Assembly: GCA_965287045.1 (NCBI GenBank)
Contig: OZ336895.1
Coordinates: 24,118,001-24,182,000, forward strand
Length of the DNA stretch: 64,000 nucleotides
Direction of reading: 5' to 3'
Source of the DNA: Carcharhinus amblyrhynchos
Taxonomy: Eukaryota
The first letter of the stretch is position 1, and each line of letters opens with the position of its first letter. The position numbers and the translations under genes were made by a program. Below are positions 1 to 64,000 of the stretch, piece by piece. The notes beneath the pieces were generated by a model. It saw only the letters and a list, made by a program, of their open reading frames with translations, was not told the origin of the DNA and searched no databases.

Positions 1-53
1 TCCCTCCTCCAGATCATTTTAATAATTTAATTTTAATATTTTAATAATGACAG

Positions 54-3000
54 CATCAGAACAGTCGACTGCAAACATTGAGACATCCAGTGCAGCACAA
101 ACCACTACATCAGCCCCTCCCTCAACAAGTACAATTGCATCAACAACTACACTGAGCTCAACAGAAGCATCGACAACTGCAGAAGCATCAATCACAACAT
201 CCATCCCTTCAACAAGCAGTGAGTACACGAGTGCTTTCTTATCAATTTTAACATCTTTGTCCATTCCTTAACTCCAGGTATAGAAACAATTAATTGAATG
301 TATTAAAACAAGCCCTGAGTACAGTAATGTGCAGAGGGGATTTGTTGATCTGAGTTGTGCCTACCTGCCAATTTACATTACTAAATTCCATGTCATGTGA
401 ATCAAGTTGATACTGAGGCAATACATTTTGTGTGTTTTTCCATGCTGTTGGTACCTTCCTAAGACTATCATCTATTTTAATAACAGCAGAAGAATCTTCA
501 GCTGCACCTACTGAGACATCCAAAGCAGCACAAAGCTCAACATCAGCTTCTGTCTCAACAAGTACAACAGCGCCAATAACTACAGTGAGCTCCACTGAAG
601 CATCAACAACTGAAGCAACAACAGGCGCGACATCACCCCCATCAACAAGCGGTGAGCATATCAAAGCATTTTTTGCAGATATTCTATTATCAGTGCTGAA
701 AAACTACAGCAAGTTACAAACACATAAATGATCTGATAATACGAGAGAGTATCCTCTTTTTTCATAGCTGCTTTTACAAGGTGCCATTAGTTATTTGCAC
801 TGTATAATATGACAAGGTGGAGCATCAGCTCATGTTAGGAAGTAGTTTCAGCCATTTTGCATAACTTTTTAAGCCTGTGTTCTATTTTAATTACTGCAGC
901 AACAGAACAGTCAACTACAAGCATACAGACATCCAGTACAGCACAAACCATTACATCAGCTCCACCCTCAAAAAGTGCAATTGCATCAACAACTACGCTG
1001 AGCTCAACAGAAGCATCGACAACTTCAGAAGCATCAATCACAACATCCCTCCCTTCAACAAGTAGTGAGTATCTGAGAGCTCTTTTATCAGTTTTAACAT
1101 CTCTATGCTTTCCTTGAACAAAGTATAGAAACAACTAATTTGACGTATCAAAAGCAAGCCCCAAGAAGATGAGATTTGCTCATTAGAGTTTTCTTAACAT
1201 GCCTGGCTTACAATAAAACAGTAAAGCTTTTACTTTCACTGACTGCAGTCACAAAAGCTCATAACTGAAATTTAATAAAACAATTCAGCATCATGTTTGC
1301 TACACTATTCCGCTAACCATTGTTTCCATTAATTTATGGAAACAATTAATTGAATGCATCAAATGTGAGTCCCACGTAGAGTAATTTGCAGATAAGATTT
1401 GTTCATTCAACTTTTATCAACATGTCTGCCTTACATTATGGTATTAAAGCATTTCCTTCACTGCAGCACAATGGCAACGTATGACTGTGCAATGCCTAGT
1501 AGTAGCATTCTGAACTCTTCCACTGACTGAAATTGCAAATACTGATAATTGAAATTTAATAAAATAATTCAGCATCTTGTTTGCTATGTGTACGCATAGG
1601 ATTAATGATATGTAAAAGAGCATTGGTGCTCTAATGCTGTCACAATTCCAGGCCACTTTATTCTGCTCACTATCCTTCATTGTACATATGCTTAGAGAAA
1701 AAATACAAGATGAATATAAAGTAAAATTATTACAGTATTGAACTACTCTTTTCAATCCTCTCAAGAACAATAAACACTTTATTTAATCCCAACAGCATCA
1801 GAATCGACAGCAAATGCACTGACTTCCACCGCAGCACCAACATCACCGTCAGCACCTACCTCACCAAGTACAATAGCACCAACATCTACAGCAAGCTCCA
1901 CTGAATCATCCACACCTGAAGCAACTACAATAGCAACATCAATCCCTTCAACAAGTGGTGAGTATGAGAGCTCCCCTAGTCAGTTATAGCATTCTGAACA
2001 TTTCCACGGATTGTAATTAGACGAACTTAATGGGATTTAACAATATAAGATAGCAAAATGTTGGCTATATAATTTCAGAGTAGAATAATATGCAAATACC
2101 ATGCTTTGGTATCTGCTTTGCAAGATTACATTACAAAGTTACACTCTCTATCAGATGAAGAATCTGGATTATCAGCTGTAATGTTAGCATGTTGTTTGAG
2201 TGAATTTGTACAATTCTTTAAGCCTGTCACCTATTTTAATAGCTACAGCATCTGAACAGTCGACTGCAAACATACAGACATCCAATACAGCACAAGCCAC
2301 TGTATCAGCTGCTCCCTCAACAAGTACAATTGCATCAACAACTACACTGAGCTCAACAGAAACATCAAAAACTGCAGAAGCATCAATCACAACATCCCTC
2401 CCTTCAACAAGTAGTGAGTATACGAGTGCTCTCTTATCAGGATTAACAACTCTATGCATTCCATTAATTCCAAGTATAGAAACAATTAATTCAACGTGTT
2501 TAAAGCAAGCCCTGACTGGAGTAATGTGCAGACGGGATTTGCTCATTAGAGTTGTTTAACATGCCAAGTTACATTCCTAAATTTCATGTTATATAAAGAA
2601 AATTGATTTTTACGCGAGACATTACATGTGTTTTTCCATGCTGTTTGTAACTTCCTACGACTATCACCTATTTGAATCACAGGAGAAGAATCTTCAGCTG
2701 CAACTACCGAGACATCCACAGCAGCACAAAGCTCAACACCAGCTTCTGTCTCAACAAGTACAATAGTGCAAACAACTACAGTCAGCTCCACTGAAGCATC
2801 AACAACTGAAGCAACAACAGGCACTACACCATCCCCATCAACAAGTGGTGAGTATTTCAAAGCATTCTTGCAGCTATCCCATTCCCAATCCTGAAAAACT
2901 ACTGGGAAGTTAGAAACACATGAAGGATCTGGTGATAAGAGAGTGGTGTCCTGTTTTTTGATACGTACTTTGTGAGATGCTTTCAGTTAGTTGCATGATA

Positions 3001-6000
3001 TCTTCAGACGAGGAAGATGGATTATCAGCTATAATGTTAGATTGTTGTCCAGACGTTTTGTGTCACACTTTCAGTGTGTTATCTATTTTAATAACTACAG
3101 CAACAGAACAAACTACAGGAAGTAAGAAACACATAAAGGATATAATAATATGACAATAGCATCCTGTTTTTTCAAGCTGCTTTGCAAGATGCCATTAGTT
3201 ATTTACACTATAAATCAGCCGAAGATAGTGCATTTCAAGCTAGAATGTTCGCAAGTGGTTTCAGGCACAGGTATCTCCCTTTAAGCCTGTCTTCTATTTT
3301 AATAACTGCAGCAACAGAACAGTCAACTGCAAGCATACAGACATCCAGTGTAGCACAATCCACTACATCACTTCCTCCCTCAACAAGTGCAATTGCATCA
3401 ACAACTACACTGAGCTCGAATGAAGCATCAGCAACTGCAGAATCATCAATCACATCTCTTTCTTCAACAGGTAGTGAGTATACAAGTGCTCTCTCATCAG
3501 TTTTAACATCTTCATGTATTCTAACTCCAAGTATAGAAACAATTAATTGAACATGTCAAAAATAAACCCCACATAGAATGTAGTGCAGATGCGATTTGTT
3601 CATTCGACCTTTCTAAACATTTCTGTCTTACATTACAATGTTAAAGCATTTCATGCCACTGTGCTACAGTGAAATGTATGACTGTGCAATGCCTTGTTGG
3701 AGCATTCTGAATTCTTTCACCAATTGCATATGCAAAAAAGTCATAATTGAAATTTAATAAAATAATTCAGCATCATGTTGACGATGTATATGCATATGCA
3801 CAGGATGAATGATATGTAAAAGAGCACTGGTGCTCTAATGCTTATCCTGCTCTCTATTGTTCATTATACATGGGTTTTGACAAAAATTACAACATACAAA
3901 TGCAGTAAAATCATTAATATATCAGTCCAAATTTTTCATTTCCCACAAAAATGATAAACACTTCATTTAATCACAGCAGCATCAGAATCGACAGCAAATG
4001 CACCGACTTCCACCGCAGCACCAACATCACCATCAGCACCTACCTCACCAAGTACAATAGCACCAACATCGACAGCAAGCTCCACTGAATTACCCACACC
4101 TGAAGCAACAACAATAACAACATCAATCCCTTCAACAAGTGGTGAGTCTGAGCGCCCCCTACTCAGTCATACATTCTGAATTCTGGCACTGACTGCAATT
4201 ATGAAAGCTGAACAAAGATAAGATACAATAATGTTGGCTACCGATATTCAGAGTAGAATAATGTGCAAATACCATGTTTGATACCTGCTTTGCAAGATTA
4301 CTCTTGATAGTTACACTGTATATCAGTCAATAGACTGGATTATCAGCTATAATGTTAGGGTGTCGTTTCAGCATTTTGTTTAACCCTTTAAGCCTGTCAC
4401 CTATTCTGCAGTAACAGAACAGTCAGCTGCAAACATACAGACATCCACTACAGCACAAATCACCACATCAGTTCCTCCCTCAACTAGTACAATTGCCTCA
4501 ACAACTACACTGAGCTCGACAGAAGCATCAATCACAATATCCCTCCCTTCAACAAGCAGTGAGTATACGAATGCTCTTAGTTTTACCATCTCTATGCATT
4601 CCACTAACTCCAGGTATAGAAACAATTAATTGAATATATAAGTAAACACCACATAGAGTAATGCGCGAATGATATTTGTTCATGACACTTTTCTCAACAT
4701 GTTTGCATTACATTACAATTTTAAGGCATTCCCTTCACTGCGGCACAGTGGCAATGTATGACCTTGCAATACCTAGTTGTAGCATTCTGAACTCTTCCAG
4801 CAACCACAATTACAAAAAGTCATAATTGAAATTTAATAAAATAATTCAGCATCATGTTTGCTTTGTGTACGTATATGCACAGGTAAAACGATATGTAAAA
4901 GAGCATTGGTGCTCTTTTGCTGTCACTATTCCAGGCCATTTTATCCTGCTCACTGCCTTTCATTATACATGGGGTTTTGATACAAATTAGAACATTCAAA
5001 TCCAGCAAAATCATTAATATATCGTCCACAATTTTCATTTTCCTCAATACGAATAAACACATTCTTTTTAATTGCAGCGGCATCAGAATCAACAACAAAT
5101 GCACTGACTTCCACCGCAGCATCAACACCACCTTCAGCACCTATCTCACCAAGTACAATAGCACCAACATCTGCAGCAAGCTCCACTGAATCACCCACAC
5201 CTGAAGCAACAACAATAACATCAATCGCTTCAACAAGTGGTGAGTATGAGCGCTCCCTACTCAGTTGTAGCATTCTGAATATTTCCGCTGATTCCAATTA
5301 GGCAACCTTAATCAAATTTAATAAAATAAGATATCATAATGTTGGCTACATGTATTCAGAGTAGAATAATGTGTAAATGCCATGTTACATTACATTAGAT
5401 TGTTACACTGCACATCAAACGAAGAATCTGGATTACTAGCTATAAAGTTAGCGTGTTGTTTGAGTTAATTTATACAAGCCTTTAAGCCTGTCACCTATGT
5501 TAATAACTACAGCATCAGAACCGTCGACTGCAAACATTGAGACATCCAATACAGCACAAACCACTAAATCAGCTCCTCCCTCAACAAGTACAATTGCATC
5601 AACAACTACACTGATCTCAACAGAAGCATCGACAACTGCAGAAGCATCAATCGCAACATCCCTCCCTTCAACAAGTAGTGAGTATACGAGTGCTCTCTGA
5701 TCAGTTTTAACATCTCGATGCGTTCCTTGAACTAAGTATTGAAACAGCTAATTCAGTGTATCAAAGGCAAGCACCCAGGAGATGAAATTTGCCCATTCCA
5801 GTTTTCTTAACATGCCTGGCTTACAACAAAATAGTAAAGCTTTTACTTCCACCGACTGCAGTTACAAAAGCTCATAATTGAAGTTTAATAATATAATGCA
5901 GCATCATGTTGGCTGCATGTACGCACAGGATTAATGATATGTAAAAGAACATTGGTGCTCTATTCCTATCACAATTCCAGGACATTTTATCCTGCTCTCT

Positions 6001-8053
6001 GTCATTTATTATACATGGGGTTTTGAGAAAAATTACAACACAAATATGAAGTCAAATCATTGTAATAATTGTCTAGCCTTTTCAATCTCCTCAATAACAA
6101 TGAACACTTTATTTAATCCCAACAGCATCAGAATCGACAGCAAATGCACCGACTTCCACCGCAGCATCAACATCACCATCAGCACCTACCTCACGAAGTA
6201 CAATAGCACCAACATCTACAGCAAGCTCCACTGAATCACCCACACCTGAAGCACCAATAATAACAACATCAATCCCTTCAACAAGTGGTGAGTATGAGTG
6301 CTCCCTACTCAGTTGTAACATTCTGAACACTTCCACAGATTACAATTAGAGCAACTTAATGAAATTTAAAAAAAATAATATATTCAGAGTAGAATAATGT
6401 GTAAATGCCATATATTGTTACTTGCTTCGCAAGATTACATTGGATAGTTACACTGTATATTAGACAAAGAATGCATGTTATCAGGTATAATGTTTGGCAT
6501 TATGTCATTTCTGTCATTTTGTGTAACTCTTTATGCCTGTCATTTTACTAACTGCAGCATCAGAACAGTCAGCTGCAAACATACAGACATCCAATGCAGC
6601 ACAAACCACTACATCAGCTGCTGCCTCAACAAGTACAATTGCATCAACAACTACACAGAGCTCAACAGAAGCATCAACAACTGCAGAAGCATCAATCACA
6701 ACATCGCTCCCTTCAACAAGTAGTGAGTATATGAATGCCATCTTATCAATTTTAACATCTCTATTCAATCTGTTAGCTCCAAGTGTCGAAACAACTAGTT
6801 CAACGTAACAAAATTAATTACCAAGTAGAATAATGTGCAGATGAGATTTGCTCATTTGACTTTTCTTAACATGCCTGGTTTACATTACAATATTAAAGCT
6901 TTCACTGCGACACGATGTCAATGTATGAGTGCACATTACCTAATTGTAGCATTCTGAACTCTTGCACTGAGTGCAATTAGGAACACATAATCAAAATGAA
7001 CAAAATAATACAGCATAATGTTGGATACAAATATTCAAAGTAGAATAATTTACAAGTGCCAGGCTTTGATAACTGTTTGCAAAATTACATTAGGTAGTTT
7101 CACTGTACATCAGATGACGAAGCTGGATTATCAGATATGAAGTTAGCACGTTGTTTCAGTCATTTTGCAGCCGTCTTTAAGCCTGTCACCTATTCTAATA
7201 ACTACAGCAACAGAACAGTCGACTGCAAACATTGAGCCATTCAGTACAACACAAACCACAATAGCAGCTTCTCCCTCAACAAGTACAATTGCATTGACAA
7301 CTACACTGAGTTCGACAGAAGCATCGACAACTGCAGAAGCATCAATCACAACGTCCATCCCTTCAACAAGTAGTGAGTATACGAGGGCTCTCTTATCAGT
7401 CTTAACATTTCTATTCATTCCATTAACTCCAGGTATAGAAACAATTAATTGAATATAACAAGGAAGCAACAAGTAGAATAATGTGCAGATGAAATTTGCT
7501 CATTAGAGTTTTCTTAACATGACTTCCGTACATTAAAATAATAAAAATTTTACTTCACTGCGGCGCAGTGGCAATGTGTGAGTGCTCGCTACATATTTGT
7601 AGCAGTCTGAATTTTTCCACCGACTGCAACTATAAACACTCAGAATTGAAGTTTCATAAAATAATTCAGCATCATGTTTGCTATGCATTTGTATTATCAT
7701 AGGATTAATGATATGTAAAAGAGCTCTAAAGCTGTCACAATTCCAGGACATTTTATCCTGCTTACTATCATTCATTATACATGGGGTTTTGACAAACACT
7801 ACAACACAAATATGAAGTGAAATCATTGATATGCTGGTCAATCCTTTTCATGTCCCTCATTAACAATAAATATTGTTTTTAATCACAGCAGCGTCAGAAT
7901 CGACAGCAAATGAACTGACCTCCACCGCAGCACCAACATCACCATCAGCACCTACCTCACCAAGTACAATAGCACCAACATCTACAGCAAGCTCCACTGA
8001 GTCATCCACACCTGAAGCAACGACAATAACAACATCAATCCCTTCAACAAGTG
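54..8053 (+). CDS. PTS mucin cassette exons 1-15 (order A B A C A B A C A C A C A A C)
   Basis: Exons 54-218, 487-651, 900-1064, 1796-1957, 2249-2413, 2683-2847, 3312-3473, 3977-4141, 4412-4558, 5078-5239, 5513-5677, 6126-6287, 6558-6722, 7208-7372, 7889-8053. Each follows an AG and ends at R|GTGAG; lengths 147-165 nt, all multiples of 3, phase 1-1. Confidence 0.85.
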
Positions 8054-11000
8054 GTGAGTATGAGTGTTTCTTACTCAATTATAGCATTCTGAACATTTCC
8101 ACTGACTGCAATAAGACAAACTTAATGAAATTTAACAAAATAAGATGTCATAATGTTGGTTACATGTATTCAGAGTAGAATAATGTGCAAATGCCATGCT
8201 TTGATACCCGCTTTGTAAGATTACATTAGATCTTTACACTGCACATCAGATGAAGTGTCTGGATTAACAGCTATAATGTCTGCATGTTCTTTGAGTTAAT
8301 TTGAACAAGTCTTTAAGTCTGTCACCTATTTTAATAATTACAGCATCAGAACAGTCGACTGCAAACACTGAGACATCCAATACAGCACAAACCACTACAT
8401 CAGCTCTTCCCTCAACAAGTACAATTGCATCAACAACTACACTGAGCTCAACAGAAGCATCGACAACTGCAGAAGCATCAATCACAACATCCCTCCCTTC
8501 AACAAGCAGTGAGTACACGAGTGCTTTCTTATCAATTTTAACATCTTTGTGCATTCCTTAACTCCAGGTATAGAAACAATTAACTGAATGTATTAAAACA
8601 AGCCCCGAGTACAGTAATGTGCAGAGGGGATTTGCTGATCTGAGTTGTGCCTATATGCCAATTTACATTACTAAATTCCATGTCATGTGAATCAAGTTGA
8701 CACTTAGGGAATACATTTTGTGTGTTTTTCCATGCTGTTGGTACCTTCCTAAGACTATCATCTATTTTAATAACAGCAGAAGAATCTTCAGCTGCAACTA
8801 CTGAGACATCCAAAGCAGCACAAAGCTCAACATCAGCTTCTGTCTCAACAAGTACAATAGCGCAAACAACGACAGCGAGCTCCACTGAAGCATCAACAAC
8901 TGAAGCAACAACAGGCACTACACCACCCCCATCAACAAGTGGTGAGCATATCAAAGCATTCTTTGCAGATATTCTATTCTCAGTCCTGACAAACTACAGC
9001 AAGTTACAAACACGTAAATGATCTGATAATACGAGAGTAGTATCCTCTTTTTTCATAGCTGCTTTTACAAGGTGCCATTAGTAATTTGCACTGTATAATA
9101 TGACAAGGAAGGTGGAGCATCAGCTCATGTTAGGAAGTAGTTTCAGCCATTTTGCATAACTTTTTAAGCCTGTGTTCTATTTTAATTACTGCAGCAACAG
9201 AACAGTCAACTACAAGCGTACAGACATCCAGTGCAGTACAAACCATTACATCAGCTCCACCCTCAACAAGTGCAATTGCATCAACAACTACGCTGAGCTC
9301 AACAGAAGCATCGAGAACTGCAGAAGCATCAATCACAACATCCCTCCCTTCAACAAGTAGTGAGTATATGAGAGCTCTTTTATCAGTTTTAACACCTCTA
9401 TGCTTTCCTTGAACAAAGTATAGAAACAACTAATTTGACGTATCCCAAGCAAGCCCCAAGAAGATGAGATTTGCTCATTAGAGTTTTCTTAACATGCCTG
9501 GCTTACAATAAAACAGTAAAGCTTTTACTTTCACTGACTGCAGTCACAAAAGCTCATAATTGAAATTTAATAAAACAATTCAGCATCATGATTGCTACAC
9601 TATTCTGCTAACCCAGGTATGGAAACAATTAACTGAATGCATCAAATGTGAGTCCCACATAGAGTAATTTGCAGATAACATTTGTTCATTCAACTTTTAT
9701 CAACATGTCTGCCTCACATTATAATATTAAAACATTTCCTTCACTGCAGCACAATGGCAACCTAAGACTGTGCAATGCCTAGTAGTAGCATTCTGAACTC
9801 TTCCACTGATTGAAATTGCAAATACTGATAATTGAAATTTCATAAAATAATTCAGCATCATGTTTGCTATGTGTACGCATAGGATTAATGATATGTAAAA
9901 GAGCATTGGTGCTCTAATGCTGTCACAATTCCAGGCCATTTTATTCTGCTCACTATCCTTCATTGTACATATGCTTTGAGAAAAATTACAAGATGAATAT
10001 AAAGTAAAATTATTACAGTATTGAACTACTCTTTTCAATCCTCTCAAGAACAATAAACACTTTATTTAATCACAACAGCATCAGAATCAACAGCAAATGC
10101 ACTAACTTCCACCGTAGCACCAACATCACCATCAGCACCTACCTCACCAAGTACAATAGCACCAACATCTATAGCAAGCTCCACTGAATCATCCACACTT
10201 GAAGCAACGACAATAACAACATCAATCCCTTCAACAAGTGGTGAGTATGAGAGCTCCCTACTCAGTTGTAGCATTCTGAACATTTCCACGGATTGTAATC
10301 AGACAAACTTAATGGGATTTAACAATATAAGATAGCACAATGTTGGCTATATATTTTCAGAGTAGAATAATATGCAAATACCATGCTTTGGAATCTGCTT
10401 TGCAAGATTACATTACAAAGTTACACTCTCTATCAGGTGAAGAATCTGGATTATCAACTGTAATGTTAGCATGTTGTTTGAGTGAATTATTACAATTCTT
10501 TAAGCCTGTCACCTATTTTAATAGCTACAGCATCTGAACAGTTGACTGCAAACATACAGACATCCAGTCCAGCACAAACCACTATATCAGTTGCTCCCCC
10601 AACAAGTACAATTGCATCAACAACTACACTGAGCTCAACAGAAACATCAAAAACTGCAGAAGCATCAATCACAACATTCCTCCCTTCAACAAGTAGTGAG
10701 TATACGAGTGCTCTCTTATCAGGTTTAACAACTCTATGCATTCCATTAATTCGAAGTATAGAAACAAATTGAATGTGTTAAAAGCAAGCCCCGACTAGAG
10801 TAACGTGCAGACGGGATTTGCTCATTAGAGTTGTTTAACATACCAAGTTACATTGCTGAATTTCATGTTATATAAAGAAAATTGATTTTTACACGAGACA
10901 TTACATGTGTTTTTCCATGCTGTTTGTAACTTCCTATGACTATCACCTATTTTAATCACAGGAGAAGAGTCTTTAGCTGCAACTACCGAGACATCCACAG

Positions 11001-14000
11001 CAGCACAAAGCTCAACACCAGCTTCTGTCTCAACAAGTACAATGGCGCAAACAACTACAGTGAGCTCCACTGAAGCATCAACAACTGAAGCAACAACAGG
11101 CACTACACCACTCCCATCAACAAGTGGTGAGTATATCAAAGCCTTCTTTGCAGCTATTCCATTCCAAATCCTGAAAAACTACTGGAAGTTAGAAACACAT
11201 GAAGGATCTGATAATAAGAGAGTGTTATCCTGTTTTTTGATACCTACTTTTCAAGATACTTTCAGTTCGTGGCATTGTATCTTCAGACAAGGAAGATGGA
11301 TTATCAGCTTTAACGTTAGAATGTTGTCCAGACGTTTTGTGTCACACTTTCAGCGTGTTATCTATTTTAATAACTACAGCAACAGAACAATCGACTGCAA
11401 ACATTGAGACATCCAGTGCAGCCCAAACCACTATATCAGCTATTTCCTCAACAAGTACAATTGCATCAACAACTACACTGAGCTCAACAGAAGCATCGGC
11501 AACTGCAAAAGCATCAATCACAACGTCTATCCCTTCAACAAGTAGTGAGTATACGAGTGCTCTCTTATCAGTTTTAACATCTCTGTGCATTCCTGTTTAC
11601 TCCAGGTATATAAACAATTAATTGAATGTATTAAAAATAGAGTAATGTGCAGATGAGATTTCATCCATGGAGTTGTTCTAACATGCCAAGTTACATTACT
11701 AATTTCCACATTATGTAAGGTTGCTTTTTATGTGCGACATTGTGAGTATTTTTCTATGTTCTTTGTAAATTCCTAAGACTATCATCTATTTTAATAACAG
11801 CAGAAGAATCTTTAACTGCAACTACTGAGGCATCCACAGCAGCACAAAGCTCAACATCAGCTTCTGTCCCAACAAGTCCAATAGCGCAAACAACTACAAT
11901 GAGCTCCACTGAAGCAACAATAGGCACCACACCACTCCCATCAACAAGTGGTGAGTCTATCAAAACATTCTTTGCAATTATTCGATTCTCAGTCCTGAAA
12001 AATTACTGGTTGTTAGAAACAAATTAAGGACATGTGAAAATACTACAGTAGTATGCTGTTGGTTCCAGTTAAACATGGTCTTGCAGTCCTTTCTCAATGT
12101 TGTTTATCTTCAGTAGCAAAAGACCATGTTAACTAACTCAAAATGCACATGATCAATGAATATTAACAATATATAATTCACAAATGATGATATGTTATCA
12201 ATGCTCCCTGTATCACAGGATAAAAACATTGCCTGTTTTGACAATAGTGGCAGAAACATCAACTTCAGTCCTGAAAAAACTATAGGAAGTAAGAAACACA
12301 TAAAGGACATAATAAAACGACTATAGCATCCTGTTTTTTCATTCCTGCTTTGCAAGATGCCAATAGTTATTTACACTGTACATAAGCAGAAGAAAGTACA
12401 TTTTAAGTGAGAATGTTTGAATGTGGTTTCAGGCACAGGTATCCCTCTTTAAACCTGTCACCTATTTTAATAATTGCAGTAGCGGAACAGTCGACTGCAA
12501 ACATACAGACATCCAGTACAGCACAAACCACGACATCAGCTCTTGCTTCAACAAGTGCAATTGTATCAACAACTACACTGAGCTCAACAGAAGCATCGAC
12601 AACTGCAGGAGCATCAATCACAACATCCCTCCCTTCAACAAGTAGTGAGTGTTCGAGTGCTCTGTCATGAGTGTTAACATCTTTATGCATTCCACTAACT
12701 CCAAGTATAGAAACAATTAACTGAAGAGGTCAAAAGTAAGCCCCACGTAATGTGCAGATGATATTGGTTCATTCAGCTTTTTTCAACATGTCATCCTTAT
12801 ATTACAATCTTAAAGCATTTCGTTCACTGTGGCACAGTGGCATTGTATGACTGTGCAATGCCAAGTAGTAGCATTTTGAACTCTTCCACCAACTGCAACT
12901 ACAGAAACTCATAATTGAAATTTAATAAAATAATTCAGCATCATGTTTGCTATGTGTGCGCACAGGATTAATGATATATAAAAGAGCATTGGTGATCTAA
13001 TGCTGTCACAATCCCAGGCCATTTTATCCTGCTCGCTCTAAAGCTTTATATATGAGTTTTGACAAAAAATACAACGCAAATATGAAGTAAAATCATTAAT
13101 ATACTGATTTCCTTTTATATACTTTTCAATTCTATCAATAATAATAAACAATTTATTTAATCACAGCAGCATCAGAATCAACAGCAAATGCAGCAACTTC
13201 CACCGCAGCACCAACATCACCATCAGCACCTACCTCACCAAGTACAATAGCACCAACATCGACAGCAAGCTCCACTGAATCACCCACACCTGAAGCAACA
13301 ACAATAACAACATCAATCCCTTCAACAAGTGGTGAGTCTGAGCACTCCCGACTCAATTGGAGAATTCTAAACTCTTGCACTGAGTGCAATTGGAAAAACT
13401 TAATGAAATTTAACAAAATACTATAGTCCGAATAGTCCAAAGAAGTGCGGGTTAGGTTGATTGGCCATGCTAAGAAATTACCCCTTAGCATCCAGGAATG
13501 TGTAGGTTAGAGGGATTCGTGGGTATAATATGTAGGGATGTGGGGATAGGGCCTGGTTGGGATTGTGTTTGGTGCAGACTCAAAAGGCCAAACAGCCTCT
13601 TTCTGCACTGTAGGGTTCTATGATTCTATGATTCATAATTTTGGCTATATATATTCAGAGTAGAATAATGAGCAAATGCCATGCTTTAATATCTGCTTTG
13701 CAAGATTACATTAGATAGTTACACTGTATTTCAGACAAAGAGCCTGGACAATTAGCTATAATGTGAGCATATTGTTTCAGGCATGCTTTTTGACTCTTTA
13801 AGCTTGTTACCTTTTTTAATAACTACAGCAATAGAACAGCCAACTGCAAACATTGAGACGTCCAGTACAACACAAACCACTCCTCCCTCAACAAGTACAA
13901 TTACATCAACAACTACACTGAGCTCAACAGAAGCATCAACAACTGCAGAAGCATCAATCATAACATCCCTCCCTTCAACAAGTAGTGAGTATATGAGCGC

Positions 14001-17000
14001 TCTCTTATCAGGTTTACACATTCCGTTAACTCCAGATATAGAAAAAATTAATTGAATGTATTAAAAGGAAGCCCCAAGTAATGTAATGTGCAGATGAGAT
14101 TTACTCATTATAGTTGTTTTAACTAAATTCCATGATATGGGAGTAAAGTTGATTTTTATGTGAGAAATTGCATATGTTTTTCTATGCTGTCTGTAATTCC
14201 TAAGACTATCACTTATTTAAATAACAGCAGAGGAATCTTCAGCTGCAACTAGTGAAACATCCACAGCAGCACAAAGCTCAACATCAGCTTCTGTCCCAAC
14301 AAGTACAATAGCGCAAACAAATACAGTGAGCTCCACTGAAGCATCAACAACTGAAGCAACAACAGGCACTACACCATCCCCATCAACAAGCGGTGAGTAT
14401 TTCAAAGCATTCTTTGCAGCTATTCCGTTCCCAATTCTGACAATCTACTGGAAGTTAGAAGTAACTTAATGATCTAATAATATGACAGTCATATCCTGTT
14501 TTTTGATATCTGCCTTGTAAGATGCTACGAGTTAGTTGCACTGTATAACAAGACGAGGAATGTCTTATAATCTTTGAACGTTACCCAGGCATTTTATGTA
14601 ACTTTTTAAGTCTGTCATCTATTTTAGTAACTACAGCAACAGAACAGTCGACTGCAAACATTGAGATATCCAGTGCAGCACAAACCACTGCATCAGCTAT
14701 TCCTTCAACAAGTACAATTGCATCAACAACTACACTGAGCTCAACAGAAGCATCGACAACTGCAGAAGCATCAATCACAGCATCCATCCCTTCAACAAAT
14801 AGTGAGTATATGAGCGATCTCTTGTATCTCTTGTATCTCCAGGTATATAAACAATTAATTGAATGTGTTAAAAGCAAGGCCCAAGTTGTGTAACGTGTAG
14901 ATGGGATTTTCTCATTAGAGTCGTTTTAACATGCCAAGTTACATTACTAAATTCCATGTTCCATGTTGAGTAAAATTGATTTTTATGCGAGACATTGCGT
15001 GTCTTTTTCCACGCTGTTTGTAACTTCCTAAGACCTATTTTAATAACAGGAGAAGAATCTTCAGCTGCAAGTACTGAGACATCCACAACAGCACAAAGCT
15101 CAACATCAGCTTCTGTCTCAACAAGTACAACAGCGCAAACAACTACAGTGAGCTCCATTGAATCATCAACAACTGAAGCAATAACAGGCACTACACCACT
15201 CCCATCAACAAGTGGTGAGCATAACAAAACATTCTTTGCAGTTATTTGATTCTCAGTCCTGAAAAATTACTGGTTCTTAGAAACAAATTAAGGACATGTG
15301 AAAATACTACAGTGGTACGCGGTTGGATCCAGTTAAACATTGGAACAATCTTGTGGTCCATTCTCAACAAGGTTTATCTTCAGAAGCAAAAGACCATGTT
15401 AACTTACTCAGAAAGCACACAACTGATGAACATTAACAATATATAAATCACAAATAATGATATGATATAGTATCAATACTCCCTGTATCACAGGATAAAA
15501 ACATTGGCTGTTTTGACAATAGTGGCAGAAACATCAACTTCAGTCCTGAAAAACTACCGGAAGTAAGAAACACATAAAGGATATAATAAAATGACAATAG
15601 CATCCTGTTTTTTCATTCCTGCTTTGCAAGATGCCAATAGTTATTTACACTGTACATAAGCCAAAGAAAGTACCTTTTAAGCGAGAATGTTTGAATGTGG
15701 TTTCAGGCACAGGTATCCCTCTTTTAACCTGTCACCTATTTTAATAATTGCAGTAGCAGAACAATCGAATGCAAACATACAGACATCCAGTACAGCACAA
15801 ACCACGACATCAGCTCCTGCCTCAACAAGTACAATTGCATCAACAACTACACTGAGCTCAACAGAAGCATCGACAATTGCAAAAGCATCAATCACAACAT
15901 CCATCCCTTCAACAAGTAGTGAGTATACGAGTGCTCTCTTATGAGTTTTATCATCTTTATGCATTCCACTAACTCCAAGTATAGAAACAATTAATTAAAG
16001 ATGTCAAAAGTAAGCCCCACGTAATGTGCAGATGATATTGGTTCATTCAGCGTTTCTCAACATGTCCACCTTACATTGCAATGTTAAAGCATTTCATTCA
16101 CTGTGGCACAGTGGCAATGTATGACTGTGCAATGCCAAGTAGTGGCATTCTGAACTCTTCCACCAGCTGCAACTACAGAAACTCATAACTGAAATTTAAT
16201 AAAATAATTCAGCATCATGTTTGCTATGTGTATGCACAGGATTGATGACATGTAAAAGAGCATTGGTGCTCTAATGCTGTCACAATTCCAGGCCATTTTA
16301 TCCTGCTTGCTCTAAAGCTTTATACATGAGTTTTGACAAAAAATACAATGCAAATATGAAGTAAAATCATTAATATACTGATTTCTTTTGATTTCCTTTT
16401 ATATACTTTTCAATTCTACCAATAATAACACTTTATTTAATCACAGCAGCATCAGAATCAACAGCAAATGCACTGACTTCCACTGCAGCACCAACATCGC
16501 CATCCGCACCCACCTCACCAAGTACAATAGCACCAACATCTACAGCAAGCTCCACTGAATCATCCTCACCTGAAGCAATGACAATAACAACATCAATCCC
16601 TTCAACAAAAGGTGAGTCGGAGTGCTCCATAATCAGTTGGAGAATTCCAAACTCTTGCACTGTTCTTGAACTCTTGGAAAAACTTAATAAAATTTAATAA
16701 AATAGCATAATTTTGGCTACATATACTCAGGGTAGAATAATGAGCAAATGCCATGCTTTAATATCTGCTTTGCAAGATTACATTAGATAGTGACACTGTA
16801 TATCAGACAAAGAACTTGGATTATTAGCTATAATGTGAGCATACTGTTTCAGGCATGCTTTTTGACTCAAGCATGTTACCTTTTTTAATAACTACAGCAA
16901 TAGAACAGCCGACTGCAAACATTGAGACATCCAGTACAACACAAACCACTGTACCAGCTCCTCCCTCAACAAATACAATTACATCGACAACTACACTGAG

Positions 17001-20000
17001 CTCAACAAAAGCATCAACTGCAGAAGCATCAGTCACAACATCCATCCCTTCAATAAGTAGTGAGTATACGAGCGCTCTCTTATCAGGTTTACGCATTCCG
17101 TTAACTCCAGATATAGAAAAAATTAATTGAATGTATCAAAAGGTAGCCCCAAGTAATGTAATGTGCAGATGAGATTTACTCATTATAGTTGTTTTAACAT
17201 GCTAAGTTACATTACTAAGTTCCATGTTATGGGAGTAAAGTTGATTTTTATGTGACACCTGCTTGTAATTCCTAAGACTATCACCTATTTTAAAAACAGC
17301 AGAAGAATCTTCAGCTGCAACTACTGAGACATCCACAGCAGCACAAAGCTCAATATCAGCTTCTGTCTCAACAAGTACAATAGCGCAAACAACTACAGTG
17401 AGCTCCACTGAAGCATCAACAACTGAAGCAACAACAGGCACTACACCACCCCCATCAACAAGCAGTGAGTATTTCAAAGCATTCTTTGCAGCTATTCCAT
17501 TCCCAATTCTGAAAATCTACTGGAAGTTAGAAGCACCTTAATGATCTGATAATATGACAGTCATATCCTGTTTTTTGATACCTGCCTTGCAAGATGCTGA
17601 GTTAGTTGCACTGTATAATAAGATGAGGAATGTCTTATAATCTTTGAAAGTTATCCAGGCATTTTATGTAACTTTTTAAGCCTGTCATCTATTTTAGTAA
17701 CTACAGCAACAGAACAGTCGACTGCAAACATTGAGATATCCAGCACAGCACAAACCACTACATCAGCTCCTTCCCCAACAAGTACAATTACATCAACAAC
17801 TACACTGAGCTCAACAGAAGCATCGACAACTGCAGAAGCATCGATCCCAACATCCGTCCCTTCAACAAGTAGTGAGTATATGAGCGACCTCTTGTCAGTT
17901 TCAACATCCTTATACATTCCTGTTACCTCCAGGTCTATAGACAATTAATTGAATGTGTTAAAAGCAATCCCCAAGTTGCATAATGTGTAGATGGGATTTT
18001 CTCATTAGAGTCATTTAAACATGCCAAGTTACATTACTAAATTCCATGTTCCATGTTGAGTAAAATTGATTTTTATGCGAGACATTGCGTGTGTTGTTCC
18101 ACACTGTTTGTAACTTCCTAAGACTATCACCTATTTTAATAACAGGAGAAGAATCTTCAGCTACAACTACTGAGACATCCACAGCAGCACAAAGCTCAAC
18201 ATCAGCTTCTGTCTCAACAAGTACAATAGCGCAAACAACTACAGTGAGCTCCACTGAAGCATCAACAACTGAAGCAACAACAGGCACTACACCACCCCCA
18301 TCAACAAGTGGTGAGTGAATCAAAACATTCTTTGCAGTTATTTGATCCTCAGTCCTGAAAAATTACTGGTTCTTAGAAACAAATTGAGGACATGTGGAAA
18401 TACTACAGTAGTACGCTGTTGGTTCCTGTTAAACATGGAACAATCTTGCGGTCCTTTCTCAATGAGGTTTATCTTCAGTAGCAAAAGACCATGTTAACTT
18501 ACTCAAAAAGCCCACGATTGATGAATATTAACAATATATTATTCACAAATAATGATATATTATCAATACTACCTGTATCACGGGATAAGAACATTGTTTC
18601 TGCCACTATTGTTAAAACACCTATCAACTTCAGTCCTGAAAAAACTACAGGAAGTAAGAAACACAAAGGATATAATAAAACGACAATAGCATCCTGTTTT
18701 TTCATTCCTGCTTTGCAAGATGCCAATAGTTATTTACACTGTACATAAGCCGAAAAAAGTACATTTTAAGTGAGAATGTTTGAATGTGGTTTCAGGCACA
18801 GGTATCCCTCTTTAAACCTGTCACCTATTTTAATAATTGCAGTAGCAGAACAATCGAATGCAAACATACAGACATCCAGTACAGCACAAACCATGACATC
18901 AGCCCCTGTCTCAACAAGTACAATTGCATCAACAACTACACTGAGCTCAACAGAAGCATCGACAACTCCAGGAGCATCAATCACGACATCCCTCCCTTCA
19001 ACAAGTAGTGAGTATATGAGTGCTCTCTCATGAGTGTTTACATCTTTATGCATTCCACTAACTCCAAGTATAGAAACAATTAATTGAAGAGGTCAAAAGT
19101 AATCCCCACGTAATGTGCAGATGATATTGGTTCATTCAGCTTTTTTCAACAAGTACAATGTTAAAGCATTTCGTTCACTGTGGCACAGGGGCAATGTATG
19201 ACCGTGCAAAGCCAAGTAGTAGCATTCTGAACTCTTCCATCAACTGCAACTACAGAAACTCATAATTGAAATTTAATAAAATAATTCAGCATCATGTTTG
19301 CTACGTGTACACACAGGATTAATGATATGTAAAAGAGCAGTTGTGCTCTAATGCTGTCACAATTCCAGGCCATTTTATCCTGCTCACTCTATACATGAGT
19401 TTTGACAAAAATACAACGCAAATATGAAGTCAAATTATTAATATACTGATTTCTTTTGATTTCCTTTTATACCCTTTTCAGTTCTATCAATAATAATAAA
19501 CACTTTATTTAATCACAGCAGCATCAGAATCAACAGCAAATGCACCGACTTCCACCGCAGCACCAACATCGCCATCAGCACCTAACTCACTAAGTACAAT
19601 CGCACCAACATCTACAGCAAGCTCCACTGAATCACCCACACCAGAAGCAACAACAATAACAACATCAATCCCTTCAACAAGTGGTGAGTCTGAGCGCTCC
19701 CGACTCAGTTGGAGAATTCCGAACTCTTGCACTGAGTGCAATTGGAAAAACTTAATGAAATTTAACAAAATAATATACCATAATTTTGGCTACATATATT
19801 CAGAGTAGAATAATGAGCAAATGCCATGCTTTAATATCTTCTTTGCAAGATTACATTAGATGGTTACACTGTATATCAGGCAAAGAGCCTGGATTATTAG
19901 CTATAATGTGAGCATATTGTTTCAGGCATGTTTCTTGAATCTTTAAGCGTGTTACCTTTTTTAATAACTACAGCAATAGAACAGCCGACTGCAAACATTG

Positions 20001-23000
20001 AGACATCCAGTTCAACACAAACCACTATATCAGCTCCTCCCTCAATAAATACAATTACAATTACATCGACAACTACACTGAGCTCAACAGAAGCATCAAC
20101 TGCAGAAGCATCAATCACAACATCCCTCCCTTCAACAAGTAGTGAGTATACGAGTGCTCTCCTATCAGGTTTACACATTCTGTTAACTCCAGATATCAAA
20201 AAAATTAATTGAATGTATTAAAAGGAAGCCCCAAGTAGTGTAATGCGCAGATGAGATTTACTCATTGTAGTTGTTTTAATATGCCAAGTTACGTTCCTAA
20301 ATTCCATGTTATGGGAGTAAAGTTGATTTTTATGTGAGACCTGTTTGTAATTCCTAAGACTATCACTTATTTAAATAACAGCAGAAGAATCTTCAGCTGC
20401 AACTACTGAGACATCCACAGCAGCACAAAGCTCAATATCAGCTTCTGTCTCAACAAGTACAATAACGCAAACATCTACAGTGAGCTCCACTGAAGCAACA
20501 GGCACGACACCACCCCCATCAACAAGCAGTGAGTATTTCAAAGCATTCTTTGCAGCTATTCCATTCCCAATTCTGACAATCAACTGGAAATTAGAAGCAC
20601 CTTAATGATCTGATAATATGACAGTCATATCCTGTTTTTTGATACCTGCCTTGCAAGATGCTGAGTTAGTTGCAATGTATAATAAGACGAGGAATGTCTT
20701 ATAATCTTTGAAAGTTATCCAGGCATTTTATATAACTTTTTAAGCCTGTCATCTATTTTAGTAACTACAGCAACAGGACAGTCGACTGCAAACATTGAGA
20801 TGTCCAGTGCAGCACAAACCACTACATCAGCTATTCTGCCAACAAGTACAATTGCTTCAACAACTACACAGAGCTCAAGAGAAGCATCAACAACTGCAGA
20901 AGCATCAATCACAACATCCATCCTTTCAACAAGTAGTGAGTATATGAGTGATCTCTTGTCAGTTTTAACATCTTTATACATTCCTGTTACCTCCAGGTAT
21001 ATAAACAATTAATTGAATGTGTTAAAAGCAAGGCCCAAGTTGTGTAACGTGTAGATGCGATTTTCTCATTAGAGTCGTTTTAACATGCCAAATTGTATTA
21101 CTAAATTCCACGTTCCACGTTGACTAAAATTTATTTTTATGCGAGACATTGCGTGTGTGTTTTTCCATGCTGTTTATAACTTTCTAAGACTATCACCTAT
21201 TTTAATACAGGAGAGGGATCTTCAGCTGCAACTACTGAGACATCCACAGCAGCACAAATCTCAACATCAGCTTCTGTTCCAACAAGTCCAGTAGCACAAA
21301 CAACTAGAGTGAGCTCCACTGAAGCATCAAGAACTGAAGAAACAACAGGCATTACACCATCCCTGTCAACAATTGGTGAGTATATCAAAGAATTTTTTGC
21401 ACCTATTCCATTCCCAATCCTGAAAAACTACTGATTGTAGAAACAAACTGAGGACATGTGAAAATACTACAGTGGTATGTTGTTGGTCACAATTAAACAT
21501 GGAACAATCTCATGGTCCTTTCTCAACTCAGTAGCAAAAGACCATGTTAAATTACTCAAAGAAAACCCACGATTGATGAGTATTAACAATATATAATTCA
21601 CAACTGCTGGTGAAAAATGACAATATGGTATTAATGATCCCTATATCACAGAATTAAGACATTGCCTGTTTTAACAATAGTGGTAGACATATCAACTTCA
21701 GTCCTAAAAATCTACAGGAAGTCAGAAACATTGAAAGGATATAATAATACAACAATAGCATCCTTTTCTTTCATTTCTGCTTTGCGAGACGCTATTAGTT
21801 ATTTACACTATACATTAGCTGAAGAAACCTTTTAAGCAAGAATATTTGGAAGTGGTTTCAGACACAGGTATCCCTACTTAAGCCTATCACTATTTTAATA
21901 ATTGCAGCAACAGAACAGTTAACTGCAAACACACAGACATCCAGTATAGCGCAAACTACGACATCAGCTCCTCCCTCAACAAGTACAAAGGCATCAATAA
22001 CTACACTGAGCTTGACAGAAGCATCAACTGCGGAAGCATCAATCACAACATCCCTCCCTTCAACAAGTAGTGAATATACGAGCGCTCTCTTATAAATTTT
22101 CACATCTCTGCGCATTCCACTAAGTCCAAGTATAGAAACAATTAATTCAATGTATCAGAAATAAGACACAAGTACGGTAATGTGCAGATGAGATTTGCTC
22201 ATTAGACCTTTCTTAACATGGCTGCCTTACATTACCGTTTCCTTCATTGTGGTACAGTAGCAATGTATGACTGTGCAATAATGAGTTGTAGCGTTCTGAA
22301 CTCTTCCAGCAACTGCAACTACAGAAACTCATAATTGAATTTAATAAACTAATTCAGCATTATGTTGGCTGTGTGTACACACAGGATTAATGATATGTGA
22401 AAGAGCATTTGTGGTCTAAGGCTGTCACAAGTCCAGGCCATTTTATCCTGCTCGTTCTCATTCCTTATCCATGAGTTTTGACACAAATTTCACCACACAA
22501 ATGAAATAAAATCTTTAATATATTGGTCCATTCTTTTCATTTACCTCAATCACAATAAACACTTTATTTAATCACAGCAGCATCAGAATCGACAGTAAAT
22601 TCACTGACTTCCACCGCAGCCCCAACATTGCCATCAGCACCTACTTCACCAAGTACAATAGCACCAACATCTACAGCAAGCTCCACTGAATCATCCACAC
22701 CTGAAGCAACAACAATAACATCAATCCCTTCAACAAGCGGTGAGTATGAGCGCTCTCTATTCAGAATGTAGCATTCTGAATTCTTCCATCGACTGCAATT
22801 AGACAAACTTACTGAAAGTTAACAAAAGAAGACAGCATAATGTTGGTTGCATGTATTCAGAATAGAATAATGTGCAAATGTTATGCTTTGATACCCACTT
22901 TGCAAGATTACATTAGATAGTTACACTGTATATCAGACGGAGAGTCTGGATTATTAGCTATAATGTTAGCATGTTGCTTCAGTCATTTTGTATCCCTCTT

Positions 23001-26000
23001 TAAGCCTGTGACCTTTTTTAATAACTGAAGCAACAGAACAGTTGACTGCAAACATTGAGACATCCAGTGCAGCCCAAACCACTACATCAGCTCCTCCCTC
23101 AACAAGTACAATTGCATCAACAACTACACTGAGCTCAACAGAAGCACTGACAACTGCAGAATCAACAATCACCACATCCCTCCCTTCAACAAGTAGTGAG
23201 TATATGAGTGCTCTCTTAACAGTTTTAACATCTCTATGCTTTCCTCGCACCAAGTATAGAAACAACAAGTTCGATGTACCTAAAGTAAGCCCCAAGGAGA
23301 TGAGATTTGCTCATTCCGGTTTTCTTAATATGCCTGGTTTACAATAAAATAGTAAAGCTTTTACTTCCACCGACTGCAGTTACAAAATCTTTTATTTGAA
23401 TTTAATAAAATAATTCATCATTATGTTTGCTATGTGTACGTACAGGATTAATAATATGTAAAAGAGAATTGGTGCTCTAATACTGTCATAATTCCAGGTC
23501 ATTCCATCCTGCTCACTTTCATTCATGATATATGTGCTTTGAGTAAAAATTACAACACAAATATGAAATAAAATCATTAATATATTGGCCTAGCTTTTTC
23601 AATCACCTGAAGAACAATAATCACTTTAATCATAGCAGCATCAGAATCGACAGCAAATACACCGACTCCCACCGCAGCACCAACATCACCATCAGCACCT
23701 ACCTCACCAAGTACAATAGCACCAACATCTACAGCAAGCTCCACTGAATCACCCACACCTGAAGCAACAACAATAACATCATCAATCCCTTCAACAAGTA
23801 GTGAGTATGAGTATTCTCTATTCAGTTATAGCATCCTGAATTCTTGCATTGAGTACAATTAGAACAACTTAATAAAATTTTAAAAAATATATATTCAGAG
23901 AAGAATAATGTGTAAATGCCATATTTTGTTACTTGCTTTGCAAGATTACATTGGATAGTTACAGTCTTTGTCTGATATACAGTGTATGTTATCAGCTATA
24001 ATGTTTGGTATTATGTTGTTTCAGTCATTTTGTATAACTCTTTAAATGTGTCCCCTATTTTAATAACTGCAGCAACAGAACAATCGACTGCAAACATTGA
24101 GACATCCACTACAGCCCAAACCATTCCATCAGCTCCCGCCTCAACAAGTACAATTGCATCAACAACTGCATTGAGCTCAGCAGAAGCATCAACAACTGCA
24201 GAAGCATCAATCACAACATCCATCCCTTCAACAAGTAGTGAGTATATGAATGCTGTCTTATCAAGTTTAACATCTTTATTCATTCTGCTAACTCCAAGTG
24301 GCGATACCACTAATTTAATGTAACAAAATTAAGCCCCAGGAAGAATAATGTGCAGATGAGATTTGCTCATTCGAGTTTCCTTAACTTACCTGGTTTGCAT
24401 TACAATATTAAAGGTTTCATTGCAGCATGGTGGCAATGTATGAGTGCGCATTACCTAATTGTAGCATTCTGAACTCTAGCACTGACTGCAATTAGAACAA
24501 CTTAATCAAAATTAACAAAATAATACAGCATAATGTTGGATACAAATATTCAGAGTAGAATAATGTGCAAATGTCATGCTTTGATAACTGTTTGCAAGAT
24601 TACATCAGATAGTCACACGGTACATCAGATGAAGAAGCTGGATTATCAGCTATAATGTGAGCATGTCGTTTCTGTCATTTTGTACAGCTCTTTAAACCTG
24701 TCACCTATTTTAATAACAGCAGCATCCACAAAGTCGACTGCAAGCACTGAGACACCCAGTACAGCACAAACCACAACATCAGCTCCTCCCTCAAGAACAA
24801 CACTGAGCTCAACAGAAGCATCGACAACTGCAGAAGCATCAATCACAACAACCCACCCTTCAACAAGTAGTGAGTACATGGGTGCTCTGTTATCAATTTT
24901 AACATCTCGATGCATTCCATTAATTCTAGGTATTGAATGAATTAAAAGCAAGCCCTGAGTAGAGTAATGAGCAGATGACATTTGCTCATTAGAGTTGTTT
25001 TAACATGCCAAGTTCCGTTATTAAATTCCACGTTATGTGAGTAAAGTTGATTTTTACGTGAGACATTGCGTGTATTTTTCCATGCTGCTTGTAACTTCCT
25101 AAGCCTATCACCTATTTCAATAATAGCAGAAGAATCGTCAGCTGCAACTACTGAGACATTCACAGCAACACAAAGCTCAGCATCAGCTTCTGTCTCAACA
25201 AGTACAATAGTGCAAACAACTCGAGTGAGCTCCACTGAAGGATCAACAACTGAAGCAACAGGCACTACACCACCCCCATCAACAAGTGGTGAGTGTATGA
25301 AAGCATTCTTTGCAGCTATTCCATTGTAAGTTATGAAAAACTACTGGAAGTTGCTATATCCCTCCCTTCAACAAGCAATGAGTATATGGGTGCTCTCTTA
25401 CGAATTTCTCCATGCATCTCCATACATTCCACTAACTCCAAGTATAGAAATAACTAATTGAATGTAGCAAATGAAACCTCAAGTAGAGTAATGTACAGAT
25501 GAAATTTCCTCATTAGAGTTTTCTTCACACGTCTGGCTTACATTAAAATATTAAAACTGTTACTTCTCTGCGGCATGGTGGCAGTATGTGAGCACTCTCT
25601 ACATAGTTGTGGCATTCTGAACTCTTCCACTGACTGCATCTACAATCACTCTGAATTGAAATTTACTTAAATAATTCAGCATGATGTTTGCTGTGTGTAC
25701 CTATATGCACATGATTAATGATATATAAAACAACACTGGTGTTCTAATGTTGTCTCAAAATCAGGCCATTTTATCCTGCTGACTATTGTTCACTATACAG
25801 TAGTTTTGTTAAATATTACAACACAAGTATGAAGTAAAATCATTAATATATTGGTCAATCCTTTTAATTTCCATCAATAATAATAAACACTTTATTTAAT
25901 CACAGGTGTATCAGAATCGACAGCAAATGCACCGACTTCCACCACAGCACAAACATCACCATCAGCACCTACCTCACCAAGTACAATCGCACCAACATCT

Positions 26001-29000
26001 ACAGCAAGCTCCACTGAATCACCCACACCTGAATCAACAACAATAACAACATCAATCCCTTCAACAAGTGGTGAGTATGAATGCTCCCTACTCAGTTGTA
26101 GCATTCTGAACTCATCCACCGAGTGCATTTATAAATATACATTTTGAAATTTAACAAAATAATATGGCAGAATGTTGGCTACGTGTATTCAGAGTAGAAT
26201 AATGTGCAAATGCCATGCTTTGATACCTGCTTTGCGAGGTTGCAAGTCCAAAGATGCACGGGTTAGCTTGATTGTCCATGCTAAAATTGCCTTTTAGTGT
26301 CCTGAGATATGTAGGTTAGAGGGATTAGCGGGTAAGTATGTAGGGATATGGAGGTAGGGCCTGGGTGGGATTGTGGTTGCTGCAGACTCGATGGGCCAAA
26401 TGGCCTCTTTTTCAGCAGTGTAGGACTTCTATGATTACATTAGATAGTTACACTGTATATCAGATGAAGAAGCTGGATCATCAGCGATAAAGTTAGAGTG
26501 TTGTTTCAGACATTTTGTATAACCCTTTAAGCCTGTCATTTATTTTAATAACTGCAGCAACAGAACAGTCAACTGCGAACATACAGACATCTAGTGCAGC
26601 ACAAACTACTGCATCAGTTCCTCCCTCAACAAGTACAATTGCATCAACAACTACACTGAGCTCAACAGAAGCAGTGATAACTGCAGAAGCATCAACCGCA
26701 ACATCCATCCCTTCAACAAGTAGTGAGTATAAGAGTGCTCTCTTTTCAGTTTTAACATCTCGAACTAAGTATAGAAACAACTAATTCAATGTATCTAAAG
26801 CAAGCCCCAAGGAGTTTGGATATGCTCATTCCAGTTTTCTTAACATGCCTGGCTAACAACAAAATAGTAAATCTTTTACTTCCCCCGACTCCAACTACAA
26901 AAGCTCAGAATTGAAATTTAACAAAATAACTCAGCATCAGTTCTGCATTTGTCTCGGCACAGGATTAATGGTATGTAAAAGAACATTGGTGGTCTAATGC
27001 TGTCACAACTCCAGGCCATTTTATCCTGCTCACTATCATTCATTATGCATGTGCTTTGAGAAAAATTACATCACAAATATGAAGAAAGATAAAAGGAGAT
27101 TTTCACAGTAACTTCATTGCAGTGTTAATGTAAGCTTACTTGTAACACTAATAAGTAAACTTTAAAAACAGCAGAAGGTGACAAATGCAAACCGATGGTG
27201 GGAGAATAGAAATCTCTACTGATAAGACCACTCAAAGCAATGTCTCACAAGATGAACAGTGAAAACTATACTTTCACGATGCTCAGCTACATCTGAGCCA
27301 ATAAGTTACAATCTGTACTGGGATGCATTTATATTATTTGACCTCAATTTTCTTTGCATTTTATAATGGCACCCCCAGTGTACCTGCAACAGTCAATCAA
27401 AATCAGCAAATACAAGCGCCTTCCTGCCCTGACATTCTGGTTAAGAAACCGAGCTCAGACATACCCACATTTTGAGTGCTAATTTTTTAATTTTGTGGTA
27501 TGGTGGCACAGTTGTTAGCACTGCTGCCTCAGAGCATCAAGGATCCAGATTCTGACCTTGGTGATTGTCTGTGTGGAGTTTGTGCATTCTCCCTATGTTT
27601 CGTTAGGTTTCTTCCAGTGCTCCATTTTCCTCCCACACCCTAAAGATATGCAGGTTAGGTGGATTGGCCATTGTGCCTTAGTGTGAGGGGAATTACTGGG
27701 GGAAATATGTGGGGTTACGGGGATAAGACTTGGTTGGGTTGTTGTCAGTGCAGGCTTGATGGCCCGAATAACCTCCTTCTGCACTGTAGGGATTCTATGA
27801 TTCTAATTTTTGCCCCTAATGATGCAAAATGGTGTCAGTGGTACATGTTACCAAATGTCATCAAGGTGCCTGTGTCAGTGTTTGTGTAGTGAATGACCAC
27901 CAGAAGCATGCAGAACAGATAGTAACGTCCATCAGCGTTCAACATCATTATGATTGCAGTGCTGCCATTCCATAGGATTCCAACTGAGCAGAAAAAGGTA
28001 ATTCAGCCCATCGAATCTGCACCAACTCTCTGAAAGGGCATCCCACTCATGGCCTCCCCTTCCCTCTGTTCTATCCACATAACCCCATAGATATATCATG
28101 GCTAATCCACCTAGCCTACACATCTTTGAACATAAAAGGGCAATTTTAGCATAGCCTATTCAACTGACATGTAGAGCTTCAGTGCTGCAGCCGATGCGCT
28201 CTAGTGCTCTTGAGCTCACACAGCTTGTTATTTCGTTCAATAACAATATACATCCATTTTAATCACAGCAGCACAAACATCGACAGCCAACACACAAACC
28301 TCCGTGTCAACATTGATTTCAATAACAGCTCCCACTTCAACAAGTACAACAGCACCAATTGCAACAGTGAGCTCCAGTGAAGCATCCACAACTGAAGCAA
28401 CCACACGAGCAACCTCAATCCCTTCAACAAGTGGTGAGTGTGAATGCTCTCTTGTAAAGTGCACAATTCCAAATCATTTTAAATCAACTGCAATTTCAGA
28501 AATAAATAATGTAACAGCAGGTTAAAATATGTTGTTGGCTACAATTACACAGGGGGTATGATGTCCAAAAGATATTTGGCGAATAATGCTTTGCAACATG
28601 ACGATGTTATGTTAGTGACTAAGTTGCATATATATGATTTTATATGAGGAGGTGACTTTTCATTGAATAGCACAATTATGCAAGTCTTACCATGCAGAAG
28701 GAGGACATTTGGCCCATTAAGTCTGCTCTAGCTTTCCAAACACATTTTATGACTTGGCACCATTTTCACAAATATCAGAATGCTCTTTTATGTATTTTGG
28801 GTAACTCATTAAGACTAACTCCTACTTTAATAACAGCAGCAACAGAAACTTTAACTGCAAAGACACAGCCATTCACTGCAACACCAACCTCTACATCAGC
28901 TATTGGCTCAACAAGAATAACAGCATCAACAACCACAGTGATCTTGACTGAAGCATCAACAATGGAAGTAACAACAACTTCAACATCAAACACTTCAATA

Positions 29001-32000
29001 GCTGGTCAGTACACCATTCTTCTTATCAGGGGCACCATTCCCATTCCTTTAATTCCACTGGGATTTTAGAATCACAAAAAAGCAACAGATAAGAGTTACC
29101 GCTGACTACCAATGCACAGAAAAGAATAATGTTCAAATGACATCTGGTATTGTGCAGTCTTTGCCAATGGAGCCAATACAGTTATAGTGTGAACTTTTTA
29201 TTTAGTTTTTATTTATTATTGTCTCAATTAGGCCGACATGCACACTGCAATGAAGTTACTATGAAAATCCCCTAGTCGCCACATTCCAGCACCTGTTCAG
29301 ATACACTGAGAGAATTATGCATGGCCAATGCACCAGCCAGCATGTCTTTCAGAATATGGGATGAAACCAGAGGAAGCCCATTCAAATATGGGGAGAACAT
29401 GCAGACTCCGCACAAACAATAACCAAAGCTGGGAATCAAACCTGGGTTGCTGGTGTTGGAAGGCAGCAGTGCTAACCATTGTGTCACTGTGCCATCCATG
29501 GCACTTAGGTTACTTAGTACAAATACAATGTCTCAAAAATCCAACATTGGAATTTAAATTTATGACAAGCAGTGTATATTTCTTGTTTATTATATCCTGA
29601 TTTTTTGAGGATTTTTCAATCTGATTTCCTGCACATAGACACTTGAGATCCTCTATAGAGGGCTCCATAGTTAGAATGACAGAGGATGGGTAGAAATGTC
29701 TGCTGAGAAGTTCACTAAAGGTCTGTGGGAAACAATGCTGGAAGTGAGCTTTCAAAGTTGTTCCTTTGCCACTCCTAGCAAAACTTTGAACGAAAGATTA
29801 TAATCTTTCCTTGAATAGATATAAATTTTTTGACTTCTCTTTGCATTGCGTCTTGTTATTTTATAGTGGAACCTACCATCGTGCCTGTAACAGTCAATCC
29901 AAATCAAGGAACAAAGCCAAAAGAATTTAATGTAACCTTCACCGTGCTCAACCTGCCATTCACACCAAATCTACAAAATCTCACTTCAGCGTTGTACACG
30001 ACTGAATCGAGGAACATTGGTGACAAGGCAAGTCTGCTATCTGTGTCAGTTGAGAAGGAAATATTCTATTCCATTGCATGATCATACTAAAATGCAACAA
30101 TTTATTTTCTACAGCTCAATAATCTGTATGCCAGCAGCAACGTTAGAGTGGCATTCCTGAGTTGTCAGTCTGTATCATTCAGGTAAGAAATTAACAATTA
30201 CTCTGAAAGATTTATTATGTAAAATAACCATGACTTTTAACGGGCATCTTGACAAATACATGAAAAGGATGTGAATAGAGGGAAGTGTAGGGGGTTTTAG
30301 TTCAATCAGACAGCATGGTCAGTGCAGGCTTGGAGGGCCAAAGGGCCTGTTCCCGTGCTGTAATTTCCATTGCACTTTGTTCTTTGTATAATCAAAATAG
30401 GGTTAGAAAATGAATTTCTCAATGTTACAACCTGCCTCACAAACTGAAAGCTACTCAAATTACTGTAAATGTGGAACTCTGATTTGCTTCCTACCTCTTG
30501 GATTCTAAGAAGTGACTTTAACTTAGTAATTAAAAAACGTACTTGTGGATACATGTGTTGCAATATCCTCTTTTAGGTAATTGCAATTCTCCTGAAATAT
30601 TACAGCAGGCACAAACACAGAGTTTGATAGATCGAAGCCAATACACTTATTAACAGACTTGCTGATTGGTATCTTGTTCAAGACAACAATAAAGGAACAG
30701 AAATTAGGATTGAAATTCTCTGCACCCTCCCTTGGAGTGGGCTAGCAGTGAGAGACAAAATATTGGGAGACATATGGCAGTAGCAGACCGAGTATTAGTG
30801 CACCCGCTTGCTTGTAAACTAATTGAGGCCCTTAATTTGCCAAGTAATTGGCTCATAAGGGGCTGTTCTCACCACTGCTCATATTTTACCAAAGGCAGGG
30901 TTGCCCAGGGCACCCTGTAAACAATGGAGCTGCCATCACCATTTCCCTCCCACAAGTAACTCCCCTCTAGCACTATGTGCTCCCCCCAATACTCCCCCTA
31001 AGCAATCTTCAAATCCGCCCCTTCCCCACTCACTGGGTCTAGCCTGGATAGCCAAAGTAAAATATGTAGCTGCACATCTGGCTCTAAGGCTCCTCTTGAA
31101 GGGTAGCTGTCTGTGGTCCTAATGGCAATGATTACTTCTTGTGACATTGCTGGGAATGGAGGACCGCTGCCATCTTATTAGCCAACAGCTGTCAAAGGGA
31201 GGCTTCAGGTTCAACAGTGGCTATGGTTCCACCTGAGACAAAATGCTAGGTGGCTGACTGTAAAATTGGCTTTGCTGAGCTGGCCAGATGGAGATGGGAC
31301 AACACTGATTTTTAAACTGGGCAGGCAGGCCCACCGCCTCCTGATAAAATTGCCTCGTATCAATCATAATAGTTTGCTGTTTGTGCTTAAGATGTTAAAG
31401 TAGCGGGTACACAGGATTTTGACTCAACTAATGCTGTTGAGGGATGCACTTGTAAATGATTGGAAAGTAATGGGGGTCACATCTTCTCCCAATGCTTTAT
31501 CTATTGTGACAGAGAGGTGGACAAGTAAGCTGAATCTACAGGAAGGCTTCAGCAATTATCCATTGACTTGGGTCACATTCCAAATGCAGCTCCTCCACTA
31601 AACTGGCATTGAGCTCTGGAGCAAATCACCTGCCATTGAATAAGCTTAGTCTTCTCATAACATACAGAATTGTGCAATATTCCTCACTGTCTTTCCAAAT
31701 ACCATGCAATGTACCAACATTTGAGGCATTATAATTATTTTGATGGATGCAGGAATCTGTACGGCAAATAATTTAAACAGAAACATCACTTTCTAATGTT
31801 GAAAGCTAGTGGTCTGTAATTTTCAGGGTTTATGATGACAGTAAGTCAGCTTTCACCATTTCCCCCTCTGTGAACCTGAACACGACTTCAAAATTTAATG
31901 CAATCGTTGATTAATGGGGAAATGAGCAAGTTGCTGCCCCAGAACAGGGTTAAATCAGTCTGCTCTGTGCATTGAAGAACCCTGTGATCCCACATCCCCA

Positions 32001-35000
32001 CTCCCAGTACACCCAGTGCCAGCAACAATTGAGAACACCCCCTTCTGCTCTTACATTGCTAAAATTATCTCCCATAAACATTAAGCTTGATTATGATGAG
32101 TTGTAACTGAGTTTTTCATTTCCTGGTTGGCTGTCTGTGGGAATTCTTTAATGTTAGAGGCTCTTTGGACATCTTGAGGACATTGGCACTAGCAGCCTCC
32201 ATTGTCTAATGGTACCAACAACTGCACATTGAGAAATGTGTCAGTTTTTGCCACTGAGATTGTGAGATCTCTCAGTGAGGTTTTCTATTATGTCAGAGGC
32301 TCTCGTTTCACTGCAAGCATCAGACAATTCAATGATTCAGTGTTAGGCTTAACGTTTTGAAACTAATTAACCGCCTGTTATTTATATATGGCAGGCCTGC
32401 AATTGATGGCAACAGTACAGTTGAGGCAATCTGCACTTTCAAAAGGAACGCTGCCCAGCCAGTTGATAAAGTTCTACTCTACCATGAATTCCGAGACAAC
32501 ACGCAGGGCATCACCACCTTAGGAACGTATTCACTGGACAGCAACAAACTCTACGTCAATGGTACCTACGTCGTTTTAATTAAGTAGCTATGTACCTTTA
32601 CTGTAACCAATTAAAACTTCATCTCATAGGCTGTATCCTACAGCTGTATCATCAAAACCTTCCTCACAAACAATGCCCCCTACGTACTAGTCACTTGGCT
32701 CAGTCTGAACCCTGAACCTGCCTTCCATCTAAAGGTCAGATATGGGGATGGTCGCTGATGATTCCACAATGTTCAGCACATTTGCAATTCCTCAGATACT
32801 GGCTAGTCCTTGTCTAAATGTAGCTAAATCTGGACAATAGCCAGGCATGGGCTAACAAATGGGCAGTAACGTTTGTGTCACACAAATTCCAGCTAATGAT
32901 TATCTGTAAAAAGGGAAAATCAAACCTTTGCTGCTTGTCATTCAATTGGTATTAACTGAAATCCTCACTATCAACATCATGGGGGAGGTTACCATTGTCC
33001 AGAAATGGAACTGCATTAGCGGTATAAATGCTGTGGCTATCAGAGCAGATCATTGGCATAGGAATAATGCAACATGTAACTCACCTTCTGCCTTCCCAAA
33101 GCCTGTCCACAATCTGCAAGGCTCAAGTCAGGAGTGTGAAGAAATACACTAGCCTTGCCTGGATGGCTGCTACTTTAACAGTATTCAAGAAGCTTCACAT
33201 CATCCAGGACAAAGCAGCCACTTAACTGTTAACCATTCCACAAACATTCAATTCCTCCCTCACTGTCGAAGAGTGACAGCTGTTTGTATTAACTACAATA
33301 GGGGCTGCAGGAACTCACATAGGCTCCTTAGACAGCACCTTCCAAACCTTCAACCAGTATCAAATATTAAGGGCAACAGAGATGTGGGAACAGCCACCTA
33401 CAACTTCCCCTCCTGACTTATAAATATATCACATTCCTTCAGTGTTATGGCACACCTTCCCTAACAGCACTGTGGGTGCACCTACATCACATGGACTGCT
33501 TCAGTTTAAGAACACAGCTCACCATCATGGGCAACTAGAGACAAGACATTAATGCTGGCCTATCCATCAACGCCCAAATCATTCAAATGATTTTTTTATA
33601 TCCTGGTCTACTGGTTCTCTGCCACTCTGCTTTCTCCACACGGTCGGCTGCCACGGTCAGTCAAATCACTCTCACTCATTACTGATTAGTTGACTCCAAA
33701 TTATTTCTCAGTTGATTTCTTCTTATTCGTTTGTAACCCAAAATAAATAACAGACACACAAATTATTGCAACATCCATTTTAGCATGTTCAAAAGTTTAA
33801 TCTCTTACAAGGTGTGAAGTGTCTTATCCAAGTCATCATATGTTTCAGACCTGGGTTTAATTCATATGAAACTCGTGATTAAATCCAATTTTAAAAGTAT
33901 TTTAACCAGCTTCATTTAACAGTCCAAATATATTTGCTTTTTTTTAGGTTACCATGAATCAGCTGCCTTAACCAGTAAGTATGATAACTAAAATTAAAGC
34001 AGAATACTACAGATGCTGGAAGTCTGAAACAAAAATAGACATTGCTGAAAGGTTTCAACAGGTCTGACAGCGTCTCTGGAGAGAGAAATAAAGTTAATGT
34101 TTTGAGTCCAAGTGACTCTAGTTCAGTGTATGATAACTACCTCTGTTCATTTATTATTGTGGTTTAATACCCTTACAAATGTAGCAGTGAGTCAGTTTCT
34201 TGGGTAACCTTAACAACCACCAGACCTGAGTAAAGAAGTGGAAAGGTATCCTCTGTCTGATAGTGAAACTGTAAGCACACTCTTCAGCAATTTGTTTAGG
34301 ATGCTGCTCGAATTAACACACCACCTCAAACCTTCACTGTTGTTTGAGCAGTGGGTCAGTTGGTGGCATGAACATCTCTGCCTCGGAAGCATGCAGGTTC
34401 AAGTTTCATTGTAGGACTTAAACGTAACAATCTACATTGACACTCCAGTGGAGTGCTGCACTGTTGGAGTTGCAGCCCCTCCATTGGACGTGAAAGATTC
34501 CACACACTGTTTTGAAAAAGAGTGGGAGATTGTCCTTCAATCGCCACCACAAAACTCCAGTGATCTGCTCATGTTCACATTGCTCCATGTGCTTTTCCTC
34601 AGTTACAAGAATGGTCAGACTTCAACTAGTTCAAAGTGCTTTGGGAAGTCTGATAGTTATTAAAGGTGCTGTACGAATGCAAAAAATTCCTTTTTTCTTC
34701 CTTTTTATTGGAATAAGCTGGATGCTAAAACATAAATGGCTGGGATCAGATTGTTAAAACGTTTAAAATTTAGGAATTGAAATTCCGATTGCTTGAAGTT
34801 CTGGTGGATGAGTAACATGGGAATCGAAGGTGAAGTCTGGAGCTGGATAAATCATTCCATCAGTAACTCCAGAGATTACACTGAGCATGTAAATTTTTAA
34901 CTCAACTGTCTCTATATTTACTTCAATTATAACAGAACAATTATACATTCTTAATGGACAAAATGTCCATTAATGCCAAAAAAGTTCTACATCTCATCAG

Positions 35001-38000
35001 TTCCTACCAATTCCACCTTGTTAAAAATGCTACGTAATAAAATGAAATATATTCCTGGATTAAATACGAAATGATTTGTGTAGAAAAATATCATACACAA
35101 CTGTAATTTTGATCATATTCCCCAGATTATAAAAAGATTTGTCAGTGGATGATAATGTAGGATTTTCGTGACTAAATGTTAAACATTGACAATGAAAACT
35201 TTTTAACAGAAAGGTTAAACCATTCAAAATTAATCTGTTTTAAAACCTCTACTAAAATATCAGAGATTGCAGGTATTGAAGAAAAAGGGAATAGAGGAAT
35301 ATCAGAGTCAAGCAGAAAGAAGTAAGCAATGAGGAGAAATTTGTTTGGAGTATAAAAACTGCATAGACCAGTTAGGCTGAATTGGATGCTGCTGCTCCAT
35401 ACATTTGGTTTGAAATATCCAAATTTTGAGCAATCAGTGCAAAACAGTGTTGACAGTAAATGTTACTGAATGTCATCAAGGTGCATGTGTCAGTGTGAGT
35501 ATAGTGAATGAGCACCAGAAGCATGAAGAGTAAGCAGATAACAACATTCATTAGCATGCAACACTGATTTGACCATGACTCTGCCATTTTGGAGCACAAT
35601 GCTTCAGCCAATGTGCTCTAGTGCTCTTAAACTCACACAGCTTATTATTTCACTCAATAACAATGTACATCCATTTCAAACACAGCAGCAGAAACATTGA
35701 CAGCCAACACACAGACCTCCGTGGCAACACTGACTTCAACTACAGCTCCCGTTTCAACAAGTACAACAGCACTAATTGCAACAGTGAGCTCCAGTAAAGC
35801 ATCTACAACTGAAGCAACAACACACGCAACCTCAATCTCTTCAACAAGTGGTGAATATGAATGCCTTCTTGTGAATTGTGCTGTTCTCATTCATTTTAAA
35901 TCCGTGACAATTTCAGAAATACATCATGTAACAAAGCACTGTAGTATGAATTAGGTAACAATTACACAGGTAGAATATTATCCAAAAGACATTTGGTGAA
36001 TAATATTTGCAACATAGTTATGTTACATTATATCTAAGATGGTGACTTTGGCAATAAATGTTTGGATGTTCCATCTATTTTGTATACCTCATGAAGTCTC
36101 AAACCTACTTTAATAACAGCAACAACAGAGACTTATACTGCAAAGACACAGCCATTCACTGCAACACCAACCTCAACATCAGCTGTTGCTTCAACAAGAA
36201 CAACAGCATCAACAACTACAGTGATCTTGACTGAAGCATCAACAATGGAACTAACAACAACCTCAACATCAAACACTTCAATAGCCGGTCAGTACACAAT
36301 TCTTTCTATCGGGGTACCATTCCCATTCCTTTAATTCTACTGGGATTCTAGAATCACTAAAAAGTAACAACAAATAAGGGTTAATGCTGACTACCATTGC
36401 ACAGAGTAGAATGTTCAAATGACGTCTGGTATTGTGCAATCTTTCCCAGTTGAGCCAAAACAGAGTTATAGTGTAAACTTTTTATTTATTACTGTCTGAA
36501 TTAGGCCTACATTCACACTGGAATGAAGTTTCTATGAAAATCCCCTAGTCACCACATTCCAGCACCTGTTCAGGTATTCTGAGGGAGAATTTAGCATGGC
36601 CAATGCAGCTAACCAGCATGTCTTTCAGAATGTGGGATGAAACCAGCAGAAGCCCATTCAAGTACACAGAGAACGTACAAATTCTGCACAAATAGTGACT
36701 CAAGCAGGAATCAAACCTGGGTCCCTGGTGTTGGAAGGCAACAATGCTAACCATTGTGTCACCGTGCCATTCATGGCACTTGGGTTACTTAGTACAAATA
36801 CAATGTCTCAAACTGAGAACCTCTGAATTTAAATTTATGACAAGCAGTGTATATTTCCTGTTTATTACATCCTGATTTGGCTTTTTTGGGGATTTTTCAA
36901 TCTGATTCCCTAATCATAGACACCTGAGATCCTCTGTAGATTCCAGACTGACAGAGGATGAGTAGAAATGTCTGATGAGAAGTTCACTAAAGGTCTGTGG
37001 GAAACAATGCTGGAAGTGAGCTTTCAAAGTTGCTCCTTCGCCACTCCTAGCAAAACTTAGATCAAAAGATTACAATCCTTCCTTGACTAGATATAAATTT
37101 TTTGACCTCTCTCTGCATTGTGTCTTGTTATTTTATAGTGGAACCCACCATCGTGCCTGTAACAGTCAATCCAAATCAAGGAACAAAGCCAAAAGAATTT
37201 AATGTAACCTTCACCGTGCTCAACCTGCCATTCACACCAAATCTACAAAATCTCACTTCAGCGTTGTACACGACTGAATCGAGGAACATTGGTGACAAGG
37301 CAAGTCTGCTATCTGTGTCAGTTGAGAAGGAAATATTCTATTCCATCGCATGATCATACTAAAATGCAACAATTTATTTTCTACAGCTCAATAATCTGTA
37401 TGCCAGCAGCAACGTTAGAGTGGCATTCCTGAGTTGTCAGTCTGTATCATTCAGGTAAGAAATTAACAATTACTCTGAAAGTTCCAAGTCAAACTGCATA
37501 TGTTGAAAGTGACCTGGATTTATTATGTAAAATAACCATGACTTTTAACGGGCATTTTGACCAATACATGAAAAGGATGTGAATAGAGGGAAGGGTAAAG
37601 GGTTTTAATTTAGTCAGGCAGCATGGTCAGTGCAGGCTTGGAGGGCCAAAGGGCCTGTTCCCATGCTGTAATTTCCATTGCACTTTGTTCTTTGTATAAT
37701 CAAAATAGGGTTAGAAAATGAATTTCTCAATGTTACAACCTGCCTCACAAACTGAAAGCTACTCAAATTACCGTAAATGTGGAACTCTGATTTGCTTCCT
37801 ACATCTTGGATTCTAAGAAGTGACTTTAACTTTAATTTAAAAACATACCTGTGGATACACATGATGCAACGTCCTCTTTTAGGTGATAGCAATTCTCCTG
37901 AAATATTACGGCAGGCACAAACACAGAGTTTGATTGATCGAAGCCAATATACTTATCAACAGACTTGCCGATTGGTATCTTGTTCAAGACAACAATAAAG

Positions 38001-41000
38001 GAACAGAAATTAGGATTGGAATTCTCCACACCCTCCCTGGGAGTGGGCTAGCAGTGAGGGGCAAAATATTGGGGGACATATGGCAGTGGCAGACCGATTT
38101 TAATGCACCTGCTTGCTTGTAAACTAATTGAGGCCCTTTATTTGCCAAGTAATTGGCTCATAAGGGGCTGTTCTCGCAAGAGCTCTTATTTTACCAAAGG
38201 CAGGGTTGCCAGAGCACCCTGTAAACAATGGAGCAAGTAACTCCCCTCTAGCACTGTATGCTTCCCCCAATACTCCCCCTAACCAACCACAAAAGCCATC
38301 CTTTCTCACTCACTGGGACCAACCCATACAACCACCATGAGATATGTATCTGCACATCTGGCTCCAAGGCTCCTCTTAAAGGGGGAGCTGCCTGTTGTCC
38401 CAATGGCGATGACTACTTCTTGTGGCATTGCTAGGAATGGAGGGCTGCTGCCATCTGATTAACCAACAGCTATCAAAGGGAGGCTTCAGGTTCAACTTTG
38501 GCTCTGGTTCCACCACAAAATACTAGGTGGCTGACTGTAAAATTGGCTTTCCTGTACTAGCCAGATGGAGATGCGGACACCCTCGACTTTAAACTGGGCA
38601 CGCAGGCCCAGCACCTCCAGATAAAATTGCCTTGTATCAATCACAATGGCATGCTCTTGGCACTTAAGACATTAAATAACGGGTATACAGGATTTTGATT
38701 GAAATAATGTTGTTGAGGGATGCACTGTAAATGATTGGAAAGTGATGGAGGCCAAATCTACTCCCAATGCTTTATCCACTGTGACTGAGAGGTAGACAAG
38801 TAAGCTGAATCTACAGAAAGGTTTCAGCAATTATCCATTGACTTGAGTCACGTCCCAAATGCAGCTCCTCCACTAAACCGGGATTGAGTCTTGGAGCAAA
38901 TTACCTGCCATTGAATAAGCTCAGCCTTCTCAATGTGCACAGCCACCAAACTATCCAGAACCGTGCAATACTCCTCACTGTCTTTCCAAATACCATGTAA
39001 TGTACCAAAATTCGAAGCATGGATCCAGAAATCTATACAGCTTTATACAGAAATCAGGGGCTCTCATTTCACTGCTGTCTGCAAACATAAGAACATAAGA
39101 ACATAAGAACATAAGAAATAGGAGCAGGAGTAGGCCATCTAGCCCTTCGAGCCTGCCCCGCCATTCAATAAGATCATGGCTGATCTGTCGTGGCTCAGTT
39201 CCACTTTCCCGCCCTCTCCCCATAACCCTTAATCCCTTCTCTTATCAAAAACCCATCAACCCGCTTCTTAAAAATATTTAGCGAGGCAGCCTCCACCACT
39301 TCAACGGGCAGAGAATTCCAGAGATTCACCACCCTTTGAGTGAAGAAGTTCCTCCTCAACTCCGTTCTAAACCGCCTCCCCTTTATCTTGAGGCTGTGCC
39401 CCCTAGTCCTACTGTCTTTTTTGAGCGGGAAGAGTCTCTCCACCTCTATCCTATCCATCCCATTCATCATCTTATACGTCTCAATGAGATCTCCCCTCAT
39501 TCTTCTAAACTCTAACGAGTACAAGCCTAGTTTATTCAGCCTCTCCTCATAGCTCAATCCCCTCAACTCCGGTATCAGCCTAGTAAACCTCCTCTGCACT
39601 CCCTCCAGGGCCAAAATATCCTTGCGCAGGTGCGGCGCCCAAAACTGCACACAGTACTCCAGCTGCGGCCTCACCAATGCCCTATACAGCTGCAGCAAGA
39701 CCTCCCTACTTTTATATTCAATCCCCCTCGCTATGAAGGCCAGCATCCCATTCGCCTTCCTGACCACCTGCTGCACCTGCAAGCTGGGTTTTTGCGACTC
39801 ATGCACAAGGACCCCGAGGTCCCTCTGCACCGTCGCCTGCTGCAGTTTTTCGCCACGTAAGTAATAGTCCTTCCTACCATTCTTCCTACCAAGTACTTCC
39901 TACATCAGACAATTCAATGATTCAGTGTTATGCTTAATATTTTGAAACTAACTAACCGCCTGTTATTTATATATGGCAGACCTGCAAGTGATGGGAACAG
40001 TACAGTTGAGGCAATCTGCACTTTCAAAAGGAATGCTGCCCAGCCAATTGATAAAGTTCTACTCTACCATGAATTCCGAGACAACACACAGGGCATCACC
40101 ACCTTAGGAACGTATTCATTGGACAGCAACAAACTCTACGTCAATGGTACCTGCTCATTTTAAGTAAATAGTTATTTATTTTTACTGTACTCAGTTGAAA
40201 CTTTATCTCACAGCAGTAGGATACGGCCTATATCATCAAAATTTTCCTCACAAACAGTGCCCCCTACACACTAATCACTTGGCCAAGTCTCAACCTTGAA
40301 CCTGTCTTCCATCTGAAGGTCAGATATGGAGATGTTCGCTGATGATTCCACATTGTTCAGCACATTTGCAACTCCTCAGATACTGGCTAGTCCATGTCTA
40401 AATGTAGCTAAACCTGGACAATAGCCAGGCATGGGCTAACAAATGGGCAGTAATGTTCATAAGAACATAAGAAGTAGGAGCACAAGTAGGCCATCTAGCC
40501 CTTCGAGCCTGCCCCGCCATTCAATAAGATCATGGCTGATCTGAAGTGGATCAGTTCCACTTTCCTGCTTTCTCCCCATAACCCTTAATTCCCCTGTCTA
40601 TCAGAAACCTATCTACCCATGACTTAAATATATTTAGTGAGGTAGCCTCCACCACTTCAACAGGCAGAGAATTCCAGAGATTCACCACCCTTTGAGTGAA
40701 GAAGTTCCTCCTCATCTCTGATCTAAACTGCACCCCCCCCCCCCCAAACTTATCTTGAGGCTGTGCTCTCTAGTTCTGCTATCCTTTCTAAGCGGGAAGA
40801 ATCTCTCTACCTCTACCCTATCCATCCCCTTCATTACCTTACACATCTCTATAAGATTCCCCCCCATCCTTCTAAACTCCAACGAGTACAGGCCCAGTCT
40901 AGTCTCTCTTCATAGGCCAACCTTCTCATCTCCGGTATCAGCCTAGTGAACCTCCTCTGCACTCCCTCCAAGACCAAGGCCAAGGTTCACATCACACAAA

Positions 41001-44000
41001 TTCCAGCCAATGATTATCTGTAAAAAGGGAGAATCAAACCTTTGCCATTTGTCATTCAATTGCCATTAACAAAACTGAAATCTGCACTATCAGATTCCTG
41101 GGGATTCAGAAACTGTACTGCATTAGCCATATAAATACAGTGGTTATCAGAGCAGATCACAGTCATAGGAATAATGCAATATGTAACTCACCTCCTGCCT
41201 TCCCACAATCTGCAAGGCTCAAGTCAGGAGTGTGAAGAAATACACTAGCCTTGCCTGGATGGCTGCTGCTTTAACAACATTCAAGAAGCTTCACATCATC
41301 CAGGACAAAGCAGCCACTTGACTGTTAACCCTTCTGCAAATATTCAATTCCTCGCTCACTGTCAAAGAGTGACAGCTGTTTGTACTTTCAATAATATGGG
41401 CTGCAGGAATTCATAGAGGCTCCTTAGACAGCATCTTCCAAACCTTCAGGCAACACCAGACATTAAGATAATGGCAACAGAGACATGGGAACAGCCACCT
41501 AGGACTTCCCCTCTTGGCTTGTAAATATATCAAGTTCCTTCAGTGTTGGGGGTTAAAATCCAGGCACACCCTCCCTAACAGCACTGTGAGTGCACCTACA
41601 TCACATGGTTCAAGAATGCAACTCACCATCAAGGGCAATTAGAGACAAGGCATAAATGCTGGCCTAACCATCAATGCCCAAATCATTCAAATGATTTTTT
41701 TTTTATACCCTGGTCTGCTGGTTCTCTGCAGCTTGGCTTTCCCCAAACAGCTTACTGCCCTTCAGTCAAATCACTCTCCCTCACTACTGATTATTTGACT
41801 CCAAATTATTTCTCAGTGGATTCCTGCTTACTTGTTTGTAACCCAAAATAAATAACACACAAATTATTGCAACATCCATTTTAGCATGTTGAAAAGTTTA
41901 ATCTCTTACAAGGTGGGAAGTGTCTTATCCAAGTCATCATATGTTTCAGACACAGGTTTAATTTATATGAAACTCATGTGATTAAATCCAATTTTAAAAG
42001 GAAGTATTTTAACCAGCTTCATTCAACTTTCCAAATATATTTGCTTTTTTTTTAGGTTACCATGAATCAACTGCCTTAACCAGTAAGTATGATAACTAAA
42101 ATTAAAACAAAATGCCACAGATGTTGGAAATTTGAAACAGAAACAGAAATTGCTGAAAAATTTCAACAGGTCTGGCAGCATCTCTGGAGAGAGAAATAAA
42201 GTTAACATTTTGAGTCCGAGTCACTCTTGTTCAGTGCATGATAACTACCTCTGTTCATTTTATATTGTGGTTTAATACCTATCCAAAATGAGCAGTGAGT
42301 TGGTTTCTTGTGTAATCTTACAGCAATCAGACCTGAGTAAAGAAATGTAGGTGAAAGGTATCCTCTGTCTGATAGTGAAACTGTCAGCACATTCTTTAGC
42401 AATTCATTTGGGATGCTGCTCAAATTAACACACGCCTCAAACCTTCACTGTTGTGTGAGCAGTGGGTCAGTTGGTGACACGCACATCCCTGCCTTAGAAG
42501 CATGTGGGTTTGAGTTTCATTGCAGAACTCAAGCGTAACAATCTACACTGACACTCCAGTAGAGTGCTGCACTGTTGGAGTTGCAGCCCTTCCATTGGAT
42601 GTGAAAGATTCCACACACTGTTTTGAAAAAAAGAAAGAGTGGGAGATTGTCCTTCAATCGCCACCACAAAACCCCAGTGATCTGCTCATGTTCACATTGC
42701 TCCATGTGCTTTTCCTTAGTTACAAGAATGGTCAGACTTCAAATAGTTCAAAGTGCTTCAGGAAGTCTGATAGTTATTAAAGGTGCTGTACAAATGCAAA
42801 CATTTCCTTTTTATTGGAATAAACTGGATGCTAAAACATAATTGGCTGGAATCAGATAGTTAAAACATTTAAAATTCAGAAATTGAAATTCCGATTGCTG
42901 GAAGTTCTGGTGGATGAGTAACATGGGAATCAAAGGTGAAGTCAGGAGCTGGAAAAATCATCCCATCAGTAACACTAGAGATTACACTGTGCATGTAAAT
43001 TTTTAACTCAACTGCCTCTATATTTACTTCAATTATAACAAAACAATTATACATTCTTAATGGACAAAATGTCCATTAATGCCAAAACAATTCTACATCT
43101 CATCAGTTCCTGTCAATTCCACCTTGTTAAAAATGCTATGTTATGAAATGAAATATATTCCTGGATTAATTATGAAATGATTTGTGTAGAAAAATAAATA
43201 TCACACACAATTGTAATTTTGATCATATTCCCCAGATTAGAAAAAGATTTGTCAGTGGATGATAATGTAGGATTTTGGTGACTGAATATTAAACATCGAC
43301 AATGGAAACTTATTTTCAGCTGAAAGGTTAAACCATTCAAAATGAATCTGTTTTAAAATCTCTATAAAATATCAGAGAATGGGATTTCAGGCATTGAAGA
43401 AGAAGGGAATAGAGGGATATCAGAGTCAAGCAGAAAGAAGTAAGCTATGAGAAGGAATTTGTTTGAAGTAGAAAAACTGCATAGATCAGTTCAGCTGAAT
43501 TGGATGCTCCTGCTCTGCACACTTGGTTTGAATATCCAGATTTTGAGCGTGGATTAAAGCAAAACAGCGTTGACAGTAAATGTTACTGCATGTCATCAAG
43601 GTGCATGTGTCAGTATGTGTATAGCGAATGGGCACCAAAAGCATGAAGAGTAAGCAGACAAGGATGTTCATTAGCATGCAACACTGATTTGACCACGACT
43701 CTGCCATTTTGGAGCCCAATGCTTCAGCTAATGAGCTCTAGTGCTCTTAAGCTCACACAGCTTATTATTTCACTCAATAACAATGTACATCCATTTTAAT
43801 CACAGCAGCAGAAACATTGACAGCCAACACACAGATCTCCGTGTCAACACTGACTTCAACAACAGCTCCCGTTTCAACAAGTACAACAGCACTAATTGCA
43901 ACAGTGAGCTCCAGTAAAGCATCTACAACTGAAGCAACAACACGCGCAACCTCAATCTCTTCAACAAGTGGTGAGTATGAATGCTCTCTTGTGAATTGTG

Positions 44001-47000
44001 CTGTTCTGATTCATTTTAAATCCGCGACAATTTCAGAAATACATCATGTAACAAAGCACTGTAGTATGAATTAGGTAACAATTACACAGGTAGAAAATTA
44101 TCCAAAAGACATTTGGTGAATAATATTTGCAACGTGGCTATGTTACATTATATCTAAGATGGTGACTTTGGCAATAAATGTTTGGATGTTCCATCTATTT
44201 TGTATACCTCATGAAGTCTCAAACCTACTTTAATAACAGCAGCAACAGAGACTTATACTGCAAAGACACAGCCATTCACTGCAACACCAACCTCAACATC
44301 AGCTGTTGCTTCAACAAGAACAACAGCATCAACAACTACAGTGATCTCGACTGAGGCATCAACAAAGAAAGTAACAACAACCTCAACATCAAACACTTCA
44401 ATAGCCGGTCAGTACACAATTCTTCCTATCAGGGGCATCATTCCCACTTCTTAAACTCTACTGGGATTTTACAATCACTGAAAAGGTGACAACAGATGAG
44501 GGTTAATGTTGACTACCATTGCACAGAATGGAATAATGAGGTGATACGGTCTTTGCAAACATAGAATTTACCAGTATAGTATCAAGTTAAGCTCGTTAGT
44601 TCTGCTACAATGTCTCAAAGCTGGCAACCTCAGGACTGAGGTCGTGTCAAATTTCAGATCTTGCTACGGGCAGTTTGAACCATGGGCGATTTAGGTCAAA
44701 CTGGGTCTGATGAAGTCAAGGGTCATTCGAAGTGCAGGAATAGACAGGCGCAAGCATGGCGAAGCAGGTAGCTAGTGAGGTGTCACATCAATCCAAATCA
44801 ATATCTCATCAATCATAGACTCCCTACAGTGCAGAAGAAGGCTATTCAGTCCATCGAGTCTGTACTAACCACAATCACCCAGGGCCCATTCCCATAACCC
44901 CACACATTTACCCTGGTAATTCCCCTGACATTAGGGTCAATTAGTATGGTCAGTCAACCTACCCCGCACATCTTTAGAGTATGGGAGGAAACTGGAGTCC
45001 CTGGAGGAAACCCATGCAGACGTGGAGAGAAACTGCAAACTCCACACAGACAGTTCCCTGAGGAACCTGGGTCCCTGGCACTGTGAGACAGCAGTGCCAA
45101 CCACTGTGCAACTGTGCTGCCACTATGCTGCCCCAGCTGTGGCACAGTGGCACACTGGTTAGCAGTGCTGCCTCACAGCGCTAGGGACCCGGGTTCAATT
45201 CCAGACTCAGGTCATTGTCTGTGTGGAGTTTGCACATTCCCTGTGTCTGCGTGGGTTTCCTCCCAAAGGCCAAGGACGTGCAGGTTAGCTGTAATGACCA
45301 TGCTAAATTGCCCCTTAATGACAAGGGACTAGCTAGGATGAATGCATGGAGTCATGGGAATAAAGTCTATTTAGAATTGTAGTCAGTGCTGACTCAATGG
45401 GCTGAATGGCCTCCTTCTGCGCTATAGGATTCTATGATCAATTAGCTAGGCCTTATGACACAGAGATTAATTCCTTTTGCCTTGCTGTTACAATTATTTG
45501 GGAAGATATTAACTGTTCTTAATTAACATTTAGAGGTTTATTAACATAAAGACTTAACGTTTGCTTTAAGTGAATAATTAACAAGGCACTTTATTTAAGT
45601 AATCAGGAACCTTAACTAAATGAGTAACATATTAAGTAAGGTACAGGTTGACTAAACTGCTGTTCAAATAATACAAGGAACATTCAATACCAAAACAGTA
45701 ATAATTGAATTTTAGTCACTCTCTGTGTCATAAGGCCTAGCTAATTGGTTATATATAACCAGGCTTGATGGAATTCAGAAGATTTGGGAGTTCTTCTGTA
45801 GTTGTCCACTGTCTTTAATGTCTTTCTGACTTGGTATCCTTCTGTTCGGTAGCTGGATAATTCTCTTAAGTGATATTTAAACTGGCAGGATGGAGGGTGC
45901 TCTAGAGATGAATGCTAGCCTTTTGAATGACTGTCCTGGCTCTGGAGATGTTCTCCCAGAAAAGGCTGTTGTTTTGGCCTTTATACCTACGATGACCATG
46001 CAATTTTCTTATCCCCGGATTGGTTTGATGTTGTCAATGCTATCAAATTCAAATCTAATAGGTCTTAATAGTTGATTGTCCTTTTTAAACTGATAGGCTG
46101 GCAGAATGCAAAAGCCTGCTACCAAATCAACCTTGATGTTTGGTCTTTTTGAAATAAATATTGCAACCTGGAGTCTGTGTGTACTCTGCGTTTTAGCACA
46201 GAACTCAAGAACAGCTTTTAAAGGGATAACGCACTGATTTCTTTCCCTCTAGCATTTTTTATAATTCTTTTATATCTTTATGAACATTCTTATATCTTTA
46301 CAAACTCAAATTCACAACACAGGTAAGTTGTTATTTCTTCTTTTACTCAATTAAAACTGATACAGGGTAACTTCTAAACATGTCCAGTTTTTGCACAATT
46401 CTCTTTTTTTGGCCAGGCAGATTTGAGACACTAATGTAATATTATCATCGCAAAAGACCAAAGAAAAATTTAATCATTTATCTGTAAGAAGTACCATACA
46501 AAATTATTTGTCATGAACCTCTATCGCCTTGGAAAGATCATTTTAAAAGTGTGGAAACGCATTCCCTCAGAAGAAAATTAATGCTGTAGATTTAAAGGAA
46601 CAATTAAATCAAAGTAATTTTATGCAACTTTGCGCTTTGTTCTTTTGTGTTTATTTTTCTTAACCTCGTGTATGATCAAATCTCTACTTCACTTTCTGTA
46701 TGATGATTTAAATATAGTGTATGTTTCCTGTTTATTATATTCTGATTTGGCTTCTATGAGGAATCTTCAATCTGATTTCCTGCTCATAGACACTTGGGAT
46801 CCTCTATAGAGGGGTCCATATTCAGACTGACGGAGGATGAGTAGAAATGTCTGCTGAGAAGTTCACTGAAGGTCTGTGGGAAACTACACAGGAAGCGAAC
46901 TTTGAAAGTTGTTCCTTTGTCACTCATTGCAAAACTTCTACCAAGAGGTTATAATCCTGCCTTGGATAGAATTAAATTTTTTGACCTCACTTTGCATTGC

Positions 47001-50000
47001 ATCTTGTTGTTTCATAGTGGAACCCACCATCGTGCCTGTGACAGATAATCCAAATCAAGGAACACAGTCAAAAGAATTTAATGTAACCTTCACCGCCCTC
47101 AACCTGCCATTCACACCAGACCTACAAAATCTCAATTCACCGTTGTACACAACTGAATCGAGGAACATTCGTGACAAGGCAAGTCTGCCATCTGTGTCAG
47201 TTGAGAAGAAAATACTCTATTTCATTGCATGATCATACTAAAATGCAACAATTTAATTTTTTACAGCTCAATAATTTGTATGCAAACAGCAATGTTAATG
47301 CAACATTCTCGGATTGTAAGAGCGTATCATTCAGGTAAAAAATAACAATTACTCTGAAAGTTCCAGGTCAAACTGCATCCACAACATATGTTGAAGTGAC
47401 CTGGATTTATTACATAAAATAGTTATATTATTAAAATAGCGTTTGAAAATGAATTGCTCAATGTCATAGTGTGATGTGGTAATTTCTGTGTTGTTGCAAG
47501 CTTCACATACCCAACCTTCATTAGTCATTAGTCAATGTTATATATAAATCTTTAATAAAATAAGGTCACAACCTTTTCTATCTATGTGGCAGACCTGCAA
47601 GCAATGGAGACAGTACAGTTGAGGTAATCTGCATTTTCAAACAGAATGCTAATGTCCAGCAAGTCAATAAAGTTCAACTTTACCATGAATTCCAAGACAA
47701 CACACAGGGCATCACCACCTTGGGAACATATTCACTGGACAACGACAGCCTCTTTGTCAATGGTAAATGCTCATTTTAATTAAATCATAGTATCATAGAA
47801 CAAATATCTATTCAATTTTATTGCAATGTAATCAATGAATTCTTAATTTATGAGGCACTGTCTCAACAGCTGCTCTTCATCCTCTCCTAAGATTGATGCC
47901 CTATCCTTCATAATGATTTGACACCATAGCCTGGCCTACTGATTGTCTTCTCCATGCTCCACACCCACACCTACTCCGCCGCGGGGGAACCTGCAATGGT
48001 GGCGGGGGTTGGGGGGGGGCGCGGGGGTCGCTGTCAGTGGGACCTGACAATCCCATCAAAGGAAACAATTGTAAAATTTCTTGATCTGATGGCTTCATCA
48101 CACTTCGTGTGCTCCATCTCACTCATTCTCACTCACTTCTGATCTGTTGATTCCATCTTGCTGTTGTTTTTCTAGCATGTTGGCACAGTGCTTAGCACCG
48201 CTGCCTCACAGTGCCAGATACTGAGGTTTGGTTCCCCATTTGGGTCACTGTCTGTGCGGAGTCTGCACATTCTCCCCATGTCTGCATGAGTTTCCTCCAG
48301 GTTTCCTCCCACAGTCTAAAAGACATGCTGGTTAGGTGCATTGGCCATGCTAAATGGGCGGCATAGTAGCACAGTGGTTAGCACTGCTGCTTCAAAGCTC
48401 CAGGGACCTGCGTTCGATTCCCGGCTCGGGTTACTGTCTGTGTGGAGTTTGCATGTTCTCCTCGTGTCTGTGTGGGTTTCCTCCGGATGCTCCGGTTTTC
48501 TCCCACAGTCCAAAGATGTGTGGGTTAGGTTGATTGGCCATGCTAAAGTTACCCCTTAGTGTCCTAAGATGCTTAGGTTAGTGGGATTAGCGGACCATAA
48601 TATGTAGGGATATGGGAGTAGGGCCTGGGTGGAATTGTGGTCGGTGCAGACTTGATGGGCTGAAGGGCCTCTTTCTGCACTGTAGGGTTCCATGGTCCTA
48701 TGGTTAAATTCTCCCTCAGTGTACCCGAACAGGCGCCAGAGTGTGGTGACTGAGGGATTTTCACAGTAACTTCCTTGCCTACTTGTGACTAATAAATAAA
48801 CTGAAAATTAAACTTACTCTTGCCTATTCATTGCCAAATCAAGGAGGTAACATTCATTTAACACCGACATTCGCATTTTCAAACATGTAATTTCATACAA
48901 AATGTGAAGCATTTTATGCAAACTAGCACGTTTCTTGGTTTAATTTATATCAAACACGTAATTAATTGCAATTTTCAGGGGAAGTTTTTTTAAGTAGCTT
49001 ACTTATCATTTCCAAATATATTTGTTCTTTCAGGCTACCATGAATCATCTGTGTCTACCAGTAAGTATGAAAACTAGTTAATATTGCTGTTTAATATCAC
49101 TACAAACGTACCATAGAATCAGTTCGCACGTAATGTTTCAATAGCCAGACTTGAGACAAGAATCGTATTGGAAAGGTTTCCTCTGTGCATAAGGCACAGT
49201 GAAATTGTAAGCATCATCTTCTGCAATATGATTTAGGATTCCAAGTACGCAAAGAACAAGTACGCAAAGTCAACCTGCACTCTCGTGCTAGCTATGATCC
49301 CATTGGGAGAACAAGACTGACTTTTAGTGATAACCTCCATTGCTATCTATTCCCTTGTCTTCTGACTGTGTATCAGGAGGACCTCCTGGCTCTTGTGGGT
49401 ACAAAACATCTCTCCTCCATCACCAAGTCCTCTGGTGCAATGTCGGAAAACCTGGTACCTGCTGTCCTTCGCATTCAGCCATTCCTTTGCTTTTCCCAGG
49501 TCAGAATCAGCTTCTCCCCAGGACTTAGGTGGTAATCTGGCAGTGCAAGGCTATTTGAGCTACTGTCCAGGTGGAGTGGACACTTACTTTGATCATGTCA
49601 GTGGGGATACCAGCACACTGTCATTATCAGATGAATCAGAACAATCATATTATTCTTTGTGGCCAGATGAATCAGAACAGTCACATTATTTTTCGTGGCC
49701 AGGTCTCCCAGTATTATGGTTCACTTTACGAGCCCTTCTTTTATATAATACATGAAGTGCTGTGGGTAAGATAAAAGCAGAGAATTACTTGAAAAGAAAT
49801 GAAGCAAATAGGATCAGACAATTATGTCCAGTGTGAAATCACGTTCTAGGGCTGACTGAACCTAAAAGTGCTTTTCGTGCCCACTTCTGAGCCCACTGGG
49901 TACTTGCACCCAACGATTCAGGCCCAGGTTTCAGAATTAAACATTAAAGAGCAAATTCTTTACTGACACTTTCAATATATTGTCAAATAATACTACATCA

Positions 50001-53000
50001 TTGAAGATGTAATGTTCCCATTTAGATTTAGTGCATCCTTGCATTTCCTGTGTAATAATTTTTTGAAATATGGGTTTTACAAAATGTGGAAGTTGAACTA
50101 AATATCATGTCTAGGCTGTCGTGTCCTCTCTTTGATGTGACGAACGTTAAGACATTGATGTTAACAGTATGTGTAACTAGAGTAGAAGCAGCACATTGTA
50201 TTTGAAACCAAACTTGCCAGCCGTATAGAAGATTCCATATTACCGTTCCTCTCATAGGAGTAAGGAGGACTTAATTCATCACCAGAGAAACAATATAGTG
50301 ACATTGCATGTTCTGTACCTACTCAGATGATGTGGTAGAAAACATTGGGTTTTCTAATGGGAAAGCATAACTGTCAGCATTTCCACAACTTCTAACACTG
50401 GTCTGGAAAACCGATATTAGGATTTTTGTAGATTTGTGTGTATTTTGGTTCTCTTGCAAATGACACATCTTGGTCTATTCTCAGTCTAATATGTTCCTTA
50501 TGTCTGCTAATAGCGATACCACCAACTGTGACCACAACACAAACTCCAGGCCTGGGTGTGAAGCCCATTGAATTCAATGTGACCTTTGTTATCACTGACT
50601 TGACATTTACTCAAAGTCTACAAGATCCCAGTTCTTTGCTGTACATTTCTGCCTCAACTATTATTTCTCACCAGGTAACCAATACAATTATGCTAGCATG
50701 CAATAAGTCAAATGTGCATTTTTGTAATTGCTAATTGGAGAAAATGACTGATTGAATTATTCTGCGAATCATTGAGGATTTCTCCCTCACTATGATTGTG
50801 AATTTATTGCAGCTCACCGACCTGTACAACAAGAGCAAAGTTAATGCAAGATTTTCAGGTTGTAGAACCACTTCCTTCAAGTGAGTTGTTTCATTGTTTT
50901 ATGTTGAAAATATGCATTATGATTAATTTGTAAATATAAATAGGCATTATGGAAGGGTAAGTTGATAATAGTTCTACGAACCATGTGAAAATGTTTAAAA
51001 TTGGTAAATGCCTCGCAATGTATGGCACGTAGAGAAACATTCAATGACTGTATGTTATATGTATTGTTGCATGTTGTATTGTATGTTATATGTATTGTGC
51101 GTTCCCTGATACTGTTTGTAATTATTTTACATTGGTATGTTTCAGTCACACATCATTAGCTAACTAGAATAGCAATTAAAGTTTTAGCCGCGGAACTAAT
51201 TCCTTCACCATTAGTGTTACATTGTTCTGATATTCATTTCACCCTGACAAATAGTGCTGGAGGGCAAGGACCTGTTTTGAACTGATCTTTTGAGAACAGT
51301 GATAGATTGGTATTCATTTAAAACTCTGGAATGCAGGATAAGTGGAATTTCCTATTTTTTTCTTAGTTCTGGACCAAGGAGGCAAAGCAGTGTGCAGCTC
51401 AGTGGCTGCACAGTCAGCTTTTCTCATCATATTATGCACAGTTGTTAGAAAATAATTCTAGACATATGGCCCATGTTCTCATGCCGGTAAGGCAGGCTCT
51501 GAAATAGCTGTCAATGTACCAGCTAGCATAATTAAGGACCCCTCGCACCCAGAACATTCTCTCTTCCATCCCCTTCCTTCGGGACAAAGATATAAAAGTC
51601 ACGTACCAACCAACTCAAGAACAGCTTCTTCCCTGCTGCTGTCAGACTTTTGAACAGATTTACCTTGCATTAAGTTGATTTTTCTCTACAACTTAGTTAT
51701 GACTGTAACACTTAATTCTGCACTCTCTCCTTTCCTTCTCTAATTTACAGTATGTTTTGTATGTATAGCATTTAAAAAAACAATACTTTTCACTGTATGC
51801 TAATAATGTGACAATAATAAATCAAATCAAATCAAATGTAAGTTTTCTAGAGATAGAAATGTCTGATAAAACAAATGAATATACTCTCAAACGCACACAG
51901 GGAACTCTGCCTCCATGTACACAAGGACCCACACACCTTCCCAAATACATGGGACCCCTCCCCCACCTCCAAATGCATATCAGGACACCGCATCTGTGGA
52001 GGTCCCCAGAGGAACCCCTATGACACTGGCCGCAGCACCCTCTCACTATTTCTGACTAGGAAGGCAATGCCAGAGTGCAATGCCAAAAAGCACTGCCAGT
52101 GGGCATTGGCAAAGGGCACTGCAAGGGAGCACTACATGACCATGTGTTTCTCTGCCCCCCCCCCCCCCCCCCAAAGATACCTGTAACTGCCCAGCAAGTT
52201 CCAGTCACCTGGTTCACTTTGCTGTTGTACTCCTCGCTGACACGACATCACATCGGCAAGGGAGGAAATGGCAATGTGGGGGGAAATGGGGAAGCATGCT
52301 AATGGGATGAAAATGTATTGAAAGGAGATTCCTGACCTACCTGTGTGTGAACCTCGTTTTGTCAATGGTGGAGAGTGGGGATGATCACACTGCGAGATCT
52401 CACCGGCAAGTATCTCACTGGCCTCTCACAGGATTTTGCACCCCCCTATGCCATGGGTGCAAAAACCCAGCTGATATTTGCAACTTCAATTAAAGAAATG
52501 CAGAATGATGTCAATCACAATAAAAAGTTCAGAACAACATGTCATTTAGTTAACTCCCTTAACACATTTTGTTTTAACAGACTGGCAGATATTGCTAACA
52601 CCCGTGTGTTTGCAATTTGCACATTCAGAAATGATTCTGATCCTCAGGAGGTTAACAAAGTTACTGTGTACCATGCATTTAGAGACAACACAAAGAACAT
52701 CTCCACCTTAGGAATGTATTCACTGGACAGCAACAGCCTCTACGTAAATGGTATTGTGCATTAAAAATGTATCTATTTAAATGATTGAACTTGTTACTTT
52801 TTTTAAAATCCTGCATTAATTCCAGTCTTTATTGATAACTTTTCAATTGATGCATTTCACCCAAAACATGTTACTAATTTTTCAGGTTACAATAAACAGA
52901 CTCCTTTACCCAGTGAGTATTTCTTTAAAGCAAATTCTTTACTGATACCTCTTCATATATTATCAAAAAAAAACACATTATCAGAAATACAATGACCGAA

Positions 53001-56000
53001 AATCTCCTGTTTTGCCCGATGCGGGAATTGTAGCGGGTGAGACAGGAAATTTCGTGGATCATTTAAAGCTCGGGTGGGAATTTCCGGTCTTGGGGCACGT
53101 GCGCCAGTCCTTTTCTTCTTTAATTGCTTGTTGCACATCTGAAACTGTGAACCAGTAATGGTTCAACTAAATGTTGTTTGCTTCCTCTTGCAACCCGAAT
53201 TCTTGAGATGAGGAATTTTAATATGCCAACGCTAAATGTGTATGTAACTAGAATAGGAACAGCAGATGCTGCTGACAACCAGACCTGCAACCACAATCTG
53301 ACATTCCATGGTTGAATTTTACACTCTCCCAGCAGCAGATGTGAAGGCATGGGGTGTGTAGCCTTCCCATAGCGTAGCCTTTCCTTAGGGAAGGGTAGGC
53401 GACACATTGGGAGATTTCCTCCTTTGGTCCTATTGAATACCTTTAGTGGCCAATGAATCGACACATCATGTCCTCGTCCTGTTCTCACTGGTACTTTACA
53501 ACAAAACAGGAAGAGACCCATGCCATGCAGGATGTCTCAGCAATATTAACTGCGTAGGCTCATGTCAGACAAGGGTGTGAACCATCTTCTGGACGTCTTC
53601 TGCACCCCCAAACTAATGTCATTGCTTCCTCCCCCTTCTCTTTTAACCCTCTTGTCTGGTCTCTTGAATCTGTCCCCCTCTGCCCCTGCCTCGCATTGCC
53701 AAGACTCCTACCTCTGGACTTACCTATGGTCACTTAGTTTGTGATGGGTTTGCCTTTAGTTCCATAAGTGATATTGCTCACAGCTGGCACTGAATGGACT
53801 ACAGAGTTACTGGCCATTAGATTGTTTCCAGCATTAGTTTGCTGTGGGTGTCTGATGCCCTAAAAAATCCAGCCCTATATCACCGCTAACCACTGCGCCA
53901 CTATGCTGCCCTGTATATTTTGGCTCACATCACATGGTGTTAATACAGTTGCTGTATTCTCAGTCTGACATTTTCTTTTTGTCTCCCATTAGCAAAACCA
54001 CCATCTGTGACAACACAAGCTTCAAGTCCGGGAGTGAAGTCCATTGAATTCAATGTAACCTTTGTTATCACTGACTTAGAGTTCACACAAAGCCTACTAG
54101 ATTCCAGTTCTTTGCTGTACAAATCTGCATCAAAAATTATTTCTCACCAGGTAACCATATTGTTTATACTATCATACAAAAAATGATTCCTTTCCAGAAA
54201 AGATAGTGCTGTGATAATGATTAAAGAGACATTGATAGGATGCAAGACTGGGCGAAGAAGTGGCAGATGGACTTCAACCCAGATAAGTGTGTGATGATTC
54301 ATTTTGGCAGGTCAAATAGTATGATAGATTCTAATATTAAGGATAAGACTCTTGGCAGTTTGGAAGATCAGAAGGATCTTGGGGTCCGGGTTCATAGGAC
54401 TCTCAAAGCAGATTTGCAGGTAGCGGCTGTGGTTAAGAAGGCGTATGGTGTACTGGCATTCATCAAACGAGGAATTGAGTTTAGGAGCCAGGAAATAACG
54501 CTGCAGCTGAAGACCCTGGTCAGACTCCACTTGGAGTATTGTGCTCAGTTCTGGTTGCCTCATTACAGAAAGGATGTGGAAGCCTTAGAAAGGGTGCAGA
54601 GGAGATTTACAAGGATGTTGCCTGGATTTGGTGGTATGCCTTATGAGGATAGGTTGAGAGAGCTCGGTCTTTTATCCTTAGAGAGACGAAGGATGAGAGG
54701 GGACCTGATAGAGGTGTATAAGGTGAGAGGTATTGATCGAGTGGATTCTCAGAGGATTTTTCCCAGGGCTGAAATGGTTGCCACAAGAGGACACAGGTTT
54801 AGGATGTTGGGGAGTAGGTACAGAGGAGATATCAGGGATAAGTTTTTCAGTCAGAGGGTGATGGGTGCATGGAATCGGTTGCCAGCAGTGGTGGTAGAGG
54901 TGGACTTGATAGGGTCTTTTCAGAGACTTTTGGATAAGTACATGGAACTTAGTAAGATAGAGGGTTATAGGTATGCCTAGTAGGAAGGGACATGTTCGGC
55001 GCAACTTGTGGGCCGAAGGGCCTGTTTGTGCGGTAGCTTTTCTATGTTTCTAAAGAAAATTATTAATAAAATGATTTTAGCAATCATTGTGATCACCTTT
55101 CTCAAACACTGTGTTTGTGAATTTATTGCAGCTCACTGCCCTGTACGACAAGAGCAAAATTAGTGCCAAATTTTCAAGCTGCAAGGTTGTTTCCTTCAGG
55201 TGAGGATATTACACTGTTGCAAGATGCACTGCAGCAAGTCACTAAGGCTCCTTGAACAACACGTTCCAAACCTCAAGATCCACTATCTAGAAATATAAGG
55301 CTGATAGGCATCTGGGAACATCACCAGTTACTTGCAAGTCCCAGTCCAAGTCGCGCATTATTCTGACTTGGAAATATACTTCATGTTCCTTCACTGTAAC
55401 CAGTCAAAATCCTGGAACTCCCTCTCTACCATAGATGTACCTGCTCCACATGAACTGCAGTGGTTCAAGAAGGCAGCTGACCACCAGCTTCTCTTGAGCA
55501 ATTAGAGATGGATATTACATACTGGAGTTGCCAGTGATGCCCACATTTCATGAATGAATAAAGAAATAAAAATATCAAACTGCTTATGAATATCAATTAT
55601 AAATATAAATCAGCATCGTAGAAGGCTAAGTAATTAGTCATTTGTTGAACCATATAAAGAGGTTTAAAATTGCTAAAGCTTTACAATGTGCCAATCATAG
55701 AGAAACGCTGAATGAATGGTTTGCATATCATTGAATATTGGCCAATGCTTTTATTTCATAGAATCCATAGAACCCCTGCAGGGCAAAAAGAGGCCCTTCA
55801 GTCCATCAAATATACACTGACTCTCTGACAGCATCTTAGCCAGGCCCTATTCCCGTAACCCAACCTATTTACCTCACTAATCCCCCAACCTACACATCTT
55901 TGAACACAAGGGGGCAGTTTAGCATGGCCAATCTACCTAATCTGCTCATTTTTGGAGTGTGGGAGGAAACTGGCACACCTGGAGGAAACCCACGCAGACA

Positions 56001-59000
56001 CAGAGAGAACATGCAAATTCCACACAGTCACCTGAGGCCAGAATCTAACCCAGGTTCCATCGTGTCACTCTTATTTCTTATTTGTTTTATAGTAGTGTGT
56101 TTCAGTCACCATTATTATTACATCAGAATGGCTTTTGAAATTGTAGACATACAGCTAATTTCCTTTCATCTTTTCTTCTCTAATCTCTTTGACATTTGTT
56201 ATACACTGGTACTCAGTGATGGAGAGCAGGCATGATACTTAATGTCAGGGGAGCTAGCAGGGTAAATCCATGGGGTCACTTAGATCGGATAGAACTTAGG
56301 TGGGATTGTTGTCAGTGCTGGCTCAATGGACTAAATGGCCTCCTTCTGCACTGTAGAGATTCTACAATTCTACTATGCAATGGAGAGCAGATGCAGTCTT
56401 TTGAAAACAATGATTGATTCAACTTGGATTTATTTACTGGGGAAGGGGATCATTGCAATTTCAGTGAATCAAATGCCTTCTTCCATCAAAAATCAGTCAA
56501 TTGCATGATTAGTCACGGAGACCACTTCAGGTTGCGCATACACAACAATAACATGTACTTTCAATTTTAGTATACTATATTTGTGGTTCACAATCCTCCA
56601 CAATAAAGAGACCAAATGCAAATTGTGTGACTGCTTTGCAGAACACCTCTGTTCACCCTGAAAGTGTGACCCTGCCAGGCAGGTTGCCTGTCATTTTAAT
56701 TGATCCTCCCAGTCTGTCCTCACCCTCCTACACTCTCCTAAAGGTGTCATGCCATCTGATTCACTTTCTGTATGTCTTTTGTTTTTACAGCCCAGCTAAC
56801 GGTGATGACACCAGTGTGTATGCAGTCTGTACTTTCACTAATGATTCTGCAGCTGATAAAGTCACTGTGTACCATGTGTTCAGAGACAACACGGAGAACA
56901 TCACCACTTTAGGAATATATTTACTGGATAATGACAGCCTCTATGTAAATGGTATTTAGCATTTTGAATTAGATACTTTGAGCAGTCAGATTTTATTTCA
57001 ACAGTGTGAATGAGTTAATAACTTACTTATGGGCAAGATGAGGGTTCATTTAAGCAGCACTGAATTCCTCTCTCATCACCCAGCCCTAAATAGAAAAGAG
57101 TTTTGATTTCTTTCCTGCTTTATGGGCAGTAGCATATTTTCTCCCCCTCATTTATGTTTGATTTCATTTTCTGTTAAAAACCCCACAGCAAATTTAAGAC
57201 AGGATGAACTCAAAGGGTTAGTTTATTTGCATGCACTCAAAACAGATTCCAGAGTCCTGAATTAAAGACCAATGAGGCATCCCTCATGGAGTTCAGCAGA
57301 CTGAAAAAAACAATGCTGTATAATTCATGTTTTTACTGGTGCTGACTTCACAAGATGAGGTGGACATACTCAGAGATGGGGGTGATGGAGAATTTCCAGC
57401 AGAAGCAGTGTAGATGGAACCAGGTATTCCATATGGGCAGAGCTCCTTACCTGTGAGGCCACTGGTAAATTGACAAATAGCAGACCGAGTTCTTCGGCTC
57501 AGCAAGGCAATATTAACTTATTCAACAAGCCAGAGAGTGATACCACCCTCACTTCTCTACCCAATGTCCAACAAAGGATGTGTATCAATTGTTTAGAATG
57601 TAGCTAGGTTTCAAAAGTTGCTAAATATCTCATCCATTACAAATTGAAAGAGAGGTTATTGGGCCTTTTGACTGAGCAGATCATCAGTCCCCTTCTGGCT
57701 AGCCTTGGTTATCAAATGCTGATGGTCTTTTTGAAGTCAGGCTGTGCAGTCCACACTTGGTCGTGAGCGACTCCTCAGAGATAATGAGGTGCAAGGTTTC
57801 CTGAAACTGCAGATAGGACTTCTTTAGTTCAGGGATCATAGACATTGGTTCAGACATTTTGAGGCTCTTGTTCAGTTTTAAAGTTTAAGAGCTATAAGAA
57901 TGTCTATATATTTTTTATAGAAGTATATAAGGTGAGGTCTTAGTCTCTCACAATATCCACCTTGAAATGAAAGAACTAAAGCTCTGAATTTCACTCTTTA
58001 ATGATGGGTTTCCACTGGGCTCATCACATACAAAACATATGCTATTGATTTTTCAGGTTACCATGAATCAGCCCTTTCACCAAGTGAGTATTGTTTCCAC
58101 TTTCTTTCCTTATAATTTTCTTTTATTACAAGCTGAATAGTCACATGACACCAGGTTATAGTCCAACAGGTTTATTTGAAATCACAAACTTTCGCAGTGT
58201 TGTTCCTTCATCAGGTGAAGTTCACCTGATGAAGGAGCAGCACTCTGTAAGCTTGTGATTTCAAATAGACCTGTTGGACTATAACCTGGTGTCATGTCAT
58301 AGAATCATAGACTCCTACAATGCAGACGGAGGCCATTCAGCCCATCGAGTTGGCACCGAACACAATCCCACCCAGGCCCTACCCCAATAACCCCATGCAT
58401 TTAACCAAGCTCACCCCCCTGACACTAAGGAGCAATTTAGCATGGCCAATCCACCTAACCCACACATCTTTGGAGTGTGGGAGGAAATCAGAGCACCCAG
58501 AGGAAACCCATGGAGACATGGTGGGGGGAGAGAATGTGAAAGTGCAAACTCCACACAGACAGTGACTCAAGCTAGGAATTGAACTCGGTTCCATGGCACT
58601 GTGAGGTAGCAGTGCTAACCACTATGCCACCGTTCTGCCCTGTGATCTCTCATCTTGTTCACCCCAGTCCAACACTGGCATCTCCACATATTTTATTTTA
58701 TTACAGTGTAGAGTAGAAAAATAGACTCCACATTAATTTCCCCAGGTTATTGGGGGGTGGGGTTAATGTTTCCCAGTTACAAACGATGCATCATTTTAAT
58801 TTCTGTTGAGAAACATTTTGAAGGTTTTAAAAGGGATTCAGGACTGAATTTCCAAATCTTGTTGTGGTGGGGGAATGGAAATGGATTTCAGGCCCCAGGA
58901 TTATACTGCTGGTTGGCAAACTGGTTTCCCAAATCAATACCCGTCATCGGCTGTTTTGGCCAACACAGTTCTGGAGGTCAGCAAAATATACTCACCGCTA

Positions 59001-62000
59001 TGAGATGACCAGGCAGCCAGGCTCATTACTGGCCTTATTAACCAAAAATTAAGAACACCTCCTGGGATTTTACAGCTGGCCTCCTGTTTCTCAATGTGAC
59101 AGGAAACAGTTTAACCGCTTGGAGATGGGTACTTAGCAGTAGGCTGGGGTGCCAGCTTTTCACATAGGGTCGATAGAGCCTCCCCTTGTAGCTGTGTGAG
59201 CGTGTATCATTGAATCCTACAGTGCAGAAGAGGCTATTTGGCCCATCAAGCCTGCACCGACTCTGTTACAGATTATCTTACTCAAACTCTTTCCCCTGCC
59301 CTAACCCCGAAACCCCAAGTATTTACCTCCATTAATCTCCCTAACCTGCACATCTTGGGACACTAAGGGGAAATTTAACATGGCCAATCGACCTAACCTG
59401 CACATCTTTGGACTGTGGGAGGAAACCAGAGCAGACATGGGGATAACTTGTAGGTTTTTCCACAGACAGTGACCTGAGGCTGAAATTGAACCCGGGTCCC
59501 TGGAGCTGTGAAACAGCAGTACTAACCACTGTGCTACCGTGCTGCCAATTCTGTGTCAAGGTGCAAACTCATCAGTTAATTTGCAATGGGCTGTGAGTGG
59601 GGTAGTGGGGGTGCAGTGGACAAGAGTCCACCTTAGGCACTGATTCACTGTCATTGAACAATTGTGTGTAGTTGATGAGTGATTGGAAGCTATAGATGGT
59701 CCTATACCAATATTAAAGTAGATAAATGGGAACCGGAGAAGAGAAAAAGACAAATGAAAGGAAAATGCCTCCTAATGTCATCAACAAACTTGGATATACA
59801 GGTTTTAACTCACTTGCCCAAGTCACCAGTTTGTGAAAAGCTGAGGCACCAGTCGATGCCCTCAGGGACACTACAGGTTACATCTTGTCAAAATGAGCAC
59901 AAACCTATTATCTGTCTCCTACCTCCTCACTAATTATCTATCCATTTCAATGGGTCACCTCCAATTAAATGCTGTCCTATTTTTGCTAACAGTCTCCTGT
60001 GTGAAACCTTCTTGGTATCCTTCTGGAAGTCCATATAAATAACATCCATTTGCAGACTCTTATCTAACACTTTAATTACCATCCTAAAAGGTGAACTAAC
60101 TGATCGATACTTAAGCTGCGAACAAGAGCAGGGACTAGTCCTGTACTCGCATTTAGACCTGCAACCCAAGATCAAAACAAGCAGAAGACTCCAAGTCAAT
60201 AAGACACTCAACAATCAGGACTATTTCTTGCAGAAATAAGAAACAGCTGCATGTTCAGTGGAGGAAAAGTTTGCATCTAATTGTGCATGTGATAGAACAA
60301 GGATGTTGGATAGTCCTTTGAAAGAATGGTCTCACTAAGCCTTGTAAAGTTGAGCTCAATGTTGTTAGTTCAAACTGCGATGGTTCCATATCTTAGATAT
60401 AGTTTGTCCTGCTGTTTTTAATACAAATGATGCAATTACAGAGATCTTTGATTCTCAATTTTAATGCATTTTTGTCTCTCTGAATAGCGATACCACCACC
60501 TGTGACAACTCCAAAACTGCAAACAAAGCCTTATGAATTTAATGTGACTTTCATTATTACCAACCTGGCCCCAGCAGCAAACTTGCAGTCCCCTAATTCT
60601 GCACTGCACAAATCCGCATCAAATATCATTGCTTATCAGGTCAGTCAACAACTTAATTATCAATATGTGTTTTAATTAGTTTATGGCATTTGTCTCTAAA
60701 AGTGTGATTGTTATTTTTCTTCAGTTGAACCATCTATTTACTAACAGCAATATCAAGAGAACATTCCAAAACTGTAGGGTTCGCACTTTCAGGTAAGGAA
60801 TGTTGATGTTCAACCTCAGTATTTGTTTCAAGGTCACTTGAATGTTTAGTAAATTAGTTAACATTACGTAAATGTAAAATGGTAAAATGTTCTAGTAATC
60901 TTGATCGTTGTCTCTATGATCAGGCCAGAGTTGGCACTACCAGGCTGGCACTGCCAAATGGGTAATTCCCAGACACGTACCCAACCACTGGAGGTTTCTA
61001 TGGCTTCCGATCCCCCTGTCCTGGGGCGGGGGGGGGCATCGTGCCTGGTCTCCATTTGTGGAGACCATTAGTGATTCAGACCAGGCTCCTGCTATGCCAG
61101 AGGGTCGGAAAATCCCGGGAACAGGGAAAATCCGGTCTTGAATGGACTCAGCAGGCTACGTTCTCTGACCTTGCATGCAGTTGGAAATCTCTAGTCCCAC
61201 TGCAGAGAGTGAAGATTTGGCTGAGCGCCAAATTCTCTTTTCTCATTTAAAGGGGGTGGGGGAGGGGGGGTTGGTGGTGGGGGCGTGATGAATGGCTGGA
61301 AAATTCCAGGCTGCACAATTACATTCTCACATTATCTGATCTTGCCCTTATTGGGTGGGGACCAAATTATGTCCGAGAATGGTGTGTGAGGTTTCACGCT
61401 GATACAGACCATTCTAAGCCAGTCCACCCATAATTTTCCAGCTCTATTCCAACTCATTCTGCCACTGGCATGACGTAGACAGAAAGTCGCAGACTATGAC
61501 TAGGAACAATTTTGCACCCATATAGTCTTCATCTTTATGAATAGAATAAATATGGTTCTGGAAACATGGGAAAAACTGTGTGGCTGTTCTGTAAATATCA
61601 ACAAATTGACACAATTGAAAATTAATATACCATTTTAACTAATTAAAAATACTCTGGATTGAGAAATTTCAATGTATACAAGAGAGAATTAATATGATTA
61701 AATTCCATTAATTTTAAACCTTACAATGTTAACACACAACTGCTGTACATTTTAGATATGGCACATTGTTCAGTTTAGTTTATTTATTAGTGCCACAAGT
61801 AGGCTTATGTCAACATTGCAATGAAGTTACTGTGAAAATCCCCCCTTCGCCACACTCCAGTGCCTGTTCGGGTACACTGGGGAAGAATTTAACATGGCCA
61901 ATGCATCTAACAGCGTGTCTTTCGGACTGTGGGAGAAAACCGGAACACCAGGAGGAAATCCATGGAGACACATGGAGAAGGTGCAGACTCCACACAGACA

Positions 62001-63749
62001 GCAACCCAAGCGGGAATCGAACCTGGGCCTCTGGGCACTGTGAGGCAGCAATGCTAAACACTGTGCCACCATGTCACCCATATTGCACATCTTCAGTCCC
62101 AGTACTTTGAAACATTTGCTCATGCACCCATGCAATCTCACCAGCCATTCATGCTCAGCTAAATCTCGTTCACTGCAAGGAGACCAGAAAATCCCACCAG
62201 TGTGAACGGCTGTAAGATTCTGCTGTAGGGCTCTTACCAGAGTTTCAGATATGTTTTCTGACTCACTTTTCTGTACGTGTGTTTATTTCACAGCCCGGCA
62301 ACTGTTGAGGGCACCAGTGTTGATGCTGTCTGCACTTTCAGCAATGATTCTAATCCTCAGGAAGTTAATAAAGTGACTGTGTACCATGTGTTCAGAGACA
62401 ACACAAAGAGCATCTCCACCTTGGGAATATATTCACTGGACAATAACAGCCTCTACGTGAATGGTATTTAGCATTTAAAGGAGATTGCTTATCTTGTCAC
62501 TTTTATTCTATCAACACAGTGCATTAATCTGATAACATTGACAATGATTAAACCAAATTTGTGAATTTTATCTCACAGTTTAATAACTTTCCACCCGACC
62601 TCATTGATACAAAACACATCTTTCATTTTTCAGGTTACCACGAATCTATCCCTTCAACCAGTGAGTATAATTTGATATTTGTATTTCTTTAACATTTCCT
62701 TTTATCACAATGGATAAAATTAAGGGAATTCTTACCTTAGCCTGGTTTATGCATTGTCAAACATATTTAGGATGTTTCCCATTTAAGGCTACGTTTCTTT
62801 TTTATTTCAATAAAGAATTTATTTCCACCCTTGGAATTGAAAATCTTTGAAGTTTCAACCAAAGATCCTGTATGTAATGTGACATCCTAGCCAGAAGTCT
62901 GTGGTCTTGTATACCCCGCTACTGCTGCCAAGCGATAATTTGGCACTTAGTCAAGTCACCATTCACAGCAGCAGAACTGGATAATCCCAACCTCAGGTGA
63001 GGTCAGAGAATTCTGGTTTCTGTCTCCTTATGTGAGTCCAATAAATGGACTGTTGCTGTGAGCAACTAGAAAAGGAGCAGTAGTCCGTACTTAGAATACC
63101 AGTCTGTATTTACACATAGCCCTAATTTAAAAAAGCAGGAGAATCCAAGTTAGTAAGAGCTTCAACAAAACCAGGACAAATTTTTTATATAGATGAGAAA
63201 ACGGTTGCAAGATCATCGGGTTTTATAAGCTTTTGCCCAATTGCATACGTGACAGCAGATATTACTACATAGTCCTTTGAATGAATGGCATCACCAAATC
63301 TGAAAAAGAAACTTAACTCCAGCTTCAACTATTCTGAAATCATTCCATATTTTTCATTTACTTTGTCTCACTGTCATTAATGCAAATGATGCAGTCGCAG
63401 TGGTGTTTAATTCTCAAATTTTAATGCATTTTTTCTCTCTGAATAGCGATAGCGTCACCTGTGACAACTCCAAAGCTGCAAACAAAACCCTTTGAGTTTA
63501 ATGTAACTTTTATAATTACCAACCTGGCCCCAACAGCAAACTTGCAGTCCCCAAATTCTGTACTGCACAAATCCGCATCAGCAATCATTGCCTATCAGGT
63601 CAGTCAACAACTTACTTATTAATACATTTTTAAAATTACACCATATTTGGCTCTAACAGTGTGATTGTTACTTTTCTTCAGTTGAACGGAGTTTTTACTA
63701 GCAGCAAGATCAAAAGAACATTCCAAAACTGTAGAGTTCGCTCTTTCAG
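54..63749 (+). CDS. MUC16: Internal part of a very large multi-exon mucin-16 (CA125)-like gene: Thr/Ser-rich cassette exons followed by tandem MUC16-type SEA modules; 5' and 3' ends outside window
   Basis: 82 candidate exons with AG acceptors and GT (three GC) donors join in phase. SEA modules carry FNVTF, a Cys pair and LGxYxLDxxxLYVNG-Y, resembling human MUC16 repeats (LNFTITNL...GCRLTLLR...DAIC...LGPYTLDRNSLYVNGF). Mucin/SEA identity is strong; orthology to MUC16 is inferred from recalled sequence, not from a search. Confidence 0.8.
8344..18310 (+). CDS. PTS mucin cassette exons 16-35 (A B A C A B A B A C A B A B A C A B A B)
   Basis: Exons 8344-8508, 8777-8941, 9195-9359, 10079-10240, 10531-10695, 10962-11126, 11380-11544, 11801-11950, 12480-12644, 13167-13331, 13829-13984, 14228-14392, 14637-14801, 15050-15214, 15754-15918, 16447-16611, 16898-17059, 17300-17464, 17707-17871, 18146-18310. 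Same splice signals and phase as exons 1-15. Confidence 0.85.
13435..13634 (+). mobile_element. 5'-truncated shark tRNA-derived SINE (HE1-like) with TTCTATGA tail
   Basis: GTCCAAAGAAGTGCGGGTTAGGTTGATTGGCCATGCTAA...CTGCACTGTAGGGTTCTATGATTCTATGATTC; absent from paralogous introns such as 19770. Confidence 0.8.
18843..26722 (+). CDS. PTS mucin cassette exons 36-50 (A C A B A B A C A C A A B C A)
   Basis: Exons 18843-19007, 19519-19683, 19974-20141, 20382-20528, 20771-20935, 21211-21375, 21908-22069, 22578-22739, 23031-23195, 23636-23800, 24073-24237, 24723-24869, 25127-25288, 25906-26070, 26558-26722. All multiples of 3. Confidence 0.85.
25358..25390 (+). pseudogene. Remnant 3' end of an A-type exon with a dead donor
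   Basis: ATCCCTCCCTTCAACAAGCA followed by ATGAGT instead of GTGAGT; no acceptor or exon body upstream. Confidence 0.7.
26246..26435 (+). mobile_element. 5'-truncated SINE of the same family
   Basis: Same body and tail as 13435-13634; interrupts the conserved TTTGCAAGATTACATTAGAT intron motif. Confidence 0.8.
27097..27165 (+). mobile_element. Isolated 3' tail of the second SINE subfamily
   Basis: GATTTTCACAGTAACTTCATTGCAGTGTTAATGTAAGC...CTAATAAGTAAAC, the tail also seen at 48755-48805 and reversed at about 29205 and 61771. Confidence 0.7.
27345..27420 (+). pseudogene. Decayed 5' part of a SEA first exon
   Basis: TTTATAATGGCACCCCCAGTGTACCTGCAACAGTCAATCAAAATCAG aligns to TTTATAGTGGAACCTACCATCGTGCCTGTAACAGTCAATCCAAATCAAG (29860-29908) with the acceptor AG changed to AA. 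Confidence 0.55.
27497..27805 (+). mobile_element. Full-length tRNA-derived SINE
   Basis: Head TGGCACAGTTGTTAGCACTGCTGCCTCA with an A-box-like motif; tail GGATTCTATGATTCTA. Confidence 0.8.
27971..28170 (-). mobile_element. Partial, degraded SINE
   Basis: Reverse complement of SINE tail and body (CATAGGATTCC...CAGCCCATCGA...GGGCAATTTTAGCATAGCC). Confidence 0.6.
28269..29004 (+). CDS. Thr/Ser-rich exons D (28269-28433) and E (28837-29004) of PTS-SEA unit 1
   Basis: Phase 1-1, 165 and 168 nt, donors GTGAGT and GTCAGT; encode ...TTEATTRATSIPSTS and ...TETLTAKTQPFTATPTS... Confidence 0.8.
29205..29495 (-). mobile_element. SINE, second-tail subfamily
   Basis: CACTGCAATGAAGTTACTATGAAAATCCCC...GCAGCAGTGCTAACCATTGTGTCACTGTGCC; duplicated at 36481-36770. 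Confidence 0.8.
29867..33974 (+). CDS. SEA module 1 (exons 29867-30027, 30115-30182, 32395-32561, 33948-33974)
   Basis: 161+68+167+27 nt splice in frame: EFNVTFTVLNLPF...GDK|LNNLYASSNVRVAFLSCQSVSFR|PAIDGNSTVEAIC...LGTYSLDSNKLYVNG|YHESAALT. First donor is GC (AAG|GCAAGT). Confidence 0.9.
30240..30385 (+). mobile_element. CR1-type LINE 3' UTR fragment (paralogue about 37550-37695)
   Basis: GACAAATACATGAAAAGGATG...GGCTTGGAGGGCCAAAGGGCCTGTTCCCGTGCTGTA resembles the 3' end of the CR1 copy at 54930-55030. Confidence 0.6.
32725..33590 (+). mobile_element. Old decayed CR1/L2-clade LINE 3' part (paralogue about 40310-41695, there split by a younger CR1)
   Basis: GGGATGGTCGCTGATGAT (FADD-like RT motif; ATGTTCGCTGATGAT in the paralogue) and KAQVRSV..Y, IQDKAA remnants in ORF 33028-33225. 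Confidence 0.65.
33991..34127 (-). mobile_element. Penelope-like (pLTR) fragment with degenerate hammerhead core and 12-bp TSD (paralogue about 42099-42235)
   Basis: Flanked by GTATGATAACTA at 33979-33990 and 34128-34139; minus strand reads CTGAACTA-GAGTC-ACTTG-GACTC-AAAA. Confidence 0.55.
34351..34685 (+). mobile_element. SacSINE1/DeuSINE-like ancient SINE
   Basis: GTGGGTCAGTTGGTGGCA head, GACACTCCAGTGGAGTGCTGCACTGTTGGAG core and AAAGTGCTTTGGGA...AAAGGTGCTGTACGAATGCAA tail match my recollection of this family. Confidence 0.6.
35686..36287 (+). CDS. Thr/Ser-rich exons D (35686-35850) and E (36120-36287) of unit 2
   Basis: Paralogues of the unit 1 exons, 165 and 168 nt; D donor is GTGAAT. 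Confidence 0.78.
36481..36770 (-). mobile_element. SINE, second-tail subfamily (segmental duplicate of 29205-29495)
   Basis: Same sequence at the same position in unit 2. Confidence 0.8.
37139..42082 (+). CDS. SEA module 2 (exons 37139-37299, 37387-37454, 39980-40146, 42056-42082)
   Basis: 161+68+167+27 nt, nearly identical to module 1; GC donor at 37300. Confidence 0.9.
39084..39895 (-). mobile_element. Young 5'-truncated CR1 LINE (RT C-terminus and 3' UTR)
   Basis: Unbroken ORF 39195-39830 (RDLGVLV...LYRALVRPQLEYCVQFWAPH...RMRGDLIETYK...FFTQRVVNLWNSLP); tail (GTTCTTAT)n on the minus strand; absent from unit 1. Confidence 0.93.
40458..40985 (-). mobile_element. 5'-truncated CR1 LINE of the same family
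   Basis: Similar to 39100-39610; ORF 40551-40733 FFTQRVVNLWNSLP; GTTCA on both sides is a possible TSD; absent from unit 1. Confidence 0.9.
42461..42800 (+). mobile_element. SacSINE1/DeuSINE-like SINE (duplicate of 34351-34685)
   Basis: Paralogous sequence in unit 2. Confidence 0.6.
43806..44407 (+). CDS. Thr/Ser-rich exons D (43806-43970) and E (44240-44407) of unit 3
   Basis: 165 and 168 nt, phase 1-1, paralogous to units 1 and 2. Confidence 0.8.
44813..45130 (-). mobile_element. SINE (TTCTATGA-tail subfamily)
   Basis: TCATAGACTCCCTACAGTGCAGAAG...CAGCAGTGCCAACCACTGTGC. Confidence 0.8.
45138..45438 (+). mobile_element. SINE (TTCTATGA-tail subfamily), head-to-head with the previous copy
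   Basis: GGCACAGTGGCACACTGGTTAGCAGTGCTGCCTCACAGCGCTAGGGACCCGGGTTCAATTCC (A and B boxes)...GGATTCTATGA. Confidence 0.85.
47018..49060 (+). CDS. SEA module 3 (exons 47018-47178, 47267-47334, 47593-47762, 49034-49060)
   Basis: 161+68+170+27 nt; LNNLYANSNVNATFSDCKSVSFR|PASNGDSTVEVIC...LDNDSLFVNG|YHESSVST; GC donor at 47179. Confidence 0.9.
48180..48805 (+). mobile_element. Nested SINEs: inner copy 48356-48704 inside an outer second-tail SINE
   Basis: Outer element breaks at GCCATGCTAAAT and resumes TAAATTCTCCCTCAGTGTACCCG; TAAAT is duplicated at 48351-48355 and 48705-48709. Confidence 0.85.
49629..49702. repeat. 36-bp tandem duplication in an intron
   Basis: CAGATGAATCAGAACAATCATATTATTCTTTGTGGC followed by CAGATGAATCAGAACAGTCACATTATTTTTCGTGGC. 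Confidence 0.8.
50514..52912 (+). CDS. SEA module 4 (exons 50514-50674, 50813-50880, 52581-52750, 52886-52912)
   Basis: 161+68+170+27 nt; EFNVTFVITDL...SHQ|LTDLYNKSKVNARFSGCRTTSFK|LADIANTRVFAIC...LDSNSLYVNG|YNKQTPLP. Confidence 0.9.
51528..51837 (+). mobile_element. Rex1/Babar-like LINE 3' end
   Basis: Translates as IIKDPSHPEHSLFHPLPSGQRYKS...TNQLKNSFFPAAVRLLN, then a 3' UTR, AATAATAAA and an (ATCAA)3 tail. Confidence 0.7.
53993..58083 (+). CDS. SEA module 5 (exons 53993-54150, 55132-55199, 56791-56951, 58057-58083)
   Basis: 158+68+161+27 nt; LTALYDKSKISAKFSSCKVVSFS|PANGDDTSVYAVC...LDNDSLYVNG|YHESALSP. Confidence 0.9.
54221..55033 (+). mobile_element. 5'-truncated CR1 LINE (different subfamily)
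   Basis: ORF 54240-54980 (WAKKWQMDFNPDKC...KDLGVRV...LEYCAQFWLPH...RMRGDLIEVYK); tail TTTCTATGTTTCTA. Confidence 0.92.
55225..55560 (+). mobile_element. Old LINE 3' UTR remnant related to 33290-33590
   Basis: Shares GGCTCCTT...TTCCAAACC...TGGGAACA...GTTCCTTCA...CTGCAGTGGTTCAAGAAGGCAGCT...GCAATTAGAGA. Confidence 0.55.
55758..56060 (-). mobile_element. SINE
   Basis: CATAGAATCCATAGAACCCCTGCAG...GGAGGAAACCCACGCAGACACAGAGAGAACATGCAAA. Confidence 0.8.
56245..56375 (+). mobile_element. SINE 3' fragment
   Basis: GGTGGGATTGTTGTCAGTGC...AATGGCCTCCTTCTGCACTGTAGAGATTCTAC. Confidence 0.65.
58143..58690. mobile_element. Palindromic Penelope-like element with two inverted degenerate hammerhead cores (58143-58297), interrupted by a minus-strand SINE (58298-58640)
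   Basis: ACATGACACCAGGTTATAGTCCAACAGG...CCTGTTGGACTATAACCTGGTGTCATGT inverted repeat; CTGATGA on both strands; element resumes as CCCCAGTCCAACACTGGCATCTCCACAT after the SINE. Confidence 0.7.
59208..59546 (-). mobile_element. SINE with internal duplication of CTAACCTGCACATCTT
   Basis: GAATCCTACAGTGCAGAAG...CAGCAGTACTAACCACTGTGCTACCGTGCTGCC. Confidence 0.8.
59900..60112 (-). mobile_element. Decayed CR1 reverse transcriptase fragment
   Basis: ORF 59930-60214 contains DVIYMDFQKDTKKVSHRRLLAKI...LKWIDN, resembling the CR1 motif DxxYxDFxKAFDKVPH. Confidence 0.7.
60488..62660 (+). CDS. SEA module 6 (exons 60488-60639, 60725-60792, 62294-62463, 62634-62660)
   Basis: 152+68+170+27 nt; EFNVTFIITNL...AYQ|LNHLFTNSNIKRTFQNCRVRTFS|PATVEGTSVDAVC...LDNNSLYVNG|YHESIPST. 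Confidence 0.9.
61771..62078 (-). mobile_element. SINE, second-tail subfamily
   Basis: GTTTATTTATTAGTGCCACAAGTAGGCTTA...GGCAGCAATGCTAAACACTGTGCCACCATG. Confidence 0.85.
63447..63749 (+). CDS. SEA module 7, first two exons (63447-63598, 63682-63749); continues beyond window
   Basis: 152+68 nt, close paralogue of module 6. Confidence 0.88.
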
Positions 63750-63774
63750 GTAAGGAATGTTGACATTAAACTTC

Positions 63775-63905
63775 GTAAAAAGTCTGACAACACCAGGTTT
63801 TAGTCCAACCTATTTATTTGAAATATAAATAGGTTGGACTAAAACCTGGTGTTGTCAGACTTTTTACTGTGTTTATGCCAGTCCAACGCCGGCATACCCA
63901 CATCA
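63775..63905. mobile_element. Recent insertion with a perfect 43-bp inverted repeat and 14-bp TSD, same family as 58143
   Basis: Arms 63775-63817 and 63825-63867; TGACATTAAACTTC at 63761-63774 and 63906-63919; the paralogous intron at about 60803 has a single related site. Confidence 0.85.
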
Positions 63906-64000
63906 TGACATTAAACTTCAGCAGTATTTGTTTCAAGGTTTCTTTAATGTTTCGTAAATTAGTTAGTATTCCATAAATGCTATAATATGTAAAACAATCC

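What the first reader, a model, noticed from the sequence alone, without database searches (positions are those of the whole stretch)
29867..63749. MUC16/CA125-type SEA repeats with human-like intron positions in a probable cartilaginous fish
Seen: seven modules, each with a 68-nt phase 0-2 second exon and an FNVT sequon. The six complete ones have two Cys 18 residues apart in the modules I counted, an exon ending L(Y/F)VNG and a 27-nt linker exon; there is no GSVVV autoproteolysis motif. Known (from memory): human MUC16 156-aa repeats use five exons, including one for LKPLFKNTSVGPLYSGCRLTLLR and one ending LDRNSLYVNG, with a 19-residue Cys loop. Inference: the MUC16 SEA module and its exon structure predate the shark/bony vertebrate split, with a lineage-specific expansion here.
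Basis: partly seen in the sequence, partly recalled or inferred. Interest (0 to 1): 0.7.

Follow-up and report, generated by a model that had tools for sequence, protein, structure and literature searches.

The report
Shark MUC16 with 300 exons
This stretch is the rear part of a shark version of MUC16, the cell-surface mucin behind the cancer marker CA125; its gene likely splices some 250 to 295 short, interchangeable exons into a giant, probably sugar-coated stalk, while a sister gene next door is predicted to build its stalk from one long exon.

Summary
Seven SEA modules have 68-nt phase 0-2 second exons, FNVT sequons, Cys pairs 18 residues apart and 27-nt linkers. They belong to a true shark MUC16 co-orthologue, by PDB ranking, trees, TM/tail and the neighbours ACTL9, an ADAMTS and a myosin-I. 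NCBI already labels such genes "mucin-16-like". The intron argument is weak, because this shark's MUC1 has the same three SEA intron phases.

(1) The gene has a predicted 300 exons and 15,490 aa (344 exons and 17,831 aa from an upstream duplicate promoter). Of these, 251-295 are ~165-nt phase 1-1 Ser/Thr exons under frame selection.
(2) It is the last of three tandem paralogues. One has a single 13.5-kb PTS exon, another has 90 cassette exons.
(3) It ends in a GSV-type SEA, TM and tail. Fish, amphibian and lamprey relatives end the same way; amniotes added one more SEA.
(4) The 18-residue loop looks ancestral, and 19 is sarcopterygian.

Splicing and expression are untested. The scan noted a smaller cassette-exon stalk before, in a bamboo shark.

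The parts
54..26722 (+). 50 Ser/Thr-rich (PTS) cassette exons, mostly 165 nt, phase 1-1; the 3' end of an array that begins about 106 kb (internal start) or 147 kb (upstream start) before the window
28269..29004 (+). Two PTS exons in front of SEA module 1; part of a ~7.3-kb duplicated unit [PTS, PTS, SEA]
29867..33974 (+). Type-A SEA module 1: exons 29867-30027 (GC donor), 30115-30182, 32395-32561, linker 33948-33974
35686..36287 (+). Two PTS exons in front of module 2
37139..42082 (+). Type-A SEA module 2: 37139-37299 (GC donor), 37387-37454, 39980-40146, 42056-42082; near-identical to module 1, introns about 87% identical
43806..44407 (+). Two PTS exons in front of module 3
47018..49060 (+). 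Type-A SEA module 3: 47018-47178 (GC donor), 47267-47334, 47593-47762, 49034-49060
50514..52912 (+). Type-A SEA module 4: 50514-50674, 50813-50880, 52581-52750, 52886-52912
53993..58083 (+). Type-A SEA module 5: 53993-54150, 55132-55199, 56791-56951, 58057-58083
60488..62660 (+). Type-A SEA module 6: 60488-60639, 60725-60792, 62294-62463, 62634-62660
63447..63749 (+). Type-A SEA module 7, first two exons (63447-63598, 63682-63749). The gene continues beyond the window end (contig C26 24,183,588-24,209,766): rest of module 7, type-A modules 8-11, a terminal type-B SEA with GSVKC, a TM exon and a tail exon with the stop

Best explanation
The window holds the rear part of a shark MUC16 co-orthologue, the last of three tandem paralogues, predicted to encode a type-I membrane mucin of about 15,500 residues whose long, likely O-glycosylated stalk would be spliced together from about 250 short symmetric exons. 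Order of parts: signal peptide, PTS stalk, 11 type-A (CA125-type) SEA modules, one type-B SEA with a GSV motif, TM helix, 30-residue tail with Tyr. Shown in the DNA: exons, phases, an open frame, paralogues, neighbours. Inferred from the family: it likely sits on an apical epithelial surface as a micrometre-scale barrier, with the SEA string as a stiff N-glycosylated, disulphide-looped spacer, and is shed by cleavage near the membrane. Inferred from sequence: stalk and SEA string likely grew by unequal crossing-over of whole exon-plus-intron units, which phase 1-1 boundaries allow without breaking the frame. The same symmetry would let exon skipping tune stalk length (untested).
For: Gene model with 300 exons, 15,490 aa and 0 internal stops from an intact signal-peptide exon at C26:24,004,375. 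295 of 301 PTS repeat copies are intact exons, Ser+Thr 55%. In nearest-copy pairs, 75 of 79 exon indels but 66 of 331 intron indels are multiples of 3; about 13 stops were expected without selection and none lies in the 295. PDB: Mucin-16 chains at E 4e-17 to 5e-11 for the Mustelus orthologue, next hit 0.5. For a basking-shark paralogue: E 6e-19 to 1.5e-17, against TMPRSS 4e-4, MUC1 0.03, agrin 0.55. Its predicted fold matches human SEA5 (TM-score 0.90, rmsd 1.6 A). Trees: type-A SEA of jawed vertebrates 99.9/100; C-terminus MUC16 against MUC1 100/100. TM and tail align with lungfish, toad, turtle, lizard and colugo MUC16, not with MUC1. Synteny: two ACTL9-clade genes 35-45 kb downstream (100/98), an ADAMTS at 24.86 Mb, a myosin-I at 25.05 Mb, DOT1L on the same contig. 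Chicken chr28 has MUC16, ACTL9, ZAP70, ADAMTS10, MYO1F in that order, and DOT1L (PMC4558091 table).
Against: No transcript evidence was available, so inclusion of all PTS exons in one mRNA is unproven. The exon finder required frame-preserving exons, which makes the indel and stop tests partly circular. Nearest copies were picked by exon similarity, which biases the exon/intron divergence (5.6% against 15.0%). dN/dS is about 0.84, so amino-acid sequence is barely constrained. ADAMTS and myosin-I were identified to Pfam family only. The antizyme (OAZ1) expected upstream from chicken was not found on C26. The upstream neighbour found is GBA, which in human and mouse lies beside MUC1. Tree outgroups were only MUC1 and one teleost SEA-repeat protein. 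The fold was predicted for a paralogue from another shark, not for this protein.
Confidence: 0.8

Rival explanations
1. MUC16 orthologue, but the PTS array is a reservoir of alternative cassettes; each mRNA includes only a subset, so the 15,000-residue form is rare or absent.
For: All exons are symmetric, with polypyrimidine tracts interrupted by A residues. The NCBI model of the neighbouring paralogue in Mustelus has only about 1,200 N-terminal residues (P0021) where this genome has 90 exons and 4,799 aa, though such models are often truncated. Length control by splicing was proposed for chicken Muc13 (PMC1552070).
Against: Donors are uniformly strong (gtgagt in 261 of 295). No mutually exclusive layout is visible. 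No RNA data either way.
Confidence: 0.3
2. The upstream 44 PTS exons with their own signal-peptide exon (C26:23,964,435) are a separate orphan partial duplicate (secreted PTS-only mucin or pseudogene), not part of this gene.
For: Promoter, exon 1 and intron 1 are duplicated at about 75-86% identity. The last exon of that block has a LINE fragment in its donor site, and no SEA or TM sequence lies in the 16.5-kb gap.
Against: Its 44 exons are intact and in phase, and could splice past the internal exon 1 into the main array, giving 17,831 aa without a stop.
Confidence: 0.5
3. A convergent multi-SEA mucin (for example a MUC1 offshoot), named mucin-16-like only because it has many SEA domains.
For: Multi-SEA architecture also arose in MUC1 (axolotl protein with 13 SEA hits). 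Intron phases are shared with MUC1. GBA lies 110 kb upstream of the cluster.
Against: Trees, tail sequence and ACTL9 synteny all point to MUC16. The shark has a separate MUC1 on contig C85, 58 kb from a thrombospondin. In other sharks GBA lies on contigs of different length from those with mucin-16-like genes.
Confidence: 0.03
4. The size of the array is inflated by mis-assembly.
For: Tandem arrays are hard to assemble, and copy number could not be checked with long reads.
Against: Copies are divergent (median nearest-copy identity 94.8%; 3 of 246 pairs identical). The region has no N. Contigs from two runs of related organisms cover 30 of 30 bins of window 1-12000 (shows presence, not number).
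Confidence: 0.07

Closest known systems
Human MUC16 / CA125
   Same: Large N-terminal Ser/Thr domain, tandem SEA repeats with two conserved Cys, one GSVVV-type SEA near the membrane (DSVLV in human, PMC4456727), TM and short Tyr-bearing tail; linkage to ACTL9 and ADAMTS10 (within 500 kb of one SNP, PMC9936313 table).
   Different: Human repeat: 156 aa, five exons, 19-residue loop; amino domain of 12,068 aa in 9 exons (PMC3431878, PMC10829539). Shark: 135-141 aa, four exons, 18-residue loop, 251-295 PTS exons; the GSV-type SEA is last, not penultimate; three paralogues.
NCBI 'mucin-16-like' models of sharks, rays and chimaera (e.g. Mustelus asterias, Rhincodon, Pristis, Callorhinchus)
   Same: Same modules and same ending (type-A repeats, type-B SEA, TM); 96% identity in one exon to Mustelus; a 53-57 aa PTS period in five models.
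   Different: Those models look like fragments (159-3,694 aa among the ones retrieved); none is long enough to hold the full exon array, and the N-termini I printed showed no matching signal peptide.
Chicken Muc13 (PTS encoded one repeat per exon; PMC1552070)
   Same: One PTS repeat per exon; possible length control by splicing.
   Different: At least 12 repeats of 20 aa against about 250-295 of 55 aa here; different family (single SEA).
MUC1
   Same: Same three SEA intron phases; a GSV-type SEA directly before the TM; nearest named non-MUC16 family in the library search.
   Different: Different tail and TM signature; no type-A C-loop SEA; separate locus in this shark (C85), with one 2.8-kb PTS exon.

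Membership tests
MUC16 family | Many tandem SEA domains | tested here: met
   11 type-A plus 1 type-B in this gene; Pfam SEA on single exons
MUC16 family | Two conserved Cys forming a loop in each repeat SEA | tested here: met
   11 of 11 modules, 18 residues between; 18 also dominates in bichir and paddlefish, 19 in lungfish, coelacanth and tetrapods. The disulphide itself is not shown.
MUC16 family | SEA sequence groups with MUC16 rather than other SEA families | tested here: met
   99.9/100 clade; PDB ranking over TMPRSS, MUC1 and agrin. Agrin, IMPG and MUC3/13/17 were not in the trees.
MUC16 family | One GSVVV/DSVLV-type SEA near the membrane | tested here: met
   Terminal SEA with GSVKC groups with the amniote penultimate SEA (type-B clade 95.1/92)
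MUC16 family | Single TM and short MUC16-type cytoplasmic tail | tested here: met
MUC16 family | Signal peptide and very large N-terminal Ser/Thr/Pro domain | tested here: met
   Predicted: hydrophobic 70-nt first exon and 13,735-16,076 aa of PTS exons
MUC16 family | Conserved locus beside ACTL9, ADAMTS10, MYO1F | tested here: met
   ACTL9 by tree; ADAMTS and myosin-I to family level only; chicken order from PMC4558091
MUC16 family | SEA intron positions equal to those of mammalian MUC16 | tested here: inconclusive
   No mammalian genomic DNA available. Truncated bony-vertebrate models end at the shark junction columns in 16 of 29 cases. The pattern is shared with MUC1, so it is not diagnostic.
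MUC16 family | Expression on epithelia, O-glycosylation, shedding | not testable with these tools
   Needs RNA and protein work
Human-type CA125 repeat (156 aa, five exons, 19-residue loop) | 156-aa unit from five exons with 19 residues between the Cys | tested here: not met
   135-141 aa, four exons, 18 residues against PMC3431878 and PMC10829539
MUC1 | MUC1-type TM and long tail; locus beside THBS3 | tested here: not met
   Tail alignment; a separate MUC1 on C85

The most novel reading that the evidence does not exclude
A shark MUC16 gene with 300-344 coding exons makes a 15,500-17,800-residue surface mucin whose stalk length is tuned by skipping symmetric exons and by two promoters, beside a sister paralogue with a human-style giant PTS exon. 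The family goes back to the first vertebrates as a MUC1-like 'GSV-SEA, TM' protein: jawed vertebrates added the CA125-type module, sarcopterygians lengthened its Cys loop by one residue, and amniotes capped the cleavable SEA with an extra module.
Probability: 0.35. Interest if true: 0.7.

Novelty: new variant of a known kind. Interest (0 to 1): 0.5.

Why it matters
The papers I could read place MUC16 in mammals and chicken, and list none in pufferfish (PMC1552070). A syntenic shark orthologue and a lamprey relative give a natural comparison for three open points on CA125: which SEA features are ancient, whether the GSV-type SEA was the original cleavage site next to the membrane, and why human cleavage maps to the juxtamembrane residues instead (PMC4456727). 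Three adjacent paralogues with 1, 90 and about 250-295 PTS exons make the one-exon versus many-exon design of mucin stalks, and the idea of length control by splicing, testable within one locus. The plain fact that sharks have mucin-16-like genes is already in NCBI annotation.

Tried and rejected
GBA as evidence that MUC1 and MUC16 are genome-duplication sisters: the only GH30 gene found in this genome lies 110 kb upstream of the cluster. But in other sharks GBA is mostly on 4.6-22 Mb contigs (46 kb in Mustelus), while their mucin-16-like genes are on 35-150 Mb contigs. It is more likely a local translocation or an assembly join, so I did not use it as support.

Intron phases as an MUC16 signature: rejected after the MUC1 control.

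RNA: no RNA holder listed.

Neighbour search: a Pfam scan of the 150 longest of 340 non-repeat open frames downstream found only two reverse-transcriptase fragments. The ACTL9 genes were missed there because my repeat mask removed the pair; they were found. The matching upstream list was not scanned. The antizyme search gave one hit, on C6. The genome-wide Pfam SEA search gave only 2 matches among 101 candidates, too insensitive for split exons.

A first PTS count (130 of 306) used a faulty donor score and was replaced.

Supports printed along the re-rooting path are shifted; I use the split values. The binomial p-values for breakpoint clustering are not relied on, because the windows were chosen after looking and the rows are not independent.

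PMC9007846 was not held. No complex prediction was run, since no binding is claimed.

Full report
Observation. Each has a first exon of 152-161 nt (phase 1-0), a 68-nt second exon (phase 0-2), a third exon of 161-170 nt (phase 2-1) and a 27-nt linker (phase 1-1). Spliced in a script, they give 135-141 aa units without stops, each with two Cys 18 residues apart. Modules 1-3 use a GC donor after the first exon. Each of these three is preceded by two Ser/Thr exons; modules 1 and 2 are copies of a ~7.3-kb unit whose introns are about 87% identical. Single exons hit Pfam SEA and Mucin-16 structures.

Whole gene. The window is G000:C26:24,118,001-24,182,000 in a 2.9-Gb genome. Downstream lie four more type-A modules, then a different SEA (type B, with GSVKC), a TM exon and a 30-residue tail. 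Upstream lies an array of 301 repeat copies, of which 295 are intact phase 1-1 exons (192 of them 165 nt; Thr 30%, Ser 25%; median intron 271 nt; 56 inside the window). By eye, the other six fail at the donor or by an insertion. A hydrophobic 70-nt first exon occurs twice, at 23,964,435 and, inside a 16.5-kb gap of the array, at 24,004,375; promoter and first intron are duplicated with it. From the internal start the model has 300 exons and 15,490 aa; from the upstream start 344 exons and 17,831 aa; neither has an internal stop.

Selection on the array. Among 246 nearest-copy pairs, 75 of 79 exon indels but 66 of 331 intron indels keep the frame; dN/dS is about 0.84. That fits selection on frame and composition rather than on sequence, with the caveat that my finder demanded in-frame exons. 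Contigs from two runs of related organisms cover all 30 bins of window 1-12000. No RNA evidence was available.

Three paralogues. The same strand carries two more genes upstream. Beta has 90 of 90 intact PTS exons (4,799 aa) and 10 SEA domains. Alpha has about ten SEA domains and a single 13,455-nt exon coding 4,484 Pro/Thr/Ser/Asn-rich residues. In a tree of the C-terminal 180 columns (29 rows), alpha forms a clade with catshark, sawfish and skate proteins (100/100), and all chondrichthyan copies group together (96.6/81). The three genes are therefore co-orthologues of bony-vertebrate MUC16, and alpha split before sharks and rays did.

Identity. The closest protein is a Mustelus asterias 'mucin-16-like' (96% over one exon); all 17 hits of that search carry that name and are chondrichthyan. 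PDB searches rank Mucin-16 far above TMPRSS, MUC1 and agrin. A model of a basking-shark paralogue overlays human SEA5 at TM-score 0.90. In a tree of 76 SEA domains (six from this gene, the rest chosen from 16 named proteins), the type-A domains of jawed vertebrates form a clade (99.9/100), and type-B domains including the amniote penultimate SEA form another (95.1/92). Colugo repeats (99.8/100), amniote repeats (96.9/99) and chondrichthyan modules (86.4/94) each cluster by lineage. Outgroups were only MUC1 and one sea-bream protein.

Synteny. Two intronless ACTL9-clade genes follow 35-45 kb downstream, then an ADAMTS and a myosin-I on the same strand. This matches the chicken chr28 order read from a table in PMC4558091. 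Against this: ADAMTS and myosin were not resolved to paralogue, antizyme was not found on C26, and GBA lies upstream, probably by a local move or join.

Intron claim. I had no mammalian genomic DNA. Indirectly, truncated models (known shark proteins left out) end within two 3-column windows at the shark junctions in 16 of 29 cases and start there in 14 of 49; five such models looked up are hamster, panda, bat, manatee and Tasmanian devil, one is tuatara. That the human repeat has five exons comes from PMC3431878; its exact junctions are recalled, not checked. The control matters more: this shark's MUC1 on C85 has the same phases, with a 74-nt middle exon. The pattern is thus older than MUC16 and does not identify it.

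Evolution of the C-terminus. Named chondrichthyan, paddlefish, sturgeon, bichir, reedfish, lungfish and toad proteins end type-A repeats, type B, TM; the coelacanth model ends at type B, truncated. Named turtle, lizard and colugo proteins end type A, type B, type A, TM. Five unnamed mammal-like proteins were labelled all type A, probably because my shark-built profile missed their divergent type B. The Cys spacing is 18 in about 124 of 128 chondrichthyan type-A domains and in most bichir and paddlefish domains, and 19 in most lungfish, coelacanth and tetrapod domains. Lamprey proteins named 'mucin-2-like' and 'mucin-5AC-like' have the type-B SEA, TM and MUC16-type tail and fall on the MUC16 side against MUC1 (100/100). 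Their repeats lie outside the type-A clade, and lamprey synteny is untested.

Mechanism. Shown: exon structure, open frame, domain order, paralogues, neighbours. Inferred from the family: an apical, heavily O-glycosylated barrier mucin that is shed near the membrane. Whether the GSV-type SEA self-cleaves is open. In human, the DSVLV site was not found cleaved and cleavage needed only 12 juxtamembrane residues (PMC4456727). Inferred from sequence: growth by unequal crossing-over of exon-intron units. Untested: length control by exon skipping, as proposed for chicken Muc13 (PMC1552070).

Literature. Ten searches, with MUC16 plus shark, cartilaginous fish, lamprey, evolution or exon structure, listed no paper on shark or lamprey MUC16; most subscription papers are not in this library. 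I saw passages of PMC1552070, PMC4456727, PMC3431878, PMC4046138, PMC4948705, PMC1464143, PMC8220141, PMC4558091 and PMC9936313, and passages plus section 22 of PMC10829539. Duraisamy 2006, O'Brien 2001 and Maeda 2004 I saw only as cited by others. No supplements were read.

Verdict. A real, ordinary-family gene with an unusual build: new variant of a known kind, interest 0.5.

Noticed in passing
G000:C26:23,764,750-23,778,204 (L045-L047): Paralogue alpha has one 13,455-nt open exon (4,484 aa), with Lys/Glu/Asn/Ser repeats at its start and Pro/Thr/Ser repeats after.
   Followed up: partly
G000:C26:24,244,712 and 24,254,231 (L007, L008): Two tandem intronless ACTL9-clade genes; databases call shark copies 'actin-like' or 'actin-5-like'.
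   Followed up: yes
G000:C26:23,633,000-23,647,000 (L074-L075), minus strand: The only GBA found in this genome sits next to the MUC16 cluster, unlike in other sharks; translocation or assembly join.
   Followed up: partly
G000:C85:373,600-385,900 (L081-L082): A shark MUC1: 2.8-kb PTS exon of 9-residue repeats with an Asn sequon, one SEA with a GSV motif, TM and tail, 58 kb from a thrombospondin.
   Followed up: partly
window 30027, 37299, 47178: GC-AG introns after the first exon of modules 1-3, inherited through module duplication.
   Followed up: no
Proteins P0043, P0044, P0034, P0023 (N-terminal regions): Mammal-type MUC16 N-terminal domains show a weak 28/56-residue period (identity 0.15-0.19 against 0.105-0.12 at other lags), close to the 55-residue shark exon unit; may be coincidence.
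   Followed up: partly
Proteins P0110, P0141, P0146: MUC1-type proteins of axolotl and gecko carry several SEA domains (13 hits in axolotl), so multi-SEA architecture is not unique to MUC16.
   Followed up: no
G000:C26:23,790,000-23,791,300 (L048): A duplicated SEA third exon in paralogue alpha, the second copy apparently frameshifted.
   Followed up: no
window 39080-39900, 40460-40980, 54220-55000: Decayed LINE (CR1-like) fragments and many SINE copies in the introns.
   Followed up: no
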